Shown piece after piece: positions 1 to 64,000 of a stretch of DNA of 64,000 nt (position 1 is the stretch's first letter; each line of letters starts with the position of its first letter). The translations under genes were made by a program, and so were the position numbers. The notes beneath the pieces were generated by a model that was not told the origin of the DNA, did no database searches, and worked only from the letters and a program-made list of their open reading frames with translations. The DNA comes from a virus. The stretch lies in IMG/VR virus record IMGVR_UViG_3300042382_000102, positions 1 through 64,000 of that record, one strand, 5' to 3'.

Positions 1-2150
1 CTTAAGGCTGAAGCAGCACTTGTCGAAGCTGAGTTAGCACTTGTTAAAGCATTTGCCTCAGAAATATCTGCATTTGCTTCGCTAGTTGCAGCGGCATTTT
101 TAGATGCCAAAGCATTTTGTTCGCTTGTCAAAGCATTGCTAGCACTTGTTCCAGCACTAGAGGCACTATTAGCCGCAGCCACTTTAGATGCATCAGCATT
201 ATTGGCACTTGTTAAAGCATTAGTAGCACTTAAAGCAGCAGCATTCTTAGAACCTAAAGCATCCGCAGCACTATTAGCTGCATTTGTTTCAGATAAACCA
301 ATATTAGCTAATGATGTAGCTGCTTGAGTAGCACTTGAGGCTGCATTAGTTGCACTAGTAGAAGCTTGAGACGCACTTGTAGCAGCAGCAGAAGCATTAG
401 TTGTTGTTTCTAACGCATAATGTTTAGCTGAATAATTTGTACCATCAACAGTACCACCTGTTTTAGAAGCCCAATCTAAAGCTAAAGCTTCACTAATATC
501 AGCATTATTAGCACTTGTTAGAGCATTAGCTTCACTTGTAGCAGCATTTATTTCAGATACACTAGCTGCAGTAGCACTCTGTCCTGCATTGTTAGCAGAA
601 GCTACAACACTAGATAAGTAAGTAGCAGCATTTGTTGCACTAGTAGAAGCACTCTGAGCTGAAATATTAGCATCCGAAGCTTTTGAGGAAGCAATATCGG
701 CACTAGTTGCAGCAGCATTCTTATAGTTTAAAGCATAGTTTTCAGATGCACTAGAGTTAGTCTCAGATGTAGCTGCAGCATTTTTAGATGCTAAAGCACT
801 GGTAGCGCTTTGTGAGGCACTTAAAGCAGAGGTAGCAGCTTCAGTGGCCTTAGTAATTGCTGTAGTAGCATAACTTTGAGAAGTAGCGCTTGAAGAAGCA
901 GCTTGTGAAGCACTTAAAGCAGCATTCTGTGAAGCTGTTTGTGCTGTCTCATCATAAAATTGCCACCCAGTAGATGTATAAACTTTTAATTTATTTTGAA
1001 CAGTGTTGAAATATTCAGCACCAATCATTACAGGATCACCATTACCATCTAAGGTAGGATCCGCATTCAGTTCACCTAAATAAGTACTTCTAAAAGAAGC
1101 AAGACTAGCTTGTGCGGCAGCTTGAGATGCGGCAGCATTTGCAGCACTTTGGGCAGCTTCGTTAGCTTTAGTAGATGCAATACTTGATTGAAGTGTCGCA
1201 GTACTAGCACTAGTAGCTGCACTAGTAGCACTTGTAGATGCCTCGCTAGCCTTTGTAGTTGCAGTAGATGCGCTTGTAAAGGCCTCATCTGCTTTTGTAG
1301 TTGCAGTTGTAGCACTTATAGCAGAAGCATTTTTAGAAGCTAGTGCATCAGCTTGACTTAATGCAGCGGCATTTTTACTGGCTTCAGCATTAGTAGCACT
1401 TAGATCAGCTAAGTCAGCACTATAGTCAGAGGCTACAGCACTAGCTGCAGAGGCAATTGCACTTTGGGCAGATTGTGTAGCGCTAGTACTAGCATTAGTT
1501 TGACTATTAGCTGCATTGTTAGCACTTGTTAAAGCATTTGCAGCACTATTGGTAGCCGAAGTAGCTTGAGTAGTAGCAATTACAGCTTTAGCATCTGCAG
1601 TAGTAGCTGATGTTTGAGCAGCATTCCTGTAAAGTAAGGCATTGGCCTCAGAACTAGCTGCAGCATCTTCGCTAGCAGAAGCATCAGCAGCAGCTAACTG
1701 TGAATCAGTAGCACTATCCTCAGACAAGTCTGCAGAGACACTAGCTTGTGCAGCACTTATAGCTGCATTTGTAGCACTCTGAGAAGCAGCATTAGCTTGG
1801 GCTGTAGAATTAACTACACTCTGAGCGGCAGCTTGGGCACTGCCACTTGCTAGGTTAGCACTTGTAGATGCGGCAGTAGCAGATAAAGCAGCTTGAGTTG
1901 CACTGGCAGCTGCAGCAGTTACTTTTTGAGCTAGTGTAGAAAGTTCATCAGCGAACTGTTGTGCAGTTCCTGTGTAACCATTTTGTACGGCAATCTCATA
2001 AGCACTAAAACCTTGTGCTCCTTGACCACCAGTACGAGACAATGATAAAATATAGTCTACTGTCTGTACTGTTAAAATGTTGTTTTGTGTAGTTACTCCA
2101 AGTTCAATAGAGCCAGGATTTACAACTACTTCATAATTTTGCGTAGCCAT
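1..2150 (-). CDS. Long Ala/Ser/Thr-rich coiled-coil tail fibre (partial, runs off left edge; absent from ORF track)
   Basis: Manually translated from ATG at 2150: MATQNYEVVVNPGSIELG...SAYEIAVQNGYTGT..., open to the window edge (~716 codons). Heptad-like repeats (ALTSANNA, ASKNAAATSE) plus fibre-type motifs YLGELNADPTLDGNGD...YFNT and WASKTGGTVDGTNYSAKHYA. Confidence 0.8.
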   Translation of the reverse strand, partial: MATQNYEVVVNPGSIELGVTTQNNILTVQTVDYILSLSRTGGQGAQGFSAYEIAVQNGYTGTAQQFADELSTLAQKVTAAAASATQAALSATAASTSANLASGSAQAAAQSVVNSTAQANAASQSATNAAISAAQASVSADLSEDSATDSQLAAADASASEDAAASSEANALLYRNAAQTSATTADAKAVIATTQATSATNSAANALTSANNAANSQTNASTSATQSAQSAIASAASAVASDYSADLADLSATNAEASKNAAALSQADALASKNASAISATTATTKADEAFTSASTATTKASEASTSATSAATSASTATLQSSIASTKANEAAQSAANAAASQAAAQASLASFRSTYLGELNADPTLDGNGDPVMIGAEYFNTVQNKLKVYTSTGWQFYDETAQTASQNAALSASQAASSSATSQSYATTAITKATEAATSALSASQSATSALASKNAAATSETNSSASENYALNYKNAAATSADIASSKASDANISAQSASTSATNAATYLSSVVASANNAGQSATAASVSEINAATSEANALTSANNADISEALALDWASKTGGTVDGTNYSAKHYALETTTNASAAATSASQASTSATNAASSATQAATSLANIGLSETNAANSAADALGSKNAAALSATNALTSANNADASKVAAANSASSAGTSASNALTSEQNALASKNAAATSEANADISEANALTSANSASTSAASAL

Positions 2151-2151
2151 A

Positions 2152-2589
2152 TTATAGCTCCGTTGGAGAGTATCTTACTTCAACTAAGCCTCTAAATGGT
2201 TTCCATACTTGTTTGCGACTACCTATACCTGTATCTCTGATCTCAAGATCAATATAGCCATATACAGGTTTGTTAGGGGATGGTTGTGGAGACCACCCTG
2301 CAATCAATGTTTCTGGTAACACCATAATAAATTGATTATTAGTGTCTGTTGTATCTAGTAATGGGATATCAACAGTTACACCGCCTGGTTTTACTGTCTC
2401 TGGAATTGTTCCAGCACCATCGTTATTTGCTTCTACGACTTTACTAAAGATCTCATAATTTGAAATATTAGTAAGCCATGATAGGGTTAAATTTAAATGT
2501 ATCTGTTCACCCTTAATAACAGATACTAGTACTGCACCATCATCGGATATTAAATCCTTTGATGCAGACGTAATTTTACTTCGTGCCAT
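2152..2589 (-). CDS. Putative virion/baseplate-associated protein
   Basis: 145-aa beta-rich ORF directly upstream of the tail fibre; AG-rich RBS; function inferred from position only. Confidence 0.5.
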   Translation of the reverse strand: MARSKITSASKDLISDDGAVLVSVIKGEQIHLNLTLSWLTNISNYEIFSKVVEANNDGAGTIPETVKPGGVTVDIPLLDTTDTNNQFIMVLPETLIAGWSPQPSPNKPVYGYIDLEIRDTGIGSRKQVWKPFRGLVEVRYSPTEL

Positions 2590-2633
2590 TTTCTTCCTTT
2601 CTCGATCCTCAGATGGAGCTTAGGTTAATGAAA

Positions 2634-3077
2634 TCACAATTTTTTAATTGCAATGTATCCTCTTCTTTCCCAACCATACCTTTCAAGTATTTTGGTAAAG
2701 GTATTGTCCTCGTCAAAATGACTTCCTGTGGACATAACTAGTTTAATGTCTAGTCTTTTTGCTTCTTCTATTAGTTCCTGATGTAGAAACTTTATAACCC
2801 TTGCAGCAGATATCCCTGTTTGATTTGAACAGAAATATGACTGTTGTAATATTTTTTCTTTTGTATGTAGATTTAATCCAGGAATAGCGTATATCCATCC
2901 TATGATCTTATCCTCTTTTACTGCCATTCTAACAAATTTATTTCTTCTAACTAAATTACTTAAGTTATCATAAGCTAATTGTTTATCTGCAGGGATAAAG
3001 CTTTCATCATTTAATTTCAGATACATATCAACACAAAAATGGATATCTTCTAATGTTCTTGGTTTAATTGATTCCAT
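2634..3077 (-). CDS. GNAT-fold acetyltransferase-like protein
   Basis: 147 aa; pattern IKPRTLEDI...MAVKEDKIIGW...ILERYGW resembles the GNAT fold. Confidence 0.55.
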   Translation of the reverse strand: MESIKPRTLEDIHFCVDMYLKLNDESFIPADKQLAYDNLSNLVRRNKFVRMAVKEDKIIGWIYAIPGLNLHTKEKILQQSYFCSNQTGISAARVIKFLHQELIEEAKRLDIKLVMSTGSHFDEDNTFTKILERYGWERRGYIAIKKL

Positions 3078-3117
3078 TAATAATATCTTATAATAATATT
3101 ACCTAGGGAACGCCTAG

Positions 3118-3146
3118 GATCTCTCTTTAGCGTCCCCTGGTAAATG
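3118..3146 (-). promoter_or_regulatory. Putative phage RNAP promoter, copy 1 (predicted +1 G at 3125)
   Basis: Minus strand CATTTACCAGGGGACGCTAAAGAGAGATC; 29/29 identical to 25096..25124; aligns with SP6 promoter ATTTAGGKGACACTATAG; intergenic. Confidence 0.8.
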
Positions 3147-3164
3147 TAATAATTTTAACTCATT

Positions 3165-6100
3165 TTACCAACCTAAATTCAAATAAATTGTGCCACCAAT
3201 ACTACTAGAGGTAGCTCTTACATTTAATGTAGCAGCAGGTCCAGTAGCTTGATTTTGAATTAAACTTGTTGATTTTGTAGTATAGAATGCTGGAAAACTT
3301 AATGTTTCAAATGTATTCCAAGCACCTGTACTGTTAACTCTATACTCTACAAGTACAGGTATAGCTGATCCAGTATCATTATATCTACTAAGAGATACAT
3401 CTATCCAAAAATAACTTCCCCTAGGGATAGTTGTCATGCCAACAGTTGGATAACCAACTTGCATACTAGACAATGTTATTGGGGGTAATGGAGTAGTTGA
3501 AGTATCTGCAATAGCCCAAGATATAGCATTTCCAGCTTGAATTGTTCTAGCTGCATTTGTATACCAAGTTGCTGTAGCATTTTCTGTACCTTCTGTAAAT
3601 GAATCAGCTGTCATACTAAAGCTAAAGCTGCCGCTAGGTCCAGGAAAAGTTACTGAACCTTGTAATTGATTCTCAGATGTATCACCAGCCGTAACGTTAG
3701 TTCCACTTATAGTATAATATAAAGTAATTGGAAAAGAAGGAACATTGCTAAAACTCCAAAATACAGTTAAACCAGCACCTTCATTTACTGTGCTTGGCGA
3801 ACTAGAAAAACTATATGAGGGAGGACTTAAAGAAATGTCTCCAATATCCCAACTTAAACTGTTACCTGCAGATATAGTTCTGCTAGAATCTTTGAAAAAG
3901 CTAATAGTTGCTGTTTCTGGGCCATCTGTAAAACTATCTGGCGTCATTGTAAAACTAGGGGCTCCAGTGGATGCAAAGCTGCCAGTTAAAGAGCCTGATG
4001 TAATATCACTTGCTGAAATTCCAGATATACTATAATATAAGATAGCAACACCCTGTGAAGGGTTACTTGGAGTAGCATATATTTGAACACTACTGCCTTC
4101 ATTAATAGTCCCAAAAGGTGCTCTATCAAAAGTCCAAGTAGTTTGAGATGTATCATTAATAATAAGTGTTATCTTATTATCATTAGCAACAGGTCCAAAG
4201 TTTATTTGATTTTCTAATAATCTACTAGAAGAAGTGTAAAACCTAAAGGTTAAAGTTTCTGTACCTTCTGTTAATTGATCAGCAAGAGTATTAATATATG
4301 TATAATGATCTGCACTATCTAATATGATTTGGCCATCAATACCTCCAGAGATAGCGGTTGTAACTAAATCTGTATCTGAAGTAGTAACTCCAATTCCTGT
4401 AATTCTGTAATATATAGTCTTAGGGTAAGATGTAACATTAAAACTTCTTACTCTCAAGTATGTTAAACTACCTTCATTTTCAGTAGTGCTATAGGTAGTA
4501 GTATTGGGGTATACAGAAATTTCGTAACTTGGAGGACTTATGGAAGTGTCTTCAATAATCCAGCTAAGTGAATTGCCAATAGGTACTGTCCTTCCTGAAT
4601 CAGAGTAAAAGTTAATAGTAGCTGTTTCATTACCTTCTGTTGAAGTATCAGCGGCCATTGTTAATGTTGTTCCACTTGAGGAATTAAAACTTCCAGTTAA
4701 TGAGTTAGAAGTTAAGTCTGAGGCAAGTATTCCTGAAACAGAGTAGTACACTGTTATTGCTGGTGCCAGTGCATTGCTAGGGGTAGCACTAAATGATATA
4801 AAAGTATTACTTCCAGTTTCAGCAATTGAGCCTGTACTTGGATTCTTAGTGAAGGACCAAGTAGTTTTAGAAGTATCACTTATTGTTATAGATGCGGGTG
4901 TACCTAACTGTGTAGTAAAACCAGAGTCCAAATATAAAGTAACAGTTAATATTTCATTACCTTCGGTAAATTGATCAGCTGAAACATCTACTTTATAATA
5001 AGTGAAAGGTCCTGTGAGTGCTACTGGCCCTGATGTAGCAAAATTAGTATCTGCATTTGTAATACCAGTTCCAGTAAACTTGTAATATATTGTTACAGGG
5101 TAAGTAGGTATAAAACTACTATCTATACCAATATAAGTACTAGCGCCTTCATCTACAGTTCCAGGTGGAGTAAAGAAATAAACACTATAAACTGGAGCAC
5201 TAAAAGAGCTATCATTTACATCCCATGATAATGTATTGCCAATTTGTATAGTTCTACTAGAATTAGAATAGAATGTTATTCCTACTGTTTCTAAAGCTGG
5301 ATTTTCAGTAGTATTATCTGCAGCCATTGTTATAGTTAAACCACTTGTAGAAGTAAAACTACCTAACGTCCCAGCAGGACTAAAATCGCCATCTAAGATA
5401 TTAGTACCACTTAACCAATAGTAAATAGTAGTTGGAGCTTGTGCGGGATTACTTGGAGTAGCCGTGAATGAGATAGAATTATTAGTTGTCTCATTAAAGG
5501 AACCTGTAGCTGGAATTCTAGCAAATGTCCAAGTAGTTTTAGAAGCATCATTAAGTACAATTGATACTGAATTGCCAAGTTGAACTGTTCTATTTGAATC
5601 AGAATATAGGGAGAAGGTCAATGTTTCATTACCTTCAGTATATTGATCAGCAGTAGCATTAATATTAAAAGATACTGTTGGACCTGTCACAGATACTGAA
5701 CCTAATAAAGGATCAAAATCAGTATCATCAACTGTTATACCTGTACCAGATAGTCTATAATACGCTGTAAATGGGTAATTTAATACATTAGCACTATTTA
5801 TAGTAAAAGAGAAATCTGAACCCTCATCTATTGAAGTTTGGGATACAGATAACGAGTATGAAGGAGGAGTCTTGGAAGTATCTCCAATATCCCAACTTAG
5901 TAAATTACCAATAGGTATAGTCCTATTAGAGTCTGAATAAAAAGTAATTCCTGCTGTCTCTAAATTTTCAGTAGATAAGTCTTCTCTCATATTAAGAATA
6001 AGACCTGAATTACTATTAAAACTTCCTTCTAATGATGCAGAAACTACATCCCCAGAAGTAATTCCAGTTCCATTTAACCAATAATATATTGTTGTATTTG

Positions 6101-9100
6101 GAGCTAGAATATTACTAGGAGTAGCAGTAAAGGATATTGATTGGCCTTCATCAATAGTGCCACTTGAAGGGATTCTTGCAAATGTCCAAGTAGTCTTAGA
6201 AGCGTCTCCAATATTAAAAGTAATTTGATTTCCAATAGGAGTAGTGTAACCTGAATCAGAATAGAATGTAATTGTAACTGCTTCTGTACCTTCAGTAAGT
6301 TGATCTGACTGAATTAAAAATGAAATTGTTTCTAAAGCATCAGATATACTCCAAGAGCCTTGTAGTATACCTAAACTAAAATCTTCTGTTGTAATTCCAC
6401 TACCAATAATTTTATAGTATATAGTTGTTGGATAAACAGGAACATAAGTACTACTAGCTGTTACTGTTACAGATACCCCTTCATCTACAGTAGCTGTATT
6501 TGGATCTCTTGTGAATAACCAAGAGGGAGGTGGTGTCTTAGAAGTGTCTGCAATATCCCAAGTTACTGTATTACCAACTTGGCGAGTTAATTGTGTATCA
6601 TCATAGAAGGTTAGAGTAACTGTTTCTGGATTAGTTTCTGTAAATAAATCTGGAGCCATTGTAAGGCCGATACTTTGTCCAGTAGCAGTTATATTCCAAT
6701 TAAATATCGTAGAATTAGGAGGAGAGCTAAAGTCTGAATTTGTAATGTCAGTACCAGTCATTTTACCAAATATTAACTTTGGTAATACTGCATTTGTACT
6801 AATTGTGATTATTTGATTTGATCCCTCATCTACAGAAGCATAAGATCTAGAAAACACAAATTGAGGATCCCCCATTGACCAAGATATAGAATTACCAATA
6901 GGTATTGTTCTTCCTGAGTCTGAATACATATCAAAGAATACAACTTCTCCAAATATACCTTCATAAGTATAATCTTCTACACCAGTAAACTGTAAAGTAA
7001 CTGGAGTATTATCATAGAGTATTGTTTCAGTTAATAAAGTACCACTAATAAAATCAGCACTGGTTAAATTAGCATTTCCACCAGTTATCTCTCCATAAAC
7101 AGTATAAGGATAACTTAAATAATTAGGTGTTATAGTAAGTGTTTGAGTCTGACCTTCTACAACAAACCCCTCACTTCTAGATACGGAAATAGCATCTATA
7201 ATTTGCCATTCTAGTCCTGTAATAATATCAGTACCACTAGCATCTCTATAAAAAGTTATTTGAAAAGCTTCTGTACCCTCTGAAAAGTTATCTTCTTTTA
7301 TATCAAATAATACTTGTTGATCTGTAGATGTAATATTAAATGGAAAAACAGCATTAGTTAAGAAATTAGTATCAGAATCTGATGTACCATTTCCACTAGC
7401 AATTCTATAATATATAGTATAAGGATATGCAGGTACATTAGTACTTTGAACTCTAACAACTAGGCTAGTACCCTCTCTAACTAATGCAGTAGTAGGGTTA
7501 CCTGTTATTTTAGAAAAAGACCAATTAATTGGAGTTAATGAGGTATCTACTAGTGTTACATTAAACCCTAAATCTGCTAACCTAGTTCTTGGTATTGGCA
7601 TGTCCTTATCTAAGAATATTGTAAATGCTTCATTACCTTCTGTAGTTAAATCTGCTTTAAATTTAAGAGTAAATGATCCAGATCCATTTGTAGTAGTAAC
7701 GTAATAAGTATCACCTGAAACATAATTTACTCCATTGATTTGAGCGATATCATCTTCAGATGCACCTGTAATAGATGTTAATCCAATAATTGCTCTAGTA
7801 CCAGTTGGAGCTGCCGTAGTTACATTATATGTATATTCAATACCTTCGTTAATAGTACTTGGACCTGAGATAGACCAACTATACTCTAATGAAGTATCAT
7901 TAATTAACATATCAACAAATACAGAAGGATTATCATCAATAGATAATCGAAGTTTCTTTGGACCATCTACTCTAAAATCTAGTTTAGCATTAAATGTCCT
8001 TGAAGTGCTGGGTGGGTATACATTAGCAGGTAAAGTAAATCTGTTAGAGGTTACAGTCGCACCACTACCTAGCGTAACAAGAGATACCCAATCATTACTA
8101 TCGAAGTTTTGGTCTATAGCCCCTACTGCAGTTGGTATTTGTGTTAACGTATAATTTACTATTCTAGGTGAAGTTGAAGTTTCTAATGTGGTTAGAGTAA
8201 CTGTAAAAGACTCACCTTCATTTATACTACTTACATTTGGAGTAATTTTTAAATCATAAAAACTTGAATTTTTAAGACTAAAAGATTGTGGTATCCCAAC
8301 TAATGCAGTTCCACCTACAGAGGTGATAGTCATTGTTACTGTTTCAGTTTGTTCAAAAATACTATCAGATGCAGCATATATAAAAAAGCTTGCTGTATTA
8401 TTATTAACAACAAAAGTATTTGTTAACCCATCTCCAAAATCAGATGCAGTAACTCCAGTACCAGATAGAGTATATCTTAGTTGTCCACCAGTAGGGACAT
8501 TTGTTGTAGTTACATTACATTGTATAGGGCTAACATAACCTTCTTGAGTAATAGTTGGATTAAGAGTTAATACATAGCTAGCGGCAGGGAAACCACCACC
8601 ATTATAGCCAGGGTTGTAACTTAAAGCATTAGAAAATAACGGATTATGATCTATACTTGTTGGTAATATTTGTTTTACACTACTATATCTAGTAGAGTTA
8701 TTAAAAAACCTAGAACCTGTAAATGGTAAAGTACCTGTTTTATTCTCATCTAATATTTTTGGAAACCAAGAAGTTAAATAGCTTCCATTTTGATTGTAAA
8801 AACAAAGATATTTTTCTCTTTTAAAATTTGAACTATCAATATATGTTAACTTGTTAGTTTCTAGATTTGGTAAGAAATAACAAGCGTAGTCTGTTGGTGG
8901 CACGCTATTCTGCTGATTACCATTAGGCATTACATAATAATCAAAGAATTGTGAACTTGCAGGATCTATTTTAAGGTGAGACTTAGTTGTATCAAATACA
9001 CATTGATTAGAACTATTAAATAGTCTAGCTCCATAACCTAAACCAGCAGTTGTTATTTGTCCAAGACTAAAACAATATATTTCAGGTATATCTGAAGATA

Positions 9101-9434
9101 CAGGAAGATAATCAGTATTAGCAGCAGCGTATACATAAATATTTTCATTACCACTATAAAAGGGATTTGCAACATTATAAGCTTTATTATTAATACTGTC
9201 TGGAGGTAATGAAATATAGAACACTCCATTACTTACAGTTGGTGGTGTATACGTAATCCTATACACTACATAATTACGAGTAATTCCATCAGCATGAGTA
9301 AATGAAAAACTTGGAATGTCAGAAGAAACTTCTGCACTAACAAAAGTAGCTCTTCCAGCAAACCAAGGTTTTACTAATTCATTATCTAATACTAATTCTG
9401 ATGAATCATTAAAAAATTTAAAACCATAACTCAT
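3165..9434 (-). CDS. Giant tail-associated adhesin with ~15 Calx-beta/Ig-like repeats
   Basis: 2089 aa; N-terminal YGFKFFND/YGARLFNS tail-tip accessory motifs, then ~110-aa repeats with VDEG...YY.ISG...D..TEG.E...I.DTS. Confidence 0.75.
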   Translation of the reverse strand: MSYGFKFFNDSSELVLDNELVKPWFAGRATFVSAEVSSDIPSFSFTHADGITRNYVVYRITYTPPTVSNGVFYISLPPDSINNKAYNVANPFYSGNENIYVYAAANTDYLPVSSDIPEIYCFSLGQITTAGLGYGARLFNSSNQCVFDTTKSHLKIDPASSQFFDYYVMPNGNQQNSVPPTDYACYFLPNLETNKLTYIDSSNFKREKYLCFYNQNGSYLTSWFPKILDENKTGTLPFTGSRFFNNSTRYSSVKQILPTSIDHNPLFSNALSYNPGYNGGGFPAASYVLTLNPTITQEGYVSPIQCNVTTTNVPTGGQLRYTLSGTGVTASDFGDGLTNTFVVNNNTASFFIYAASDSIFEQTETVTMTITSVGGTALVGIPQSFSLKNSSFYDLKITPNVSSINEGESFTVTLTTLETSTSPRIVNYTLTQIPTAVGAIDQNFDSNDWVSLVTLGSGATVTSNRFTLPANVYPPSTSRTFNAKLDFRVDGPKKLRLSIDDNPSVFVDMLINDTSLEYSWSISGPSTINEGIEYTYNVTTAAPTGTRAIIGLTSITGASEDDIAQINGVNYVSGDTYYVTTTNGSGSFTLKFKADLTTEGNEAFTIFLDKDMPIPRTRLADLGFNVTLVDTSLTPINWSFSKITGNPTTALVREGTSLVVRVQSTNVPAYPYTIYYRIASGNGTSDSDTNFLTNAVFPFNITSTDQQVLFDIKEDNFSEGTEAFQITFYRDASGTDIITGLEWQIIDAISVSRSEGFVVEGQTQTLTITPNYLSYPYTVYGEITGGNANLTSADFISGTLLTETILYDNTPVTLQFTGVEDYTYEGIFGEVVFFDMYSDSGRTIPIGNSISWSMGDPQFVFSRSYASVDEGSNQIITISTNAVLPKLIFGKMTGTDITNSDFSSPPNSTIFNWNITATGQSIGLTMAPDLFTETNPETVTLTFYDDTQLTRQVGNTVTWDIADTSKTPPPSWLFTRDPNTATVDEGVSVTVTASSTYVPVYPTTIYYKIIGSGITTEDFSLGILQGSWSISDALETISFLIQSDQLTEGTEAVTITFYSDSGYTTPIGNQITFNIGDASKTTWTFARIPSSGTIDEGQSISFTATPSNILAPNTTIYYWLNGTGITSGDVVSASLEGSFNSNSGLILNMREDLSTENLETAGITFYSDSNRTIPIGNLLSWDIGDTSKTPPSYSLSVSQTSIDEGSDFSFTINSANVLNYPFTAYYRLSGTGITVDDTDFDPLLGSVSVTGPTVSFNINATADQYTEGNETLTFSLYSDSNRTVQLGNSVSIVLNDASKTTWTFARIPATGSFNETTNNSISFTATPSNPAQAPTTIYYWLSGTNILDGDFSPAGTLGSFTSTSGLTITMAADNTTENPALETVGITFYSNSSRTIQIGNTLSWDVNDSSFSAPVYSVYFFTPPGTVDEGASTYIGIDSSFIPTYPVTIYYKFTGTGITNADTNFATSGPVALTGPFTYYKVDVSADQFTEGNEILTVTLYLDSGFTTQLGTPASITISDTSKTTWSFTKNPSTGSIAETGSNTFISFSATPSNALAPAITVYYSVSGILASDLTSNSLTGSFNSSSGTTLTMAADTSTEGNETATINFYSDSGRTVPIGNSLSWIIEDTSISPPSYEISVYPNTTTYSTTENEGSLTYLRVRSFNVTSYPKTIYYRITGIGVTTSDTDLVTTAISGGIDGQIILDSADHYTYINTLADQLTEGTETLTFRFYTSSSRLLENQINFGPVANDNKITLIINDTSQTTWTFDRAPFGTINEGSSVQIYATPSNPSQGVAILYYSISGISASDITSGSLTGSFASTGAPSFTMTPDSFTDGPETATISFFKDSSRTISAGNSLSWDIGDISLSPPSYSFSSSPSTVNEGAGLTVFWSFSNVPSFPITLYYTISGTNVTAGDTSENQLQGSVTFPGPSGSFSFSMTADSFTEGTENATATWYTNAARTIQAGNAISWAIADTSTTPLPPITLSSMQVGYPTVGMTTIPRGSYFWIDVSLSRYNDTGSAIPVLVEYRVNSTGAWNTFETLSFPAFYTTKSTSLIQNQATGPAATLNVRATSSSIGGTIYLNLGW

Positions 9435-9772
9435 TTTAATAGCACCAATATTTTAGTTGGCTTCTTTTCAAAACCATGTGTTGCAAGAGTAGGAGAAAAA
9501 TCTGGATTGGCTGACCAATAACTAATCTGAGGATAATCACCTATTGGCGCATATCCTTGATAGGGATCATGAACTCTATATAGGTAATCTCCAGATACCA
9601 AGGGTATAACTGTAAGTCTACGGCCTGTTTGGGTTGTATATCTAATTACAGTTGGGGATCCAGAAGTAGCCGTTGTAGATAAGTCTAGTATACCAAGAGG
9701 TATTCCCCCATAGCTACTAGAATCAAATTCTAATCCACCTGAATCATTATATGTTTGCATACCATATGCCAT
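9431..9772 (-). CDS. Small tail-tip accessory protein
   Basis: MAYGMQTYNDSGGLEFDS N-terminus typical of small genes that follow J-like tip genes; ATGA overlap with the next gene. Confidence 0.55.
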   Translation of the reverse strand: MAYGMQTYNDSGGLEFDSSSYGGIPLGILDLSTTATSGSPTVIRYTTQTGRRLTVIPLVSGDYLYRVHDPYQGYAPIGDYPQISYWSANPDFSPTLATHGFEKKPTKILVLLK

Positions 9773-9788
9773 ACTTTTCTCCTAAATT

Positions 9789-12700
9789 TTATATTGCTAA
9801 GTTACCTATAACAACTCTTTTCTGATTATCAGAACCATAGACTATTAATTGACTATCTGTTAGTAGTATTCTGTTAGCACCTGTTGTATTACCAATGGCT
9901 AAAGCGGAAGTAGAAAGAGTACCAGTAATAACTGCACTACCATCTACATACAGGGTCACTAGACCCCAACTAGATCCATTGTATAAATATGTCTTAGACC
10001 ACTTGGTAGCACTAGTATTATTAAACAAAGTAACTCTATCCCCAGATCTTGCTGTATTGTCAGGAGAAATATAGGCATTGTTTAATGCTGCCTGACATGC
10101 AGTTGGAATATCGGTTGCACCTTCTGAGGTTGTAACAGCCCAAGTCAATATAGCAATACCCCTTACTCCAGGAATGCCTGGGAGTCCCTTATCACCTTTT
10201 ACAGTTTGTAAAAAGAGTAAACTTTGAGTATCAACTACTGAATTACTTCCAGCTAGATATAATACACCTCTAACAAACTTTGTAGTCAAAGGTACACTAG
10301 AGCTATCAACTGTTATTGTTTTAGAAGTAGTGTTATCACTTGCAGAACCAATTGTTGTCCATGTAGTTCCATCTGCACTTCTTTGAATTTCAATTTTACC
10401 AGGATACGCAGAATAAGGATTATTACCAGACTTTACTTGAGCATCAAATGTTAAAGTAGTGGGTGCATAGGTTAATAATACGCTATCATAAACTAAACTA
10501 GTAACGTTAGGTGAAATCTTATAAATAGAGCTAGACTTCATTTTAGTTAATGAAAATATTTTCCTAGCTACAATTTCAGTACCTACTTTTGCAATATAGG
10601 TTACCGTTGCTATATTAACGGTAGGTGAAGGATCAACACCAGTTGTTATTTGATAAATACCAAGACTATTAATTGTACCTACAGGTGGAGTAATAAAGCC
10701 AGTACTGCTCTCATACTCATAAGTAACTCCAGCTGCAATTTCAGCTCCTTTATAAACTGTAAATTGTCCTGTAGCTCCCTCATAGCTAGTTACTGCACCA
10801 GTTTCATTTGAAGGAAGACCTTGACTATCATTGCTAATAGAACCACTATAAGGGCTAGTACCATCTTTACCATCAATACTTTTATTAACAATTAACTCTT
10901 TCCTACCGACTACAGTAGTGCCAATCTTAGCAATAAAAGTTGCTTTGCCTATATCACTAGATATTGCACTTACAGTAACAAGACCTGTTGTTTCATTAAT
11001 TGAAGCAGTAAGATTTGTTGGTGTAATTTCAGGATCTAAATAAAAAGTTAATCCAGAAGTAATATAAGATGCACCTCTTGCAACTTGCATAGTAGTATAG
11101 AATGGTAACTGGTTATTAGGTGATAAAACCCCAGCGGCTGTATATCGAAGAGTTTTATTTTCATTAGTAAGTGTAGCATTATAACTATCATCACCATCTT
11201 TAACAGAGAATATAGTTACTTGATCATAAACATTTACAGTTGGATCAGTAGATGAGGTTACTATAACTTTTACTAATTTTGGTTGACCAATATACTTAGG
11301 TACTGAATATGTAGCTACAGTCCCTGAAGGAACAACCTCAACAGTATCTACAAACCAAGTATATCTTGGATTTTCAATACCTTCTGCAGATGCAGTGAAT
11401 TCGATAGTTGCAGGAAATACATCAGCTAATGAAGTCGTATTCTTAGGCTGAATAAATGCAATACCATTGGAAGTAAGATTTACTACTGGGGCATCTAAAC
11501 CATCAGCACCATCTGCTGCTTTATTAATTACAATTTTCTTCTCATGTATAGAACCATCAGACGTTACTGTAGCTCTAATTATTGCAGAGCCAACACGAGA
11601 AATAAGAGGTCCTGTAAATTGACTTACAGTTACTATTCCTGTACTTGCATTAACTGAAACATTTAAATTAACTGGTGTTCCAACAACTGAGAAAGATACT
11701 GTATTTGTATTTGCTGGAGTTGTAATAGTATTAGCAATATTTGAAGTACCACGGAATAATAACGGAGTCATTATTAATGGTAAAAAGTCAGGAAGGATAT
11801 TTCCATCTGGATCAGTACCAATAGTTCTATTAGCATCTACATAATCAAAGTTATAAGCATTACTACCATCTTTTACACTATACATTGTAATGCTATCAAA
11901 ACGTCTAATATTAGTATCCGTTGATTCGTATACTTCTACACTAATATTTCTAGTCTGACCACTTGGAAAAGCAAGAAGGTTAATCATACTAGTGGTATTA
12001 GATACCCCAGGATTAACCCCATCTATATCCCATACATAACGAGGATCATCAAATGCTTCTTCTCTTGCATAAATATTAATTGAAGCGTAATCAGGATTAT
12101 TTGAATTAGAAGGATAAACAAAAGCTAATCTATCAGGGTCTAATGTAACAATTCTAGTAGCTGCAGCAGTTGATTTAGCTATTCTTAATGTAATACTTAA
12201 TGTTAAACTTGCGGCTGTAATAGTAGCATCAATATCTACTCTAGCATAGGGATCATCAACCGCAGTAATTGTGAAAACACCATTTGTAGTTGTGTTACTT
12301 TGTAATGTACAACCAACTGGATTTAATGTATATACTATACCAGTTGTTACAGGTGTGGCCCCTTTATAAACATCAATAGTTATAGCTTGTGGTAATTGAC
12401 CTGCCTCTGGAACTCCATCTGAATTACAAGTTAAATTTAAAGATGCTTCAGATAAACCGATAGCATAAGAATCAGAACCAGCATTAATAAAATATACTGT
12501 TTCAAAATCCTCTAGAAAAGTTGTACTTGTACCTTCGGTTACCCTAACTTTAATATCTTTAGTTGGTACATCAATAAAGCTTGGTAAGCTAAATGTAGCT
12601 GATGTTTGTCCAGCTTGTAAAACTTCGTTAATATACCATTTATAGTTAGGTGCATCAAAACCAGTTACATTAACTGAAAATAAGATTGCTGTTGGAGCGA

Positions 12701-15209
12701 TAACACTACTATTAGCTTGTTTTACGAATGCTCTACCACTACCTTTTAATTTAACAGATTTGCCTGAGAATGCAGTAGCAAATATTGGAGATACAACCCC
12801 AGTTACAGCAATATCTGATAATTTACCACCCTTACTTAATGCTCTTACACCAAAAATTGTTTGGTCTAAGGTTAATGGAGGTAATATGTATTGAGTGTCT
12901 GTTGTACGACCTAGTTCAGTCCAAATTACTTCTCCATTGCCTGTTACATTACCAGGAAAATGATAGTATGTTATATAGCAATCTAGTTTAGATGTATCTG
13001 GAATACCAGTCCATTCTAACCTCCCTGATGAGTTTAGAATTTGAGCTGTTTCAGCTATGTATAGTAAATTAGATGGAGTTCCAAAATCAAAGGAATAAAC
13101 ATTAAGAGCTTTAATGTATTCATTATCATCTACATTCCATGCTAACTGAGTGTAATCAAACCTAGTAGCATTTATTTCACACACAGCCTCATCTGTAATT
13201 TTTACTTCATTAATTCTTAAATAAAGATCTGTATCAACACCTAGTTTAAGTGTTTGACTAGATAACTTAATAAAATCACCTGGCTCTAAGAACTTATCTT
13301 TAATTACATATTTAAACTTAATACCAAAGGCTGTCCTACTTGTTCTAACAAGTTCTTCTGCTTTTGCTAATGCATGGTAATAGTCTGTAATACCATCAGC
13401 AAAAATATCAGTTTCTAAATCTAAATCATTATCTTCTAATTTCATAGCAGTATAAACTGCATTACTATTATTAATAGATATTAGACTAGTATAGTTATCA
13501 GATCTTGTGGTCCAATAAATAAATGAACCTTTTGATAATTTTCCAGCAATACCTTTACCTGTACCACCTGAGTCCTGGGCTGTTAATCTAATTCTGTATT
13601 CAGTATCTTTAGTTAGAGTCACTGTACCTGTAGTAGTAGCTTGCCAGTCAGTAGCCGCTCCTGAATATAACACTGTACCTGTAGTAGTAGTTATGGAAGC
13701 TGTTGCAGAGTTATCACCAGTGAATTCAAAAGTATATGCACCTGTTTCTTTTACAAAGAATTTCCATGTTTGATCAAAAGAAGAACCACTGCCCGACCAT
13801 ACAGAGTATTTCTTAAGCAGAACACCACCTACACTATCATTCCAAGCATCATCTACTGATTGTGGGTATTTAAATCCACCTACTCCTCTTAGAGAAACAC
13901 CTGTTTCTTTAGGAGGCCATGATACTGTGTCTTCTTTAAAGTTTTCAGATTCATTATGGAATCTTACTGTACAATGATTTAATCTCTCGCTTGAAGTAGG
14001 CCAGTTAATACTTACATTATCATCAATAATTAAATCATCATCTGTAAGTGTATTTGCAAGTACAATATTAGAATTAGTTGTTGGGTATTGTATGCTTAGT
14101 TTATATTTACCGCCAGACCAAATAAGTCTTGCATCACCCATTGTTGAGAGAATAGATTCAACATTTTCTCTTAGTGGTTTTTGGGTATCAATAATCGCAT
14201 TACATTCGTAGAGTCTAATAGTTCTAGTATTACTAGTTGTAACTCCCTCAGCACCTAATGTTCCTGTTGTAGGCTTATAAATTTTTCCGCCTATAGATGC
14301 ATTAGATAATACTGTAGTATCACAAACTAATTTAGCATTATAAAATGATTCTAAATCAATTAAGCTATTATCTAAACCTTTTCCAGATGTATCATCTAAC
14401 AAATAGTCTAGTAAACATAATGCAGGATTATTAGAATATGCTCTAGTGCTAGAAATAGCATAAGTATAATTACCTACAGAACCTGATCTAGTAATATCTT
14501 TAACCTTTTTACCTTCAATAAAGAATTGAACAGTAGGTACACCATTTAAGGCGGGATCATCTCTATCTAGTTTAATACAGACAGAAGCGTAAGCTAATCC
14601 TACTTGATCTTTGATCTGAGTAAAAATAGCATTAACTCGTTCTGGATTATTTGCAGTCATAACTGCATCTGCTATTGGTGTATCTCCATAATGCAAATCA
14701 ATACGTAAACCTGATTTTACTGAACTAGATGTTGTATAAGTGTATGGTACATTTTCACCATCCCCTGCACTTGTAGTTATTGTTTGAGTAGTGGATAGGT
14801 CTGGATCATCTAAATACCTAGACTCTTCTAATACTACATCGTATACTCTATTAATTGGACCCTGACACATTGCTTGTTGGAAAAATAGAAATTCATTAGA
14901 TCTACCTTCTACATTAGTATCAAATCCTGAACTTAGAAATACTTTATCAGAATTAGGAGTAGCCATTACAAAATTGTTAGACGTGTTATGATAAGACCTA
15001 ACACCACCAATTTTTGCTCTACCATATACTATTGGTAAAGTTACACCTTCACCTTCTACAACTAATTCATAACCTTTACGAGCTTCAGCAGCAGCTTGTG
15101 CTTGCTTTCTCATTTTTCTAGCTTGTGTAACTTGATATGCAATAGATGCTAAGGTAATCCAAGTACTAACTGTAAGTCCTAAATAGGTTGCTGCTAATAT
15201 TGCTGCCAT
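9789..15209 (-). CDS. Central tail tip / host-specificity protein (lambda J-like) with PA14-like insertion and Ig/FN3-like repeats
   Basis: LPIVYGRAKIGG, GLAYASV, YSNNPALCLLDYL motifs; position after Dit/hub genes; start probably 15209 (TAATG overlap) rather than 15224. Confidence 0.8.
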   Translation of the reverse strand: MAAILAATYLGLTVSTWITLASIAYQVTQARKMRKQAQAAAEARKGYELVVEGEGVTLPIVYGRAKIGGVRSYHNTSNNFVMATPNSDKVFLSSGFDTNVEGRSNEFLFFQQAMCQGPINRVYDVVLEESRYLDDPDLSTTQTITTSAGDGENVPYTYTTSSSVKSGLRIDLHYGDTPIADAVMTANNPERVNAIFTQIKDQVGLAYASVCIKLDRDDPALNGVPTVQFFIEGKKVKDITRSGSVGNYTYAISSTRAYSNNPALCLLDYLLDDTSGKGLDNSLIDLESFYNAKLVCDTTVLSNASIGGKIYKPTTGTLGAEGVTTSNTRTIRLYECNAIIDTQKPLRENVESILSTMGDARLIWSGGKYKLSIQYPTTNSNIVLANTLTDDDLIIDDNVSINWPTSSERLNHCTVRFHNESENFKEDTVSWPPKETGVSLRGVGGFKYPQSVDDAWNDSVGGVLLKKYSVWSGSGSSFDQTWKFFVKETGAYTFEFTGDNSATASITTTTGTVLYSGAATDWQATTTGTVTLTKDTEYRIRLTAQDSGGTGKGIAGKLSKGSFIYWTTRSDNYTSLISINNSNAVYTAMKLEDNDLDLETDIFADGITDYYHALAKAEELVRTSRTAFGIKFKYVIKDKFLEPGDFIKLSSQTLKLGVDTDLYLRINEVKITDEAVCEINATRFDYTQLAWNVDDNEYIKALNVYSFDFGTPSNLLYIAETAQILNSSGRLEWTGIPDTSKLDCYITYYHFPGNVTGNGEVIWTELGRTTDTQYILPPLTLDQTIFGVRALSKGGKLSDIAVTGVVSPIFATAFSGKSVKLKGSGRAFVKQANSSVIAPTAILFSVNVTGFDAPNYKWYINEVLQAGQTSATFSLPSFIDVPTKDIKVRVTEGTSTTFLEDFETVYFINAGSDSYAIGLSEASLNLTCNSDGVPEAGQLPQAITIDVYKGATPVTTGIVYTLNPVGCTLQSNTTTNGVFTITAVDDPYARVDIDATITAASLTLSITLRIAKSTAAATRIVTLDPDRLAFVYPSNSNNPDYASINIYAREEAFDDPRYVWDIDGVNPGVSNTTSMINLLAFPSGQTRNISVEVYESTDTNIRRFDSITMYSVKDGSNAYNFDYVDANRTIGTDPDGNILPDFLPLIMTPLLFRGTSNIANTITTPANTNTVSFSVVGTPVNLNVSVNASTGIVTVSQFTGPLISRVGSAIIRATVTSDGSIHEKKIVINKAADGADGLDAPVVNLTSNGIAFIQPKNTTSLADVFPATIEFTASAEGIENPRYTWFVDTVEVVPSGTVATYSVPKYIGQPKLVKVIVTSSTDPTVNVYDQVTIFSVKDGDDSYNATLTNENKTLRYTAAGVLSPNNQLPFYTTMQVARGASYITSGLTFYLDPEITPTNLTASINETTGLVTVSAISSDIGKATFIAKIGTTVVGRKELIVNKSIDGKDGTSPYSGSISNDSQGLPSNETGAVTSYEGATGQFTVYKGAEIAAGVTYEYESSTGFITPPVGTINSLGIYQITTGVDPSPTVNIATVTYIAKVGTEIVARKIFSLTKMKSSSIYKISPNVTSLVYDSVLLTYAPTTLTFDAQVKSGNNPYSAYPGKIEIQRSADGTTWTTIGSASDNTTSKTITVDSSSVPLTTKFVRGVLYLAGSNSVVDTQSLLFLQTVKGDKGLPGIPGVRGIAILTWAVTTSEGATDIPTACQAALNNAYISPDNTARSGDRVTLFNNTSATKWSKTYLYNGSSWGLVTLYVDGSAVITGTLSTSALAIGNTTGANRILLTDSQLIVYGSDNQKRVVIGNLAI

Positions 15210-15805
15210 TATTTCTTCCCCCATTTAAGTTGTAATACTCCAGAACCTTCGTATATTTGATCAAAAGAAGTGTCTGAAGAATCTCTGCCAAAAGTAGCAT
15301 CTTTAGTAGTATAAAAAGCTTTTGTTAGATCAAGATCATTCATTGGACTTGAGCAATTAACATTTAATAATACTTCACCTGTAGTTCCAGTGTTAATACT
15401 ATATTCTGTACTATCTATTTTTCCACGATATATTGTTAATAGATTAGCAATATCTAACTCTGGTAACTTAGTAGTTTGATTTACAAACCCTAGTTTAACA
15501 TCTACAAGTTTACCAATTAAACCTGAATCTACACTTGCACCAAATACAAAGGTAGGATCAGCAAAACTTATTTTAAATAATTCTCTATCTACAGTAGATG
15601 ATAATCTTGGAGTATCGATTTGTACTAGTTTGCCATCATTATAATATGTAGTAACTGGTACAGAATTATTTGTTATAACTACATCCCTATAATATGTAGT
15701 TGATCTGTATGTTGTACCTGAAGATACATATACTTCAACTAAATAGAATGCCTCAATAGTTGGTTGAGACAGTATATTTCTAACTGTTGTACTAAATTGA
15801 ATCAT
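15209..15805 (-). CDS. Tail tip / baseplate hub protein (DUF2163/gpL-like)
   Basis: 198 aa between Dit-like and J-like genes; C-terminal LKWG motif. Confidence 0.6.
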   Translation of the reverse strand: MIQFSTTVRNILSQPTIEAFYLVEVYVSSGTTYRSTTYYRDVVITNNSVPVTTYYNDGKLVQIDTPRLSSTVDRELFKISFADPTFVFGASVDSGLIGKLVDVKLGFVNQTTKLPELDIANLLTIYRGKIDSTEYSINTGTTGEVLLNVNCSSPMNDLDLTKAFYTTKDATFGRDSSDTSFDQIYEGSGVLQLKWGKK

Positions 15806-16401
15806 AACTTCTCCAATAACCTTATCTGTCCAGTATCCATCATGATACCATCACTATAAACCATACCCGATACCACATCAGTATCATACAGGCATTGCAT
15901 TTGAACATCATCTCTATATGTCATTGTACCAGTTGCAGCAGCAACTAATGTAGGGAAAATACTAATCGTACTTGGTGTACCAGTAGTAAATGTAACATTT
16001 GTTGTTGTCATATAAACCTTAGAATGATTTGAAAACTTTATAAAAGTACCCTTTGGAATTAAACCAGATAAACCAGATATACTTACTTGTCCAGAACCAA
16101 TAGTTCCAGTTGCCGTGGCAGTTCCGTTAGCTGTTCTAGCTTTAATTACTCCATAGTTTTGAGGTACAATAATTGTAACTGCTTCAGAATACCCTTTAGT
16201 CACTAAATTAACCATTATGTCTTGGGCATTATCCGTATGAGGCTCAAGGCCAGCGTCGATTTCCCAACGTTGAGCACTCCTACGGCTAATAAACCTTTTT
16301 AGTGATAGGGTATCTGAAACGAAGACTGGTTGATTACTTCTTACAGTCAACGGTGCTGTAAAACGAGCAATCACCTCTCCATTTTCATAGATACCATACA
16401 T
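15802..16401 (-). CDS. Distal tail protein (Dit-like)
   Basis: Immediately after the tape measure; AQRWEI and G.FIKF.NH.KVY motifs. Confidence 0.6.
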   Translation of the reverse strand: MYGIYENGEVIARFTAPLTVRSNQPVFVSDTLSLKRFISRRSAQRWEIDAGLEPHTDNAQDIMVNLVTKGYSEAVTIIVPQNYGVIKARTANGTATATGTIGSGQVSISGLSGLIPKGTFIKFSNHSKVYMTTTNVTFTTGTPSTISIFPTLVAAATGTMTYRDDVQMQCLYDTDVVSGMVYSDGIMMDTGQIRLLEKL

Positions 16402-16405
16402 AATA

Positions 16406-19400
16406 TTACCTTAAACCTTTCTCTCTATTGTGGGAGTTAACCCCCTCAGCAATAGATGGGAGCATTCTATAAATTTCCGATTTTGTCTGACGACTAATAT
16501 CGCCAGTGATATTTAAATTAACTACTTGTTGACCTTGATTAGACATAGCAGAGGCTACTCTAGCTTGTTGTGCTTCGTTTAGAATTACTTCACCTGCGTG
16601 AGCAAGAACTGGTGTAGCGGTACCTGAAGAACCAGGAATAACACCACCTGAAGCAAATCCAGGTAAGAAGCTAAAGAATGAACTAAAACCTGAAAGTCCT
16701 TTAGTAAAGAAGTCTCCAATACCACTTCCAAATCCTTTTAGTTTATCAAACATGCCTGTAATACCTCCAGTGCCACCTAATAAATCTTGAGCACCTGCAA
16801 CTATTGAAACATACATTGGTTTTAGAGGAGATTCTCCTACAGTGCCAAATAGATCTACGCCTAGAGATTCACCTAATGATTTACTAATATCTTTAAATAA
16901 AAAGTCATTTAATTGACCAGCAAAAGCATCAGTAACAGTACTAGTAGCAGCATTTAAGAAAGTTTTGCCCCTATCTTTTTCACCAGTAATAGTATTTTTA
17001 ATTAGGTCTTTACTTGAACCAAGCAATGAAGAACCAATTTGTTTCTTACGATCTTCTTGATCACTAATACCTTGAACGATAGCAAGCTCTTTTTCTAGTA
17101 CAGCTAATCTCTCTTTATCTAGAGTATTTCCTTGTAGTTTTAAATTGTTTATTTCTTTATTAATATCAGCTATTTTTGTACTTGCAGCTTGAGCTAAACC
17201 AAATTCTTTAGGGTCTAATTTTCTTAATAAATCAGTAGGTAGTCCAGTATTAGCACTTATTTGAGAAAATAATTCACCAAATGTTGTTGGTTTAGCTTTA
17301 AATTCATCTAGGCTATTTGTAATTGCCTTGATGCTATCTTTAGCTTGATTAATTCTCTTTAGACTTTCTTCTGAAAGTGGATCAGCGCCTTTTTCAAGAT
17401 CAGCTAATTTCTTTTGCTCTGTACCTAAATCAATTAATAGTTGTTTTACTGTAGTAGCATCTTTTCCAAAACCAGCAATATCAACAATTTTAAAGTCATA
17501 CTTAGCCTTCTTAAGAATATTAGGTATCTCACCATTTACAAGTATATCAAATCTGTCTTTTACTTCTTCAACAGCTTTAAAATTTTCCTGTAATGCTGCT
17601 CTATCTAAAATCTTAAACGTATCACCCTCAGTAACTATTAGTTTCTTACGAGCATCATCTAGGTTATTAAGTTGTGTCCTAATAGCTTCAAACTTACCCG
17701 TGTCAGCATCTGTAAATCCTTGGAAGAATTCTTGACCAACAGTAACACCTGTACGACTAGCTAACGATTCTATTTTAGTAACTATATTACGATCTAACGC
17801 AGAATCTCTTTGTTTGTTTAATTCCTTAATTTGTCTATCAAATTCAGCAATCATTCCAACATCAAGGGTTGTTAAACCATTAGGATCATTTCTTCTAGTT
17901 AGTAGAAATTTATCTTTTTGATCTTGTAAAGTTCTTATCTGAGTAGTAAAGCCTTGTGCATCAAGAATATCTTTTGTAGCTAATCCAGAGGTAAATAGTT
18001 CATTAATGTCAATCTTTGATCCACTTTTAGAGATACTATCAGCAAATATTTCAAGAACATTCTTACCTTTGTCTCTCATAATACTAGCATACTCTGCTTC
18101 AGTACCTACAATTCTATCAGAAATTTCTTTAGCTCTTTTAGGATCACTTGGTAAACCTGTTATATTAGCCGATAAGCTCTTAAGTAAATTTTTGTCGTTA
18201 AAGCTTTGGACTAATAACTCAGACGCACGTTTAGACTCTGCTGGAGATAACATCAAAGACTTCATTAGATCAGCAGAAAGGTTTGTTTTACCAATTTGGA
18301 AACTAAAGTTTTCTGTAAAGTCTCTAACCTGAAATTCTTCTTGAATTATCTTCTTAGCTGCGATAGCTTGACGAGCAATAGCCGCCTTATAATTTGGTGG
18401 TAATCTTGGATCAGCACTTATAGCATCTGCCTTTTCAAGTTGTTCTCTAAACTTCTCTAGTCTGGCAGTACCTCTTGCCCCAAAAGCATCAATAAGCTCT
18501 CTGTTTAAGTTTACACCCAAACCTGATAAAGATTTAGATAAACCTTCATTTCCAGTTAGTCTTTCAATTTCTTTATTAAAATCTCTAAGTGCATCTCTAC
18601 CCATTAAAAAGGCTTTAGCTAATTTTTCAGCATCAGTTCCTGCTTCTGCCTCGGCTACTTTTGCTTCTTGTAATCTCTTTGTATATACAAATAAAGCGTC
18701 TTGTAATACTTTAGCATTATCAGCTCCTGCAAATTTGAAGAAGTCAGGTACACTAATATTTGTACCAGCTATTTTAAATAAGTTTTCAAGTTTCTTTTTA
18801 AGAGACCCTGCAGCTTTAGATTGTTCTAACTCAAAGTTTAGATTTTCAACCTTAGCATCAATCTGAACTTGAATAGCTAATGCTTCATCACTACCTTTAG
18901 CTTTTTCGCTTAATTGTTTAAATAATGCTTCTAACTCATTTGTAAGTGCATTGACTTGAGCAGGATTATCAAAACCAAATAAATCTTTTAACTCTACCTT
19001 AATACCTGCGCCTACTTGGAATTTCTCTAATCCAGCTAATGCTTTCTGTGCATCACCTAATGATGTTTTATATTTGTCAACAGCGGCACGTTCTTCAGCC
19101 AGTTTCTTAAACTCAGTACTTAATTTATTAACTTGTTTTCGAGCAAGCTCTAGTTCTAACTCTGATCTTTTAAATCCACCAAATAGTCTTGAGAATATTC
19201 CACTAAATCCAGTTAGATTACCAATAGCATTATTAAGTCTATTAAATGCCATTACTGACATTTGTATTTCTTCTGGCTTTAGATATTTGTCAATCTCTTT
19301 AAATACATCTACATTAGAAGAAAGTTCTTTGTTTACGTCTCTAGCACGAGAATCATTAAACTTACTAAACTTATCAATTATCTTTTCAAAAGGTAATACA

Positions 19401-22400
19401 AAGTTCTCAATAGAAAAGCTTGAAAAGAATGGTACTTGTCTATTTAAATCTCTATTCATAAATGCGAATAAAGAACCTGCTTGAATTTCAGCAGCTTTCA
19501 TAGAGGTAGCTAAATCATCCATGCTACTATTAAATGCGTACTTATCAGCCTTCTTATCAAATAAATCTCTAAGTTTCTGTAGGTCTGCTGTAGTTTCAGC
19601 TGTAACAGAACCTAAGTCTTCTTCTTCTTCTTTGGCTCTCTTAATAACTTCAGAGAGTCTAGTAGCTAAACTATTTAATGATTTAGATTGACCTTCGGTT
19701 AATTTACTATAGTTAATACCACTAATTTTTCCTGAGAAATCTAATGCTTGACCACCTAATTCAGACTTAGGTAATAATGCCTCTAATTGCTTTTGACCAG
19801 ATGGTTTCATACGGAATAACTTTGCAAGCTTCTCAATGACATCATCAAGTTTAGCCATGAAGCCATCACCTTCACCAAATAACCATATTGCAATAGCACC
19901 AATACCAAGAGTAGCTACAATAGTAATAATGCCTGCTACTGATGTGACTATAAGAGCAATACCCTTAATAACAACTCCTATAGCATATATTATACTACCT
20001 ACTACACCACCTAGAATACCACCTATAACTAAAATACCACTCATTAACGCTTTAAGACCAGCTGCTGTTTTAGCAAAGAAACCTATCCATCCACCAGTAA
20101 GTAATTGTAAAGAACCTGCAAGTACTCCAGTTGCAATACCTGCATAATTGATAGCCATACCTACACCCCAAAGGGCTTTGAGTCCAGCATTACCCATAAT
20201 ACTAAAGGCAGTAACTACATTCTTAAGTGCTCCACCAAAGAATGCCCAACCAGCTGGTGGTAGTAACAAAGCATAAATACCATAGTCACCTACAAAGGAA
20301 AGGATAGAATCAAATATATTAGAGGTAATACTAGTTGTCTCAGCTTGAGCGGCATTTGCTGCACCAGTAAACAATGCAAAGATAGAAATTAAAGCACCAG
20401 CAATAAATCCCTTTTTACCTTTAAATAGTTTACCAAGTAAGCCTTCAGGTCCAGCCATTCCTTCAACATCTACATTCATCTTATTTAAAACAGATTTAAT
20501 GTTATCTGTATAAACTTTAGCTCTTAACGCTGGATCAACTCCTTCTTTACCAAGAAGAGAAGTATCAAGTAAACTTTTACTCTTACCAAGATCTTTGAGC
20601 TTATCTGCGGCTTTAGAAACAGTTTCTTTAATAGTACTAGAGGCAGATTTTACTTTTTCATCTACCTTTTTCTTTATTGAATCCCCTTCTTCTTTACCGA
20701 ATAGGAAATCTGTAATACTTATTTTACCTTTAGTGTAGTCTTCTCTATTTTGACCGTTATTAATATTGCCAAGAACTTTACCTACAATGTCTTTTACTTT
20801 ATTAATCTTGCTAGTTATTTCACTAGCTTTGATATCTCCAAATAAACTAGTAAATAATTTTGTTTTGGATATAGTAGCTGCTGCTGCTAAGGATTGCGTA
20901 ATAAAGAATTTAAACACAGATGCGAGAGAATCTTTAATAAGTTTACCTGCAACATCCTCACCGAGCATTGCAAGAGTAACTAATGGAATGCCAGCAGCCA
21001 AAGCTACGGCCATGCTAACATGATCTGAGAATCCAGAGAATATTAGAGATACACCTGCAACTAAATACTTAAAGTTAGCGCCTAATAGGGCTTGACCTAA
21101 TAATCCACCACTGTTTGCACTAGAGCCTGCTGATCCAGCAACAAAAGCTAAAAAGCCGCTTACAAATTCTTTAACAACAGATACTTTACTAAGTATAGTA
21201 GCAATACCTGCTCCAACTAAAATAGTACCTAGTAAGCCTGAATCCCCTACACTAAAGAAAGAGAAAAGACTAGAGATAGCAGAGCCAATAATACCAAACT
21301 GTTCTAGGAATGCTTTTCCAAATGCATCAGCAAATGTTACTAATTGACCTAGTAATTCAGGAATAGCTTCTATAGCTTCTCTTAGATAGAACCCAATAAT
21401 AGATCCTGCAGTTTCACCAATTTCTTTAAATATATTAGCGTCAAATGCTTCGTATAATGCTTCTCCTATTTTTGGGATTAATGCTGCTTTGATTAATATT
21501 GCAGCACCCGAAAAGAATGCGGCAAATGTAGCAGGAGCTACTAATGCAACAATAGCAGCTAATACAAACACATCGGCAATATTCTTGAATACTGCGCCAA
21601 GTTCTTTGAGTGGTAGGCTAGAGATCATTTCCCTAACATCTATCTTTTCTATCTTAAGCTTTACTTTAGCTACAGTATCTTTTAGAGTATCTTTAACAGT
21701 ACTACCAATGCTACTGTTACCAATTGTATCTCTTGTGTCTAATCCTTTTGCTGTAATTTTAGTAAAAAGATCTTTAGTACTATTTTTCAAATCAGAGAAA
21801 GAAGCTTTAACTTTCTTTGTAAATGCGTCTATCTTTGTTGTGCCTTCTGTGTATAACTTATCAGCCCAACGTAATACACCATCAACCATATCTGGCCAGT
21901 AAGAATTACCTACTACTTTATCGTATATATCAAAAAAGTAACCCTTAATTTTAGTAGCAAAGTCTCGTATAAAACCTTCTACTTTACTTAACTTGGTAAA
22001 AATACTATCTTCAATTTTGCTACTCATATAAAGCATATAGCCTACAATAGCAATAACAGTATTTTCGATAACAGCTCTTACTTCTGCAAATGCAGTAACA
22101 AATCCGTATAATGAGCCAATTGCTACGTCTAGGCCTAGCAAGTTAGACACTAGTAATTTGAGACCAGCAACACCTTTGACTTGGAGTATAGCGAATGTTT
22201 CCAATAGACTAGGGTTTAAACCAAGTAAACTCCTAGTAAGATAGATTAAATTAGTTGTAAATTCTGCAATATAAGTTAACGAGAGTACTACTGCAGGTGC
22301 AAAGAATCTCTGAATAGTATAGCTTAAGATCTGTAATGATTGTAGACCTAATTCAAGAAACCTATCAAAACGTATATTAGAAAATTCAATAAGTGGATTA

Positions 22401-23722
22401 CTAGCAATACCTAATGCAGCACCAAATGTTTTTAGTACAGCTACACCTTGATAAAGAGGAGTTACAAAGAAGTCTCTAAATCCTACTGAGAAAGCTAAGA
22501 ATCCAAAGAAATTATTTGGATCTAAACCCTTTGCAAGTTTATTTATATTACTTGTAAATTCTACTACTGATTTTGAATTAAAAATATCACCAATAGTTCT
22601 TGAAGTTCTAGTATCACCAAAGGCTACGAATAGACCTAATTGCTCGACTACACCTCTAACTAATTTTCTAAATTCAAATACACTATCATAAAAGGCTAAG
22701 AAAGAGATTCTTAGTCTTTCAAAGAAAAATGAGTTTGCCAACACTGTTAATGGCGTTGTAAATGTACGAATAACAGGTACAATAGCACTAATGTTTCTAC
22801 CTACGGCAGAGAATAAATTTCCAAAAGCATTAATAACTAATTTTGCATCTCTAACTGTTTGACCAAATCTTGAACTTAAAATAGTAAAGTATACATCAGC
22901 AACTTCTGCTAAATTTGTTATGTATATTGAAATTCTATTTATGTTTCCACCAAGTATTTGTGAAAGTCCACTTGATTTAGATATCTCAGATAACAAAAGA
23001 TTTACGGAATCTTTTAGTCTAATAATTGATTGTTCAAAAGTAGGAGCTAGTGTTTCAAATTCACTATTTAATTTATCTGTTTGACTTAGTAATGCTTTAA
23101 ATACTACATCACTTGTTAATCTACCCTCTTCAGCTAGCTTTCTTAGTTCTCCAATAGAAGAACCAATTCCATCAGCAATAGCCTGTGCAATTCTAGGGGT
23201 TTGTTCTAGAACTGAGTTTAATTCCTCGCCACGTAATTGTCCAGAAGCAAGACCTTGCCCTAACTGAATTAAAGCGGCTCTTGCAGACTCACCAGCAGTA
23301 CCAGAAATAGTAACTGCCTTTTGTACGTTCTCAGTAGCTTGTAATAGTTGTTTTGTAGATGCACCTGCATTCTTTAATGAAGAACCAAATTTATTAAATA
23401 CACCTACTGTACCTTCCAATGAGCTTCTAGTCTTTACCGATAGAGCCAATAACTGGGATTGTACAACAACTAATTCTTTAGTCCTACCTACAACTAGAGC
23501 AATTCTATTCTCTAAATTTGTGAAGGTATCTGAAGCTCTAGTAATACTGTTAACTGCACCGAATGCAGCAAATGCAGCTGTAACACTAGTTGCAAGACCA
23601 GCTAATGTTCTAGTAGCGGAAGTCGTTGTCTTTTCTATTTTACCTACTGATGTAGAAAGTTTGTCTAAGTCCCTTTGTGCTTGTGACGAGTCAGACGTGA
23701 CTTTCAATGCGATATCTGACAT
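16406..23722 (-). CDS. Tail tape measure protein
   Basis: 2438 aa, helical; N-terminal tape-measure motif QLGQGLASGQLRGEELNSVLEQTPRIA; hydrophobic middle; C-terminal GFASGG..PG...P.LAH.GE. Confidence 0.93.
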   Translation of the reverse strand: MSDIALKVTSDSSQAQRDLDKLSTSVGKIEKTTTSATRTLAGLATSVTAAFAAFGAVNSITRASDTFTNLENRIALVVGRTKELVVVQSQLLALSVKTRSSLEGTVGVFNKFGSSLKNAGASTKQLLQATENVQKAVTISGTAGESARAALIQLGQGLASGQLRGEELNSVLEQTPRIAQAIADGIGSSIGELRKLAEEGRLTSDVVFKALLSQTDKLNSEFETLAPTFEQSIIRLKDSVNLLLSEISKSSGLSQILGGNINRISIYITNLAEVADVYFTILSSRFGQTVRDAKLVINAFGNLFSAVGRNISAIVPVIRTFTTPLTVLANSFFFERLRISFLAFYDSVFEFRKLVRGVVEQLGLFVAFGDTRTSRTIGDIFNSKSVVEFTSNINKLAKGLDPNNFFGFLAFSVGFRDFFVTPLYQGVAVLKTFGAALGIASNPLIEFSNIRFDRFLELGLQSLQILSYTIQRFFAPAVVLSLTYIAEFTTNLIYLTRSLLGLNPSLLETFAILQVKGVAGLKLLVSNLLGLDVAIGSLYGFVTAFAEVRAVIENTVIAIVGYMLYMSSKIEDSIFTKLSKVEGFIRDFATKIKGYFFDIYDKVVGNSYWPDMVDGVLRWADKLYTEGTTKIDAFTKKVKASFSDLKNSTKDLFTKITAKGLDTRDTIGNSSIGSTVKDTLKDTVAKVKLKIEKIDVREMISSLPLKELGAVFKNIADVFVLAAIVALVAPATFAAFFSGAAILIKAALIPKIGEALYEAFDANIFKEIGETAGSIIGFYLREAIEAIPELLGQLVTFADAFGKAFLEQFGIIGSAISSLFSFFSVGDSGLLGTILVGAGIATILSKVSVVKEFVSGFLAFVAGSAGSSANSGGLLGQALLGANFKYLVAGVSLIFSGFSDHVSMAVALAAGIPLVTLAMLGEDVAGKLIKDSLASVFKFFITQSLAAAATISKTKLFTSLFGDIKASEITSKINKVKDIVGKVLGNINNGQNREDYTKGKISITDFLFGKEEGDSIKKKVDEKVKSASSTIKETVSKAADKLKDLGKSKSLLDTSLLGKEGVDPALRAKVYTDNIKSVLNKMNVDVEGMAGPEGLLGKLFKGKKGFIAGALISIFALFTGAANAAQAETTSITSNIFDSILSFVGDYGIYALLLPPAGWAFFGGALKNVVTAFSIMGNAGLKALWGVGMAINYAGIATGVLAGSLQLLTGGWIGFFAKTAAGLKALMSGILVIGGILGGVVGSIIYAIGVVIKGIALIVTSVAGIITIVATLGIGAIAIWLFGEGDGFMAKLDDVIEKLAKLFRMKPSGQKQLEALLPKSELGGQALDFSGKISGINYSKLTEGQSKSLNSLATRLSEVIKRAKEEEEDLGSVTAETTADLQKLRDLFDKKADKYAFNSSMDDLATSMKAAEIQAGSLFAFMNRDLNRQVPFFSSFSIENFVLPFEKIIDKFSKFNDSRARDVNKELSSNVDVFKEIDKYLKPEEIQMSVMAFNRLNNAIGNLTGFSGIFSRLFGGFKRSELELELARKQVNKLSTEFKKLAEERAAVDKYKTSLGDAQKALAGLEKFQVGAGIKVELKDLFGFDNPAQVNALTNELEALFKQLSEKAKGSDEALAIQVQIDAKVENLNFELEQSKAAGSLKKKLENLFKIAGTNISVPDFFKFAGADNAKVLQDALFVYTKRLQEAKVAEAEAGTDAEKLAKAFLMGRDALRDFNKEIERLTGNEGLSKSLSGLGVNLNRELIDAFGARGTARLEKFREQLEKADAISADPRLPPNYKAAIARQAIAAKKIIQEEFQVRDFTENFSFQIGKTNLSADLMKSLMLSPAESKRASELLVQSFNDKNLLKSLSANITGLPSDPKRAKEISDRIVGTEAEYASIMRDKGKNVLEIFADSISKSGSKIDINELFTSGLATKDILDAQGFTTQIRTLQDQKDKFLLTRRNDPNGLTTLDVGMIAEFDRQIKELNKQRDSALDRNIVTKIESLASRTGVTVGQEFFQGFTDADTGKFEAIRTQLNNLDDARKKLIVTEGDTFKILDRAALQENFKAVEEVKDRFDILVNGEIPNILKKAKYDFKIVDIAGFGKDATTVKQLLIDLGTEQKKLADLEKGADPLSEESLKRINQAKDSIKAITNSLDEFKAKPTTFGELFSQISANTGLPTDLLRKLDPKEFGLAQAASTKIADINKEINNLKLQGNTLDKERLAVLEKELAIVQGISDQEDRKKQIGSSLLGSSKDLIKNTITGEKDRGKTFLNAATSTVTDAFAGQLNDFLFKDISKSLGESLGVDLFGTVGESPLKPMYVSIVAGAQDLLGGTGGITGMFDKLKGFGSGIGDFFTKGLSGFSSFFSFLPGFASGGVIPGSSGTATPVLAHAGEVILNEAQQARVASAMSNQGQQVVNLNITGDISRQTKSEIYRMLPSIAEGVNSHNREKGLR

Positions 23723-23733
23723 AAAATCTCCTT

Positions 23734-23789
23734 AAAAAAATGCCCTAAGATATATCACGAATAGTGTGATGCATCAAAGGGCAAAAAAA
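23734..23789 (-). terminator. Rho-independent terminator/attenuator upstream of the tape measure gene
   Basis: Minus strand TGCCCTTTGATGCATCAC-ACTATTC-GTGATATATCTTAGGGCA followed by T7. Confidence 0.65.
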
Positions 23790-24152
23790 TTATATTATAG
23801 TGGGTTCGAAACCACTTTTCATTAAAGTTTGTTCAATGAAATATGATGGTGCCTGTTTCGACCATCCAGCATTTAAATATGTAATATACTCAGCATCATT
23901 ATTAATATAATGACTACTTTCGGTTAAGCTAATCAAAAATTTATTTGATAGTGAAAAGGAGATTTTGAATGACTCTTGTTTATAAGAAGTCCATCTACTT
24001 GCAGCATATCCTGTATCTTTTGGAGTAACTCTTTTGAGTTCTTCTATAGCAGTTTCAACAGCATTATCTATTATCTTGTTAGTTGAATCTTCTAATGCAT
24101 TTGATATCTTTTTATCTAATGCCTTATTGACATTAAGTTTAATTTTTATCAA
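23790..24152 (-). CDS. HK97 gp10-like tail completion/neck protein
   Basis: TPKDTGYAASRW and NDAEYITYLNAGWSKQAP motifs; probable TTG start at 24152 with GGAGG RBS (track start 24176). Confidence 0.7.
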   Translation of the reverse strand: MIKIKLNVNKALDKKISNALEDSTNKIIDNAVETAIEELKRVTPKDTGYAASRWTSYKQESFKISFSLSNKFLISLTESSHYINNDAEYITYLNAGWSKQAPSYFIEQTLMKSGFEPTII

Positions 24153-24477
24153 TTGTAACCTCCCATGGGATACCATTATCTGCTGCAGCCATTTGAAGTT
24201 TATTCAATAATCCTGAGCTAATAATAGAATTTGCAAGTCTACTCTCATCTTCATTATTAGCTCTTTTAATAGCAGCTAATGAAGCAAATAGTCTCTCGGG
24301 TTTTTCTTTAACCCCTTGTGCCTGTAATAACATATAAGTACGCTGGTCATCTTGCCAACCAACAGGTCTCTCTCTAAAATATTCGAACCAACCTAATAGT
24401 TCTTCATAGGGCATTTCTTTAAGTAGTCTATAAACTGGCATATGTAGTTTAAATGCCAAGTCATAGACTTCTATCAT
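24139..24477 (-). CDS. Tail assembly chaperone, gpT-like part (made by -1 frameshift)
   Basis: LAFKLHMPV..L...M.YEE..GW..YF motif; in the -1 frame of the upstream chaperone, open back to the slippery site. Confidence 0.75.
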   Translation of the reverse strand: MIEVYDLAFKLHMPVYRLLKEMPYEELLGWFEYFRERPVGWQDDQRTYMLLQAQGVKEKPERLFASLAAIKRANNEDESRLANSIISSGLLNKLQMAAADNGIPWEVTIDKN

Positions 24478-24491
24478 TTCCTTATCTAATG

Positions 24492-24788
24492 TTATTTGCC
24501 CTGATTCACGTTTCCCAATCCAGAGAATGTGAGTACTTCATTAGACAGACGAGATAGCTCATCGACAGGAAATGCACTGAAATCTTCAGTTGATAACTGA
24601 TCTGCTCCATCAACGGAACAACCAATCACATACTGTAATAGTTGGATACTTGCATTTTCATCTTCTCCAACAGCTTTTGACTTTTCTTGAATCTCCATAA
24701 CTTGAGATACAGAAAGCTTCTTAATTGTAACGTCTTCACCCATAAATTTGGTTTTCTTAGACATTACTTTTCCAACGAGATGTTTCAT
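24492..24788 (-). CDS. Tail assembly chaperone, gpG-like
   Basis: Between tail tube and tape measure; probable start MKHLVGK at 24788 with AAGGA RBS (track start 24851). Confidence 0.75.
   Translation of the reverse strand: MKHLVGKVMSKKTKFMGEDVTIKKLSVSQVMEIQEKSKAVGEDENASIQLLQYVIGCSVDGADQLSTEDFSAFPVDELSRLSNEVLTFSGLGNVNQGK
24510..24516 (-). other. Programmed -1 ribosomal frameshift site G GGA AAC
   Basis: X XXY YYZ heptamer near the end of the gpG-like ORF; the -1 frame reads GKRESGQITLDKEMIEVY into 24139..24477. Confidence 0.8.
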
Positions 24789-24804
24789 TTTATATTCCTT
24801 ACTT

Positions 24805-25050
24805 TTATTTACTATCATTAAATAACTGTTTGTTATTTTCTTGGAAGTCATCGAGTACTTTACGTACTGTATGTAACACAGATAATGTTTCCATGATCTC
24901 TCTACCTACTTCACTATTCTTGTCAAAATCTTGAAATCTTTCAAATGATTTACGAATACTAATATCAACACTACGTCTCATATGACGAAATGTAGTCTTC
25001 ATAACAAATGATTTACTGAATGGTGGTTTATCTTGATTGTTATCAATCAT
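24805..25050 (-). CDS. Hypothetical protein directly downstream of a phage promoter
   Basis: 81-aa ORF with AAGGA RBS. Confidence 0.55.
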   Translation of the reverse strand: MIDNNQDKPPFSKSFVMKTTFRHMRRSVDISIRKSFERFQDFDKNSEVGREIMETLSVLHTVRKVLDDFQENNKQLFNDSK

Positions 25051-25095
25051 AATTATCCTTAATATATACTATAAATACAACCAAGGGGAGCCTCA

Positions 25096-25124
25096 GATCT
25101 CTCTTTAGCGTCCCCTGGTAAATG
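25096..25124 (-). promoter_or_regulatory. Putative phage RNAP promoter, copy 2 (predicted +1 G at 25103)
   Basis: Identical 29-mer to 3118..3146; intergenic after the tail tube gene; preceded by hairpin GGGCTAG-TTT-CTAGTCC (25124..25140). Confidence 0.8.
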
Positions 25125-25149
25125 GACTAGAAACTAGCCCAAATTGTCA

Positions 25150-25701
25150 TTAGACGAGACCAACAGTCGCAGGACCGAAGAAGCCGCCTTGTGAAGACAA
25201 TGTTAGTGTAGCTTGGTTAGCATCTGTTAACTGTGGGCTAACTAATAGAGCTTCGATTTTACCAACGAAGTAGAAGTTAGAGTTGTCAACAGAACCTAGA
25301 CCAGTAGAACCTGCAGTGGTGCTTAGACCAGCTGGTTTAGCATTTAGCATAGAAAACTGGAAAGCATAAATCTTACCATTACCTACTAAAGCACCTAATG
25401 CTGAGGATGGTGCCCAGTCAGCAGGAATGTAGTTTAGAGTAATTTCTAAGTTAGGTGAATCAGACTGGCCTTGAATTTGGCTAGAAGTCTTTTGACCATA
25501 AACAGGTACGTTAACGATGTTAGCTGGTGTACCGATTTGTGGGAATTCACGGACGTTCTTAATTTCAGTGAAAGAACCAGTAGTAGCAAACTTAGCTACT
25601 AGTTCTGCTAATGTATCTACAGTTGTGAGATCAGTAATCTCAGTTGTATTTACGGCCATTGCTGAGAAAATACCAGCTCCGATTGATGTAATATGTGCCA
25701 T
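25150..25701 (-). CDS. Major tail tube protein
   Basis: 183 aa; IKNVREFPQIG...QIQGQSD...LEITLNY motif of siphovirus tube proteins; follows the tail terminator. Confidence 0.8.
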   Translation of the reverse strand: MAHITSIGAGIFSAMAVNTTEITDLTTVDTLAELVAKFATTGSFTEIKNVREFPQIGTPANIVNVPVYGQKTSSQIQGQSDSPNLEITLNYIPADWAPSSALGALVGNGKIYAFQFSMLNAKPAGLSTTAGSTGLGSVDNSNFYFVGKIEALLVSPQLTDANQATLTLSSQGGFFGPATVGLV

Positions 25702-25706
25702 GTGTT

Positions 25707-26114
25707 TTAATCTCCATAAGCTTTAAAATTTATTGAATAATCACCACGATAAAGAGATTTATCTGCGGGATCAAGGCCAAGCTTCATTACTGTGCTTGCG
25801 CCAAATTGGGTTCCATTTGTCAAAGTCTTACCTTGAAATAAGGAATCTATAGTATCAGCAATAGTGAACAATTCTGCATCACCATTACCTGCCTTGACAA
25901 AGATTGATAGTATTAACATACCTGAGAATTTTTTCTTAAACCCATGAGCATCAACAGTGCCTCTTCCTGGTAGAATACTAATTCTAATAAAAGAAGTAGT
26001 AGTATCTATTGTTCCACTATAGTTGGCAGGATAAGCTTTGTATCCAGTTGTTGTCCATGCGCTTGAAGCGAATAAACCATATATGTCTGACTTTAATTTA
26101 CTATACATACTCAT
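25707..26114 (-). CDS. Tail terminator protein
   Basis: 135 aa; G.LILSIFVKAG.G motif; canonical position. Confidence 0.65.
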   Translation of the reverse strand: MSMYSKLKSDIYGLFASSAWTTTGYKAYPANYSGTIDTTTSFIRISILPGRGTVDAHGFKKKFSGMLILSIFVKAGNGDAELFTIADTIDSLFQGKTLTNGTQFGASTVMKLGLDPADKSLYRGDYSINFKAYGD

Positions 26115-26115
26115 A

Positions 26116-26460
26116 TTATACTCCTGCTAATGAGAGTACAACAACAAACTCATCTTTTGAAATAACGTTACAACCATATTCTACATTATCAACGGTTACC
26201 CGTGAATAGCTATCGAAGTTAATTGCAGGATTACTTTTAATTGTGAGTGAAGTTGTAGTAACAGGAATACCAGACTCAAAGGACTTACTAGTACCTAAAA
26301 AGCCTTGAGCGGTGTATGTCTGATCCGTTTTTACAATCGAACCAGTAGCAAAATTAAATCCACTGACGATCTTGTTGTCAAAAGTAGCAGTAACCGAAAG
26401 ATCCTTTAATTTTTCAAAGGCAGTATCCACGGATTTTTGTACTTTTGATTTGAGGGACAT
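26116..26460 (-). CDS. Head closure / head-tail joining protein
   Basis: 114 aa, beta-rich; canonical position after the adaptor. Confidence 0.55.
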   Translation of the reverse strand: MSLKSKVQKSVDTAFEKLKDLSVTATFDNKIVSGFNFATGSIVKTDQTYTAQGFLGTSKSFESGIPVTTTSLTIKSNPAINFDSYSRVTVDNVEYGCNVISKDEFVVVLSLAGV

Positions 26461-26958
26461 TTAGTTTGCCCTCCACCATTGAGTAGAACCTTGGTTTACT
26501 AAAAGTGGTTTTAGGTATTTTCTAACAATACTAGGAACTACTGGAGTTCTAGTTGTGTCATTATTACTATCTTTCAATGTAATAGTACCAATTGAAATTT
26601 CTTCAAAGTTTTGTGTTTTATTATCTAACAAATTTTCATTGGATAATAAATGATGAGCCATTTCTAAAACAGCCTGTTTCATTCTCTTTGGAATTTCACT
26701 CACACTAAAGTTAACTTCTTGTCCTAATCTAGGATCAAAAATATAAGCCCCTTTACGAGGCCACGCAAGACTCTGTGTGGAACTGACAGCAACACCGATA
26801 AATTGATTTTCATCAAGTATAAGAGTTGCAGTCACTAATGCTGACTCCTGGTCGTCGTCTTGAGCATTTAACCATGCACCCGCATCAATGCGAGTATCAA
26901 AGTATGCATCAGCTTCGGCCATAGTTACATATGTGTTTGTACCTAGGACTAGTGCCAT
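26461..26958 (-). CDS. Head-tail adaptor (DnaT-like family)
   Basis: NTYVTMAEADAYF...QSLAWPR...IP..MKQA..EMA motifs; follows the capsid gene. Confidence 0.75.
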   Translation of the reverse strand: MALVLGTNTYVTMAEADAYFDTRIDAGAWLNAQDDDQESALVTATLILDENQFIGVAVSSTQSLAWPRKGAYIFDPRLGQEVNFSVSEIPKRMKQAVLEMAHHLLSNENLLDNKTQNFEEISIGTITLKDSNNDTTRTPVVPSIVRKYLKPLLVNQGSTQWWRAN

Positions 26959-26975
26959 CAGTTCCTCCTAATAGA

Positions 26976-28070
26976 TTAAGCGTGGAGAATAGGTAGAATA
27001 CCTAAGTTCAATGCACTCATCTTACGTGCCCATGAACCAGCAGTTGCAAAAGCAGTGTTGGTAGCAAAAGCGTTAGTAGCGCCAGCCCAGTCGTAACCCA
27101 TTGGATGTACAACGAAGCCATAACGATACCAGATAGATGTAGAACCACCACCAGTGTAGGAAGCAGCAGAGCGGTCAACTTCAACAGGTGTAGGAACAGC
27201 AATATTTGTAAAGCTGATAGCGCCTGGCTTGCAAATGAATGTAGTCTTAGTAGAACGATCATTTACGTTAGCAGAAGCTGAGAGGTCACCTTGAGCAACA
27301 CGGCTGAGGATCAAACGGAACTTACCACCGAATACGGTTTGGAATGTTAGGTTACCATCAGTAACTGTAGTTACGTCTACTAAGTTAGCAGCACGTAATT
27401 CAGCTAAAACTTCAGGTGAAGTGATCATGTACATGAAGTCAGGCTCATAGTCTTTGAATGCCATACCAAGAGCTTGGAATAGACGTTGACCACGGGCAGC
27501 ACCAATAGCGGTAGCATCAAATAGCTTACGCTGATCAGAAGCAGAAGTAGCAGCTGCGGTACCGAATACACCAGCAGCGTTGATGTCTACGAAGTTACCA
27601 ACAGTAGAACCATCAGCGTCTGTGTCATAGCCAACAATACCAGCACCACGAGAAACTTCATAAGCAGCTACACCTTTGAGTGTAGATACGATAGAGTCAG
27701 ACTCGTCTTGGCTACGAACTTCAGAGAAGTCACGAGCGATTTTAGAGAGACCGTCTTGTTGAGAAACGATTTGCTGGAGGTTAACTTGTTGTGAACCGAA
27801 TGTACGGACTGTCTTGATGTAGTCAGCAATTTCAGTTGACACATCAGTGTAGTTGCCTTCATTAGCGCTAGATAAGCTAGCAACGTTAATGTTGGCAGCT
27901 AGAGGTTTGTACCAGCGCATTTGACCAATGAAGCTCTCGCCTGTTGGGTCAATACGGGCATCAGTACCAACGATACCAGTGCTGTTAAGCTTCTTGGCGT
28001 TTGTGTACATTTCATCAGCATATGCAGAAATAGCAATAGCTACGTTTTGGAACATTGTATGATTAATCAT
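26976..28070 (-). CDS. Major capsid protein
   Basis: 364 aa after the scaffold; biased codon usage; VEVDR...GGG.T...RYG.V.HP.G..W motif of HK97-fold capsids. Confidence 0.85.
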   Translation of the reverse strand: MINHTMFQNVAIAISAYADEMYTNAKKLNSTGIVGTDARIDPTGESFIGQMRWYKPLAANINVASLSSANEGNYTDVSTEIADYIKTVRTFGSQQVNLQQIVSQQDGLSKIARDFSEVRSQDESDSIVSTLKGVAAYEVSRGAGIVGYDTDADGSTVGNFVDINAAGVFGTAAATSASDQRKLFDATAIGAARGQRLFQALGMAFKDYEPDFMYMITSPEVLAELRAANLVDVTTVTDGNLTFQTVFGGKFRLILSRVAQGDLSASANVNDRSTKTTFICKPGAISFTNIAVPTPVEVDRSAASYTGGGSTSIWYRYGFVVHPMGYDWAGATNAFATNTAFATAGSWARKMSALNLGILPILHA

Positions 28071-28090
28071 TTAAAAAATCTCCTATGATT

Positions 28091-28786
28091 TTAAAGTGTG
28101 AAGTTACCGAGTTTACCACCTGCAGCAAGTGCTAACACTTCTTCAGTAGTCATATCAGTAATCTTCTTATTGGGATCGAGTTTGGGAGTACCGTTCATAT
28201 TGCTACCACCACCCCCTGAATTAGATTTAGGTTTAAATAGGAAAGAATTATCTTCATTCTTTACGTATTGTCCTACAAAATCCTTGATTGATACACCAGA
28301 TTTGTGAATCCATGCACCAGTTTCTGGATCTTGGATGAGTTGATCGATAATATCACGATAGGCCATTTGGCCAGATCGCTCATTACGGAAATCAAGACTG
28401 GTTAATGCATTACGAACTGCACCATCACGGGTGAGTTCAGTTACTTTACCTTCGGCTAACGCAAGCTTTTCAGTGAGTTCTGCGAGCTTCATCTCAGCAA
28501 CTTCTTTATGCTTACCTTCATCCTCTAAAGCTTTCATCTTACGTTGTTTAGCATCATCTTCAAGACGAACACGCTCTTTAACAGCATTGTCACGTTCTTG
28601 ATAAGCTTTATCTAAACTTTGTTTGATTTTAGAAAGACGCTCTTCAACCATACGATTGATCATGTCTTCTGTATCTTTATTGTTAGTACCTGCACCTGGA
28701 TCTCCAACCTGATCGGCTTGAAACTCTGGGTTTAATGTGGTACCATCATCGAGGAACTCTTTGTTTCCGAACTTATCTACTTTCAT
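28091..28786 (-). CDS. Capsid scaffolding protein
   Basis: 231-aa charged coiled coil ending FLFK...SGGG; directly upstream of the capsid gene. Confidence 0.8.
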   Translation of the reverse strand: MKVDKFGNKEFLDDGTTLNPEFQADQVGDPGAGTNNKDTEDMINRMVEERLSKIKQSLDKAYQERDNAVKERVRLEDDAKQRKMKALEDEGKHKEVAEMKLAELTEKLALAEGKVTELTRDGAVRNALTSLDFRNERSGQMAYRDIIDQLIQDPETGAWIHKSGVSIKDFVGQYVKNEDNSFLFKPKSNSGGGGSNMNGTPKLDPNKKITDMTTEEVLALAAGGKLGNFTL

Positions 28787-28852
28787 CTTTATTTTCCTTT
28801 GGCACAGCCATTTAATTTTAATTTTTTAGGGTTTAGTTACAAACATAAACTC

Positions 28853-31800
28853 TTACGGTCCAATACCATACCAATCCATACCTTTAGGTATAGGAGCGAG
28901 TATCTCTTTTCTCGTAATCTTGTTTTTGGGATTTAGTAAGCCATCCTCAATAGCTTTTTGGCGAAGCTTATTGTAAGTCTCGTTAGACATACCTTCAGCT
29001 TTTAATGCCAGTAATGTTTTCTCTATTGTGTTACCTTCAAGAGCATCCGCATAGATTTCTCTAAGCGCATACTTGGACTTTGCTGCTTGTCCAATGTTGG
29101 TGAAGAAAGCATCATGAATCGTAGCGGTTTCAATACCATTTTTACGACCCCATAAATGAAATCTTCTTACAATAGTAGCATCGTTCATGTGGTTACCATT
29201 AACCCCCATGCCAATACCTGCCCTCATCAGGCTTGATTTTCCTAGAAGTGAAGCATCTTCTGCTCGATCTTCGTAAATGTTACGGACCATCCTATTAGCT
29301 TCTTTGTCATAGAACTCAATGCTAGTTTGGATTTTAGGTCTGTATCTCTGGTATAAAGTCTTACCATCAAATGTTACCCAAGGTACATCAACCTTCTGAG
29401 TTTCATCAACGTAAGCTTTAGCAGCTTCTTTCCAGAATTGTACGAACTTTTGAGTTACTGGTGCTCTCTCAGCTAGTCTTCGAGACATAATCTCAGAGAC
29501 TGCTTTGAAGTCTTGAGGTCCAATTAGACCCCTACGAGCATTCATTAACTTATCGACAAACGCTTCTACGTCTGGGTGAGAATCACGAGCATGTGCTAAA
29601 AGTTCTTGCCCCACAGGGGTTTCACCTTCAACAACCTCATTCAACTCACGCTTTAATTGTTTCAAACCAAAGACAACATTTTCAGCACCTAGCTTATCTG
29701 CCTCTTTGATTTTTCCATCTATAATATTTGTTACACCACGAAGTTCTTCACGAGTAACAACAGTATATCCTTTTAACTCTAATACTGAAGCAAATTTAGC
29801 CTCAATATTAGCCGCCTGTGTTGCTTTACCAGCACCATAGAAAGAAACCATGTTCTGAGCTTTAGCAGCTTTCTGGAGATCAGTCCATTGAACATTAGCA
29901 TCTCTTAACCCTTGTATCTTTTGAAACTCTGGATCAGACACTGTATCCATAGCAACTAAGTCATACAAACGATTCTTTTGGAGTGTAGGTAACACATTTG
30001 AGTTGATTGAAATGTCTCTATCGCCTGTACTCAAACCGATAATCTGAGCACCAGAGGATGAGGCATCATTCTCAATCATTAATTTTGTTTTGTATTCTGC
30101 TAATTTATTTACATTAGTAAAATCACCATTTACAGCTTTATGCGCACGAGCGTATTCTATTGCTAATCGACTAATCTTTGGAACTTCCTCTGCTTCAGTA
30201 GCACGGATAATAGGATGCTCTAGGTATTCCCTAATCCTTCTATCTCGTTGAGTAGTTTCCATCATTAACCTACCAAGGCTTAGAATTTCTTTTTCATTTC
30301 TTAAAAAGATTTCCATTCTACCAGATTGTGTTAAAGCTTCTGTAGCAGGTCCAAGCATAGACCCAGTTTGAATCATTAACTCTCGTAGAATCTCAGGAGT
30401 CATATCTTCAGGTTTTGCACTATTAAGAAATGGTCTAACCACTTCACCACCAGTTGGTGTTAGGAATCCTTGATAGTATACACGTCCACGACCATCAATA
30501 TTAGCGACAACACTAAAAGGTTTACCAGTATCTCTGTGATACTTAACCGTCTGCATAAAACTGTAACCTTGATCTCCACGAGTCAAAATAAGTTTTCTAA
30601 AATCATTTAAGTCATCGTACTTCTTTACGTTCCCACGGGGATCTCTAAAGCGAACTAAGTCTTCCATGAATCCAGCATACTCGTTATCAACCTCATATTG
30701 AACTGACATTGTATGATTAAGCATATCAGCAAAATCATTGTCAATAAGAATTTTATCGTAATTAGCATTAGCCCTGCGAGTAATAATCGGAATACCTGTA
30801 TTATTGCCTCTAGCATCAAAATAAGTCTTAGCTCCAGAACGAACATACAGCTTGTCTCTTGGAGAATTAATACCAATACGTTTTGCTAGCAATGCACTAC
30901 GATTAGCTCTCTGTAAGTTTAACATATCTTTGTTTAAGATCTGTACTTCACGACTAACTGTATCTCTCCAAGGACCACTTGCACGACCTGTTTCTAGGTC
31001 AACAACTGATCTCCTAGTCTTACCTCTCATGACCACACGAATGTAGCCTTTGTCTTTTAAGGCAGTAAGAATTTGGGAACCATCAGCATGATAGTCTTGT
31101 AATGTAGGTTTAAAGAACGGGAACTCTGGGACATTCCAAGATTCTCTCAATGTCTTTCCTACATTAATAGCTAATGAGTCATAGTCAGTAGACTTACCAT
31201 CAGCAACTACAGTTAAAACTTTAGATAGGGCATCAATAGCCTTCTTGTCGTTAAGACCACCCTCAACTAATTGATTTAAATAATTTTGTCTTTGTTTACC
31301 AAATAGAAACTCTAAGTCTACTATTCTTCGATAGTCTTCTCTTCTGTTTCTTAAAAATTCATCAACTAATCTTTCAGTAGGCGCTTTATCTTTAAAAAAT
31401 AGTTTAGCACCAGGAATATTATCCTCTAAGTATTTAACTATTTTCTTTTTAAAAACATCAATACCAATTCTAGGAGTACCTTTAAACCATGTGTATAGTG
31501 GAGTTCTTCCAGTATAATACAAGCTTCTGGCTAGAGGTCTACCTTCAGTAGTAGCCCAATTACGAACATATCTTTGATCATCTATATTCTTTTGAATGAT
31601 TTCATCAAAGGTATAATACTTACCAAATATTTGTACTTTAGCAGGTTCTCCAGCAACTCCATATGAGTCAAATTGTGATGATCGTGCTCTTGATCTACGA
31701 TCTAGAATACGACTAGTGTTAACTACAGAATACTGCATTTCACCACGGGCAACATTCATGAAGTTTACCCAAGGCTGTTTATCATTGTTATATCGTTCAA

Positions 31801-33271
31801 ATACAACACGCAAATTTTCAGCAATAGCAGTCTGTTGGTTAACAGAAACAGAATCATCTAGGCTTTCAACGAATTGTTGAATCCAAACTTTTTGTTCTTG
31901 GTTTAGAGCCTTAGAGTTTTTAATAAAGTCTAATCGTTCCTGTAATACACCAAAGTCTGGGTCATACAAAAGAGTAGAACTCTGTTCACCTGTAAAGGGA
32001 TCAAAGCTATTATTACGTTCATCAAACTCGTTATTAGCCCTAATCCTAACTGATCGTTTACCTTGTAATGAGGTACCACGATAGTCTACTAGAGATAGTG
32101 TTTGTGCAGTATTTTCAGTGTCCGCTATATACATTGCCTTTAATTGTTTATTGGCCTCTGTATTTTTAATAAGTTCATTAGGTCTAGCTACATTAACAGC
32201 AAATAAATTAGATTCAGCTTCTGCTACTGCGGCTTGCCTAGTTGGAAAGAATGTTGTTCTTGCATTATCAAGTTTTCTTAATGCTGCAATACTTAATTGT
32301 TGACCCTTAGCGGTAGTAAATGCTTTAACGTCAAGAACACCTTTTTGTAGTAATCCTGCACGTTCTTCACTACCTAAATGTTTAACTTGTACCATCATAG
32401 GCTGACGCTTAAGCCATGTACCATAAGTTTCTACTGGGGGTAAGCTACCATCTAAAATATTCTCAGATGTTTCCTTAAGTTTATTTACTTTAACTCTTGA
32501 TTCAGCTTCCTCAGAAGCTTTTAATAGTTCTTCTTTGTTCTTTAAAACAGGAACCATAGAACTACGGCAATTCCAGTGTAAGGGAGGTCTAAAACGAAGA
32601 TCATCAATCTTATATACTTGACCATCATGGTGAGCACAGATCTTTGATGTTCTATTATCTAACACAGCAGTAAATCTATAACCTTTTAGTAATTCGTTAT
32701 TACGATCCATTACTAGATTAATTGCTTTAGCTTGCGTATTCGTAATAGCAGTTCTAACTAATACCTTAGCTTGCACTTCAGTCATAGTTGTAGTCTTAAT
32801 TACATCAGCAATAATTTCTTTAACAGGTTTATTGTCTGCTAATCCTGACTTAATTTTTCCATCAATCCTAGCTAACTCAGTTGTACCAATACTGTCAAAG
32901 TGATCTTTTAAACTCTTTGAGGCAGTAATATTAGGTCCAATCAGGAGAGGAATAGCATCACTACCTCTAGGTTTTTGTACCCTAAAGAAAGATCCAGCAC
33001 TTCTCTCTAGATTATTAGCATGGAAGCTTACAGAGGCATCTGCATAATCACTAACTGAATTTTTAGTAATCATGTGTAACTCTTTAGTTGCTCGAGTTAC
33101 TTCTGGTTTAACATCAGCCTTAATATTTTTAGATAATAAAATCTTTAATCTTTTCTGATGCCTACGGATGCCTCTAGAAACATTGGTTGATGTCTCTGCT
33201 TCATATAGCCTAGTGTCAGCTAAGTGTTGTACAATACGATCATAAACTTCCGTATTAATTGGTGTTGGCAT
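28853..33271 (-). CDS. MuF/SPP1-gp7 minor head protein fused to a T7/SP6-family single-subunit DNA-directed RNA polymerase
   Basis: N-terminus: VRTA...AVLDNRTSKIC...PPLHWNCRS (C235) and TYGTWLKRQP. C-terminus: DGRGRVY (D926), motif A NDASSSGAQ (D1069), motif B KAQNMVSFYG (K1137/Y1145), WVTFDG, NGNHMNDA, motif C IHDAF (D1387). Confidence 0.92.
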   Translation of the reverse strand: MPTPINTEVYDRIVQHLADTRLYEAETSTNVSRGIRRHQKRLKILLSKNIKADVKPEVTRATKELHMITKNSVSDYADASVSFHANNLERSAGSFFRVQKPRGSDAIPLLIGPNITASKSLKDHFDSIGTTELARIDGKIKSGLADNKPVKEIIADVIKTTTMTEVQAKVLVRTAITNTQAKAINLVMDRNNELLKGYRFTAVLDNRTSKICAHHDGQVYKIDDLRFRPPLHWNCRSSMVPVLKNKEELLKASEEAESRVKVNKLKETSENILDGSLPPVETYGTWLKRQPMMVQVKHLGSEERAGLLQKGVLDVKAFTTAKGQQLSIAALRKLDNARTTFFPTRQAAVAEAESNLFAVNVARPNELIKNTEANKQLKAMYIADTENTAQTLSLVDYRGTSLQGKRSVRIRANNEFDERNNSFDPFTGEQSSTLLYDPDFGVLQERLDFIKNSKALNQEQKVWIQQFVESLDDSVSVNQQTAIAENLRVVFERYNNDKQPWVNFMNVARGEMQYSVVNTSRILDRRSRARSSQFDSYGVAGEPAKVQIFGKYYTFDEIIQKNIDDQRYVRNWATTEGRPLARSLYYTGRTPLYTWFKGTPRIGIDVFKKKIVKYLEDNIPGAKLFFKDKAPTERLVDEFLRNRREDYRRIVDLEFLFGKQRQNYLNQLVEGGLNDKKAIDALSKVLTVVADGKSTDYDSLAINVGKTLRESWNVPEFPFFKPTLQDYHADGSQILTALKDKGYIRVVMRGKTRRSVVDLETGRASGPWRDTVSREVQILNKDMLNLQRANRSALLAKRIGINSPRDKLYVRSGAKTYFDARGNNTGIPIITRRANANYDKILIDNDFADMLNHTMSVQYEVDNEYAGFMEDLVRFRDPRGNVKKYDDLNDFRKLILTRGDQGYSFMQTVKYHRDTGKPFSVVANIDGRGRVYYQGFLTPTGGEVVRPFLNSAKPEDMTPEILRELMIQTGSMLGPATEALTQSGRMEIFLRNEKEILSLGRLMMETTQRDRRIREYLEHPIIRATEAEEVPKISRLAIEYARAHKAVNGDFTNVNKLAEYKTKLMIENDASSSGAQIIGLSTGDRDISINSNVLPTLQKNRLYDLVAMDTVSDPEFQKIQGLRDANVQWTDLQKAAKAQNMVSFYGAGKATQAANIEAKFASVLELKGYTVVTREELRGVTNIIDGKIKEADKLGAENVVFGLKQLKRELNEVVEGETPVGQELLAHARDSHPDVEAFVDKLMNARRGLIGPQDFKAVSEIMSRRLAERAPVTQKFVQFWKEAAKAYVDETQKVDVPWVTFDGKTLYQRYRPKIQTSIEFYDKEANRMVRNIYEDRAEDASLLGKSSLMRAGIGMGVNGNHMNDATIVRRFHLWGRKNGIETATIHDAFFTNIGQAAKSKYALREIYADALEGNTIEKTLLALKAEGMSNETYNKLRQKAIEDGLLNPKNKITRKEILAPIPKGMDWYGIGP

Positions 33272-33325
33272 TTAAACTCCTTGATGCTAGTTAACAACTG
33301 CATCTTGGATGCCCTCGTTAATAGC

Positions 33326-33562
33326 TTATTCTGGTTGTTGTGGATATACAACTTCACCCTCTGTTGGAGGATTATTCATAATATCAGTTATAGCTTGTCT
33401 ATAGGTTGCCCATTTTTCACGAGTAACTCCACTTATATTGCTTGATGCAATCCACTCTGTTTTAGCTAGAATTTCAGCACATTTTTCTTGTACTTCGTTT
33501 ACCTCAATTGGCTCCTCTAGCTTTAGAGGTTTTTGTTTCTTGTTTAGTTTACTGTATTCCAT
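33326..33562 (-). CDS. Small protein resembling phage tail/fibre assembly chaperones
   Basis: L..TEW...WATYRQAITDI...YPQQPE motif; probable start MEYSK at 33562. Confidence 0.5.
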   Translation of the reverse strand: MEYSKLNKKQKPLKLEEPIEVNEVQEKCAEILAKTEWIASSNISGVTREKWATYRQAITDIMNNPPTEGEVVYPQQPE

Positions 33563-33563
33563 A

Positions 33564-35177
33564 TTAAGCTCCTGAATTATTATCTGTACGATTGTTGTCA
33601 TTCATATCAGATACATTTGAGTCAATTCTAGTTGCCATAGTATCTACAAGAGGATCACTCTGAATCTCAGCTATACCTTCTTCATCGTTATACTCAGCAG
33701 GGAGTACATCGTTAAACTTAGCAATAGAGATAAATGTAGAACGTGGAATAATACCTTGCTGGTACCATTCTGTAACTAGTCTCATCCAGTCAGCACCTAC
33801 AGGTGTAGGATTAAAGTCAGCACTTAATGTAAACTTAATGTCTGTTGGAAGAACATCAACATTATATTTCCACTTAAGCATAACTGTAATAATCTGTCTC
33901 ATTGTCTCTGAGATACGAGTATTAAGCATGCCTAATTGAGCAGTCTGAGCAGCATTACGGATTTCTAAGCTTACGCCTGACTCACCTGAAGAACCTTCTG
34001 GCGATAACATGCGGATTCCCATACGAGCCATCTCTTCGATAGTAGCAGCAATACTTGCCTCCATATCTTTTAGAGCACCTGTAGGTGTATCTAGTGCTTT
34101 GATATCATCTCCTGCACGAAGTTTAATCCATGAGCCTAAACCAGCAGCTACAATATCCTCAAACTCTTCATCAGTCATATCTGACATGACTACTGGAGTG
34201 TATGTTGCAGCGCCATAGAGTAAATGATTACGTCTACTAATCTTGTTGTATAGTGCAATCTCACGATCAATTAATGATTGTAGAATTGGTTCAACAGGAT
34301 CAATTTGACCATTTAATGGGTAGGCAGGAATGAAATTCATTCTCTCACCATTCATTAATGGTATTTCTGTGCGTGTTTTAGTCCATGCTGCATTAGCGTT
34401 ATCTGTCTGATACTTAGAAGTAACATTACCATTAATAACGTTAACAGACTCATTAGTGTCTCGTGTGTAAGTATCCACAACAAGTAAGCCTGCATCATCT
34501 AGGTAGTAGTGAGTAACTGTGTCTACATAGTCTGGATGGAATTGATTTTTAGTATAGTCTTCCATATAATAACGGAAGAGTAAACTTGTTAATACTTGTT
34601 TGTTAGTATTACGGTCTTGACCTCTACGCCAGTTAATAATATTCTCTGCTTGAATGAGCATAACATATGGTGATAGAGCCTTAGCTTCTTCTACTGTTAA
34701 TGCGTCTGGGTTAGCAACTGTAGGATAGTCTACTAAGCACCAAGCTCTGGATGACTGTAATTCTTCCCAAATAGCAGCATCTAAAAATCCATGTAGTGAG
34801 GTACCATCAGAGCCAAAAGAAGTACGAATCCAATCTTCAGTTCCTTCTGGGAACATATTATCAGGTAATTCAATAGCCGCTTGTTTACGTAGTAGTCCAC
34901 CCACTAAAACTTTAGCATATTGTGCTGTTAGACCTGGAAGTTCACCTTCAGCACGATAAAAATTGTACTGTTGAGAACTCATTGTAGGAGAAAATGGTAA
35001 CAATAGGTTACTAAAATTTACTGGATCAATTGTATCATCATATGCTCGTGCATGTGTCTGTCCATTTAGAACAGCTCTGGATCGTTCCCAGAGTGGCCGC
35101 ATAGATTCGTATGCAGCATTAGGATCCCCAAGGCTTTTTGTCTTAGCCTTTGATGGGGTCGTTGTTAGGTTTGCCAT
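33564..35177 (-). CDS. Portal protein (DUF4055-like)
   Basis: 537 aa; AENIINWR, ESGVSLEIR, EWYQQGIIP motifs; precedes the MuF gene. Confidence 0.85.
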   Translation of the reverse strand: MANLTTTPSKAKTKSLGDPNAAYESMRPLWERSRAVLNGQTHARAYDDTIDPVNFSNLLLPFSPTMSSQQYNFYRAEGELPGLTAQYAKVLVGGLLRKQAAIELPDNMFPEGTEDWIRTSFGSDGTSLHGFLDAAIWEELQSSRAWCLVDYPTVANPDALTVEEAKALSPYVMLIQAENIINWRRGQDRNTNKQVLTSLLFRYYMEDYTKNQFHPDYVDTVTHYYLDDAGLLVVDTYTRDTNESVNVINGNVTSKYQTDNANAAWTKTRTEIPLMNGERMNFIPAYPLNGQIDPVEPILQSLIDREIALYNKISRRNHLLYGAATYTPVVMSDMTDEEFEDIVAAGLGSWIKLRAGDDIKALDTPTGALKDMEASIAATIEEMARMGIRMLSPEGSSGESGVSLEIRNAAQTAQLGMLNTRISETMRQIITVMLKWKYNVDVLPTDIKFTLSADFNPTPVGADWMRLVTEWYQQGIIPRSTFISIAKFNDVLPAEYNDEEGIAEIQSDPLVDTMATRIDSNVSDMNDNNRTDNNSGA

Positions 35178-35903
35178 TTAAAGATTCTCCTCCATAAGCA
35201 TCCTAACAATTCTAGCAACGATGTCTGAACGAACAATATCGTCTACACCAAACTCGATGATAGGAATGTCAATGTTATGTTTTTTACATAGGTGGACAAA
35301 TTTGAGTATGTCCTTACCACTATTAATGTCACTCTGGGCAGGATCGCCACAGAGGACCATTTTAGAATTTTCACCAAGCCTTGTTGTAATAGCTTTTAAT
35401 TCTTCAAATGTTAAATTCTGACACTCGTCTACAATGACAAGTGAGTTTTCATAAGATCGACCACGAATAGTTTCTAGTGGTTGGATCTCGATTGAACCTT
35501 TATTTACTAGGTATTGATAGAAGCCTAATCCGAAAGACTTTTCTAAAACACTAGTAATAGGCATTAACCAAGGAGCCATCTTATCAGCGATGGTCCCTGG
35601 GAAATGTCCTAAAGATTTTCCCGTAGCTACGTTAGCTCTACTTAAAATTATTTTGTCATACTTCCCTGTTAAAAACAGAGAGGCTACCATAGATGAGGAG
35701 CAATAAGTTTTACCTGTACCAGCGCAGCCAATAGTGACAGTGATAGGATAGTGGCGAATTGCAGTAAGTAGATTATCTTGCTTGTCATTTTTTGGTTGAA
35801 CATGAAATGGCCTTGGGGCCTTAATAACTTTAACATTAGATTGATAATCCTCAATATGTGTAACTTGAGCTTGTTTACGTGGAACTCTACGGGGTTTATT
35901 CAT
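35178..35903 (-). CDS. phoH: PhoH-family ATPase
   Basis: GCAGTGKT Walker A, LGHFPG, IRGRS, DECQN, TRLGE, GDPAQSD, DIVRS. Confidence 0.93.
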   Translation of the reverse strand: MNKPRRVPRKQAQVTHIEDYQSNVKVIKAPRPFHVQPKNDKQDNLLTAIRHYPITVTIGCAGTGKTYCSSSMVASLFLTGKYDKIILSRANVATGKSLGHFPGTIADKMAPWLMPITSVLEKSFGLGFYQYLVNKGSIEIQPLETIRGRSYENSLVIVDECQNLTFEELKAITTRLGENSKMVLCGDPAQSDINSGKDILKFVHLCKKHNIDIPIIEFGVDDIVRSDIVARIVRMLMEENL

Positions 35904-35916
35904 ATATAATTAGTCC

Positions 35917-36030
35917 TTACTTCTTGAACTTAGATACTAGCTTGTCTTGTATTGTAATTGCCCATGATGGTTGCGGAACATGCCAACCAATAACAATACC
36001 TACGGCAATGCAAATTAATGCTGTTATCAT
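35917..36030 (-). CDS. Small membrane protein (37 aa)
   Basis: Manual translation MITALICIAVGIVIGWHVPQPSWA...; GGGGA RBS. Confidence 0.5.
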   Translation of the reverse strand: MITALICIAVGIVIGWHVPQPSWAITIQDKLVSKFKK

Positions 36031-36039
36031 AATATCCCC

Positions 36040-36225
36040 TTATTTCTTAGTAGGTACTTCTGTACCTTCTAGCTTTTTATGTATTTTAATTTCTTTACAT
36101 ACTTCCTTAGACTTTCCAGTCTTAGGGTCTTTAGTCTCTTTACAAACCTTCTTTGTTGTTTGTTCTGCAGAATGAACTGTAGGAACTATAAACATAAAGG
36201 CAAATAATAATATAAACTTATTCAT
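36040..36225 (-). CDS. Small secreted basic protein
   Basis: Signal peptide followed by two VCKE repeats. Confidence 0.5.
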   Translation of the reverse strand: MNKFILLFAFMFIVPTVHSAEQTTKKVCKETKDPKTGKSKEVCKEIKIHKKLEGTEVPTKK

Positions 36226-36234
36226 TTGTATCCT

Positions 36235-36702
36235 TTAAATAAGGGGATGCTCTGGATGAGGAGGTGCTAGCTTACCACCATAACCTGTAGTTACAGTAGT
36301 CTCAGTAATTGTACGCTGTTGTTGTACTGCTGGATAATTTTGTCCATACTGTTGTGGTTGCTGGTTGCCCATAGGCATACCCATTGATTGGCTTTGAATT
36401 GGACCTGAAGACACTCCTGCCATTTTCTCTTGACCCCTAGACCAGGCAGTAATACCTAATACAGCACCCATAGCCATATGAAATAAACCACCGCCCTGAA
36501 GGGTTAATGGAGCCCACTGCCTAAAGGCATCATTTTGAATAGCAACTTCCCAGAATTGTACAATAGTAAATCCAATAGGGAATATAATAAAGTCACATGC
36601 GCATACACACATATACATCATAGCCATTAGTGGACGCCATTTCTTTTGCATCCAACTTTCTTCTTCTTTCTTAGGTTCTTCAACCTTAGCTTCTTCTGCC
36701 AT
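36235..36702 (-). CDS. Holin-like membrane protein (3TM/GTA-holin-like)
   Basis: WMQKKWRP...DFIIFP...FHMAMGAVLGITAWSRGQEK motif with hydrophobic segments. Confidence 0.65.
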   Translation of the reverse strand: MAEEAKVEEPKKEEESWMQKKWRPLMAMMYMCVCACDFIIFPIGFTIVQFWEVAIQNDAFRQWAPLTLQGGGLFHMAMGAVLGITAWSRGQEKMAGVSSGPIQSQSMGMPMGNQQPQQYGQNYPAVQQQRTITETTVTTGYGGKLAPPHPEHPLI

Positions 36703-36711
36703 AAGAAATCC

Positions 36712-37260
36712 TTAAATTGTTAGGGGTAGCCATAGCCATATAGCTTGTGACATTAAGAATGCTGCTACAGCACCTACTCCAATACTTGCTTGGAATAATT
36801 TTCTATTAACTGCTAGTATAGAAGCAGTAAGCAATACAATAGCAATCTGGAATAATGATCCAGCGTATGTATAAAACGGTGAACGCTGTTTAGCTACTGT
36901 TCTTTCAGCCTCTAGCTTACGAGCTTTAGCCATAAGTTCTTTCTTACCTTCACCTGTAGAAGGTTCTGACTCATATCTATCTATTTTCTTTTGAAGCTCT
37001 GCGGCTTTCTTAATGTTGCCTCTAGCTAATGCATTCTCTTGAGAGATCTCAGCTAGGCGACTCTTGATATCTTTAGATTGGTAGAATGACCATGTGTTAT
37101 TAGCATCAATTGTGTTGTTGAGTACTTTAGAACTATTAGATCCACCCATTAAGGTGTTAATAGCAAGCAATGCAGCAAGCACTGTAATAACCCATCCAGC
37201 CTTATCTTTTAAGAGGGCTTCTCTCTCGCTTCTACTTAAAGGTTTAGTTTCTTCTGTCAT
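36712..37260 (-). CDS. DUF4337-like membrane protein
   Basis: LAALLAI...NTWSFYQSK.IK...FQIAIVL motifs; probable start MTEETK at 37260. Confidence 0.6.
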   Translation of the reverse strand: MTEETKPLSRSEREALLKDKAGWVITVLAALLAINTLMGGSNSSKVLNNTIDANNTWSFYQSKDIKSRLAEISQENALARGNIKKAAELQKKIDRYESEPSTGEGKKELMAKARKLEAERTVAKQRSPFYTYAGSLFQIAIVLLTASILAVNRKLFQASIGVGAVAAFLMSQAIWLWLPLTI

Positions 37261-37267
37261 AGTGTCC

Positions 37268-37420
37268 TTAGAAAGGTAAGTATTTAGCAATTAGCCCATT
37301 AACAATTCTGTCTGATAGGTCGTCAGGTAGGAACTTAAGAAAACCTAGAAAGTATAGGCCTACAGCACCATAGCAGAATATCTTTAAACATAAGTCGAAG
37401 GTCTTTTGATACTCGTTCAT
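37268..37420 (-). CDS. Small membrane protein (50 aa)
   Basis: Manual translation MNEYQKTFDLCLKIFCYGAVGLYFLGFLKFLPDDLSD...; ATGA overlap. Confidence 0.5.
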   Translation of the reverse strand: MNEYQKTFDLCLKIFCYGAVGLYFLGFLKFLPDDLSDRIVNGLIAKYLPF

Positions 37421-37914
37421 CGTCCACACCTATTGCCTACTTGACAGTATTGCATTAGCTCGTAACCACCAATAACCATTATAAATAATACAAAGGAAAC
37501 TACACTTAAAATAATAGCTAACTCATTTAGTTCTTCTTCTTTTTGTTTACGTTTCCGTTCATTAGCATTAAATAGTCTTAACTCTTGAGCATCGTCAGCA
37601 TCCATCTCAGCTTGACGAGCCTTAATTTTATTCCACACATCTATCTTACCTGTTTGCATAAAAAGCATTTTAAGCTCTTCTTCGAATGCCCTAGCTTGTT
37701 CTAGAGCCATCTCGATCTGGAGAGCCGTTCCCATATTGGAACCCTTGCCACTTTTCTTAGCCTCTATCAAGGCTTTAGTAGCAGTACTCTTAGCATCAAA
37801 CATCTTGCCTATCATAGGTGCAAGAGAACCTAGGTCATTAGCTACTTTACTAGCTTTCTTAACCATTGATATAGCTGACTGTATGCCAGCAAGAGCCGTT
37901 AGCGGATCAATCAT
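37417..37914 (-). CDS. Hypothetical coiled-coil membrane-anchored protein
   Basis: MIDPLTALA N-terminus, C-terminal TM helix. Confidence 0.6.
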   Translation of the reverse strand: MIDPLTALAGIQSAISMVKKASKVANDLGSLAPMIGKMFDAKSTATKALIEAKKSGKGSNMGTALQIEMALEQARAFEEELKMLFMQTGKIDVWNKIKARQAEMDADDAQELRLFNANERKRKQKEEELNELAIILSVVSFVLFIMVIGGYELMQYCQVGNRCGR

Positions 37915-38066
37915 TTTCTTTTTTCCTTATCCGTTTTGTCGTTGTTCTTCCACTTTAAACAACTAACCTTACGGTTATAAGGAGGACCTTGCCATGTCCA
38001 TCTCTCGCATTGAGGAAGGCGGGGGTCATAACCAGCTAACACTAAGGTAAGAAGAATAGTAGACAT
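37911..38066 (-). CDS. Small secreted Cys-containing protein (51 aa)
   Basis: Manual translation MSTILLTLVLAG...CERWTW.G....RKVSCLKW; fills the gap exactly. Confidence 0.45.
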   Translation of the reverse strand: MSTILLTLVLAGYDPRLPQCERWTWQGPPYNRKVSCLKWKNNDKTDKEKRK

Positions 38067-38681
38067 TTACACACCGAGTACATGGAGTGCATGTGCATAG
38101 TGCTTTTTACGGTCCTCGATACCAATGGTACCTCCGTTAATTTTTCTTGTTAATGTCTCTATATCGCCTTGATCTGCCCATTTATTTAAGTTATTAGTTT
38201 CCCAGAACCAGCAAGCACTCTGTGCAGCACCCTCAAAGGTACTCATGTACTCACTAGCTTCTTCTGCGGAAATACCAATAGACTCAGCAAACCAAAAATA
38301 ATTATCTTTACCTGTTAACTGGATTAGGCCTCTACCAGAGTACCTATATCCATCTCCTGAAGCCTCATCCCCATTACCCATACGATTAGCATAAACCTTA
38401 TTAGCAATAGCTTCAGGCTTCTGAGCGAACTGTTTAGCAAGTTCATCTGTAGGGAAATATTTAGGGAATATCTTACGGAGTGTCTCCCAACGATAGTTGA
38501 GATTTTCTTTAATCATTGTGAACTCACCTGACTCATGAGCGCATTGAGCAACAAATGCTGCTATACGCTTCTCATTATCAATACCATAGTCTGGTAGGAG
38601 TTGTTCTAAGGCATTATGCCAGTACGTAACATGCTTGTTCTTTGGGATAAGCTGTTTAAGTTGGTCTAGTGTTAGATTCAT
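38067..38681 (-). CDS. Endolysin, glycoside hydrolase family 19
   Basis: AAFVAQCAHESG, ENLNY, YANRMGNG, GRGLIQLTGK.NY, INGGTIG motifs. Confidence 0.92.
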   Translation of the reverse strand: MNLTLDQLKQLIPKNKHVTYWHNALEQLLPDYGIDNEKRIAAFVAQCAHESGEFTMIKENLNYRWETLRKIFPKYFPTDELAKQFAQKPEAIANKVYANRMGNGDEASGDGYRYSGRGLIQLTGKDNYFWFAESIGISAEEASEYMSTFEGAAQSACWFWETNNLNKWADQGDIETLTRKINGGTIGIEDRKKHYAHALHVLGV

Positions 38682-38941
38682 TTAAGTGCCTCAAAAAGTT
38701 TCTTTTGTTCGATATACCACTCATTCCAAGCATCTAGGCGGATAGCACATATGTGATATTCAGCATAGTTATGCAGAATAGTCTTAGTAAGCTCTGATAG
38801 TTCAGGCTTAGAGTCAGCCTCTTTTAACTTAGCACATGCCACAGTTAGCTGACTAGGTACCTCTGGGAACTTAGCTACAACAGGTACTGTAGTAGAGCAT
38901 CCTGATATCGTTAACAATAGAATAGCTAATAGGTATTTCAT
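38678..38941 (-). CDS. Outer-membrane spanin (Rz1-like lipoprotein)
   Basis: Lipobox ISGC after a signal peptide; Pro-rich segment; overlaps neighbours. Confidence 0.75.
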   Translation of the reverse strand: MKYLLAILLLTISGCSTTVPVVAKFPEVPSQLTVACAKLKEADSKPELSELTKTILHNYAEYHICAIRLDAWNEWYIEQKKLFEALK

Positions 38942-39327
38942 TGTGTAACTGCCTTATTATGTATAGTTATAACCTCTGGAGGAATCTTACATTGATCATT
39001 GTATTTAATTATCTCACGATCAACATATTGTATTTGGCCTTCAACAACCTGTTTAACAATTAATTCTTTATTAACAACTTTTGTTACTATTTTAGTATTA
39101 ACTATTGCTTTCTTAGCATCTAACTCAGCTACCTTCTTTTCAAGTTCAGTAACTCTGTCTTGCCATACTTTATCAGCAGTCTTATAACCGATTAGAAATA
39201 AAGATGCAAAGATTAATCCCACAGCAATAGGTCTGTAAGTCTCAAATTCCTTTACTAACCATCCAAACAACCCTACCATTAGGGTAATAAACAATAGCCA
39301 AGTAGGTATATAGTTTAATATAAACAT
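38938..39327 (-). CDS. Inner-membrane spanin (Rz-like)
   Basis: N-terminal TM segments, coiled coil, C-terminal Cys; adjacent to the lipoprotein. Confidence 0.7.
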   Translation of the reverse strand: MFILNYIPTWLLFITLMVGLFGWLVKEFETYRPIAVGLIFASLFLIGYKTADKVWQDRVTELEKKVAELDAKKAIVNTKIVTKVVNKELIVKQVVEGQIQYVDREIIKYNDQCKIPPEVITIHNKAVTQ

Positions 39328-39345
39328 TTAAATCCTTTAAAAGAA

Positions 39346-39418
39346 GAGTGATAGTGGGAGTCGAACTCACATTCCGAAGCAATTAAATCCTCGATTCTAC
39401 CGATTGAATTATACCACT
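39346..39418 (-). tRNA. Atypical tRNA or tRNA-like element (anticodon reads UAA/Leu; short variable loop; no CCA)
   Basis: Cloverleaf: acceptor AGTGGTA/TATCACT, D arm ATTC-AATCGGTA-GAAT, T arm GTGAG-TTCGACT-CCCAC; mismatches in the anticodon and T stems. Confidence 0.6.
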
Positions 39419-39606
39419 CTAGTGACGCCTTTTACTGTAGCGACAACAGCCCTAAGGTGGGATCATGCTGAATACCTCATGAACTTAATCACTTGGCTAC
39501 CAGAGGGTTATTTAAATTTGTTTGTCCACTTAACTACCCATGCTAATCAATAGCCATGGTTACTTACCTTTAGGCTTAGGTGGTTTTTTCTTTTTATTGT
39601 TATACA

Positions 39607-39825
39607 TTATTTTTTCTCTTTTTGAGGATATAGAATATCTGATTGTTTATCAAAACAATATTTTGTAATAGTTGTTGTATTATTTACTACCATGTTAGCC
39701 CAAGCTGTTTGAGCATCAATAAAGTCATTGGCTACTTTATTTAAAGTGGTATCAGTAATGACCTTATTAGTAAAGTCATGCTTAAGACTCTGAAAAGAGT
39801 TAATATAAAATTGAGGTGTAAACAT
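39607..39825 (-). CDS. Hypothetical protein (phasin-like helical)
   Basis: 72 aa with AAGGA RBS; FIDAQT motif. Confidence 0.5.
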   Translation of the reverse strand: MFTPQFYINSFQSLKHDFTNKVITDTTLNKVANDFIDAQTAWANMVVNNTTTITKYCFDKQSDILYPQKEKK

Positions 39826-39834
39826 ATAGTTCCT

Positions 39835-41160
39835 TTAAAACATAAAACCTTTAGTGACTGTCTTAGTACCTGAACGAACAGGGAATAAGTATTCAACAGC
39901 ATACCTTAGTGCATCTGTCCAATGTTCTACATTTTCAGACTTAGATATTTGTGCTGTATTAGGGTTATTCTCAACCCATACAGTTCTTTCAAGGGATCGA
40001 ATTGTGTGTTCTGCTCGTGGATGAATATACATGTCTATATCACCATTAGCATTCTTAAATTTACGATTAACAGCAGCTACAGAGTCAACAATAGGAGGAG
40101 CAGCTCTATGTGCTCTACAGACAATGCCATAACTCTCTAAGATAGAGAAGTCAGTGGCTCCAGCAACAGCACTAGTTTTTCTAGCACGTCCTGCAGGATC
40201 TGGATAAGCAAATATCCTGTGTCCCTTGTCCTTAAATTGTGTCTTAAGCTTTTTAGCTAATTGTTCAGTATCGAGTACATTCTGCATATCCTCTAAGATA
40301 TGTATTTGTCCAGCTCTAACAGCAAATACTACTGCGGCCATAATACCAATGTTAAAGTCGATAGCTACATGTACATCTTCTTTGTTTGCTGTCTCTACAT
40401 TGAAGTAAGGGAGATCAGCAGTAACATGAGTCTTACGATCAAACATGTAGAATACCTTAGCACCTGAGTCTTCAAAGGAACACTCATACTCTCGAGCAAA
40501 CTTCATAGGATCGATTAAACGCTTAGTTCTCTCAATCTCTTGTACAGATAAATATGGAGAGTCTCTGTAAGTATATCTAAAGGTTTTCCAACGATTATCC
40601 ATTGTCTCAAAGTTAGTCATGTCATAAAAGTAATTCATACCTTTAGGAGTACCAATAATGAGAGCCTTGTGATTACCTGCCCAACGTGTAGTCATGGCAG
40701 GTTGAATGATAGATTCCCAAGACTCTTTAAGTCCTGGTTGACCTGTCCAGTCAGAGACCTCATCTCCAACAACAAAGTATTGACCTGATCCTCGCATCCT
40801 CTCAGATGCTTCATAAGACCATAACTTAAGCTTAACATTATTTGGAAACCAAAATGTTCCAGCTGTCTGGGAAGACTTTTCAGCATAATCCTCTAGACCT
40901 AAGTTATAGGCTAATAGTGGCCAATAAATATCTAATGACTGTTGATATGTAGGGCAGATGATAGACACATTCTTATTAGGAACATCCTGATCCATCTCCA
41001 GTAACTCATGCACAGCCATTGTAGCAGCAACACTAGCAAGGTAACTTTTACCAAAGCCTCGTGAGGCAACTGTGGCAGCATATCTTGTGCCGCCTTTCTC
41101 AGAGAATAAATACTTTAATACTTCTGACTGACCTCTGTGTAATTTAATTTCATTTGACAT
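39835..41160 (-). CDS. terL: Terminase large subunit
   Basis: Walker A ASRGFGKS, Walker B FVVGDE, GTPKG, FAREYECSF, nuclease IDFN / YPDPAG / HWTDALRY. Confidence 0.93.
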   Translation of the reverse strand: MSNEIKLHRGQSEVLKYLFSEKGGTRYAATVASRGFGKSYLASVAATMAVHELLEMDQDVPNKNVSIICPTYQQSLDIYWPLLAYNLGLEDYAEKSSQTAGTFWFPNNVKLKLWSYEASERMRGSGQYFVVGDEVSDWTGQPGLKESWESIIQPAMTTRWAGNHKALIIGTPKGMNYFYDMTNFETMDNRWKTFRYTYRDSPYLSVQEIERTKRLIDPMKFAREYECSFEDSGAKVFYMFDRKTHVTADLPYFNVETANKEDVHVAIDFNIGIMAAVVFAVRAGQIHILEDMQNVLDTEQLAKKLKTQFKDKGHRIFAYPDPAGRARKTSAVAGATDFSILESYGIVCRAHRAAPPIVDSVAAVNRKFKNANGDIDMYIHPRAEHTIRSLERTVWVENNPNTAQISKSENVEHWTDALRYAVEYLFPVRSGTKTVTKGFMF

Positions 41161-41364
41161 TTAAACGTATAAGTCTACACTATCCTTAGTTAAGACACCC
41201 TTTTTATTCTTTGCATTAATCTCTTCAAGTTTTCGATAGAACTCTGCTATCTCCATTCTAGCTTGGAGGCCTTCTCGGAATACTTTATCAGAAGCTTCCT
41301 TGAGTGCATTGTATTGTTCTTGGTACTTCTTTATGCTGTATTCAGCAGGTGGTTGGACTCTCAT
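41161..41364 (-). CDS. Hypothetical protein
   Basis: 67-aa ORF with AAGGA RBS, abutting terL. Confidence 0.5.
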   Translation of the reverse strand: MRVQPPAEYSIKKYQEQYNALKEASDKVFREGLQARMEIAEFYRKLEEINAKNKKGVLTKDSVDLYV

Positions 41365-41430
41365 AGCTTATCCTTAAAAATGTATACTTTATTACTAAAA
41401 AACTAATATCTAATTAATTTGTATACTTTA

Positions 41431-41829
41431 TTATTCGTTTGTAAACACAATTTTAAGAGGCTTTTTGTCCTCAATCACTTGTTCGGTCTTCTCAGGAACC
41501 TGTCTATAACCATAGCGCATTAACGTGTTCATGACATTGGTTTGTATGTTAAGTAGGTTAGCCATAGCAACAGCAGAGAACCTTGTCTTGCCTTCTTCCA
41601 TGTCCGTAACCTTATCCTGTACAGTGTAGTAGTGCTCCACTAGCTTCTCAATAGGATCAAATCCCAATGTCTGAAGCTTCTTAACAGACTCCTTAGAGTA
41701 TATAGTGGTAGTTCCCTTTGGACGTCCTTGTCCAGGTCGCAAGCCTCCACGCTGACCATAAGTAGTTCTAGCTTTATAGTCTTTACTCGTGGGATCAGGT
41801 GAAGACACTTTTTCATCAGTGTCTGACAT
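41431..41829 (-). CDS. Probable terminase small subunit
   Basis: RGGLRPGQGRPKG motif, helical body, upstream of terL. Confidence 0.6.
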   Translation of the reverse strand: MSDTDEKVSSPDPTSKDYKARTTYGQRGGLRPGQGRPKGTTTIYSKESVKKLQTLGFDPIEKLVEHYYTVQDKVTDMEEGKTRFSAVAMANLLNIQTNVMNTLMRYGYRQVPEKTEQVIEDKKPLKIVFTNE

Positions 41830-41832
41830 AGT

Positions 41833-42132
41833 TTATTTTCCTTGCATTGGGTTCTTGGAGTTGCGTCTAGCTACTGGTTTAGCAGGAGTCTTAACAACAG
41901 GAACAATATTATTGCTGTGTAATTGGATCTTTAGATCAGAGATCATAGTGAGTAACTCATCTTTATCTCTAAGCAGTTTGTCAACTTTACCCTCTAACTT
42001 CTTCACCTCTGACATAAGCAGATTAGTGAGCATATCATGGGCCTCTTGGCGCTGCTTATCTTTGTTATGGAGGTAGGTCCAGAAGGCACCAGTACTTAAC
42101 ACAACAATAGCCACTTGTACGATTGATTCCAT
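41833..42132 (-). CDS. Hypothetical TM + coiled-coil protein (first gene of late operon)
   Basis: Probable start MESIVQ at 42132 with AAGGA RBS; N-terminal TM helix. Confidence 0.55.
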   Translation of the reverse strand: MESIVQVAIVVLSTGAFWTYLHNKDKQRQEAHDMLTNLLMSEVKKLEGKVDKLLRDKDELLTMISDLKIQLHSNNIVPVVKTPAKPVARRNSKNPMQGK

Positions 42133-42369
42133 TTTAATTCCTTTAATTTTGGCGATTTCTATACACATCGGGAGGTACCCTCTATTGGTCGGGAGCCAAT
42201 AGTACCTCTACACAAATGTTACAGAAACATCTAAAATAATATTTTAAAGTACTTTTTAAAGTACTCCTTAAAAATATTTTATAATATTATTTTAATAATA
42301 ACAACAATAACAATAATAATTTAAATATTATTATAGTTAACCCCCTAAATCCCCCTTTTGGGTAGGACT

Positions 42370-42390
42370 CTCTCTTTAGCGTCACCTGGT
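42370..42390 (-). promoter_or_regulatory. Putative phage RNAP promoter, copy 3 (predicted +1 G at 42374)
   Basis: Minus strand ACCAGGTGACGCTAAAGAGAG; one G>T change from the other copies, at the position that is also G/T in SP6 promoters; heads the packaging/structural operon. Confidence 0.8.
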
Positions 42391-42400
42391 CTTTTTTGAC

Positions 42401-42477
42401 AAAAAAAAAAAGAATTACCCCTCCAGAGTACCCTCTAACCACCCCCGAAGGAGCAGCTAAAGAGTACCCTGGAGGGG
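42401..42477 (-). terminator. Very long UUCG-capped hairpin terminator
   Basis: 28-bp uninterrupted stem (7 G-U pairs) at 42418..42477 with C-UUCG-G loop, then TAATTC and T11. Confidence 0.8.
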
Positions 42478-42490
42478 ATCTTTTGGCTAA

Positions 42491-42964
42491 TCATGCATAA
42501 AACACATGATTGCCTATTGTTACAGTTTTAGTAACTTTACTAGCCCACTTTGGTAGGACATAGTGAGCATGATAGAAGATAGAACCATTTGTAGGATCTT
42601 TTAGCTTCCCTTGAACGTAGTTAGATGCAATAGCATGAGCTAACTCGTATCTCTTCCTGTCTTTAGGTGAGTGGTTCTTTAGTAGTTTAACCCAAGAGAA
42701 CTGATTGGGTTGATAGACTACTTGGCAAATAGAGGTTGGATACCCCTGTGATAAGAGTCTATTGATCGTGACAGCTGCAACAGCTATCTGACCCTTTATT
42801 GACTCTCCCCTAGCTTCATGGTAAATGTTATGAGCTAGGCAGTCTACTTCTTTTTTAGGTTGAAACCCTAGATTAAAGAGTTTCGTGTTAATTGAATCTA
42901 GTGCTGTGACAGTAGATAATTGTAGAGGAAAAAGAAGTAGCATTATTAGTGCTAACTTGTTCAT
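42491..42964 (-). CDS. SleB-like cell wall hydrolase (Hydrolase_2)
   Basis: CLAHNIYHEARGE, AVAAVTINR, ICQVVYQPNQFSW, IGNHVFY; signal peptide. Confidence 0.9.
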   Translation of the reverse strand: MNKLALIMLLLFPLQLSTVTALDSINTKLFNLGFQPKKEVDCLAHNIYHEARGESIKGQIAVAAVTINRLLSQGYPTSICQVVYQPNQFSWVKLLKNHSPKDRKRYELAHAIASNYVQGKLKDPTNGSIFYHAHYVLPKWASKVTKTVTIGNHVFYA

Positions 42965-42977
42965 TTTGATCTCTCTT

Positions 42978-42998
42978 TCTCTTTAGCGTCCCCTGGTA
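42978..42998 (-). promoter_or_regulatory. Putative phage RNAP promoter, copy 4 (predicted +1 G at 42981)
   Basis: Minus strand TACCAGGGGACGCTAAAGAGA; +1 is 17 nt upstream of the SleB start codon. Confidence 0.8.
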
Positions 42999-43001
42999 GT
43001 T

Positions 43002-46000
43002 TTAGCTGATAAAGACAGCCTTTGCCTGTTTATTAAATGGGTAACTATTGTTAGGAGTTACTAGCTCATGAGGTCCATAATACCACTCATTGTTAATGTC
43101 TAATGCAATTGTGCATGGACCAGTTCCTGCGATCTCAGTAACCCCTCCCTCATAACCAGCCTTAACGACTATTACTTCAGGGTCTAATTTACTAAGTTGT
43201 TCGATTAATTCTTTAACTTTCATAGTCTAGTCCTAGTTCCCTAGCATCCTCAGCTTTCTTCTCTAAAGCATCCTGAGCTTTATCGAAAGCAAAGTCACGT
43301 TCTTTGTCACCTTTATCACGACCAAAGATCAAATCCCACCTAGCTTCATACTGTTCTTGAGCCACACTAAATGGCCTTGGCTTAGATCCTTTACTCATAT
43401 CTTAATCCCATAGTGCTTGATAATATTTGCCAAATAGCCTAAATCCGTTTTGGATTCTAGCCTCGTGTTTTTCTAGACCTTCCATGTCTATTTTGAATGT
43501 ATCGTTGGGTCCTCTTACCATCTCAGAATAAAATGGATATTCTTTTGATTTAATAAACTGGAGATCATGTGTTCCTGAATAGAACTTTTTATCATGATCA
43601 ATATCAATTTTAGTACTAAATGACCAAATCATTTCATCTAAAATCCAGTCCCATCGCTTAAACCAATTTTCATCTGTATCCCACTCGTTTTCTTTAGGTG
43701 GGGCACTTGTACTTTTAAGATAATCAGGTACGTCATCATCATCTATATTAGGACTACCCTGTTTCTTTTCTTTAAGCAAAAGAAGAGCAGGATGAATAAT
43801 ATAAGCTAATGTATGATCTAAACTCCAGATATCATAGTTGTCAATTGTGACATCAATCTCTCGATCAAGGTCATCGTCACGGTATTCACCAATTAATACT
43901 TTCATACTAAATCTAAATTTTCCCAAAGTTCAGGTACACAACAAATTAGTAGTTCATTCTTTGAGTAACGATAGAATACAAGACGACTAGGTACTCCAAT
44001 ACTATTATTAAGAATATCAAATACTTCTTCACAAAACTGGCCTATATACATAGTACCATTAATAACAGCCTTTATCATATGATGATTATTTTTTGTATAA
44101 AATTCGGTGACAAAAGAGACTAAACAATTTTCATATGTTTCAAATAGTTTATATGAGCCAGATACATATTTAGTTGTGCTATCGATTTTATGCATTTTAC
44201 TTTCCTTATTAAATAATTTTTGCTGAGATAAGATCACCTGTACTATCAAACTCTAACTCAAGATTTTCTATTTCACCATGAGTAGCTACTTTAAATATAG
44301 GTGCTCTGCCAATCTGGATTACATTATACCTATAAATTTTGTTTTTAGGCGTTTCTCTATACTCTACATTTTCATTAAAGCTAGGGAAATTACCACCCAT
44401 TACTGATAGTCTAGGCACATCAACCCATTCGCCTAAGCTATAGTACTGAATTTGCTTATCTTCTAGATAGGCAATAATTAAATCATGATGAGGATGAATT
44501 TTCATACATTTCCTGTGTAATATAGTTGTTTTTCATTAGCTGATTCCTTACATCGGTAGGTAAGAAATAAACACCATCATAGTCTTCTAGTTGCATATCT
44601 TTATCAAACCAAAGACCACCTCCATTTTCGTCACCAAAAATCTTATCTTCAAACCAACCATATCTAGCGTCAGTATTAATCCATATCTCAAACTTATTAG
44701 TTGAGAGGTTTACGTTGTACGAATTCAACACGTACCTCCTCTGGATAAACTAAATTGTAAATAGTATTTAATGTTTCAAAGGTACTATCAGACAGTTGCC
44801 CAACTACAACACTAGTAGTAATCCATCGATTTACTAAGTCTGGTCTACCTTCATGTCCAATACAAAATCCCTTTAACCGATCATGAATACCATCAGAGGA
44901 AACAGCCTCATTATCTAGTTTAACAACTAAAATAGCTAAAGGTTTACCTTTACGAAACTCTAATTCATCTCTGAATACTTTGACTAAGTGTTGACGAGCA
45001 TAGCCTTCATCAAGAATCTTTTCAATATGATTCGTTGATAAATGCTTTAACTTTGACCATACAAGCGGTCCTTTACCTTCTTTGCCATAAGTACCCCATC
45101 GGAACCAATCACGAATTTTAGCATGAGGATCATCATCATAGACTGACAAGTCTTCCCCATTATCTTCATCGTGCCATGTTCTACGGATGTACTGGACACC
45201 ACCATCCACCATATACAACTTACCATTAGCATCTGTATGTTCTACATAGTCATGCACATGACAGGATTGTAATACAGTACCGTCTGGTGTCCTCATTACA
45301 TTAGCTAATAATTTACGTTCATTCACTTAATATCTCCACTATTAGTTAGCCATTCAAATGTATTCCATAATTGTTTAAATTTTAAATCATAGTATTTTGC
45401 TAATACTTCAATATCATTCTCGTTATCAATTCTACGAAGATCCTCAATCACATTCATACATGCAAGGATGTCTTGCTCAAGATCGATTCTTGTGGTTTCT
45501 TTTTCCATACAATGTAAATTCCATTTGCGTTAAGTTTAGCCCATTCAATAGCCTCTTTACGAGTTTTGAATACCTTGTCAAGATTACCCGTTGTCCTACA
45601 AATCCACTTCATTTTCAGCTTTCCAAATATTTATTTCAGATGGTGTCATATAGTATTCCAATATTGCTTGTATGTGAGGTAAAATACTTCTGTCTAAAAC
45701 ATTATTATTTGAACTGTGAGTATTAATAAACTTATAGTTTGCCTTTAATTCTTGAACAATTATTAAGTCAATTTGTTCAGGTTCTAAATCAATAGTTACT
45801 CTAGTCATTTTGCTGCTTCCATATATAATCCTACATTACCTAATGCATAACCTACAAAGGCAATACCTAATCCTGTACTGCCCTTCATAAGTAAATCGAT
45901 TGCTACTACAGTGTATACAACACCTACTACTCCGATCAACCAAGCGCTCATTTTATTTCCTCATAAATAGTGTCATTATATGTGTCTTTAAAAGACCATA

Positions 46001-48093
46001 CTCGATTACAAGAAGAGCAGCTTAACTTACCAGTAGTTACACTTAAATCTACTGCTAAATTATTTCCTTCTTTGTCATACATAGGCGCAGAATAACCACC
46101 TGTCCTATCGGTATCAGTAAGCGTAAACCTACAATCACTTCTCATACAATCTAACAATTTAAAGTTTTTCATGTGTGTTCAATTATTTTAATACCAGCCT
46201 CTTTAATAGCTGACATACAGATCGGACAAGGTTTGGCATTTAATGAATCACCCTGTCTGCCGTATCTAGCTACAAAGATTCTGTGAGCTTTGTTTAAATC
46301 TTTACATTTAAGAATAGCATGTACCTCTGCGTGTAAATATATTTTATATGGTTCACCAACCCCCACAGCATGTTTTGCCATAAGAGGGTGGCTCTTCACA
46401 TAATTATTTTGACCTACAGAAAGTACACGTCCCTTCTTATCATATAAGATAGCAGTCAGGGCATGCTTAGTCATTACTCGTAATCGTAATCCCAGTCAAT
46501 ATCTTTTTGGTTTAAAAATGCATCACTGATTTCATCAAGAATATCTTCCTTAATAATATCTGTAACATCTACCCCTTTAAGACTAACAGAGATTACATTT
46601 GCTACCGCATCATAATCTGGGTCAAGTTGTAGACCTGTACCGTATTCTCGAGAACCCCTCTCACCTGGCTCATACTCAATTTTACAATCAAGAAATAAAC
46701 TTCCATATTTAAAAGTATAATCGTGATCTCTAAAATAAACTTTAGTTGTACTCATATTACCTCATGTGTAAAGCTTGGATTAAAATATTAATGGATTGGA
46801 TTACCATTTGCTGTCGTTGGATTCCTAACTTATGCCAATCAGGTAAAGGTTCAGGCCATTTAGCACGAATAGCATCATAGTACTTTTCTACATCGCTCAT
46901 TCTAACTTCAACTCCATTTCACAATAAACATCATCATTAAAACGTTCAGCAACCCACTCTTCAGGATCACCTGTTCTAGCTTTCTTTATACCATAAGGTA
47001 TATCATCAAAATAGTGGTCATAAAGGTCTTGAAATAATTCGTCTGACATATCCCATCTTTCTAAAAAATTAGGAATTTCTTCCTTGTGCTTTTCACATAT
47101 TTCAGTTAGTGTCATAAATCTGTTCTGCTAAATTACAGATGTCCCAGAATGGTGCTCTACGAATTGATGCATTATCTGGCAATTCAATCCAAAAGTCATT
47201 CCAGAAATAAGGGGTATTCATCTTCATATTGCGATCAATATAATACTTTCTTACAGTATTAAAAATATGAATATAGTAATCATGAGCATAAACTAACTCA
47301 ACTACTTTTGCATGTTCTTCATCTGAGATCATATTCAACCTTGTTTAAAAATACTTCTGCATCTTCTTTAGTTTTAAATGGTCCATAGATATTATCTGAA
47401 TCATAGTGATAAGCAGTAAATGTATTATCATTAGGGTCTTCAGTTACATCACCAATTGGATAGCCAAATAAATCTTCAAGAGTATAAACTATTTTCATAC
47501 TGTGTTTCCTAAGAATGTCCATGTTTTAGGTAATATAAATCCAAACTCTCTCTTGAATTTGAATCTCATAAATACCTGAAGTTCTTCAAATGTCTTTTCT
47601 AATAAAACTTTCTTTATATAGATTTGTGCTAATATTTGCCTTGTCTTTTTATCTAATAATTGAACTTTAATTGTACCGTCTTTCTCTGGTCTAAAACGAT
47701 TATATGCAATAATGACTTGCTCCAATTTAACATTTTTATTGGCGTTCATTCTCGATTACCCTATAAAGTTCTTTTCTTAAAATAGCTAACTCGTCTAGAG
47801 TGTCAACTGTTGCTTCTCCTGAGATTTGTATTAGGCTTAGTAGCAAGAATCGTTTAACGATTTTATCTTGCTCTCGAATTAACTTATTTACTACTTTAAT
47901 CAATCCAAGTTGCTCCTACTACTGATGGATAAAATCCGCTTACCATATTATTTTTCTTTACATATACTAATCCAGTAGAACTAGAGTTATGTGGTTTAAC
48001 GAAACTAACAATTTCACAAAGATCACCACGGAAGGTTTTAACTTTATCTCCTTCCATTACACAACGACCTGTATCATCATAAACTAGTTTCAT
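43002..48093 (-). other. Cluster of ~20 small, tightly packed hypothetical phage genes
   Basis: Abutting or overlapping 48-210 aa minus-strand ORFs (e.g. 43402..43926, 44697..45326, 46474..46755); only the deaminase is recognisable. Confidence 0.7.
46169..46474 (-). CDS. Zn-dependent cytidine/dCMP deaminase-like protein
   Basis: HAE and KPCPIC motifs. Confidence 0.75.
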   Translation of the reverse strand: MTKHALTAILYDKKGRVLSVGQNNYVKSHPLMAKHAVGVGEPYKIYLHAEVHAILKCKDLNKAHRIFVARYGRQGDSLNAKPCPICMSAIKEAGIKIIEHT

Positions 48094-48095
48094 GT

Positions 48096-49241
48096 TTACT
48101 CCTTGTATAATATATCAAACAAATACTCAATTACTTGATGCTCTTCATAACCTACACGAATCATATCTTCTGCATCAAGAATAACTTCCTCTGTTAATGC
48201 ATTTCTATTTAAGAATTTAATTGCAGTATCTGGATTTTCAGGATGAATAAAGTTAGCTACTAAGTTTAATAACTCTGTCTTTAAACCAAACTTAGCATCT
48301 GCTAAACAATCAATCAACGCAGTAGCTTCTTCCGTATATGTTGTTGGACCTACAGGATCTTCATCGTTATCTAAACCATAATCAGCAGAAGGAGTTCCAT
48401 AGTTACTATAGCCATAAGCATCTTTATTATAGGTAGGGAATGAGGTATAATAAGTAGGCGCAAGCTCATCTGGATCTGGTAAACTTGGATCACGAACTAC
48501 TGGTAATTTATCCCATTGCATTTCTAATACAGCTTTAGCTAAGTCTTCAAAGTGAATTATATCTAATTTTTCATTAGGTGTATGTTCAGAATAATAACCA
48601 ACACTAATATTAGTACATTCAGGGATTATTCCAGAGAATTCAGCAGTATCAGTATAAACACCAGTATCATCAGGGACATACATAAAATCAGGGCATAAAT
48701 CGTTAAGCTGATCAGATAATGCGTAAGCAAAATCATCAGAGCAAGTACGACCACACATTTGATGAGTAATAACACTATGAGTTCCTTTACGATCAAATGT
48801 AATTGCCTTAGTAAACTGTTCAACTAATTCTTGATCATTTAACGCTAGCCAGCTAGAACCGATACCGCCTTTTTCTTCGCCTTGAAAGAACACATAGTAA
48901 CCAGGTACTCTATGGTCAATCATATGAAGTAAAATAGCAACACCTGCACCGTCATCAGCGCCAAGAGGTTTTCCACCATCAGCTAATAAGTATTGGCCCT
49001 CATATTTAAAAGTATTAAAGCCATCTTCACGATGTACAGTGTCTACGTGAGCAGTAAACATAGTTTCGTTAGATGAATCATCTCTCATGTCAACATGAAT
49101 ATTACCACAGAAATCTACGGATAGATCTCCCTCACCAACACGTTCTACAATATAGTTACATAGCGCAGTTACTCCAGTTCCACCATGTGGTCTCTTGAAG
49201 GATAACGCATATTCTAGATCTTTGATTAATTGAGTCTTCAT
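48096..49241 (-). CDS. Zn-dependent peptidase (M20/M28-like)
   Basis: TAHVDTV, LGADDGAG, EEKG, FDRKG, NISVGYYSEHT metal-ligand motifs. Confidence 0.8.
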   Translation of the reverse strand: MKTQLIKDLEYALSFKRPHGGTGVTALCNYIVERVGEGDLSVDFCGNIHVDMRDDSSNETMFTAHVDTVHREDGFNTFKYEGQYLLADGGKPLGADDGAGVAILLHMIDHRVPGYYVFFQGEEKGGIGSSWLALNDQELVEQFTKAITFDRKGTHSVITHQMCGRTCSDDFAYALSDQLNDLCPDFMYVPDDTGVYTDTAEFSGIIPECTNISVGYYSEHTPNEKLDIIHFEDLAKAVLEMQWDKLPVVRDPSLPDPDELAPTYYTSFPTYNKDAYGYSNYGTPSADYGLDNDEDPVGPTTYTEEATALIDCLADAKFGLKTELLNLVANFIHPENPDTAIKFLNRNALTEEVILDAEDMIRVGYEEHQVIEYLFDILYKE

Positions 49242-50587
49242 TCTGTTTCTTCCAATGTTACTGGCAAATGTTCAGGGTGATAAGTCTTACCATTAAATTC
49301 TACAGGCTCTGCATCATCTATTAAATACCAAGTAAGTGATGCGTAACAGCAATACACTTCATGTCTTGGATAAGCAATACCATCATGCAAGAGCACCCAG
49401 TCTTTTTCTGGACCTACATCAGATTTTAATACACGGATATCGTCACTATTAGTCTCATATGTATCCTCTTCTTTAGCATACTCACCATCTTGTACTTCTA
49501 CTAAATCATGATGATCTAAATACTCCATATGGTAGTATTCGCCTTCAAATGTAATCACATTATCTTCATGAATACGCTCTTTATAGAGAGTACTATCTAC
49601 ATAAGCCATTACATAATAGTTATCTGCACAATCATAGCAAACATCATCATCTTCGTATACAGATCTCATATCATCTGAATTATAGTACTCATCGCAGCAA
49701 TTACAATGACAATCAGCACTATTGCAAGGAGCGCCATCAGTATTAGTACATTCAAAGTCACCATCTTCACAAATAACTAAGCTATGTGGAACCCCTTTAT
49801 AAGTCATTCCACTTCTTTTACTTACTCGCTGATGTTCTCCGTCAATATACGGAGCTAAGAATTCACTATTGTTACTAAAATACTTTAATGGAGCGCCATC
49901 AGGCCATCCATCATAGTGCATGTAACCACTCTCTTTTAACCAATACTCTAATGCCTCATCAGCATAACTATAATCAGTCCCTCTCTTATAAGTACGAACA
50001 AAACATTTTTGCTTATCATCATCAGAATGCCATACTAAAGCACGACCATTAATTGACTTTGTATCAGGGTCAAGTCTAACTGCAGCTTTCCAACCTAGTT
50101 CAGGTGCATAAACCCGATAAGGATGTAAATAATCAGGGCAATATTCATCATGTCCAGGTGTATAGGCAGAATCCCAAGTCATGCAAGAACGTGGACCTTT
50201 CTGAACACTTAGAATAATACCATCTGAGTCTTCCCAGATCTCAAATGTATCATTACGACATTTAGTAGCAAAGTCACGGATCTCATGATCTTTTAACTGT
50301 GGAAACATTCTACGGATATAACGTCCGAAGGTAGTAACAGTTTGACGATCACTTTCGCCTGAACGCTCATCACGAGTAAATGCAACATTACTAGCATCCT
50401 TAATAGACATATGAGGATACTCTAATGCTAACAAGCGATAATTTTCAGGAACATGTTTCTTCATGATATCTTTAATCACAGGGTGAAACTCATAAGCCCT
50501 CTGTTCTCTTGCATGCCAATCTCTTGACATACGGAGAATCTCTAATACTACAGGAAATTTAACTTCTAACTCTTGAATTGTGATCAT
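49238..50587 (-). CDS. Hypothetical protein with Cys-rich/acidic C-terminus
   Basis: 449 aa; SCM, RALVW, PYID motifs and CxCC/CxxC clusters; translationally coupled to the peptidase. Confidence 0.6.
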   Translation of the reverse strand: MITIQELEVKFPVVLEILRMSRDWHAREQRAYEFHPVIKDIMKKHVPENYRLLALEYPHMSIKDASNVAFTRDERSGESDRQTVTTFGRYIRRMFPQLKDHEIRDFATKCRNDTFEIWEDSDGIILSVQKGPRSCMTWDSAYTPGHDEYCPDYLHPYRVYAPELGWKAAVRLDPDTKSINGRALVWHSDDDKQKCFVRTYKRGTDYSYADEALEYWLKESGYMHYDGWPDGAPLKYFSNNSEFLAPYIDGEHQRVSKRSGMTYKGVPHSLVICEDGDFECTNTDGAPCNSADCHCNCCDEYYNSDDMRSVYEDDDVCYDCADNYYVMAYVDSTLYKERIHEDNVITFEGEYYHMEYLDHHDLVEVQDGEYAKEEDTYETNSDDIRVLKSDVGPEKDWVLLHDGIAYPRHEVYCCYASLTWYLIDDAEPVEFNGKTYHPEHLPVTLEETE

Positions 50588-50912
50588 TTATTTCTCTTGA
50601 AAGATTTAAAATATAATTTGCTTTCTGGAAAACCCAAGGGTTTCTGTGTGGCAGATGTGCTCCAGTAGCTCCATCCCAATCTCTAAATTCCCAATCGTAA
50701 AAATCAATTCTTAAACAACTTGGGTGTTCTTCTTGTAGTTTTTGTAATTCATCAGCCCATGCTTGCCACTGATGATCAGAGATTATGCTTTCATTTAGCT
50801 CATAATAGATACACGAATGTATTAACATTTGTGATCTTCGCCTTCTTACTAATTCTACTAATTCGCTTGAACAAATAGTTTTAGTAGTCGTTATTTTCTT
50901 AGGCCGTGGCAT
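50559..50912 (-). CDS. Stand-alone NAD-dependent DNA ligase subdomain-Ia-like protein
   Basis: HSCIYYELNESIISDHQWQAWADELQKLQEEHP resembles the LigA N-terminal YY..D.P.ISD.EYD.L..EL..LE..HP. Confidence 0.6.
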   Translation of the reverse strand: MPRPKKITTTKTICSSELVELVRRRRSQMLIHSCIYYELNESIISDHQWQAWADELQKLQEEHPSCLRIDFYDWEFRDWDGATGAHLPHRNPWVFQKANYILNLSREINDHNSRVRS

Positions 50913-51825
50913 CTTCCCTACTCAATATTTTAAAGAGAGTTTCTTGTCTGATTCTTGTAGGTGGGCCATCTTCTAATAATTCAAGTGTATCCTGAAGTAG
51001 ACTAATGTTATCCCATTCAAAAGAGTATCTTGACTGAATAACATTACTAGATTTAATCATACGTAATGCTAAATATGCTCCGTAGCTAGAGGTATAACTA
51101 AAGTTAGTAGTATTGTTAATTGCATGAATTTCTTCTAACAATTCATTTGCTAGTGTCGTCAGTGTTTTCATCTGTAAGTTCCTTTATGATATAAGACCTT
51201 GTATCAAATATTGTGGAGTTATGAGGGTTATAAGTATCCCTCCAACTAAACCTTCTTCCTCTACTTTCCATCTCAAATCTACGCTTACTATTAATATTAC
51301 TTACTGCCATAGCTACTATCTTATCTGCAAAGAAATGTTCTCTTCCTTTCTGATCTGCTTTTGGTTTAAAATCTTTTAATTCTCCAAGTAGTTTGTATTC
51401 TTTTAATACTCTTCTAGCTTCTATTGATAATGTATTTGATTTAACCATCTATATCCTTTTTACATAATGCACAAACTTTATTTAATTTAGGAAGTGAGTC
51501 TAATGCTTCAGAGAGCCCCTCATAAGCATAGTGACTAGCACAGGCATAACCATTTTCGAAATCATTCTTAATATCATCTGTTTTACTTTCATTTTTAAAT
51601 CTATCTAAAAGTTTAATTAGTAATTTATAATTCTCGATTGGAATTGATATCATTTAACCTCTTTAAAATACGTGTGATTTGGCCAAGACTTTTATTATAA
51701 GAATGTTTAAGTTCCTCATTAGTACATAATGAATTAGAGAATTGCCAATAACTCTTTTCCATTTGCTGTTCTACTTCCTTTAGTTCATAATGTAACCAAT
51801 CTTCAATATCTTTTTCACTTATCAT
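50899..51825 (-). other. Four small hypothetical genes
   Basis: ORFs 50899..51171, 51143..51448, 51441..51653 and 51625..51825, overlapping in series. Confidence 0.55.
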
Positions 51826-51834
51826 AGTATCCTT

Positions 51835-51868
51835 AATAAAATAGCCCCAACTATTTCTAGTCAGGGCT
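51835..51868 (-). terminator. Rho-independent terminator after the ClpP-like gene
   Basis: AGCCCTGACTA-GAAA-TAGTTGGGGCT 11-bp stem followed by ATTTTATT. Confidence 0.7.
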
Positions 51869-51872
51869 TGGG

Positions 51873-52556
51873 TTATGGATTCTTAATCACTTCATCTACA
51901 ATACCATGTATAACTGCTTCATCTGGAGAGAAGAAACAATCTGATTGTTGTAGTAAGTGTTTACGAATATATGCTACAGATTTACCTGTACATTTACGAT
52001 AATGGGTTAGCATTCTTGCTGAATCTAATTGGAAATCTTTTGAGGCAGCAGCTATTTCATGTTCTTTACCAACTACTCCACGAGAGAATTGATGAGACAT
52101 TACAGAACAATTTTCAGTAATAAACCGATTGCCTTTAGCTCCAGCCATTAATAACATTACCCCAGCAGATGCAATTTCACCTGTACCAATAGTAGCTATT
52201 GGAATAGTAGACTGTTTAATAGTGTCAATTAAATGATATGCTGATGAAACAAAACCACCTGGACTGTTAATAAATAGTACTAATTTAGTTGGTTGATCTT
52301 CTTTAGCCATAAGATTATATTCCATAATAGCCATAATAATAGGCTGTACAGAATCGTCTTCTACTTCACCCATAAGATACATAATGCCATTACGCATAAT
52401 GTTCTTTCCAAACCAATAGTAATTACCTTCATTATCTTCAGGAATTACAGGTTGAGGTGGATTTGGGGACTCTGGCTCTTGAGGTGCTTTAGGTCTAGCC
52501 TTCGCATTAAATACACTTGAGTAGCTTTTGAACTGGCAACCGAATAGTTTGCTCAT
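51873..52556 (-). CDS. clpP: ClpP-like serine protease
   Basis: INSPGG, IASAG (Ser), MSHQ (His), SDCFFSPDEA (Asp), GIVDEV; probable start MSKLFG at 52556. Confidence 0.88.
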   Translation of the reverse strand: MSKLFGCQFKSYSSVFNAKARPKAPQEPESPNPPQPVIPEDNEGNYYWFGKNIMRNGIMYLMGEVEDDSVQPIIMAIMEYNLMAKEDQPTKLVLFINSPGGFVSSAYHLIDTIKQSTIPIATIGTGEIASAGVMLLMAGAKGNRFITENCSVMSHQFSRGVVGKEHEIAAASKDFQLDSARMLTHYRKCTGKSVAYIRKHLLQQSDCFFSPDEAVIHGIVDEVIKNP

Positions 52557-53243
52557 CTGATAATTCCTTAGTTGAAATAAATAGCTCTGCTGGTTCAAGA
52601 TAAATATCTGCTGGAGTTGTTACTTTCCAACGACCAATAGATCCTGACCGATTAATAATTTTGTTGTTTAGTTCATTTAACGCAACTAAATCTGTAGAAC
52701 CACTTACAATAAATGTAATACCAGTATCCCATAAATCATCAACAAGTTTTGTAGTTGTCTTGTTAATATCATCAATAATTAACCTAAACTGAGAGACATG
52801 AACAGTACTATTAACTACAAAGTCTTTAATTTGATCCGTCAATGTCATCGTCTTCTTCGGAACTATATTCGTCCCACCATCTTCCTTGTTGTCGCTCTCG
52901 CTTATAGGGTCTTTTGTGTCTATCTGAGTGAGAGGTTCGCTCGTCTTTAAATTGCTTTTCTTCACGTTCTAATTCCTGCCAATTTGTGGTATTATTTCTG
53001 TTCATCTGTGTAACTACGTTTAACACCTAACTTATCCGCTTTCTTTTGTAGATATACTGCAAAGAATTTTACAAGATCTTCTGAATCTTCAAAAGAAGAT
53101 CCTTCTACAATAGATAAAGAAACTCTCTCAAAATGATTCATAATTTCTTCTGGATTTGTTACACTTAATGCTGATAAAGTATGGTTAACACCTTGATCAA
53201 CCATATTTGTAAGTTTAATTTTATCTGATGGAGTCATTACCAA
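52507..53243 (-). other. Three small hypothetical genes between nrdB and clpP
   Basis: ORFs 52992..53243, 52826..~53005 and 52507..~52848. Confidence 0.5.
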
Positions 53244-54220
53244 TCCCAGTTACCATTCATACCATTAACACTATACTCAGTAACACGCTTCTCAAAGAAG
53301 TTATCGTGAGATACACCTGATAAAACCCAGTCAAGCCAAGTTAAAGGATTTTCTTTTACTCGGAATACTGGTTTTAAACCAAGCTGAATAAGGCGACGAT
53401 CTGTGATAAATCTAATATAATTTCTTACATCTTCTTTAGTTAATCCTTCAATTTTATTACCAGTAAAGGCAAGATCAATAAACCTATCTTCTAACTCAAC
53501 AGCTTCTTTAGCCATTTGATAAATTTTAGATTTAAACTCATCATTGATAATACGAGGATGTTCTTCACAATACTTACGGAATAATGCCGCACCGCCCTCT
53601 ACATGTACTGTTTCATCTCGAATAGACCATTCAACTACAGTTCCCATACCTTTCATTTTACCGAAACGTTGGAAGTTAAGTAACATAACAAATGAAGCGA
53701 ATAAAGCAACACCTTCATTAAATACACCTTTGGCTAAAGTTAAAGCTACGCCAGAATGTGTTCCTGTATCATTAGATTGCATAAAGTCAATCTTATCTGC
53801 CATCTCTTTGTATTCTAAAAATCGATGATATTCTTCATCAGGCAAACCTAGGGTATCATTCAATAGTGCATAAGCTCTTTGATGAGTACCTTCACGACCA
53901 GCAAAGGAACCTAGCATAACACGAACTTCATTGTTCTTAAATTTAGGTATTAAATAGTCATAATAGTTTTGACCTACTTGAACATCACCTTGAGTAAATA
54001 ATCTTAAGATATGAGTAATAAACTCTTTTTCCTGATCATTTAACTTTAGTTTCCAATCTGATACATCTTCAGATAAATCAGCTTCATCTTCAGTCCAATG
54101 AATTTCTTCATGTTTCTTTGTTAAATCTACAGCCCAATCATGAAAGAAAGGTTTATAAGTTTTATTAAAAGTGGTTAATGTTGATGCAGGAATATTATCC
54201 TTCACAAGCTTTGCATTCAT
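53237..54220 (-). CDS. nrdB: Ribonucleotide reductase class I, beta subunit
   Basis: FTQGD, EGTHQRAY (radical Tyr), EGVALF, DETVH, NFFEKRVTEY. Confidence 0.95.
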   Translation of the reverse strand: MNAKLVKDNIPASTLTTFNKTYKPFFHDWAVDLTKKHEEIHWTEDEADLSEDVSDWKLKLNDQEKEFITHILRLFTQGDVQVGQNYYDYLIPKFKNNEVRVMLGSFAGREGTHQRAYALLNDTLGLPDEEYHRFLEYKEMADKIDFMQSNDTGTHSGVALTLAKGVFNEGVALFASFVMLLNFQRFGKMKGMGTVVEWSIRDETVHVEGGAALFRKYCEEHPRIINDEFKSKIYQMAKEAVELEDRFIDLAFTGNKIEGLTKEDVRNYIRFITDRRLIQLGLKPVFRVKENPLTWLDWVLSGVSHDNFFEKRVTEYSVNGMNGNWDW

Positions 54221-56198
54221 TGTCTTCTGCCTCTACTGCGTTTGTTAATGTTTGGAAATGAGCATATAGTTTATCAAATCCACCGATATACTCTCCGTCT
54301 AAATAAATTTGTGGTAACGATCTAACATCATCACGACCAGTAACTTCAGCCGCTGTTTTGCCTAAAGCTACAATATCAATATAGTCAAATGGAATACTCT
54401 TTGAATTTAACAAAGCTTTAGCCATTTCACAATTTGGACAATTTGGTTTACCATATATGATTGTTGTCTTCTCATATTTTAATTTATCTTCTTTAACTTT
54501 TTCTGAGACATTTTCAGCACGAACTTTAGCTTCTGTACGGAGATAATACAAACCTTTCAACCCAGATTCCCAAGCTAAAATATGTGCATCTTTAACATAT
54601 TTCTTTTCTGCTCCTGCAGGGAAAAATAAGTTAACAGATTGGCCTTGACAAACATATTTTTGTCTATCTGAAGCATGTTTAATAACCCAACTTTGATCTA
54701 ACTCAAAACTAGTTTTAAACACATCTTTTATACTATCTTCTAAGAATGGCAAATGTTGCACAGATCCACCACTAGTAATAATATTAGCCCATACTTCATT
54801 TGTATTATGTTGAATCTTATCTAAATACTTTTCAAGATATTTGTTTTTAACTAAGAAAGATCCTGCACGAGTACGATGTGTATATGCATTAGCCTTATTA
54901 GGTTCAATACTAGGAGAAGTACTTAACAGAATACCAGAAGAAGCATTAGGGGCTACTGCTAGTAAATGTGAATGCCTTACCATTACTGGAGACATATCTG
55001 GAGCAGGTCCACGACTTTCAGCTAAAGCGCCAGAGATCTCTTTTGCTTGATTTTTAATATAATCAAATATTTCAATGTTTAGCTTGGATGCATCGTTACT
55101 TTCAAAAGGTATCATTCTACTCTGTAACAAGTTATGAAAACCCATTGCTCCAACACCAATAGATCTTTCTTGAGTAGCGCTATATACTGCCCTACTAAGA
55201 CTGTCTGGAGCATTCTCAATAAAATATTCTAGTACGTTGTCAAGCATTGTTACTAAATCTTTGACCATTGATGTATGTTTCCATTGGTCATAGTGTTCTA
55301 GATTAACAGAGCTTAAACAACATACTGCTGTACGATCTTCATTCGTAGGTAAATGAATTTCATTACAGAGGTTGCTACCATGTACTTTTAAACCTTTTTC
55401 CTTTAATTGAATAGGTAATGCGTCATTAACAGTATCAATGAAGTTAAGGTAAGGCTCACCTGTACGGAAGCGAGTTTCCAATAACTTGATAAATACTTTT
55501 CTAGCATCAAGGGATTCGCCTGTTGGTCCTTTCTTTGGATCAACAAGCTCATATGTTCTACCTTCTTTGACAGCTTCCATGAAATTATCAGTGATATTAA
55601 CAGCGTTATGTAAGTTAAGACATTTACGATTGTTATCACCTGTGGGAACACGAATACTAATAAATTCAAGAATATCAGGATGATCAATATCGAGATATGC
55701 AGCATAAGAGCCCTTTCTAGTTTTACCCTGCCTATAAGCAGTCATATCAGCATCAATTGTGCTTAAGAAAGGTATAGGCCCAGGAGCAATGTCAGATACA
55801 CTACGGATGTCAGACCAATGACCTCCGACCCCTCCGCCCATGACGGATAACCAACGAATTTCAGAACTATGATCAATAAGACCAGAGACAGTATCAGGAA
55901 CATAAGTTAAAAAGCAAGAGATTGGCATTCCTTTACCTTTACCATTAATATCGGGAGCATTCGATAATACAGGTGAGGCAAACATAAACCATTTGTTTGA
56001 GATATAGTCATACAGTCTTTGAGCTAACTCTAAATCTGTTTGACCTTTAAATGTGCTCCAAGCACGACAAGCTCTAGCATAAACTTCCTGTGGAGATTTT
56101 TCATTATCTTTTGCATAGAACTCTAGTACCATGTCAAAGGCATAATCTGTTAAAAGTTTATCTTTATCTAAATCAATTTCAATATCGTAGTATTTCAT
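54195..56198 (-). CDS. nrdA: Ribonucleotide reductase class I, alpha subunit with built-in glutaredoxin domain
   Basis: ISCF, SNLCNEI, APNASS, GLKGLYY; then Grx CPNC...LPQI...IGG; terminal CKAC; no N-terminal ATP cone. Confidence 0.95.
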   Translation of the reverse strand: MKYYDIEIDLDKDKLLTDYAFDMVLEFYAKDNEKSPQEVYARACRAWSTFKGQTDLELAQRLYDYISNKWFMFASPVLSNAPDINGKGKGMPISCFLTYVPDTVSGLIDHSSEIRWLSVMGGGVGGHWSDIRSVSDIAPGPIPFLSTIDADMTAYRQGKTRKGSYAAYLDIDHPDILEFISIRVPTGDNNRKCLNLHNAVNITDNFMEAVKEGRTYELVDPKKGPTGESLDARKVFIKLLETRFRTGEPYLNFIDTVNDALPIQLKEKGLKVHGSNLCNEIHLPTNEDRTAVCCLSSVNLEHYDQWKHTSMVKDLVTMLDNVLEYFIENAPDSLSRAVYSATQERSIGVGAMGFHNLLQSRMIPFESNDASKLNIEIFDYIKNQAKEISGALAESRGPAPDMSPVMVRHSHLLAVAPNASSGILLSTSPSIEPNKANAYTHRTRAGSFLVKNKYLEKYLDKIQHNTNEVWANIITSGGSVQHLPFLEDSIKDVFKTSFELDQSWVIKHASDRQKYVCQGQSVNLFFPAGAEKKYVKDAHILAWESGLKGLYYLRTEAKVRAENVSEKVKEDKLKYEKTTIIYGKPNCPNCEMAKALLNSKSIPFDYIDIVALGKTAAEVTGRDDVRSLPQIYLDGEYIGGFDKLYAHFQTLTNAVEAEDNECKACEG

Positions 56199-56212
56199 TA
56201 TTATTTTTATTA

Positions 56213-56416
56213 TTAAGCGTTAAAGCAAGCACCAGGGCGTAATAACACTTCTGCTATCATACCCTCCATCGACTCATCTGAAATACATATAAAGGCAGTA
56301 ATATCAAACTCCGTAAAGCTTTCAAGAGCTGCCTCACATTCTTTACTATTTTCATAGATATACTCATTATATTTTTTACTAGAGTGATCAAAAGCAAATA
56401 CAGAATATCTCATCAT
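56213..56416 (-). CDS. Hypothetical protein
   Basis: 67-aa ORF coupled to the primase-helicase stop codon. Confidence 0.5.
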   Translation of the reverse strand: MMRYSVFAFDHSSKKYNEYIYENSKECEAALESFTEFDITAFICISDESMEGMIAEVLLRPGACFNA

Positions 56417-58044
56417 ATAGTAAGATCCTCAAAACTATTACTTGCATTAATCAATCTACCAGTGTCTTCAATAAATCTATATTGACCCATAGGACCAGTT
56501 CTGCCAGTCCATCTATCTTTTAGTACCCAAAGCTTACTAGTGTGCCTCTGCACAGGGTCTGCTTCAAGTTTATTCCTACTAATAGCAATTAGTTGAGCAC
56601 CAATTTGCTTTAGAGAACCAGAACCTTTTAAATCATCATCTGAAGGTACAGCACCCTCTTCAAAAGATTTTTGATTATTGTTTGTTTTTCTTAAATGACT
56701 AACAACTCCAAGCCATATCCCATGACGCTTGGCTAGCTTTAGTAGGTCTGACATAAGTTTATCTGTAGCTCGATTAACATCATTATCTTCAGCATCTGAT
56801 ACTGCAATAGTAATGTGATCAAGATATATAAATTTACATCCACTTAAAGCCATGAATTCCATTTTATCAATTAGAGAATCGTCTCCCATTGAGCCTTGGT
56901 GATCTAAGAACATTATGCGACCTGTACCCATAGTCTCAGCCCAAGCAGACTTTTCTTCATCTTCAGTAACTTCAACATCAGGTAATTGGATACGCTTATT
57001 TAAGTGTAAAGCCATAATACCTTCAACTGTCTCAGACACACTTTCTTCTAAAGAACAAATACCAATCTTTTCATTTGTTGTTTGAAGTAAATGATATTGA
57101 TCTTCTTTTAGAAAAGAACTCTTACCCATACCAGTACCTGAGCAAAGTACAGTAATAGAGCCTAAACATCTACCATAAATCTTTTTATTAAGATCTACAG
57201 CAAATTCAGGCCAAGGTACATAATCAATCTCTGATTCGGCCTTGTATAAATCCCAAGTATCCGCTGAGTTAACAATGCCAACTGGACTCCAAGCTTGAGC
57301 ATCCCAAACTTGAGATAAGACTGCCATATGCCCTTCTTTTAAATAAAGTTCATTGGCATCTTTTAACTTAGTGTTCTTAACAATTTTAACTTTGTCAAAA
57401 CCAATAATCTTAGCAGCACGATCAGCAGCTTCTTTTCCTGGCTCATCATTGTCAAACCAAATAACTACTGAATCAAAACTACGTAACCAATCTCTATTAC
57501 TCAATAAGATACTAGTTTGACTTGCTGATGGTATAGAAACTACTGGATAAATCTTTTCATATTTATCGAACCAAGCCTGTGATACAGTTAATGCATCAAT
57601 CTCACCTTCAGTAATTACTAACTGTTTACCCCCATTACCCGCTTGCATTTGTCCAAAAAGACTTTTAATTTTTCCGACAACTGTGAAGTCTTTAGGGAGA
57701 ATCCGTTTCTTATATCCTGTAATTTCATTAATACCATATGGGTAATAATGTGTATCCACATCACCTTTTTCATTTACGGTAACCCTTATATTGAAGTGTT
57801 CTGCAATTTTCTTTGTGATCTTGCGGTCAGCAAAACCTCTTATAGCGTAACTAGAAATTTCTTCTAATGTTTCAGTGCCATAATTTTCCTTCTTAGTTGT
57901 CACTAGAGAATCCTTACTTTGATCTGGAAACCAACCACTACATGAAAAACAATATGAGGTTCTATCCTCGTATATCTGTCTAGCATCACTACTACCACAG
58001 TCTTCACTTAGGCAAGGTTGATCCTTTACAACTATTTTTCCCAT
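56413..58044 (-). CDS. T7 gp4-like DNA primase-helicase
   Basis: N-terminal Cys4 Zn finger, TOPRIM EGEIDA/FDND/KDANE, Walker A GTGMGKSS, LDH, LKGSGSLKQ, KDRWTGRTG. Confidence 0.95.
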   Translation of the reverse strand: MGKIVVKDQPCLSEDCGSSDARQIYEDRTSYCFSCSGWFPDQSKDSLVTTKKENYGTETLEEISSYAIRGFADRKITKKIAEHFNIRVTVNEKGDVDTHYYPYGINEITGYKKRILPKDFTVVGKIKSLFGQMQAGNGGKQLVITEGEIDALTVSQAWFDKYEKIYPVVSIPSASQTSILLSNRDWLRSFDSVVIWFDNDEPGKEAADRAAKIIGFDKVKIVKNTKLKDANELYLKEGHMAVLSQVWDAQAWSPVGIVNSADTWDLYKAESEIDYVPWPEFAVDLNKKIYGRCLGSITVLCSGTGMGKSSFLKEDQYHLLQTTNEKIGICSLEESVSETVEGIMALHLNKRIQLPDVEVTEDEEKSAWAETMGTGRIMFLDHQGSMGDDSLIDKMEFMALSGCKFIYLDHITIAVSDAEDNDVNRATDKLMSDLLKLAKRHGIWLGVVSHLRKTNNNQKSFEEGAVPSDDDLKGSGSLKQIGAQLIAISRNKLEADPVQRHTSKLWVLKDRWTGRTGPMGQYRFIEDTGRLINASNSFEDLTI

Positions 58045-58045
58045 T

Positions 58046-58222
58046 TTATTTATTTATTACATTGTTAGCTGCGAAACAAGCTGTTGATACAAAACTTAGT
58101 GCTATAGATACTAGTAAAAAGTCTGCTGAAGTCCATTGCTCTGTACCTGTTAATAAGTTAACTGATTGTGTTAATACCACAAGCATTGAACAAAAACCAA
58201 GTATAAAACCAATTAATTTCAT
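58046..58222 (-). CDS. Small membrane protein (58 aa)
   Basis: Manual translation MKLIGFILGFCSMLVVLTQSVNLL...; TAATG overlap. Confidence 0.5.
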   Translation of the reverse strand: MKLIGFILGFCSMLVVLTQSVNLLTGTEQWTSADFLLVSIALSFVSTACFAANNVINK

Positions 58223-58668
58223 TATTTTAATCCTGCTAATTTATTTAATCTTTTACGATGTCTGAGAGATACTGTTTCAGAAGAGCGCCATTGTACTTTA
58301 TCAATGAATCTATTATACCAGATATGATTATTAGTTGGAACTTCTACAAAACATTGAGACCATGTTTCTGCCCAACTTAAACCTCCTCTAGTATAATATT
58401 GCTCTAATACGTGGAATTCAAATGAGTCTATACCATTCTCTTCTATTAGTGCATTGATGTCTTTAGATGAACTAGTATAAACTCTCCAATTGCTTGGTTT
58501 GCCTTTATTAAGTCTACCATTCCCTTTAAACATCTTTTTACCAATATACATCATACCATTCTTTTTATCTTTAATTAAATAAATAAATCCAAAAGCATTT
58601 TCATGATCTAGTTGTTCAGTAAATTCCCAGTGCCCATTATCCTTCTTCTTTAATTTGGAAGTGGTCAT
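58222..58668 (-). CDS. GIY-YIG family endonuclease
   Basis: GFIYLI...YIGKK, W..YTSSS, E and YN motifs. Confidence 0.8.
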   Translation of the reverse strand: MTTSKLKKKDNGHWEFTEQLDHENAFGFIYLIKDKKNGMMYIGKKMFKGNGRLNKGKPSNWRVYTSSSKDINALIEENGIDSFEFHVLEQYYTRGGLSWAETWSQCFVEVPTNNHIWYNRFIDKVQWRSSETVSLRHRKRLNKLAGLK

Positions 58669-59341
58669 TTATATAGCGCCAGATGTGGATCAACCTGCCA
58701 TTGGCAAGTAAATAAGGTTTCCACTGGTCGCCATATTGTTGTTTGTAAGCATTTATTACTGCTGCCTTTCTTTTATTATTATTATCACAGCCCTCTAAAA
58801 TCTTTAAGGCCTTTACTGGCCCGATCTTAGGTAGTCCAGGAATATTATCTACTGCATCACCCATTAAAATTTGTTTCCAATAGTGTATATCAGCTGATTC
58901 CTCATCTACTTCATAATGTTCATCCTTTCCTGGTTTAAAATGTTTACCAGGAATACAATCTAGATCTTTGTCTATTGTACATACTACAAACGGATCATTA
59001 TCCCTAGTTGCTTCTACCGCCCAAATTCGAATTAAGTCATCTGCCTCAAATCCGTGAGCAACTACAGCATTAGGATGATTACAAAACCATTCTTTGAGTT
59101 CATCAAAATATTCAGCCCTATTTTTCTTAGATGCTAACCTAGATGCACTTCTTTTATATTCTTTAAAAAACTCTTCTCTCCAATTATTTAGACCACCAAT
59201 TGCAATGAGATAATCAGTGCAAAAGGTGTTTTCAATAACTTCTTGAAGAACTATGTCTAATTTAATCTTAGCTTCTTCTACGTTTTCAGTATCCCAAATA
59301 GCCTGATATAGTAGAACGTCTCCGTCTACTAATGCTATCAT
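58637..59341 (-). CDS. 5'-3' exonuclease (T7 gp6/FEN-like)
   Basis: DGDVL, EADD, DKDL, GDAVDNIPGLPKIGPVKA. Confidence 0.92.
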   Translation of the reverse strand: MIALVDGDVLLYQAIWDTENVEEAKIKLDIVLQEVIENTFCTDYLIAIGGLNNWREEFFKEYKRSASRLASKKNRAEYFDELKEWFCNHPNAVVAHGFEADDLIRIWAVEATRDNDPFVVCTIDKDLDCIPGKHFKPGKDEHYEVDEESADIHYWKQILMGDAVDNIPGLPKIGPVKALKILEGCDNNNKRKAAVINAYKQQYGDQWKPYLLANGRLIHIWRYINDHFQIKEEG

Positions 59342-59526
59342 ACTGGGTAGGTTACTTTCTCAAAGCCATATCTCTTAACTCGAGCTAATAGTTTCTTGCC
59401 AACTTTATTACGAACTTTATACTTAATAATTGTAGGACGATCTACAAAGCTAAGATATAAATACTTATCGCCACGAGGATAAGTATATGTTGCCGATGGA
59501 ACTCTGTATACTAATGATTTTTTCAT
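59338..59526 (-). CDS. Small basic hypothetical protein
   Basis: 62 aa; ATGA overlaps at both ends. Confidence 0.5.
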   Translation of the reverse strand: MKKSLVYRVPSATYTYPRGDKYLYLSFVDRPTIIKYKVRNKVGKKLLARVKRYGFEKVTYPV

Positions 59527-59936
59527 TTTTGTTGTACTCTTATATTACTGTGAATTAATGTTAAAATACCTGAATCAGTTTTATATCTGTCTGAAAATAT
59601 TACTCTTTCAACGCCAGATTGGATTAGTAGCAGTGAACAATTGTCACAAGGAGCAGTTGTCACATATACTGTTGATCCTTTTAAACTCAAACCTTCTGCA
59701 GCAGCCTTAGAGACTAAATTTGCTTCAGCATGAATTACATAGGATAATGTTTTATTATAATCATCTTCACATTTATTAGGAAAACCTGTGGGAGTTCCAT
59801 TAAATCCGAAGCTGAGAATATTATTATTTTTTACTGCTATAGCACCAACCTTACGCTTTTCAGCATGAGACATTAGTGCTATTCTTTTAGCAAGATCTAA
59901 ATACAGGGAATCGTAGCGATCTTCTTTTGTAACCAT
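59523..59936 (-). CDS. dCMP deaminase
   Basis: KVGA, GFNGTP.G, HAEAN, APCDNC. Confidence 0.92.
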   Translation of the reverse strand: MVTKEDRYDSLYLDLAKRIALMSHAEKRKVGAIAVKNNNILSFGFNGTPTGFPNKCEDDYNKTLSYVIHAEANLVSKAAAEGLSLKGSTVYVTTAPCDNCSLLLIQSGVERVIFSDRYKTDSGILTLIHSNIRVQQK

Positions 59937-60388
59937 GAAGGTGCATCTCTATTTGTATATCGCATTAAATTTATTTTTTCAGTTAAATAATAATTTCGAT
60001 ATGATTCAACTGTATCATTTAACTTACAATGATCTGGCATGGCTAAGGGAGGGTCTTGCCAATCTTCTGCTTTAATGTCCCTTGGAAAACTAGAAAGTGT
60101 ACCTGAATGATCTAAAATAGTTTTATGTACTTTTCCAAATCGGTGAGTATACTCTTTACCAAGTTCTTCCATAAGAATATAAAGCCACATATAATGCTTA
60201 ATACTACTACGAACCCAAACAGCAGAAGGATGATTGTCATGTGTCTTTTTGTAAGGCCCACCATCACCAACTAGATGATGGGCGGTAGATAATAACTGTG
60301 CTGACTCAAGAATCATCTTTACTACATGAGAATCATAGTGAGCCTTAGCACATTCTGTTTGGTTTTTGTCTAAATAAAAAATGTTCAT
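59897..60388 (-). CDS. Pyrimidine-dimer DNA glycosylase-like protein (DenV superfamily)
   Basis: MNIFYLD, HVVKMILESAQLL, HPS..WVR, EYTHRFGKVH, PLAMPD, YRNYY. Confidence 0.75.
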   Translation of the reverse strand: MNIFYLDKNQTECAKAHYDSHVVKMILESAQLLSTAHHLVGDGGPYKKTHDNHPSAVWVRSSIKHYMWLYILMEELGKEYTHRFGKVHKTILDHSGTLSSFPRDIKAEDWQDPPLAMPDHCKLNDTVESYRNYYLTEKINLMRYTNRDAPSWLQKKIATIPCI

Positions 60389-61023
60389 GATTCGTGTATG
60401 TGTGTAAATTCAGGGTATTTAGCTTTAATTTTAGCTATATACTTTGGATCATCATTCTTTCTAATTAAATGAACTTTGAATTCTTTACTAATGTCAAACT
60501 CTACACTAGTGTCTAATTCATAATCTTCCGAATTAGTTAAATAATCCCAATAATAACCACGAGTATAAGAAGCTTTAGACAAACTTCCATGAAATGTGTT
60601 TAACATCTCAATTGGTTGTCTATCACATAATACAATTTGAATTGGCATAAAACAATTTTTTACGTTTAATACACCAACAACTCCATTATCTAAACTATGT
60701 GTATAATAAGAATTATTTGTTACATCTTCTAATTCATCAGCTTGAAGCTGTAATGCTTGTGATATTCTGTCTTTGATACTATTTCTAGACTCATTAGGAT
60801 ACCCATGAATATAGATATCTAAATCCTTTGCAGGGTTACCTAATGCCCAGTCTCGTGGTGCTCCACCTAGAATACAAGAATAAGGGTCCACAATATGTAA
60901 CATGTTTAATGCTGCATGAGCACAGTTTTTCTGTGATTCAATAGTTTTACTTTTCATTTCAGTTTTTAAAGAAAGAGATTCTAAAAGTGCTTTTTTAATT
61001 CTATCATTTATATCGTTATACAT
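60385..61023 (-). CDS. Nucleotidyltransferase (CCA-adding/poly(A) polymerase head-like)
   Basis: GGAPRD...KDLDIY signature. Confidence 0.7.
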   Translation of the reverse strand: MYNDINDRIKKALLESLSLKTEMKSKTIESQKNCAHAALNMLHIVDPYSCILGGAPRDWALGNPAKDLDIYIHGYPNESRNSIKDRISQALQLQADELEDVTNNSYYTHSLDNGVVGVLNVKNCFMPIQIVLCDRQPIEMLNTFHGSLSKASYTRGYYWDYLTNSEDYELDTSVEFDISKEFKVHLIRKNDDPKYIAKIKAKYPEFTHIHES

Positions 61024-61034
61024 TTTATTCCCAG

Positions 61035-62912
61035 TTAATGTACATCATACCAGTTATTACCGATTTTGGACTCACCATCCATAATATCCACACCAAATAA
61101 CTTTGGACCATCTTGAAAAGCTTTTTTAGCAATTGCAGATGCTCTTTCAGCATACTCGATAGGAACTTCAAATTCAATCTCGTCATGATAAAATATCAAC
61201 GGATTGAATGGTATGTTCTCCTCTTGGAGTCTAACATAAGTAAGAGCAGTAGCTGCTTTACATGTAATAGCTTCACAACTCTGTAATAGATAATTGAGAG
61301 ACTTATGAGCAGATTCACAAGGAATCTTTCTACCATCAAGTGCAGGAATCCAAGGACTGCCACGTAACTCTGTTTGGTTATAAACAGCATTAATACGCTT
61401 AATCAATGAATCTAGTCCTGGAATACGTTTTGCAAACTCAGCTTTAATCTTATTACCAAGTTTAGCATTACGAACACCAGTTAAAATTAAAGAAACCTTC
61501 TCACCACCAGCACCAAACAAATAAGCATAAATGAATGGCTTCGCTAATTTACGAGATACAGTAGGGTCTTTAATAATCTTAGGAAACTTAGATTGTTCTT
61601 CTGTCATTACAGCTGTTAGTACATCTGCATTCTTTTGATGCACATCTCCATTTAAAACTTCATTAGTATACTCATCATTTTTTAGATAATGACATAAAGC
61701 TCTAAATTGATTACCAGAAGAGTCAGCGCCAATAATTGCATACCCAGGACTAGCCATAAATAATTTACGAATATCTGGACCCCATTCGGAATCAGCACCT
61801 GGAACATTGACAATACCACTATGTCTAGCACGACCAGTTGGAGTAGAGATAGTAAAACAACTACCATGTAATCTGTTATTCTCATCTAAAGACTCCAACC
61901 ATCCAGACAATATAGAGTGTCTAGATCTAGTAGTATAATACTTATCAATTAGCATCCCTACTTCACCTAACTTCTCTAGTGAACTAGTAGTTAACTTTTC
62001 AGATACTTTAATAAATTCATTACCTTGTTTTTTCCAATTCCAGTCGTCAGGCTCCCAACCAATTTTGTGTAAATATAATTTAACTGAATCAATATTACCT
62101 AAATCAGGTTGTACATATTCAAATCGTTGATATGGACCCTCTACCATACGATCATCCCTGCCATTAGAAGGATCAATATTAAAATATCTAGCAGTAACGG
62201 CATCATAATTACCGTTCTTAATCCACTTTGGTATTTTAGGTTGTTTATCCAAGACTTTAGTTTCTGTACTAAGTCGTGGCTCAATAACAGCTTGAACTTC
62301 TGCCATTTGAGCTTCCATAGCAGCCAATAGTTTTGTAGCAGCATCTTTGTCAAATTGCCATCCTATATATTCTGCATCAGCACAAAATTGTGCGGTAAGG
62401 TGCTCATTTTTAATAGAAGTTTTAAGATATGGCTTTTTCTCAGTCATACCTTTTAATTCTTTAATAAGACCTCTATAGACCTTAACGTTGATTTTTACGT
62501 CTTCTCTACACCGATGTAGCATGTCGGTTGAGTACTGACTCCAGTCCTCATGCTCGACCTTACTATGACCAAGGTATTCACCCCATACAGCTAGAGAATG
62601 CTTTCCATTAAATCGATCATAATTAATGACTTGCGATAGTAACATCGTATCATATAATTTAGTTTCTTTATTTGGAATCCAATTGTATAGTTTTCGGAGA
62701 ACAAGTAAGTCATAGCCAATAATATTATGGCCAATTAAACTTGTTGCTTTCGATAGGTGTTGTAAGCCTTGCTCTAAGCTTGGATATTGTGGATCATAGT
62801 CGGTAAAGATTAGCTCTTCACCAGTACTAGTATCATTTGTCACAATCATCCAAACTTTACTTACAGTGTCTAGTAAACCATCACTTTCGATGTCAAATAC
62901 TAGATTGCTCAT
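61035..62912 (-). CDS. Family A DNA polymerase (T7 gp5-like) with 3'-5' exonuclease
   Basis: FDIESDG, GHNIIGYD, TGRARH, motif A DSSGNQFR, motif B RKLAKPFIYAYLFG, LLQS, HDE. Confidence 0.95.
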   Translation of the reverse strand: MSNLVFDIESDGLLDTVSKVWMIVTNDTSTGEELIFTDYDPQYPSLEQGLQHLSKATSLIGHNIIGYDLLVLRKLYNWIPNKETKLYDTMLLSQVINYDRFNGKHSLAVWGEYLGHSKVEHEDWSQYSTDMLHRCREDVKINVKVYRGLIKELKGMTEKKPYLKTSIKNEHLTAQFCADAEYIGWQFDKDAATKLLAAMEAQMAEVQAVIEPRLSTETKVLDKQPKIPKWIKNGNYDAVTARYFNIDPSNGRDDRMVEGPYQRFEYVQPDLGNIDSVKLYLHKIGWEPDDWNWKKQGNEFIKVSEKLTTSSLEKLGEVGMLIDKYYTTRSRHSILSGWLESLDENNRLHGSCFTISTPTGRARHSGIVNVPGADSEWGPDIRKLFMASPGYAIIGADSSGNQFRALCHYLKNDEYTNEVLNGDVHQKNADVLTAVMTEEQSKFPKIIKDPTVSRKLAKPFIYAYLFGAGGEKVSLILTGVRNAKLGNKIKAEFAKRIPGLDSLIKRINAVYNQTELRGSPWIPALDGRKIPCESAHKSLNYLLQSCEAITCKAATALTYVRLQEENIPFNPLIFYHDEIEFEVPIEYAERASAIAKKAFQDGPKLFGVDIMDGESKIGNNWYDVH

Positions 62913-63531
62913 TTAATAATTTTTCTATATCTTTAATTTTAATTGGTTGGTTATTGTTTTTAGTGTAAGCAAGTAGGAACTTTAAATACCATAATGCTTT
63001 ACCTAATTCTTGTTCTTCAGCATCTTTACCGCCAAGGCGATCTAGATACTTTCGTACTTGTAGTTCAACTGCTGCCTTGAAGCAATCAGGATTTCTAAAG
63101 CTCGGTAGATATTGCATAGCCTCTAGCCATTGTAAATCCATTATATAACTCTGATAGTGACTAGGATTAATAGCACTCTGGTAGTTAGGAGTAAGAATAG
63201 TGCTCTTTAATGTTGTTGGATTTTCTTTTAAGTATTTCATAAGCTGATCTACTTCCCACTCATCATCACCATCTTCAATAGCCCACGTATTTAATAAGTT
63301 ACGATAGTCATTTACAGCACCAATTGTATTTAACTCCTTAGATCTGTTTTTTACAGATGTAGGCCAAATACATTTGATAGTAAAGAAATTCATATTGTCT
63401 TTCCATGCAGTTACAGCATTTTCAAAGTCATTATATGTTCCTACTACCCCACGCTTATCATCATACGAATACACTTCATATACTGGTACGTACATCTTGA
63501 TCCTCTGGTTTATATAGTTTGCCCTCATCAA
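62893..63531 (-). CDS. Protein with C-terminal DUF3310-like domain
   Basis: AINPSHY...KYL.R.G.KD...EL.KALWYL; probable start near 63495. Confidence 0.6.
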   Translation of the reverse strand: MMRANYINQRIKMYVPVYEVYSYDDKRGVVGTYNDFENAVTAWKDNMNFFTIKCIWPTSVKNRSKELNTIGAVNDYRNLLNTWAIEDGDDEWEVDQLMKYLKENPTTLKSTILTPNYQSAINPSHYQSYIMDLQWLEAMQYLPSFRNPDCFKAAVELQVRKYLDRLGGKDAEEQELGKALWYLKFLLAYTKNNNQPIKIKDIEKLLNEQSSI

Positions 63532-63658
63532 TAGCTTGTTTTAGCATATGTATAAAAGCATAATTCATAAGGTATTCTCTTGCTTCGTTATCTAAGTCTA
63601 GTATAACATTAGCACTACCATCTTCATTTTCATTAATCTTAGATATTGTAAACTTCAT
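63476..63658 (-). CDS. Hypothetical protein
   Basis: 60 aa; ENEDGSA motif common in small phage proteins. Confidence 0.5.
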   Translation of the reverse strand: MKFTISKINENEDGSANVILDLDNEAREYLMNYAFIHMLKQAIDEGKLYKPEDQDVRTSI

Positions 63659-63921
63659 TAGTATACATCTCCATTTTCTTGAATCTTTTTATCTTCATAA
63701 GGTGCAGCTATTCTACGATAAAACTCAATCTTAGCACCTTCTAGAGCACCTACAATGTCGTTAATTGCTTGGTAGTTACCTTTATCTGTACGATTAAAAT
63801 AATCTCGTACAATAGAAGTAATAACAAAGTTTAACTCACCAGGGGTAGTGCATAAATCACCAACCTCAGCTACACTCTTTGTATGTAAGAACTGTTTAAA
63901 GTCTTGTCGAATATAAGGCAT
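63658..63921 (-). CDS. Conserved phage hypothetical protein
   Basis: MPYI...GELNF...GALEGAK.EFYRR...PYED.KI..NGDVY. Confidence 0.6.
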   Translation of the reverse strand: MPYIRQDFKQFLHTKSVAEVGDLCTTPGELNFVITSIVRDYFNRTDKGNYQAINDIVGALEGAKIEFYRRIAAPYEDKKIQENGDVY

Positions 63922-64000
63922 TAATCTAAATACTCCGTAATAATAGTGTCACAAGCTTTGTCTACTGTAGATCTCCACTCTGTAACTAGAGACTCAAAGA

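Follow-up and report, generated by a model that had tools for sequence, protein, structure and literature searches.

The window, the 64,000-nt stretch of DNA analyzed here, represents bases 1–64000 of an 80.3-kb phage genome. From its sequence, this phage is a freshwater siphophage with kin among the Naomiviridae, including roseophage DSS3_VP1; a megablast search with 20 kb of window sequence returned no match among isolated phages. The motif ACCAGGKGACGCTAAAGAGA has four exact matches in the window, all on the minus strand (3122–3141, 25100–25119, 42371–42390, and 42978–42997), and its K position is T in the 42371–42390 copy. The features at issue are listed below.

3120..3142, minus strand: predicted late promoter copy 1, -17 to +6; predicted +1 G at 3125; 36.6 bits
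25098..25120, minus strand: predicted late promoter copy 2; predicted +1 G at 25103
28853..33271, minus strand: MuF-RNAP gene, 1472 aa; MuF domain at residues 141–239
42369..42391, minus strand: predicted late promoter copy 3, T at -10; predicted +1 G at 42374; 32.9 bits
42401..42477, minus strand: predicted terminator, a 28-bp perfect hairpin (42418–42477) followed by U11; -61.7 kcal/mol, z -5.85
42491..42964, minus strand: endolysin-like gene; phrog_938, 1.7e-27
42976..42998, minus strand: predicted late promoter copy 4; predicted +1 G at 42981; 36.9 bits
60065..60087, minus strand: possible weak middle-class promoter copy, TTCCAAGGGACATTAAAGCAGAA; 24.2 bits (best shuffle, 16.9)
65941–65963, gene strand, outside the window: predicted fifth promoter copy, from a weight-matrix scan
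65968–68136, beyond the window's end: RNAP2 gene, 722 aa
69786–69810, beyond the window's end: early element

Copy 1 is found between the gene for a 2089-aa virion protein and the distal tail genes, with a 6-bp 5′ hairpin after its +1, while copy 2 lies past the major tail protein gene and ahead of the tape-measure module. Copy 3 opens the packaging/head operon and directly follows the strong terminator that separates it from the endolysin-like gene; from this placement, it is predicted to drive the MuF-RNAP gene, which lies downstream in the same operon. Copy 4 precedes the endolysin-like gene, 17 nt ahead of its ATG, and this gene forms its own promoter-gene-terminator unit. The positions of sites 2 and 3 are conserved in DSS3_VP1, where the counterpart of copy 2 is a site at 29397.

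An earlier note, made from the window alone, had described four motif copies that were intergenic and co-oriented with the genes. This description held in full: chance predicts 0.02 exact matches to ACCAGGKGACGCTAAAGAGA against the four observed, none of 100 shuffles gave four, and all four copies are intergenic and on the coding strand. Alignment also confirmed that the first two sites are identical across 29 nt. The genome-wide weight-matrix scan that the note had proposed recovered six sites of 24–37 bits in the whole 80-kb genome, all on the gene strand and five of them intergenic, against a best score of 16.9 bits in 20 shuffles. In addition to the window's four copies, it found the site at 65941–65963 and the weaker one at 60065–60087. 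This last site lies within a 163-aa ORF and is kept in G001 and G002, a conservation that coding constraint could account for.

The element as a whole is a 23-bp duplex from -17 to +6, TACCAGGKGACGCTAAA up to -1 and GAGAGA from +1. Where the flanks have diverged in relatives, 23 nt likewise remain conserved, matching the -17 to +6 extent of a T7-type promoter. Measured over 31 distinct orthologous sites from relatives, conservation was 1.86 bits per motif position vs. 0.35–0.49 in the flanks. The near-identical, co-oriented, and mostly intergenic copies share their genome with T7-family polymerases whose catalytic motifs are intact (RNAP2 and MuF-RNAP), and the first copy comes directly downstream of an RNAP gene, with none upstream in the early region. 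The late motif has no inverted repeat, and neither it nor the early-element core contains a hairpin of the N4 vRNAP promoter type (5–7 bp stem, 3-nt loop). On this sequence evidence, we conclude that the motifs are real T7/SP6-type promoters, predicted to serve a phage-encoded single-subunit RNAP ahead of middle and late genes. Transcription would start at the G after TAAA, as inferred from the SP6 alignment, and the +1 positions that the earlier note had given follow correctly from this alignment as predictions.

The resemblance to SP6 had also been described correctly, including the G/T choice at -10. Between -13 and +2, 13 of 15 positions agree with AATTAGGTGACACTATAGAAG of the SP6 genome, the common pattern being AGGKGAC.CTA.A/GA (slash before +1), and both promoters are 23 bp long. 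However, none of the copies is an SP6 promoter proper, whose consensus is ATTTAGGKGACACTATAGAAG. The present motif has G in place of the SP6 A at -6 and A in place of the SP6 T at -2 (giving a T3-like TAAA), and TACC replaces the AT-rich ATTT at -17 to -14. The relative G009 comes nearer, as it shares TAGGTGAC...GAAGAG with SP6 and has the SP6 residues RVR in its RNAP2 loop. SP6 itself is a 44-kb podovirus (Zindervirus, Autographiviridae), whereas the present phage is an 80-kb long-tailed virus. Still, the layouts are alike: in both, weaker promoter variants follow the RNAP gene closely, and the late genes have consensus copies ahead of them. Weak and consensus classes also recall the class II and III promoters of T7, as do the 5′ stem-loops after +1 and the hairpin-U terminators, although the recognition sequence differs.

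RNAP2 went unseen in the earlier note because its gene sits beyond the window's end. It matches T7 RNAP at E 8.7e-63, scores 272 bits against Pfam RNA_pol, and has all catalytic motifs. It is 150 aa shorter than SP6 RNAP at the N-terminus, and its identity to SP6 RNAP (26%) is no higher than that to T7 RNAP (28%). Kinship of the enzymes therefore does not account for the resemblance of the promoter to that of SP6. MuF-RNAP also carries a full T7-like polymerase fold, in approximately its last 970 aa, but is far less T7/SP6-like, scoring 29 bits against Pfam RNA_pol and E 4e-5 against T7 RNAP. It is annotated as a head protein only.

The SP6-like promoters are most likely read by the free-standing RNAP2 rather than by MuF-RNAP, to judge from promoter placement, the likeness of RNAP2 to T7 RNAP, and a covariation between residue and base that matches the T7 contact map. 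A promoter copy starts 5 nt past the RNAP2 stop codon in G000 and just past it in G001–G003, and the stretch from the early element to the RNAP2 gene contains no copy of the late motif; the SP6 and T7 genomes likewise have their first promoter copy after the RNAP gene. MuF-RNAP would itself be expressed from copy 3. In T7 and T3, the switch from N748 to D governs -10/-11. Mirroring this switch, RNAP2 has K or R at the equivalent of T7 position 748 where -11 is G (G000–G003, G010, VP1, and G009) and E in the clade with C at -11 (G007 and five loci), a pattern read from a loop alignment with a one-residue gap and one that, like the MuF-RNAP covariation below, may stem from a single evolutionary change. 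T7 748K variants are reported to read G at -12/-11 (PMC11880802), and the RNAP2 covariation fits this report. We rejected a similar assignment of RNAP2 residues 756/758 to -9/-8; at these residues, VP1 and G009 both have T and W, yet their -9/-8 bases differ.

The earlier note had instead named MuF-RNAP as the cognate reader of the motif, which would be recognized through the loop RPKIQTSIEFYDKEANRMVRNIYE. Its reading of the motifs as SP6-like promoters of a single-subunit phage RNAP stands, whereas its choice of enzyme gives way to RNAP2. The candidate specificity loop was well placed: the MuF-RNAP peptide after WVTFDGKTLYQRY aligns with the T7 specificity loop, with Y..IQT as a local anchor, in a complete fold that has the catalytic residues. 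MuF-RNAP accompanies the motif in all complete relatives, as the note had suggested checking, but RNAP2 is equally present, and every record at least 87% complete encodes both polymerases. Co-occurrence therefore cannot separate the two. By contrast, the G-to-C change at -11 that the RNAP2 residue follows is ignored by the MuF-RNAP equivalent of T7 748, the residue/base pairs being E/G, E/C, D/G, and N/G. Moreover, an injected MuF-RNAP reading this motif would activate structural genes from the very start of infection, whereas neither RNAP2 nor the early genes would have such a promoter ahead of them, and RNAP2 would be left without a promoter of its own. We therefore consider MuF-RNAP unlikely as the reader of these promoters.

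A better candidate promoter for MuF-RNAP is the early element, GTGAGAAAA-N7-ATCTATAAT, which heads the early region upstream of RNAP2 and in extended form reads AAAAAAGTGAGAAAA-N5-G(C/T)ATCTATAAT. Exact matches to it are present in 113 viral contigs, and where a locus is long enough, an RNAP2 homologue nearly always follows on the same strand, 1.2–6 kb downstream. MuF-RNAP is encoded in all records with the element that are 87% complete or more. The MuF-RNAP residue at T7 R746 is S where T lies 5′ of ATCTATAAT (5 genomes) and R where C does (8 genomes). A hairpin and then a T run are found between the early genes and RNAP2.

These observations suggest that MuF-RNAP is probably a virion-delivered early polymerase and not the reader of the SP6-like promoters. 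We consider a two-step cascade the best explanation of the locus and, on balance, a likely one. In this cascade, MuF-RNAP would be packaged in the head, enter the cell with the DNA, and transcribe the early region from the element at 69786–69810. The early transcript would include the RNAP2 gene. RNAP2 would then fire the SP6-like promoters, both the weaker variants in the replication region and the consensus copies ahead of the lysis, head, tail, and fibre genes.

Alternatively, both polymerases could read the SP6-like promoter, MuF-RNAP as starter and RNAP2 as amplifier, with the early element being a host sigma-70 promoter. In its favour, the element contains a perfect TATAAT preceded by an A tract, and the two enzymes have the T7 fold in common. 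Were the element a host promoter, the role of MuF-RNAP would be open again. However, its -35 hexamer is missing, and approximately 35 nt are conserved across phages that differ widely in host and in G+C (35–48%), more than sigma-70 needs. The specificity loops of the two enzymes are unrelated in sequence, and covariation links the MuF-RNAP loop to the early element, making this alternative unlikely.

Parts of 24001–34000 are contained in 24 freshwater metatranscriptome runs, and a comparison of four runs with 24001–43500 yielded assembled contigs of relatives at 90–99%, two of which bridge site 2. Such RNA-library contigs might suggest that the motifs are not promoters but regulator operators or RNA-level signals (processing sites or 5′ stabilisers), yet they carry little weight because read-through or contaminating DNA could yield them, and we find this explanation barely credible given the 23-nt block, its strict orientation, its placement ahead of operons and right after the RNAP gene, the lack of inverted symmetry, and SP6 agreement that extends to the TA-rich melting region and the +1 G.

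DSS3_VP1 has approximately 16 copies of a homologous motif, TAGGKTRCGTTAAAGA, all on the gene strand, its late-type sites reading TAGGKTRCGTTAAAG, and homologous motifs occur in G009 (TAGGTGACGTTAAAGAAGAG) and G007. The early elements of DSS3_VP1 are at 35.8 and 36.2 kb, and its MuF-RNAP and RNAP2 are gp108 and gp080, respectively. A de novo search for late promoters in G011, G015, and G016 gave nothing convincing. G015 and G016 were considered as relatives lacking MuF-RNAP, but this was rejected, as their contigs end before the head module. Pelagibacter phage Kolga has an RNAP2-like gene (29% identity) and a plain MuF, and neither motif class was found in it. In EBPR siphovirus 1, MuF-RNAP is 32% identical and interrupted by an HNH gene, and neither RNAP2 nor the motif was found within the 50 kb of this partial record.

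A succession of two phage polymerases is familiar from coliphage N4, in which an injected vRNAP transcribes early genes and RNAPII then transcribes middle genes. The present phage similarly encodes two T7-family polymerases that would act in sequence, one of them late-encoded and presumably virion-borne. However, the N4 vRNAP is a 3500-aa enzyme that reads DNA hairpins, whereas the candidate promoter here has no hairpin and the presumed virion enzyme is a fusion with a MuF head protein. The late genes of N4 use host RNAP, while here RNAP2 appears to serve middle and late genes alike. Early transcription would also differ from that of T7, being performed probably by a second phage polymerase instead of host RNAP. 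AR9/PBS1 and phiKZ pair a virion with a non-virion polymerase for host-independent transcription, but their enzymes are multisubunit and those here single-subunit. Among MuF-fused effectors (polyvalent proteins), the N-terminal MuF is thought to carry the C-terminal enzyme into the capsid and then the cell (PMC5512222), and MuF-RNAP has the same arrangement. In the survey of polyvalent proteins, RNAP modules appeared only in N4-like proteins, and a MuF-RNAP fusion was not among them (PMC5512222).

Taken alone, the late motif is ordinary, a new specificity inside the T7/SP6 promoter family. It could be of use as an orthogonal expression pair, although cross-talk is possible because it is close to the SP6 promoter. 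The larger point is the two-polymerase layout, for which we found no published description; the literature we searched on the Naomiviridae-related phage family makes no mention of RNA polymerases or promoters of their own. If the cascade is correct, a capsid-delivered MuF-RNAP would read a near-invariant early promoter of ~35 nt and thereby switch on the polymerase of the SP6-like promoters. By extension, there is perhaps an even chance that the family (Naomiviridae with freshwater and marine relatives, >113 viral contigs) runs its whole programme without host RNAP, with two new, naturally orthogonal pairs of single-subunit polymerase and promoter that are possibly dU-adapted.

The family is common in lakes and seawater, and its cultured members have dU-DNA. 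Both AR9 and the related roseophage DSS3_VP1 are reported to have such DNA (PMC5449584, PMC8323127), and self-sufficient transcription by two single-subunit enzymes would help explain how dU-DNA genomes are expressed. DSS3_VP1 and its host Ruegeria pomeroyi are both in culture, and this pair therefore offers a simple system in which the predicted cascade can be tested.

The 20-mer ACCAGGKGACGCTAAAGAGA occurs in four exact copies in the window, all on the minus strand (0.02 expected from shuffles). The minus strand also carries every gene of the window, and each of the four sites falls between ORFs.

3122-3141, minus strand, late motif copy 1, exact match to ACCAGGKGACGCTAAAGAGA
25100-25119, minus strand, late motif copy 2, exact match to ACCAGGKGACGCTAAAGAGA
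42371-42390, minus strand, late motif copy 3, exact match to ACCAGGKGACGCTAAAGAGA
42978-42997, minus strand, late motif copy 4, exact match to ACCAGGKGACGCTAAAGAGA

These results bear out the earlier note's description of a four-copy, co-oriented, intergenic motif, and alignment confirmed that sites 1 and 2 share 29 identical nt; the sequences around the four motif copies are otherwise unrelated. Compared to the SP6-genome promoter AATTAGGTGACACTATAGAAG, the motif matches at 13 of 15 positions from -13 to +2, consistent with the SP6 likeness and +1 positions previously predicted. Between site 4 and site 3 lie an endolysin-like gene and then a 28-bp hairpin followed by U11, which together with the two sites make up a promoter-gene-terminator-promoter unit.

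The late motif was found at equivalent places in 50 related viral loci (polymerase identity 99% down to 63%), always on the gene strand except for one overlapping reverse-strand match in locus L051. At a polymerase identity of about 64%, it takes the form CCAGGGGACGTTAAAGAA. Across 31 distinct orthologous sites, information content was 1.86 bits per position in the motif vs. 0.35-0.49 in the flanks, and the conserved block TA-CCAGGGGACGCTAAAG-AGAGA spans 23 nt, equal to the -17 to +6 span of T7-type promoters. A weight-matrix scan of the whole genome returned six sites at 24-37 bits, on the gene strand only, while the best of 20 shuffles reached 16.9. One of the two extra sites starts 5 nt 3' of the stop codon of RNAP2, a free-standing polymerase gene, and is retained in the related genomes G001, G002, and G003. 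Among isolated phages, the roseophages DSS3_VP1 and DSS3_PM1 (Naomiviridae, dU-DNA) are nearest, and gene order is conserved with them. DSS3_VP1 carries about 16 homologous sites (TAGGKTRCGTTAAAGA). One that follows its major tail protein gene corresponds in position to window site 2, and one that precedes the homologue of 41431-41829 corresponds to site 3. Neither this phage nor DSS3_VP1 has a late-type site in the stretch from the early region to the RNAP2 gene. Judged by its sequence, the late motif is a conserved promoter.

Two polymerase genes are present in this phage, as well as in DSS3_VP1 and all five of the long relatives tested. The 1472-aa product of 28853-33271 (MuF-RNAP) joins a MuF head-protein domain to a polymerase. 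Its last 973 residues are predicted to adopt a full-length T7/mitochondrial-type RNAP fold (mean pLDDT 70), with a Foldseek match of E 1e-18 over about 1000 columns, and the catalytic residues are present. RNAP2 (722 aa, 65968-68136, outside the window) scored 272 bits against Pfam RNA_pol vs. 29 bits for MuF-RNAP, and matched T7 RNAP at 8.7e-63 vs. 4e-5. In G010 (IMGVR_UViG_3300034072_000514, oriented 6449-9409), RNAP2 is split by about 780 nt, and the MuF-RNAP match falls in two pieces with a TAA. An HNH endonuclease gene splits MuF-RNAP in EBPR siphovirus 1 (25771-31144).

In contrast to the earlier note, which had proposed MuF-RNAP as the reader of the late motif, likeness, layout, gene placement, and covariation all led us to favor RNAP2 as the probable reader. 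RNAP2 is the enzyme resembling T7 and SP6 RNAP. It shows no special closeness to SP6 RNAP (26% identity vs. 28% to T7 RNAP), so the SP6 likeness of the late promoter would be either ancestral or convergent. The promoter layout also matches that of SP6 and T7, in that the RNAP gene closes the early unit, weaker promoters come first, directly 3' of it, and consensus copies precede the late genes. The MuF-RNAP gene itself sits behind site 3. If injected MuF-RNAP arrived with the DNA and read the late sites itself, structural genes would come first and RNAP2 would be left without any promoter.

Further support for RNAP2 as the reader comes from covariation between its loop and promoter base -11. 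At T7 positions 746-748, in an alignment to the T7 specificity loop with a one-residue gap, the RNAP2 loop is R-x-K or R-x-R wherever -11 is G (this phage, G001-G003, G009, G010, and DSS3_VP1). It is R-T-E in a clade with C at -11 and promoters of the form A(G/C)CTGACGTT(A/T)AAG; G007 contributes seven such sites, and five other loci one or two apiece. The MuF-RNAP residue equivalent to 748 does not track -11, being E with G, E with C, D with G, and N with G. The change at 748 in RNAP2 matches, in position and chemistry, the known T7 N748/T3 D switch at -10/-11. Engineered T7 748K variants read G at -12/-11, in agreement with the RNAP2 pattern (PMC11880802).

A separate conserved element lies upstream of RNAP2.

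69786-69810 (L060:5786-5810; outside the window), minus strand, early element GTGAGAAAAATGATGTATCTATAAT, heading the early region

This element directly follows the hairpin-T6 terminator (69827-69846) that closes the tail-fibre operon. Across G001 (two copies), G002, and G003, all 25 nt are preserved, with a C/T at position 14 as the one difference, and the two DSS3_VP1 copies, equivalently placed, depart from it solely within the central 7 nt. The bipartite pattern GTGAGAAAA-N7-ATCTATAAT occurs exactly in 113 viral contigs (IMG/VR), at one to four copies each, with the consensus AAAAAAGTGAGAAAAnnnnnG(C/T)ATCTATAATGA. Among loci with about 2.5 kb or more after the element, nearly all carry a homologue of RNAP2 (37-100% identity) on that strand, at a distance of 1.2-6 kb downstream; L115, L120, and L139 are the three exceptions. 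MuF-RNAP is present in every early-element record at least 87% complete. Moreover, its residue at the T7 R746 position, placed by the local anchor Y..IQT, is S in 5 genomes with T just 5' of ATCTATAAT and R in 8 with C, a pattern that fits a putative Arg-guanine contact on the template strand. Given this conservation, position, co-occurrence, and covariation, we lean toward the early element being MuF-RNAP's own promoter. The main alternative is a host promoter. However, the element lacks a -35 hexamer, and a host sigma-70 promoter needs less than its length and invariance across hosts. Each covariation, RNAP2 with -11 and MuF-RNAP with the early element, may represent a single evolutionary event.

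The tail TTTTTT(A/G)TCAAAA is common to three hairpin terminators on the minus strand (window 42394-42406; genome 69814-69826 and 68285-68297). It also stands behind hairpins in G001-G003, with TTTTTTACCAAAAA as the DSS3_VP1 form, and may be a conserved termination signal for phage polymerases. The arms of the 28-bp terminator hairpin (42401-42477, minus strand) contain stretches that resemble promoter sequence, namely CCAGGGTAC and TCTTTAGC (complement of GCTAAAGA), and the hairpin looks like a promoter turned into a palindrome. RNAP2 is separated from the small early genes by a GC-rich hairpin of 9 bp with a T run (68309-68331, minus strand; L060:4309-4331), followed by GGATATAAT. It could act as an attenuator, or RNAP2 expression could have a second start point there.

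RNA polymerases and promoters go unmentioned in the papers on this phage family that we consulted. In a survey covering polyvalent proteins and MuF fusions, RNAP modules are reported for N4-like proteins only (PMC5512222).

The source record is viral, 80,335 bp (window, bases 1-64000), and rated complete. Its start recurs about 230 nt before its end (1-230 and 80106-80335), indicating that the assembly is circularly closed; this overlap lies within a tail-fibre ORF, and ORF 3-2150 carries on into 78428-80105. The phage encodes a portal, major head protein, 2438-aa tape-measure protein, terminase, PhoH, DNA polymerase, primase-helicase, and ribonucleotide reductase. The tail-fibre operon ends with a ferredoxin-dependent bilin reductase gene (69939-70625, minus strand, outside the window; PF05996, 1.4e-21), and no photosynthesis genes were seen in this phage. 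Gene 59523-59936 (minus strand) has 37% identity to the DSS3_VP1 deoxycytidylate deaminase, which is among the genes put forward for making dU-DNA. For the nucleotide kinase encoded next to it in DSS3_VP1, no homologue was found in this phage. The ribonucleotide reductase large subunit (54195-56198, minus strand) has a thioredoxin-like domain at its C-terminus (phrog_22, residues 565-656).

Follow-up and report, generated by a model that had tools for sequence, protein, structure and literature searches.

The MuF-RNA polymerase fusion gene in the head module

The DNA analyzed is a 64,000-nucleotide stretch of a viral genome, referred to below as the window. One uninterrupted open reading frame of 1,472 codons plus stop occupies positions 28853..33271 and matches both PHROG 241 (head morphogenesis) and PHROG 414 (RNA polymerase). 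The only two Pfam domains in the 1,472-aa protein are MuF and RNA_pol. An earlier sequence-only reading had recognized this reading frame, but its strand had to be corrected: the gene runs on the minus strand from its ATG start codon at 33271 to 28853, and the plus strand of the interval is filled with stop codons. Sequence reading places a Shine-Dalgarno motif, AAGGAG, 5 nt 5' of the ATG (33277..33282, minus strand). The head-module position assigned earlier to the gene was confirmed, with all of the following encoded on the minus strand: the portal protein (33564..35177; DUF4055 in Pfam, PHROG 145), one small open reading frame, the fusion gene, the head scaffolding protein (28091..28786; PHROG 206) and the major capsid protein (26976..28070; PHROG 247). 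Gene order is identical in the cultured roseophage DSS3_VP1. The portal protein is the expected docking partner of the MuF module, and no minor head protein other than MuF is encoded next to the portal gene.

Pfam, structure prediction and BFVD matches agree on a protein that consists of MuF, a middle domain and the enzyme, in this order. The MuF/SPP1-gp7 module covers residues 1-342 (32246..33271, minus strand; Pfam E 9.6e-11; model pLDDT 85.6) and matches PHROG 241 at E 3e-53. Its Phage_Mu_F core (PF04233; residues 141-239, 32555-32851, minus strand) scored 42.9 bits against a curated cut-off of 29.6, and the signatures AVLDNRTSKIC and PPLHWNCRS, from which the domain had originally been called, were located at residues 202-212 and 229-237. 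Residues T174, D205, C212, P230, H232, C235 and R236 are invariant in this module. In BFVD Foldseek searches its fold resembles many phage minor capsid and head morphogenesis proteins (E 1e-9 to 1e-17), including the MuF-ADP-ribosyltransferase fusion of Xp12, while a search of the PDB returned no solved MuF structure among its matches. The middle domain (residues 356-535; 31667..32206, minus strand) is conserved and largely helical in the model, and is flanked by low-confidence linkers at residues 343-355 and 536-540. It had no match in the PDB, and in BFVD the alignments with some of the long MuF proteins extend through it.

The polymerase module is complete and apparently active

The remainder of the protein (residues ~559-1472; 28856..31597, minus strand) was modelled as a complete T7-type single-subunit RNA polymerase that corresponds to T7 residues 39-882, with a pLDDT of 82.7 and a pTM of 0.77. 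The predicted fold of the C-terminal 915 residues is the whole T7 RNA polymerase fold, as the motif order had suggested: model residues 180-1091 align with T7 residues 39-882, T7-type N-terminal domain included. VIA-align matched it to T7 RNA polymerase 8dh5_M (Z 30.5, rmsd 3.5 A, 526 residues). T7 RNA polymerase scored Z 28-30, mitochondrial RNA polymerases 26-27 and N4 mini-vRNAP chains 15-17, and Foldseek gave E 2e-20. At the sequence level, RNA_pol (PF00940) was found at residues 1053-1436 with 29.4 bits against a curated cut-off of 22, and phmmer matched the fusion protein to T7 RNA polymerase chains at E 4e-5.

All polymerase motifs that the sequence-only reading had quoted lie at the residues it gave. 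The T/DxxGR motif DGRGRVY (residues 926-932; 30476..30496, minus strand), in which D926, R928 and R930 correspond to T7 D421, R423 and R425, is identical in 116 of 116 relatives. Motif A, NDASSSGAQ (DASSSGAQ at 1069-1076; 30044..30070, minus strand), carries the catalytic D1069 (T7 D537) and is equally invariant. Motif B, the O-helix, reads K1134-x2-K1137-x7-Y1145-G1146 in the alignment of relatives (29834..29872, minus strand; T7 K631 and Y639), and WVTFDG is found at residues 1298-1303. The region aligned by HMMER with the T7 specificity loop (residues 1311-1352; 29216..29341, minus strand) is modelled as beta-hairpins and is conserved within the family; R1327 aligns with T7 R756. NGNHMND (1358-1364; H1361 equals T7 H784, followed by D1364) and motif C, IHDAF (1385-1389; H1386 and D1387 equal T7 H811 and D812), were placed at 29105..29200 (minus strand) by HMMER and conservation.

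A polymerase module that has become an inactive relic, retained as structural or ejection cargo, is highly improbable, even though its Pfam score is modest (29 bits) and the equivalent of T7 R627 is not arginine. This residue is glutamine here, as had been noticed before, and the position, assigned by spacing, varies between A, Q, S and V among the 116 family members; the adjoining K1134 is nearly invariant and, judging from the alignment, may substitute for the arginine. Both catalytic aspartates, D1069 and D1387, are present as claimed and invariant in 116 of 116 sequences, as are K1137, Y1145, D926, R928, R930 and the motif C histidine. R930, D1069, K1137, Y1145, G1146, D1364 and D1387 remain unchanged in the most distant relatives, down to 18-24% identity. 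The module is also a target of homing introns within motif B, and such introns usually target essential conserved genes.

Distribution of the fusion and interrupted homologs

The polymerase part matches 327 protein clusters at E<=0.001; clustering at 50% gave 132 representatives. Among the 120 matches listed, approximately 115 are proteins of 1390-1600 aa with a MuF domain, and the five shorter ones contain RNA_pol only. MuF was retained in all six of the distant or longest relatives tested, even at 23-26% identity, and the same fusion gene lies in the same position in the cultured roseophages DSS3_VP1/PM1. Thus the proposed search for the same architecture and synteny returned hundreds of phages, isolates among them, and by sequence comparison the fusion is common to hundreds of uncultured relatives and to the cultured deoxyuridine-DNA Naomviridae.

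The same survey bears on an artefact of assembly or annotation that joins two genes, which the earlier reading had named as grounds for refutation. Some relatives are indeed annotated as two genes, for example EBPR siphovirus 1 (gp47 and gp49). However, motif B is interrupted in two relatives by a group I intron, at the same codon in both, after A1138 (~29858), with Rfam scores of 86 bits and 40.5 bits and an HNH gene in one of the two. As the intron sits exactly in motif B, the split homologs are spliced genes and not evidence for two separate ones. The artefact was rejected with near certainty, since hundreds of independent contigs, and the genomes of two isolates, contain the same uninterrupted reading frame.

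The earlier reading knew of no description of a MuF-RNA polymerase fusion; a literature search likewise found no paper describing MuF fused to a complete T7-type RNA polymerase, and no RNA polymerase is mentioned in the paper that first described DSS3_VP1. Lytic growth is documented for the cultured relatives (PMC8323127).

A second RNA polymerase and a T7-like promoter class

Beyond the window, at 65,968-68,136, the phage encodes a second, free-standing T7-like RNA polymerase of 722 aa, which shares ~21% identity with the fusion polymerase over 631 aligned residues; DSS3_VP1 also encodes a second, canonical polymerase. The earlier reading missed the free polymerase gene, which lies outside the window; its presence points to a relay of two polymerases in place of a single one.

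A candidate T7-like promoter class, ACCAGGGGACGCTAAAG, has the T7-like layout with CTAWA at -5 to -1. Five copies occur from 65,962 onward, beginning directly after the free polymerase gene, and no copy lies in the 5 kb further upstream, here or in relatives. Copies of this putative middle/late promoter lie on the minus strand at 42981..42997 and 42374..42390, which together head the packaging and head operon, at 25103..25119, preceding the tail genes, and at 3125..3141. The fusion gene is part of the head operon behind the promoters at 42,997 and 42,390. It is a late gene, as expected for an enzyme that is packaged.

Expression alongside the late genes would also suit a polymerase that is never delivered and works late in the producing cell, where MuF could tether either transcription or the synthesis of primers to procapsids and packaging, or could be cleaved off, any packaging being incidental. 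This explanation is regarded as quite unlikely. The middle and late genes are already served by the free polymerase, which has an abundant promoter class of its own. The MuF fusion is kept down to 23% identity in all six relatives tested, and this persistence speaks for capsid targeting as the purpose of the fusion; moreover, no other minor head protein gene adjoins the portal gene.

The early element

A different signal, AAAAAGTGAGAAAA-N7-ATCTATAAT, spans ~37 nt and lies shortly beyond the window, at 69,775-69,815 of the genome. The single copy here follows a terminator, heads the early region and precedes the free polymerase gene. Relatives hold one to four co-oriented copies, and DSS3_VP1 has two in the equivalent place. 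The element is almost invariant in the 108 viral contigs that carry it, which range from 30.5 to 53.6% GC. Among 12 long contigs bearing the element, nine encode the fusion, including all three that are at least 90% complete. Sequence reading detected neither a -35 hexamer at 16-18 bp spacing nor a TGn extension, and folding revealed no stable or conserved hairpin (z-scores -1.3, +0.4 and -1.2). A search for the element in 596 Gb of bacterial genomes yielded nothing beyond a mis-binned phage contig and a single hit that is probably due to chance. The element is described as a candidate: distinct, promoter-like and seemingly read through no obvious host signal.

The element does contain a perfect TATAAT, the -10 hexamer, and because of this it could be used by the host sigma-70 enzyme as a -10-only promoter. 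In that case the fusion polymerase might be packaged without being the early transcriptase and might act on the DNA end, either by pulling in the genome through transcription or by making a primer for replication. T7 RNA polymerase pulls in most of the T7 genome by transcription. SPP1 gp7 is said to control DNA exit and reportedly was not detectably co-ejected with the DNA in vitro, so MuF anchoring is no guarantee of delivery. For gp7, PMC6316719 states a role in initiating infection. A 165-kDa protein would also need to unfold to traverse a siphovirus tail, which was counted against ejection. In the specificity-loop region the fusion polymerase is 45% identical to that of the DSS3 phages and the free polymerase 59.5%. 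The fusion polymerase diverges as much there as the free one, and despite this the early element is the more constant of the two promoter signals; co-variation of the specificity loop gave no support for a pairing of fusion polymerase and early element. Nevertheless, a role at the DNA end with the host enzyme reading TATAAT is considered unlikely. Both the -35 box and the TGn extension are missing, ~25 bases outside TATAAT are conserved across phages of 30-54% GC and a Ruegeria phage, unlike in host promoters, and the element is essentially absent from bacterial genomes. In addition, a full promoter-dependent T7-type enzyme has been retained, including its N-terminal domain.

Proposed infection relay

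All predictions of the earlier reading that can be examined by computation were borne out. As a portal-associated MuF module is fused to a complete T7-type RNA polymerase, the phage probably carries its own RNA polymerase in the capsid to start infection. For SPP1, the portal targets gp7 to the procapsid interior, and delivery into the host has been suggested for the C-terminal cargo of MuF proteins (PMC6316719; PMC5512222). By analogy with gp7 and with MuF cargo fusions (PMC6316719; PMC5512222), packaging, ejection and early transcription by the fusion polymerase are inferred. In the proposed scheme, the protein would be made late from the head operon, and its MuF module would dock on the portal, so that the procapsid takes in a small number of copies, as for gp7. 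At the next infection it would leave the capsid along with the DNA and transcribe the short early region from AAAAAGTGAGAAAA-N7-ATCTATAAT. The last gene of this region would supply the free-standing 722-aa polymerase, which would then read the ACCAGGGGACGCTAAAG promoters of the replication, head and tail genes and of the fusion gene itself. The late position of the fusion gene, the free polymerase and the two promoter classes fit such a relay from a capsid-borne to a free enzyme.

The whole explanation, a three-part late protein that is docked through MuF, ejected, used for early transcription and then succeeded by the free polymerase, is given a probability of roughly 0.6. A stronger version is held only tentatively, at somewhat under even odds: infection would be fully independent of host RNA polymerase, with the injected enzyme specifically reading the ~37-nt early promoter, in its deoxyuridine form in Naomviridae, and switching on the second polymerase.

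Comparison with known systems

T7/SP6-type polymerases (gene 1 of Autographiviridae) share with the fusion polymerase the full-length fold, the motif order and the specificity-loop-aligned region, and the layout of the candidate promoters, with CTAWA at -5 to -1, is that of T7. T7 RNA polymerase itself is free-standing, is an early product of host RNA polymerase and stays outside the virion. In contrast, the present enzyme is a late product joined to a head protein, and the phage has a canonical T7-like polymerase besides it.

The proposed scheme follows the logic of coliphage N4 (Schitoviridae), an injected polymerase followed by a second phage polymerase, but here a siphovirus would assemble it from other components. 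The early promoters of N4 take the form of DNA hairpins, a structure that the early element lacks, and N4 is a podovirus, unlike the present long-tailed phage. Both phages have a T7-family single-subunit polymerase among the late or virion genes, two phage polymerases and the same relay logic. The predicted structure of the fusion polymerase is nearer to T7 RNA polymerase (Z 30.5) than to N4 mini-vRNAP (Z 17). The N4 virion polymerase is packaged, injected and transcribes early genes including that of a second phage polymerase, which takes over (PMC4496689). N4 gp50 has ~3500 aa, brings domains of its own for ejection and encapsidation at both termini and is always linked to a zincin peptidase domain (PMC5512222), whereas the fusion protein has 1472 aa, uses MuF as its carrier and shows no zincin peptidase domain in Pfam.

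MuF polymorphic toxins and polyvalent proteins share the portal-adjacent N-terminal MuF with an enzymatic domain appended C-terminally, and in both cases MuF is seen as a tag that brings cargo into the capsid for delivery (PMC6316719, PMC5576092 and PMC5512222). Here, the cargo is a 915-aa DNA-dependent RNA polymerase and not a toxin, ART, nuclease or peptidase. MuF toxins belong to temperate phages and have an adjacent immunity gene, whereas the fusion gene has none, is followed by the scaffold gene and belongs to a lytic phage family. The word 'polymerase' does not occur in PMC5576092, and the part of PMC5512222 available reports virion RNA polymerase modules only in N4-like phages, with no link to MuF.

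In AR9/PBS2 and phiKZ-like jumbo phages, too, an injected virion RNA polymerase serves the early genes, and a second polymerase that is not part of the virion acts later (PMC5449584 and PMC4666361); AR9 has deoxyuridine DNA, like the Naomviridae relatives. Unlike the fusion polymerase, these virion enzymes are multisubunit beta/beta'-like proteins of jumbo myoviruses, with an unrelated fold and no MuF. For the deoxyuridine-DNA relatives, the proposed scheme would release early transcription from host RNA polymerase. If the fully host-independent version is true, phages would have arrived at a virion RNA polymerase along a second route of independent origin, and MuF would serve generally as a delivery tag for large enzymes.

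A polymerase fused to a minor head protein

Translation of the window yielded a single unbroken open reading frame of 1472 codons at 28853-33271 on the minus strand, which starts with an ATG at 33271 that is preceded by an AAGGAG ribosome-binding site. The sequence-only reading had described an uninterrupted 1472-aa frame in this interval; the frame stands, while its strand had to be corrected to minus, and a plus-strand reading was rejected as it contains stops throughout. All MuF and RNA polymerase (RNAP) motifs that had been quoted were found at the residues given, and both halves were recognized in profile searches: Pfam Phage_Mu_F (PF04233) covers residues 141-239 (42.9 bits, cut-off 29.6) and RNA_pol (PF00940) covers residues 1053-1436 (29.4 bits, cut-off 22). 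The fusion protein, here termed MuF-RNAP, is a member of both families, and comparison with PHROGs likewise returned head morphogenesis (E 3e-53) and RNA polymerase (E 3e-22).

The proposed head-module slot was also recovered. The order is portal gene (33564-35177), a small ORF, the fusion gene, scaffold gene (28091-28786) and major capsid protein gene (26976-28070), all on the minus strand. Further neighbours are the TerL gene (39835-41160, minus strand) and, inside the packaging/head operon, a PhoH-like ATPase gene (window 35178-35903, minus strand) that abuts the portal gene. The only tRNA of the window, a tRNA-Leu with anticodon TAA, is located at 39345-39419 (minus strand), whereas the cultured roseophage DSS3_VP1 has a tRNA-Asn flanked by the portal and fusion genes.

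Predicted fold and catalytic residues

Two AlphaFold models were obtained from a 33-sequence family alignment and both were confident, with a pLDDT of 82.7 and a pTM of 0.77 for residues 380-1472 and a pLDDT of 85.6 for residues 1-560. The RNA_pol fold expected from the motifs was found in the predicted structure, as residues 559-1470 superpose on residues 39-882 of T7 RNA polymerase (Z 30.5, rmsd 3.5 A over 526 residues; Foldseek E 2e-20). Mitochondrial RNAPs followed with Z 26-27 and the N4 mini-vRNAP with Z 15-17. Because the alignment runs across T7 residues 39-882, the models indicate that the module is an entire T7-type enzyme including the N-terminal domain rather than a fragment. Foldseek gave no match in the PDB at E<=0.001 for the N-terminal 560 residues; a BFVD search paired them with the modelled structures of numerous phage MuF minor capsid proteins, among them a MuF-ADP-ribosyltransferase fusion from Xp12. 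Between both modules lies a conserved, mainly helical domain (residues 356-535) that is flanked on either side by low-confidence linkers. A complex prediction for the portal and MuF residues 1-400, run without controls, scored 0.00 and is given no weight for or against docking.

In the alignment, R930 (T7 R425), D1069 (motif A), K1134, K1137, Y1145 and G1146 (motif B), and D1364 and D1387 (motif C) are invariant down to 18-24% identity, and D926, R928, R930, D1069, K1137, Y1145, H1361, H1386 and D1387 are identical in 116/116 full-length relatives. This invariance argues strongly against a dead domain. The equivalent of T7 R627, assigned by spacing, is Gln as had been noted, and A, Q, S or V occur among relatives. 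The adjoining K1134 is nearly invariant in the 116 full-length relatives and may stand in for the role of R627.

The fusion is maintained across relatives

A search with the RNAP part matched 327 clusters. Among the 120 clusters listed, approximately 115 are 1390-1600 aa long and carry the MuF domain, and five shorter ones contain RNA_pol only. An exhaustive search of 1.84 billion representatives gave 132 matches and no free-standing RNAP nearer than distant MuF-bearing relatives. The N-terminal MuF domain was kept in all six relatives tested, five of them at 23-26% identity and one a 2073-aa form. An equivalent gene (48.8% identity) occupies the identical slot in DSS3_VP1 and DSS3_PM1, which are Naomviridae of siphovirus morphotype with dU-DNA that infect Ruegeria pomeroyi, where its annotation goes no further than minor head or head morphogenesis protein. 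In DSS3_VP1 it is gp108 (YP_010105321). A search for related loci among viral contigs with the distant relative protein P0183 gave no match.

The recurrence of this architecture in relatives and isolates disposes of the concern that the fusion is an artefact joining two genes, and the homologues that look split are interrupted by introns. Two such relatives contain a group I intron at one shared codon of motif B, directly after K1137-A1138, which Rfam located at L151:4080-4346 and L150:11170-11396 in the respective loci. The intron of a complete 79-kb contig scored 86.2 bits and the intron of EBPR siphovirus 1, with the HNH endonuclease gene gp48 adjoining, scored 40.5 bits. Insertion of homing introns into the catalytic motif that is most strongly conserved is a typical trait of essential genes.

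Genome layout and a second polymerase

The window belongs to a viral record of 80,335 bp with every gene on one strand. As the tail operon leaves position 1 and resumes from 80,335 down to approximately 69,940, the record start is arbitrary. A terminator at 69,846-69,827 is followed by a few small genes and then by a free-standing, canonical T7-like RNAP of 722 aa that closes the early region (genome 65,968-68,136, minus strand; L006:1968-4136 in the stretch beyond the window; PF00940 267 bits). This pair of free RNAP and MuF-RNAP is also present in DSS3_VP1. In the phage studied here, the identity between both enzymes is only about 21% across 631 aligned residues, so they are not recent duplicates. 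A SegE-like GIY-YIG homing endonuclease gene was found beside the 5'-3' exonuclease gene (window 58222-58668, minus strand).

A late promoter class with T7 layout, ACCAGGGGACGCTAAAG(AGAGA), is present in five copies on the coding (minus) strand. One copy lies directly after the free RNAP gene (65,962), two are ahead of the packaging/head operon (42,997 and 42,390) and one each is found at 25,119 and 3,141. Relatives also have a copy directly after the RNAP gene and 0 in the 5 kb upstream, and the DSS3_VP1 counterpart, ATAGGGTGCGTTAAAG, occurs in six copies. A weak match with 3 mismatches inside a small early ORF (genome 68,349-68,365, minus strand) is probably due to chance.

A close relative of this phage is the 13.9-kb contig JBIKJV010000357.1 (L152), whose free RNAP is 91% identical. 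Its placement in a 'Phycisphaerales' MAG from Lake Mendota is a binning error, and this lake MAG hints at a freshwater origin of the phage.

A candidate early promoter

The early region is headed by a single-copy element, AAAAAGTGAGAAAA-N7-ATCTATAAT-G, which is located directly after the terminator and 5.8 kb past the window end (genome 69,775-69,815, minus strand; L006:5775-5815). Close and distant relatives carry 1-4 co-oriented copies at the equivalent place; DSS3_VP1 has two there, at record positions of about 35.8 and 36.3 kb, and a core copy at 67.8 kb. The exact 21-base core was detected in 108 viral contigs with a local GC content of 30.5-53.6%, and a strict-pattern search of 596 Gb of bacterial and archaeal genomes returned nothing beyond a phage contig wrongly binned into a MAG and a single match that is probably due to chance. 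MuF-RNAP is encoded in 9 of 12 long contigs with the element, and the other three are 65-85% complete fragments. In two complete relatives with direct terminal repeats, the element lies at approximately 0.8 kb and 18 kb, counted from the start of the record. The repeats are a product of assembly circularity and are uninformative on which end enters first; genome-end evidence was set aside.

The element is a candidate promoter for MuF-RNAP, and its CTATA is placed as in T7-type promoters. As it also holds a perfect TATAAT, there is room for its use by host RNA polymerase. Inspection of the sequence revealed no TTGACA-like hexamer 16-18 bp upstream of this TATAAT, and a sigma-70 scan of the early region found 16 promoter-like sites, fewer than the 29 in shuffles, and none at the element. 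No stable hairpin was found there either. The specificity-loop regions are 45% (MuF-RNAP) and 59.5% (free RNAP) identical to those of the DSS3 phages, and a co-variation test of this loop gave no support for pairing MuF-RNAP with the early element.

Possible deoxyuridine in the DNA

A dCMP/cytidine deaminase-family gene (59523-59936, minus strand) shares 37% identity with the dCTP deaminase characterised in DSS3_VP1, and no YfbR-type HD dTMP phosphatase, ThyA or ThyX was found in this phage's genome. On this gene content, dU-DNA is possible but unproven. The nucleotide-metabolism cluster also encodes a nucleoside 2-deoxyribosyltransferase-like protein (PF05014; window 63921-64000 and on to genome 64,334, minus strand), which might substitute for the absent dTMP-removing enzyme.

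A proposed polymerase relay and its relation to known systems

As part of the head operon, the fusion gene belongs to the late genes, and the free RNAP gene sits behind an early signal that the free RNAP itself cannot read at time zero. A relay from MuF-RNAP to free RNAP is therefore the simplest reading. The MuF module would dock the polymerase on the portal and bring a few copies into the procapsid, as is established for SPP1 gp7 (PMC6316719). MuF-RNAP would then exit the capsid along with the DNA and transcribe the early region starting at the early element, after which the free RNAP would take on the late promoter class. Co-ejection of SPP1 gp7 itself was reportedly not detectable in vitro. 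The founding DSS3_VP1 paper contains neither virion proteomics nor a rifampicin test and never mentions RNA polymerase.

The fusion is seen in a large siphovirus family of worldwide distribution. If confirmed, the relay would account for the start of transcription in the deoxyuridine-DNA Naomviridae, which none of the papers found addresses. It would also make available an injected polymerase that is compact and amenable to experiments, together with its defined candidate promoter, and would yield direct evidence that very large cargo can be delivered by MuF as well as a new orthogonal pair of polymerases and promoters. As DSS3_VP1 and DSS3_PM1 are cultured on Ruegeria pomeroyi, these consequences are experimentally accessible now.

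To our knowledge, virion-packaged RNAPs are limited to a few lineages, namely N4-like podoviruses, phiKZ/AR9 jumbo phages and crAss-like phages, and each of these relies on multisubunit enzymes or on giant proteins dedicated to the task. In the present family, a T7-type RNAP of ordinary kind appears to be brought to the capsid by mere fusion with a portal-binding minor head protein. Full-text literature searches, which covered papers outside subscription-only access, turned up no account of such a fusion. The MuF-toxin paper (PMC5576092) does not contain the word 'polymerase', and the relevant part of a survey of polyvalent proteins (PMC5512222) places virion RNAP modules in N4-like phages only and draws no link to MuF. 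We rate as new the delivery route for a virion RNAP or, seen from the other side, the kind of MuF cargo.

Injection of RNAP by AR9/PBS2 (PMC5449584) parallels what is proposed for the dU-DNA relatives of this phage. The relay logic resembles the injected-polymerase relay of N4 (PMC4496689) and is built here from different parts. The fusion protein is no MuF toxin, and it is not an N4-type vRNAP, because it differs in size, in domain set, in closest fold and in promoter type. Our analysis suggests a protein with the architecture of a MuF cargo fusion that would function as the N4 vRNAP does.
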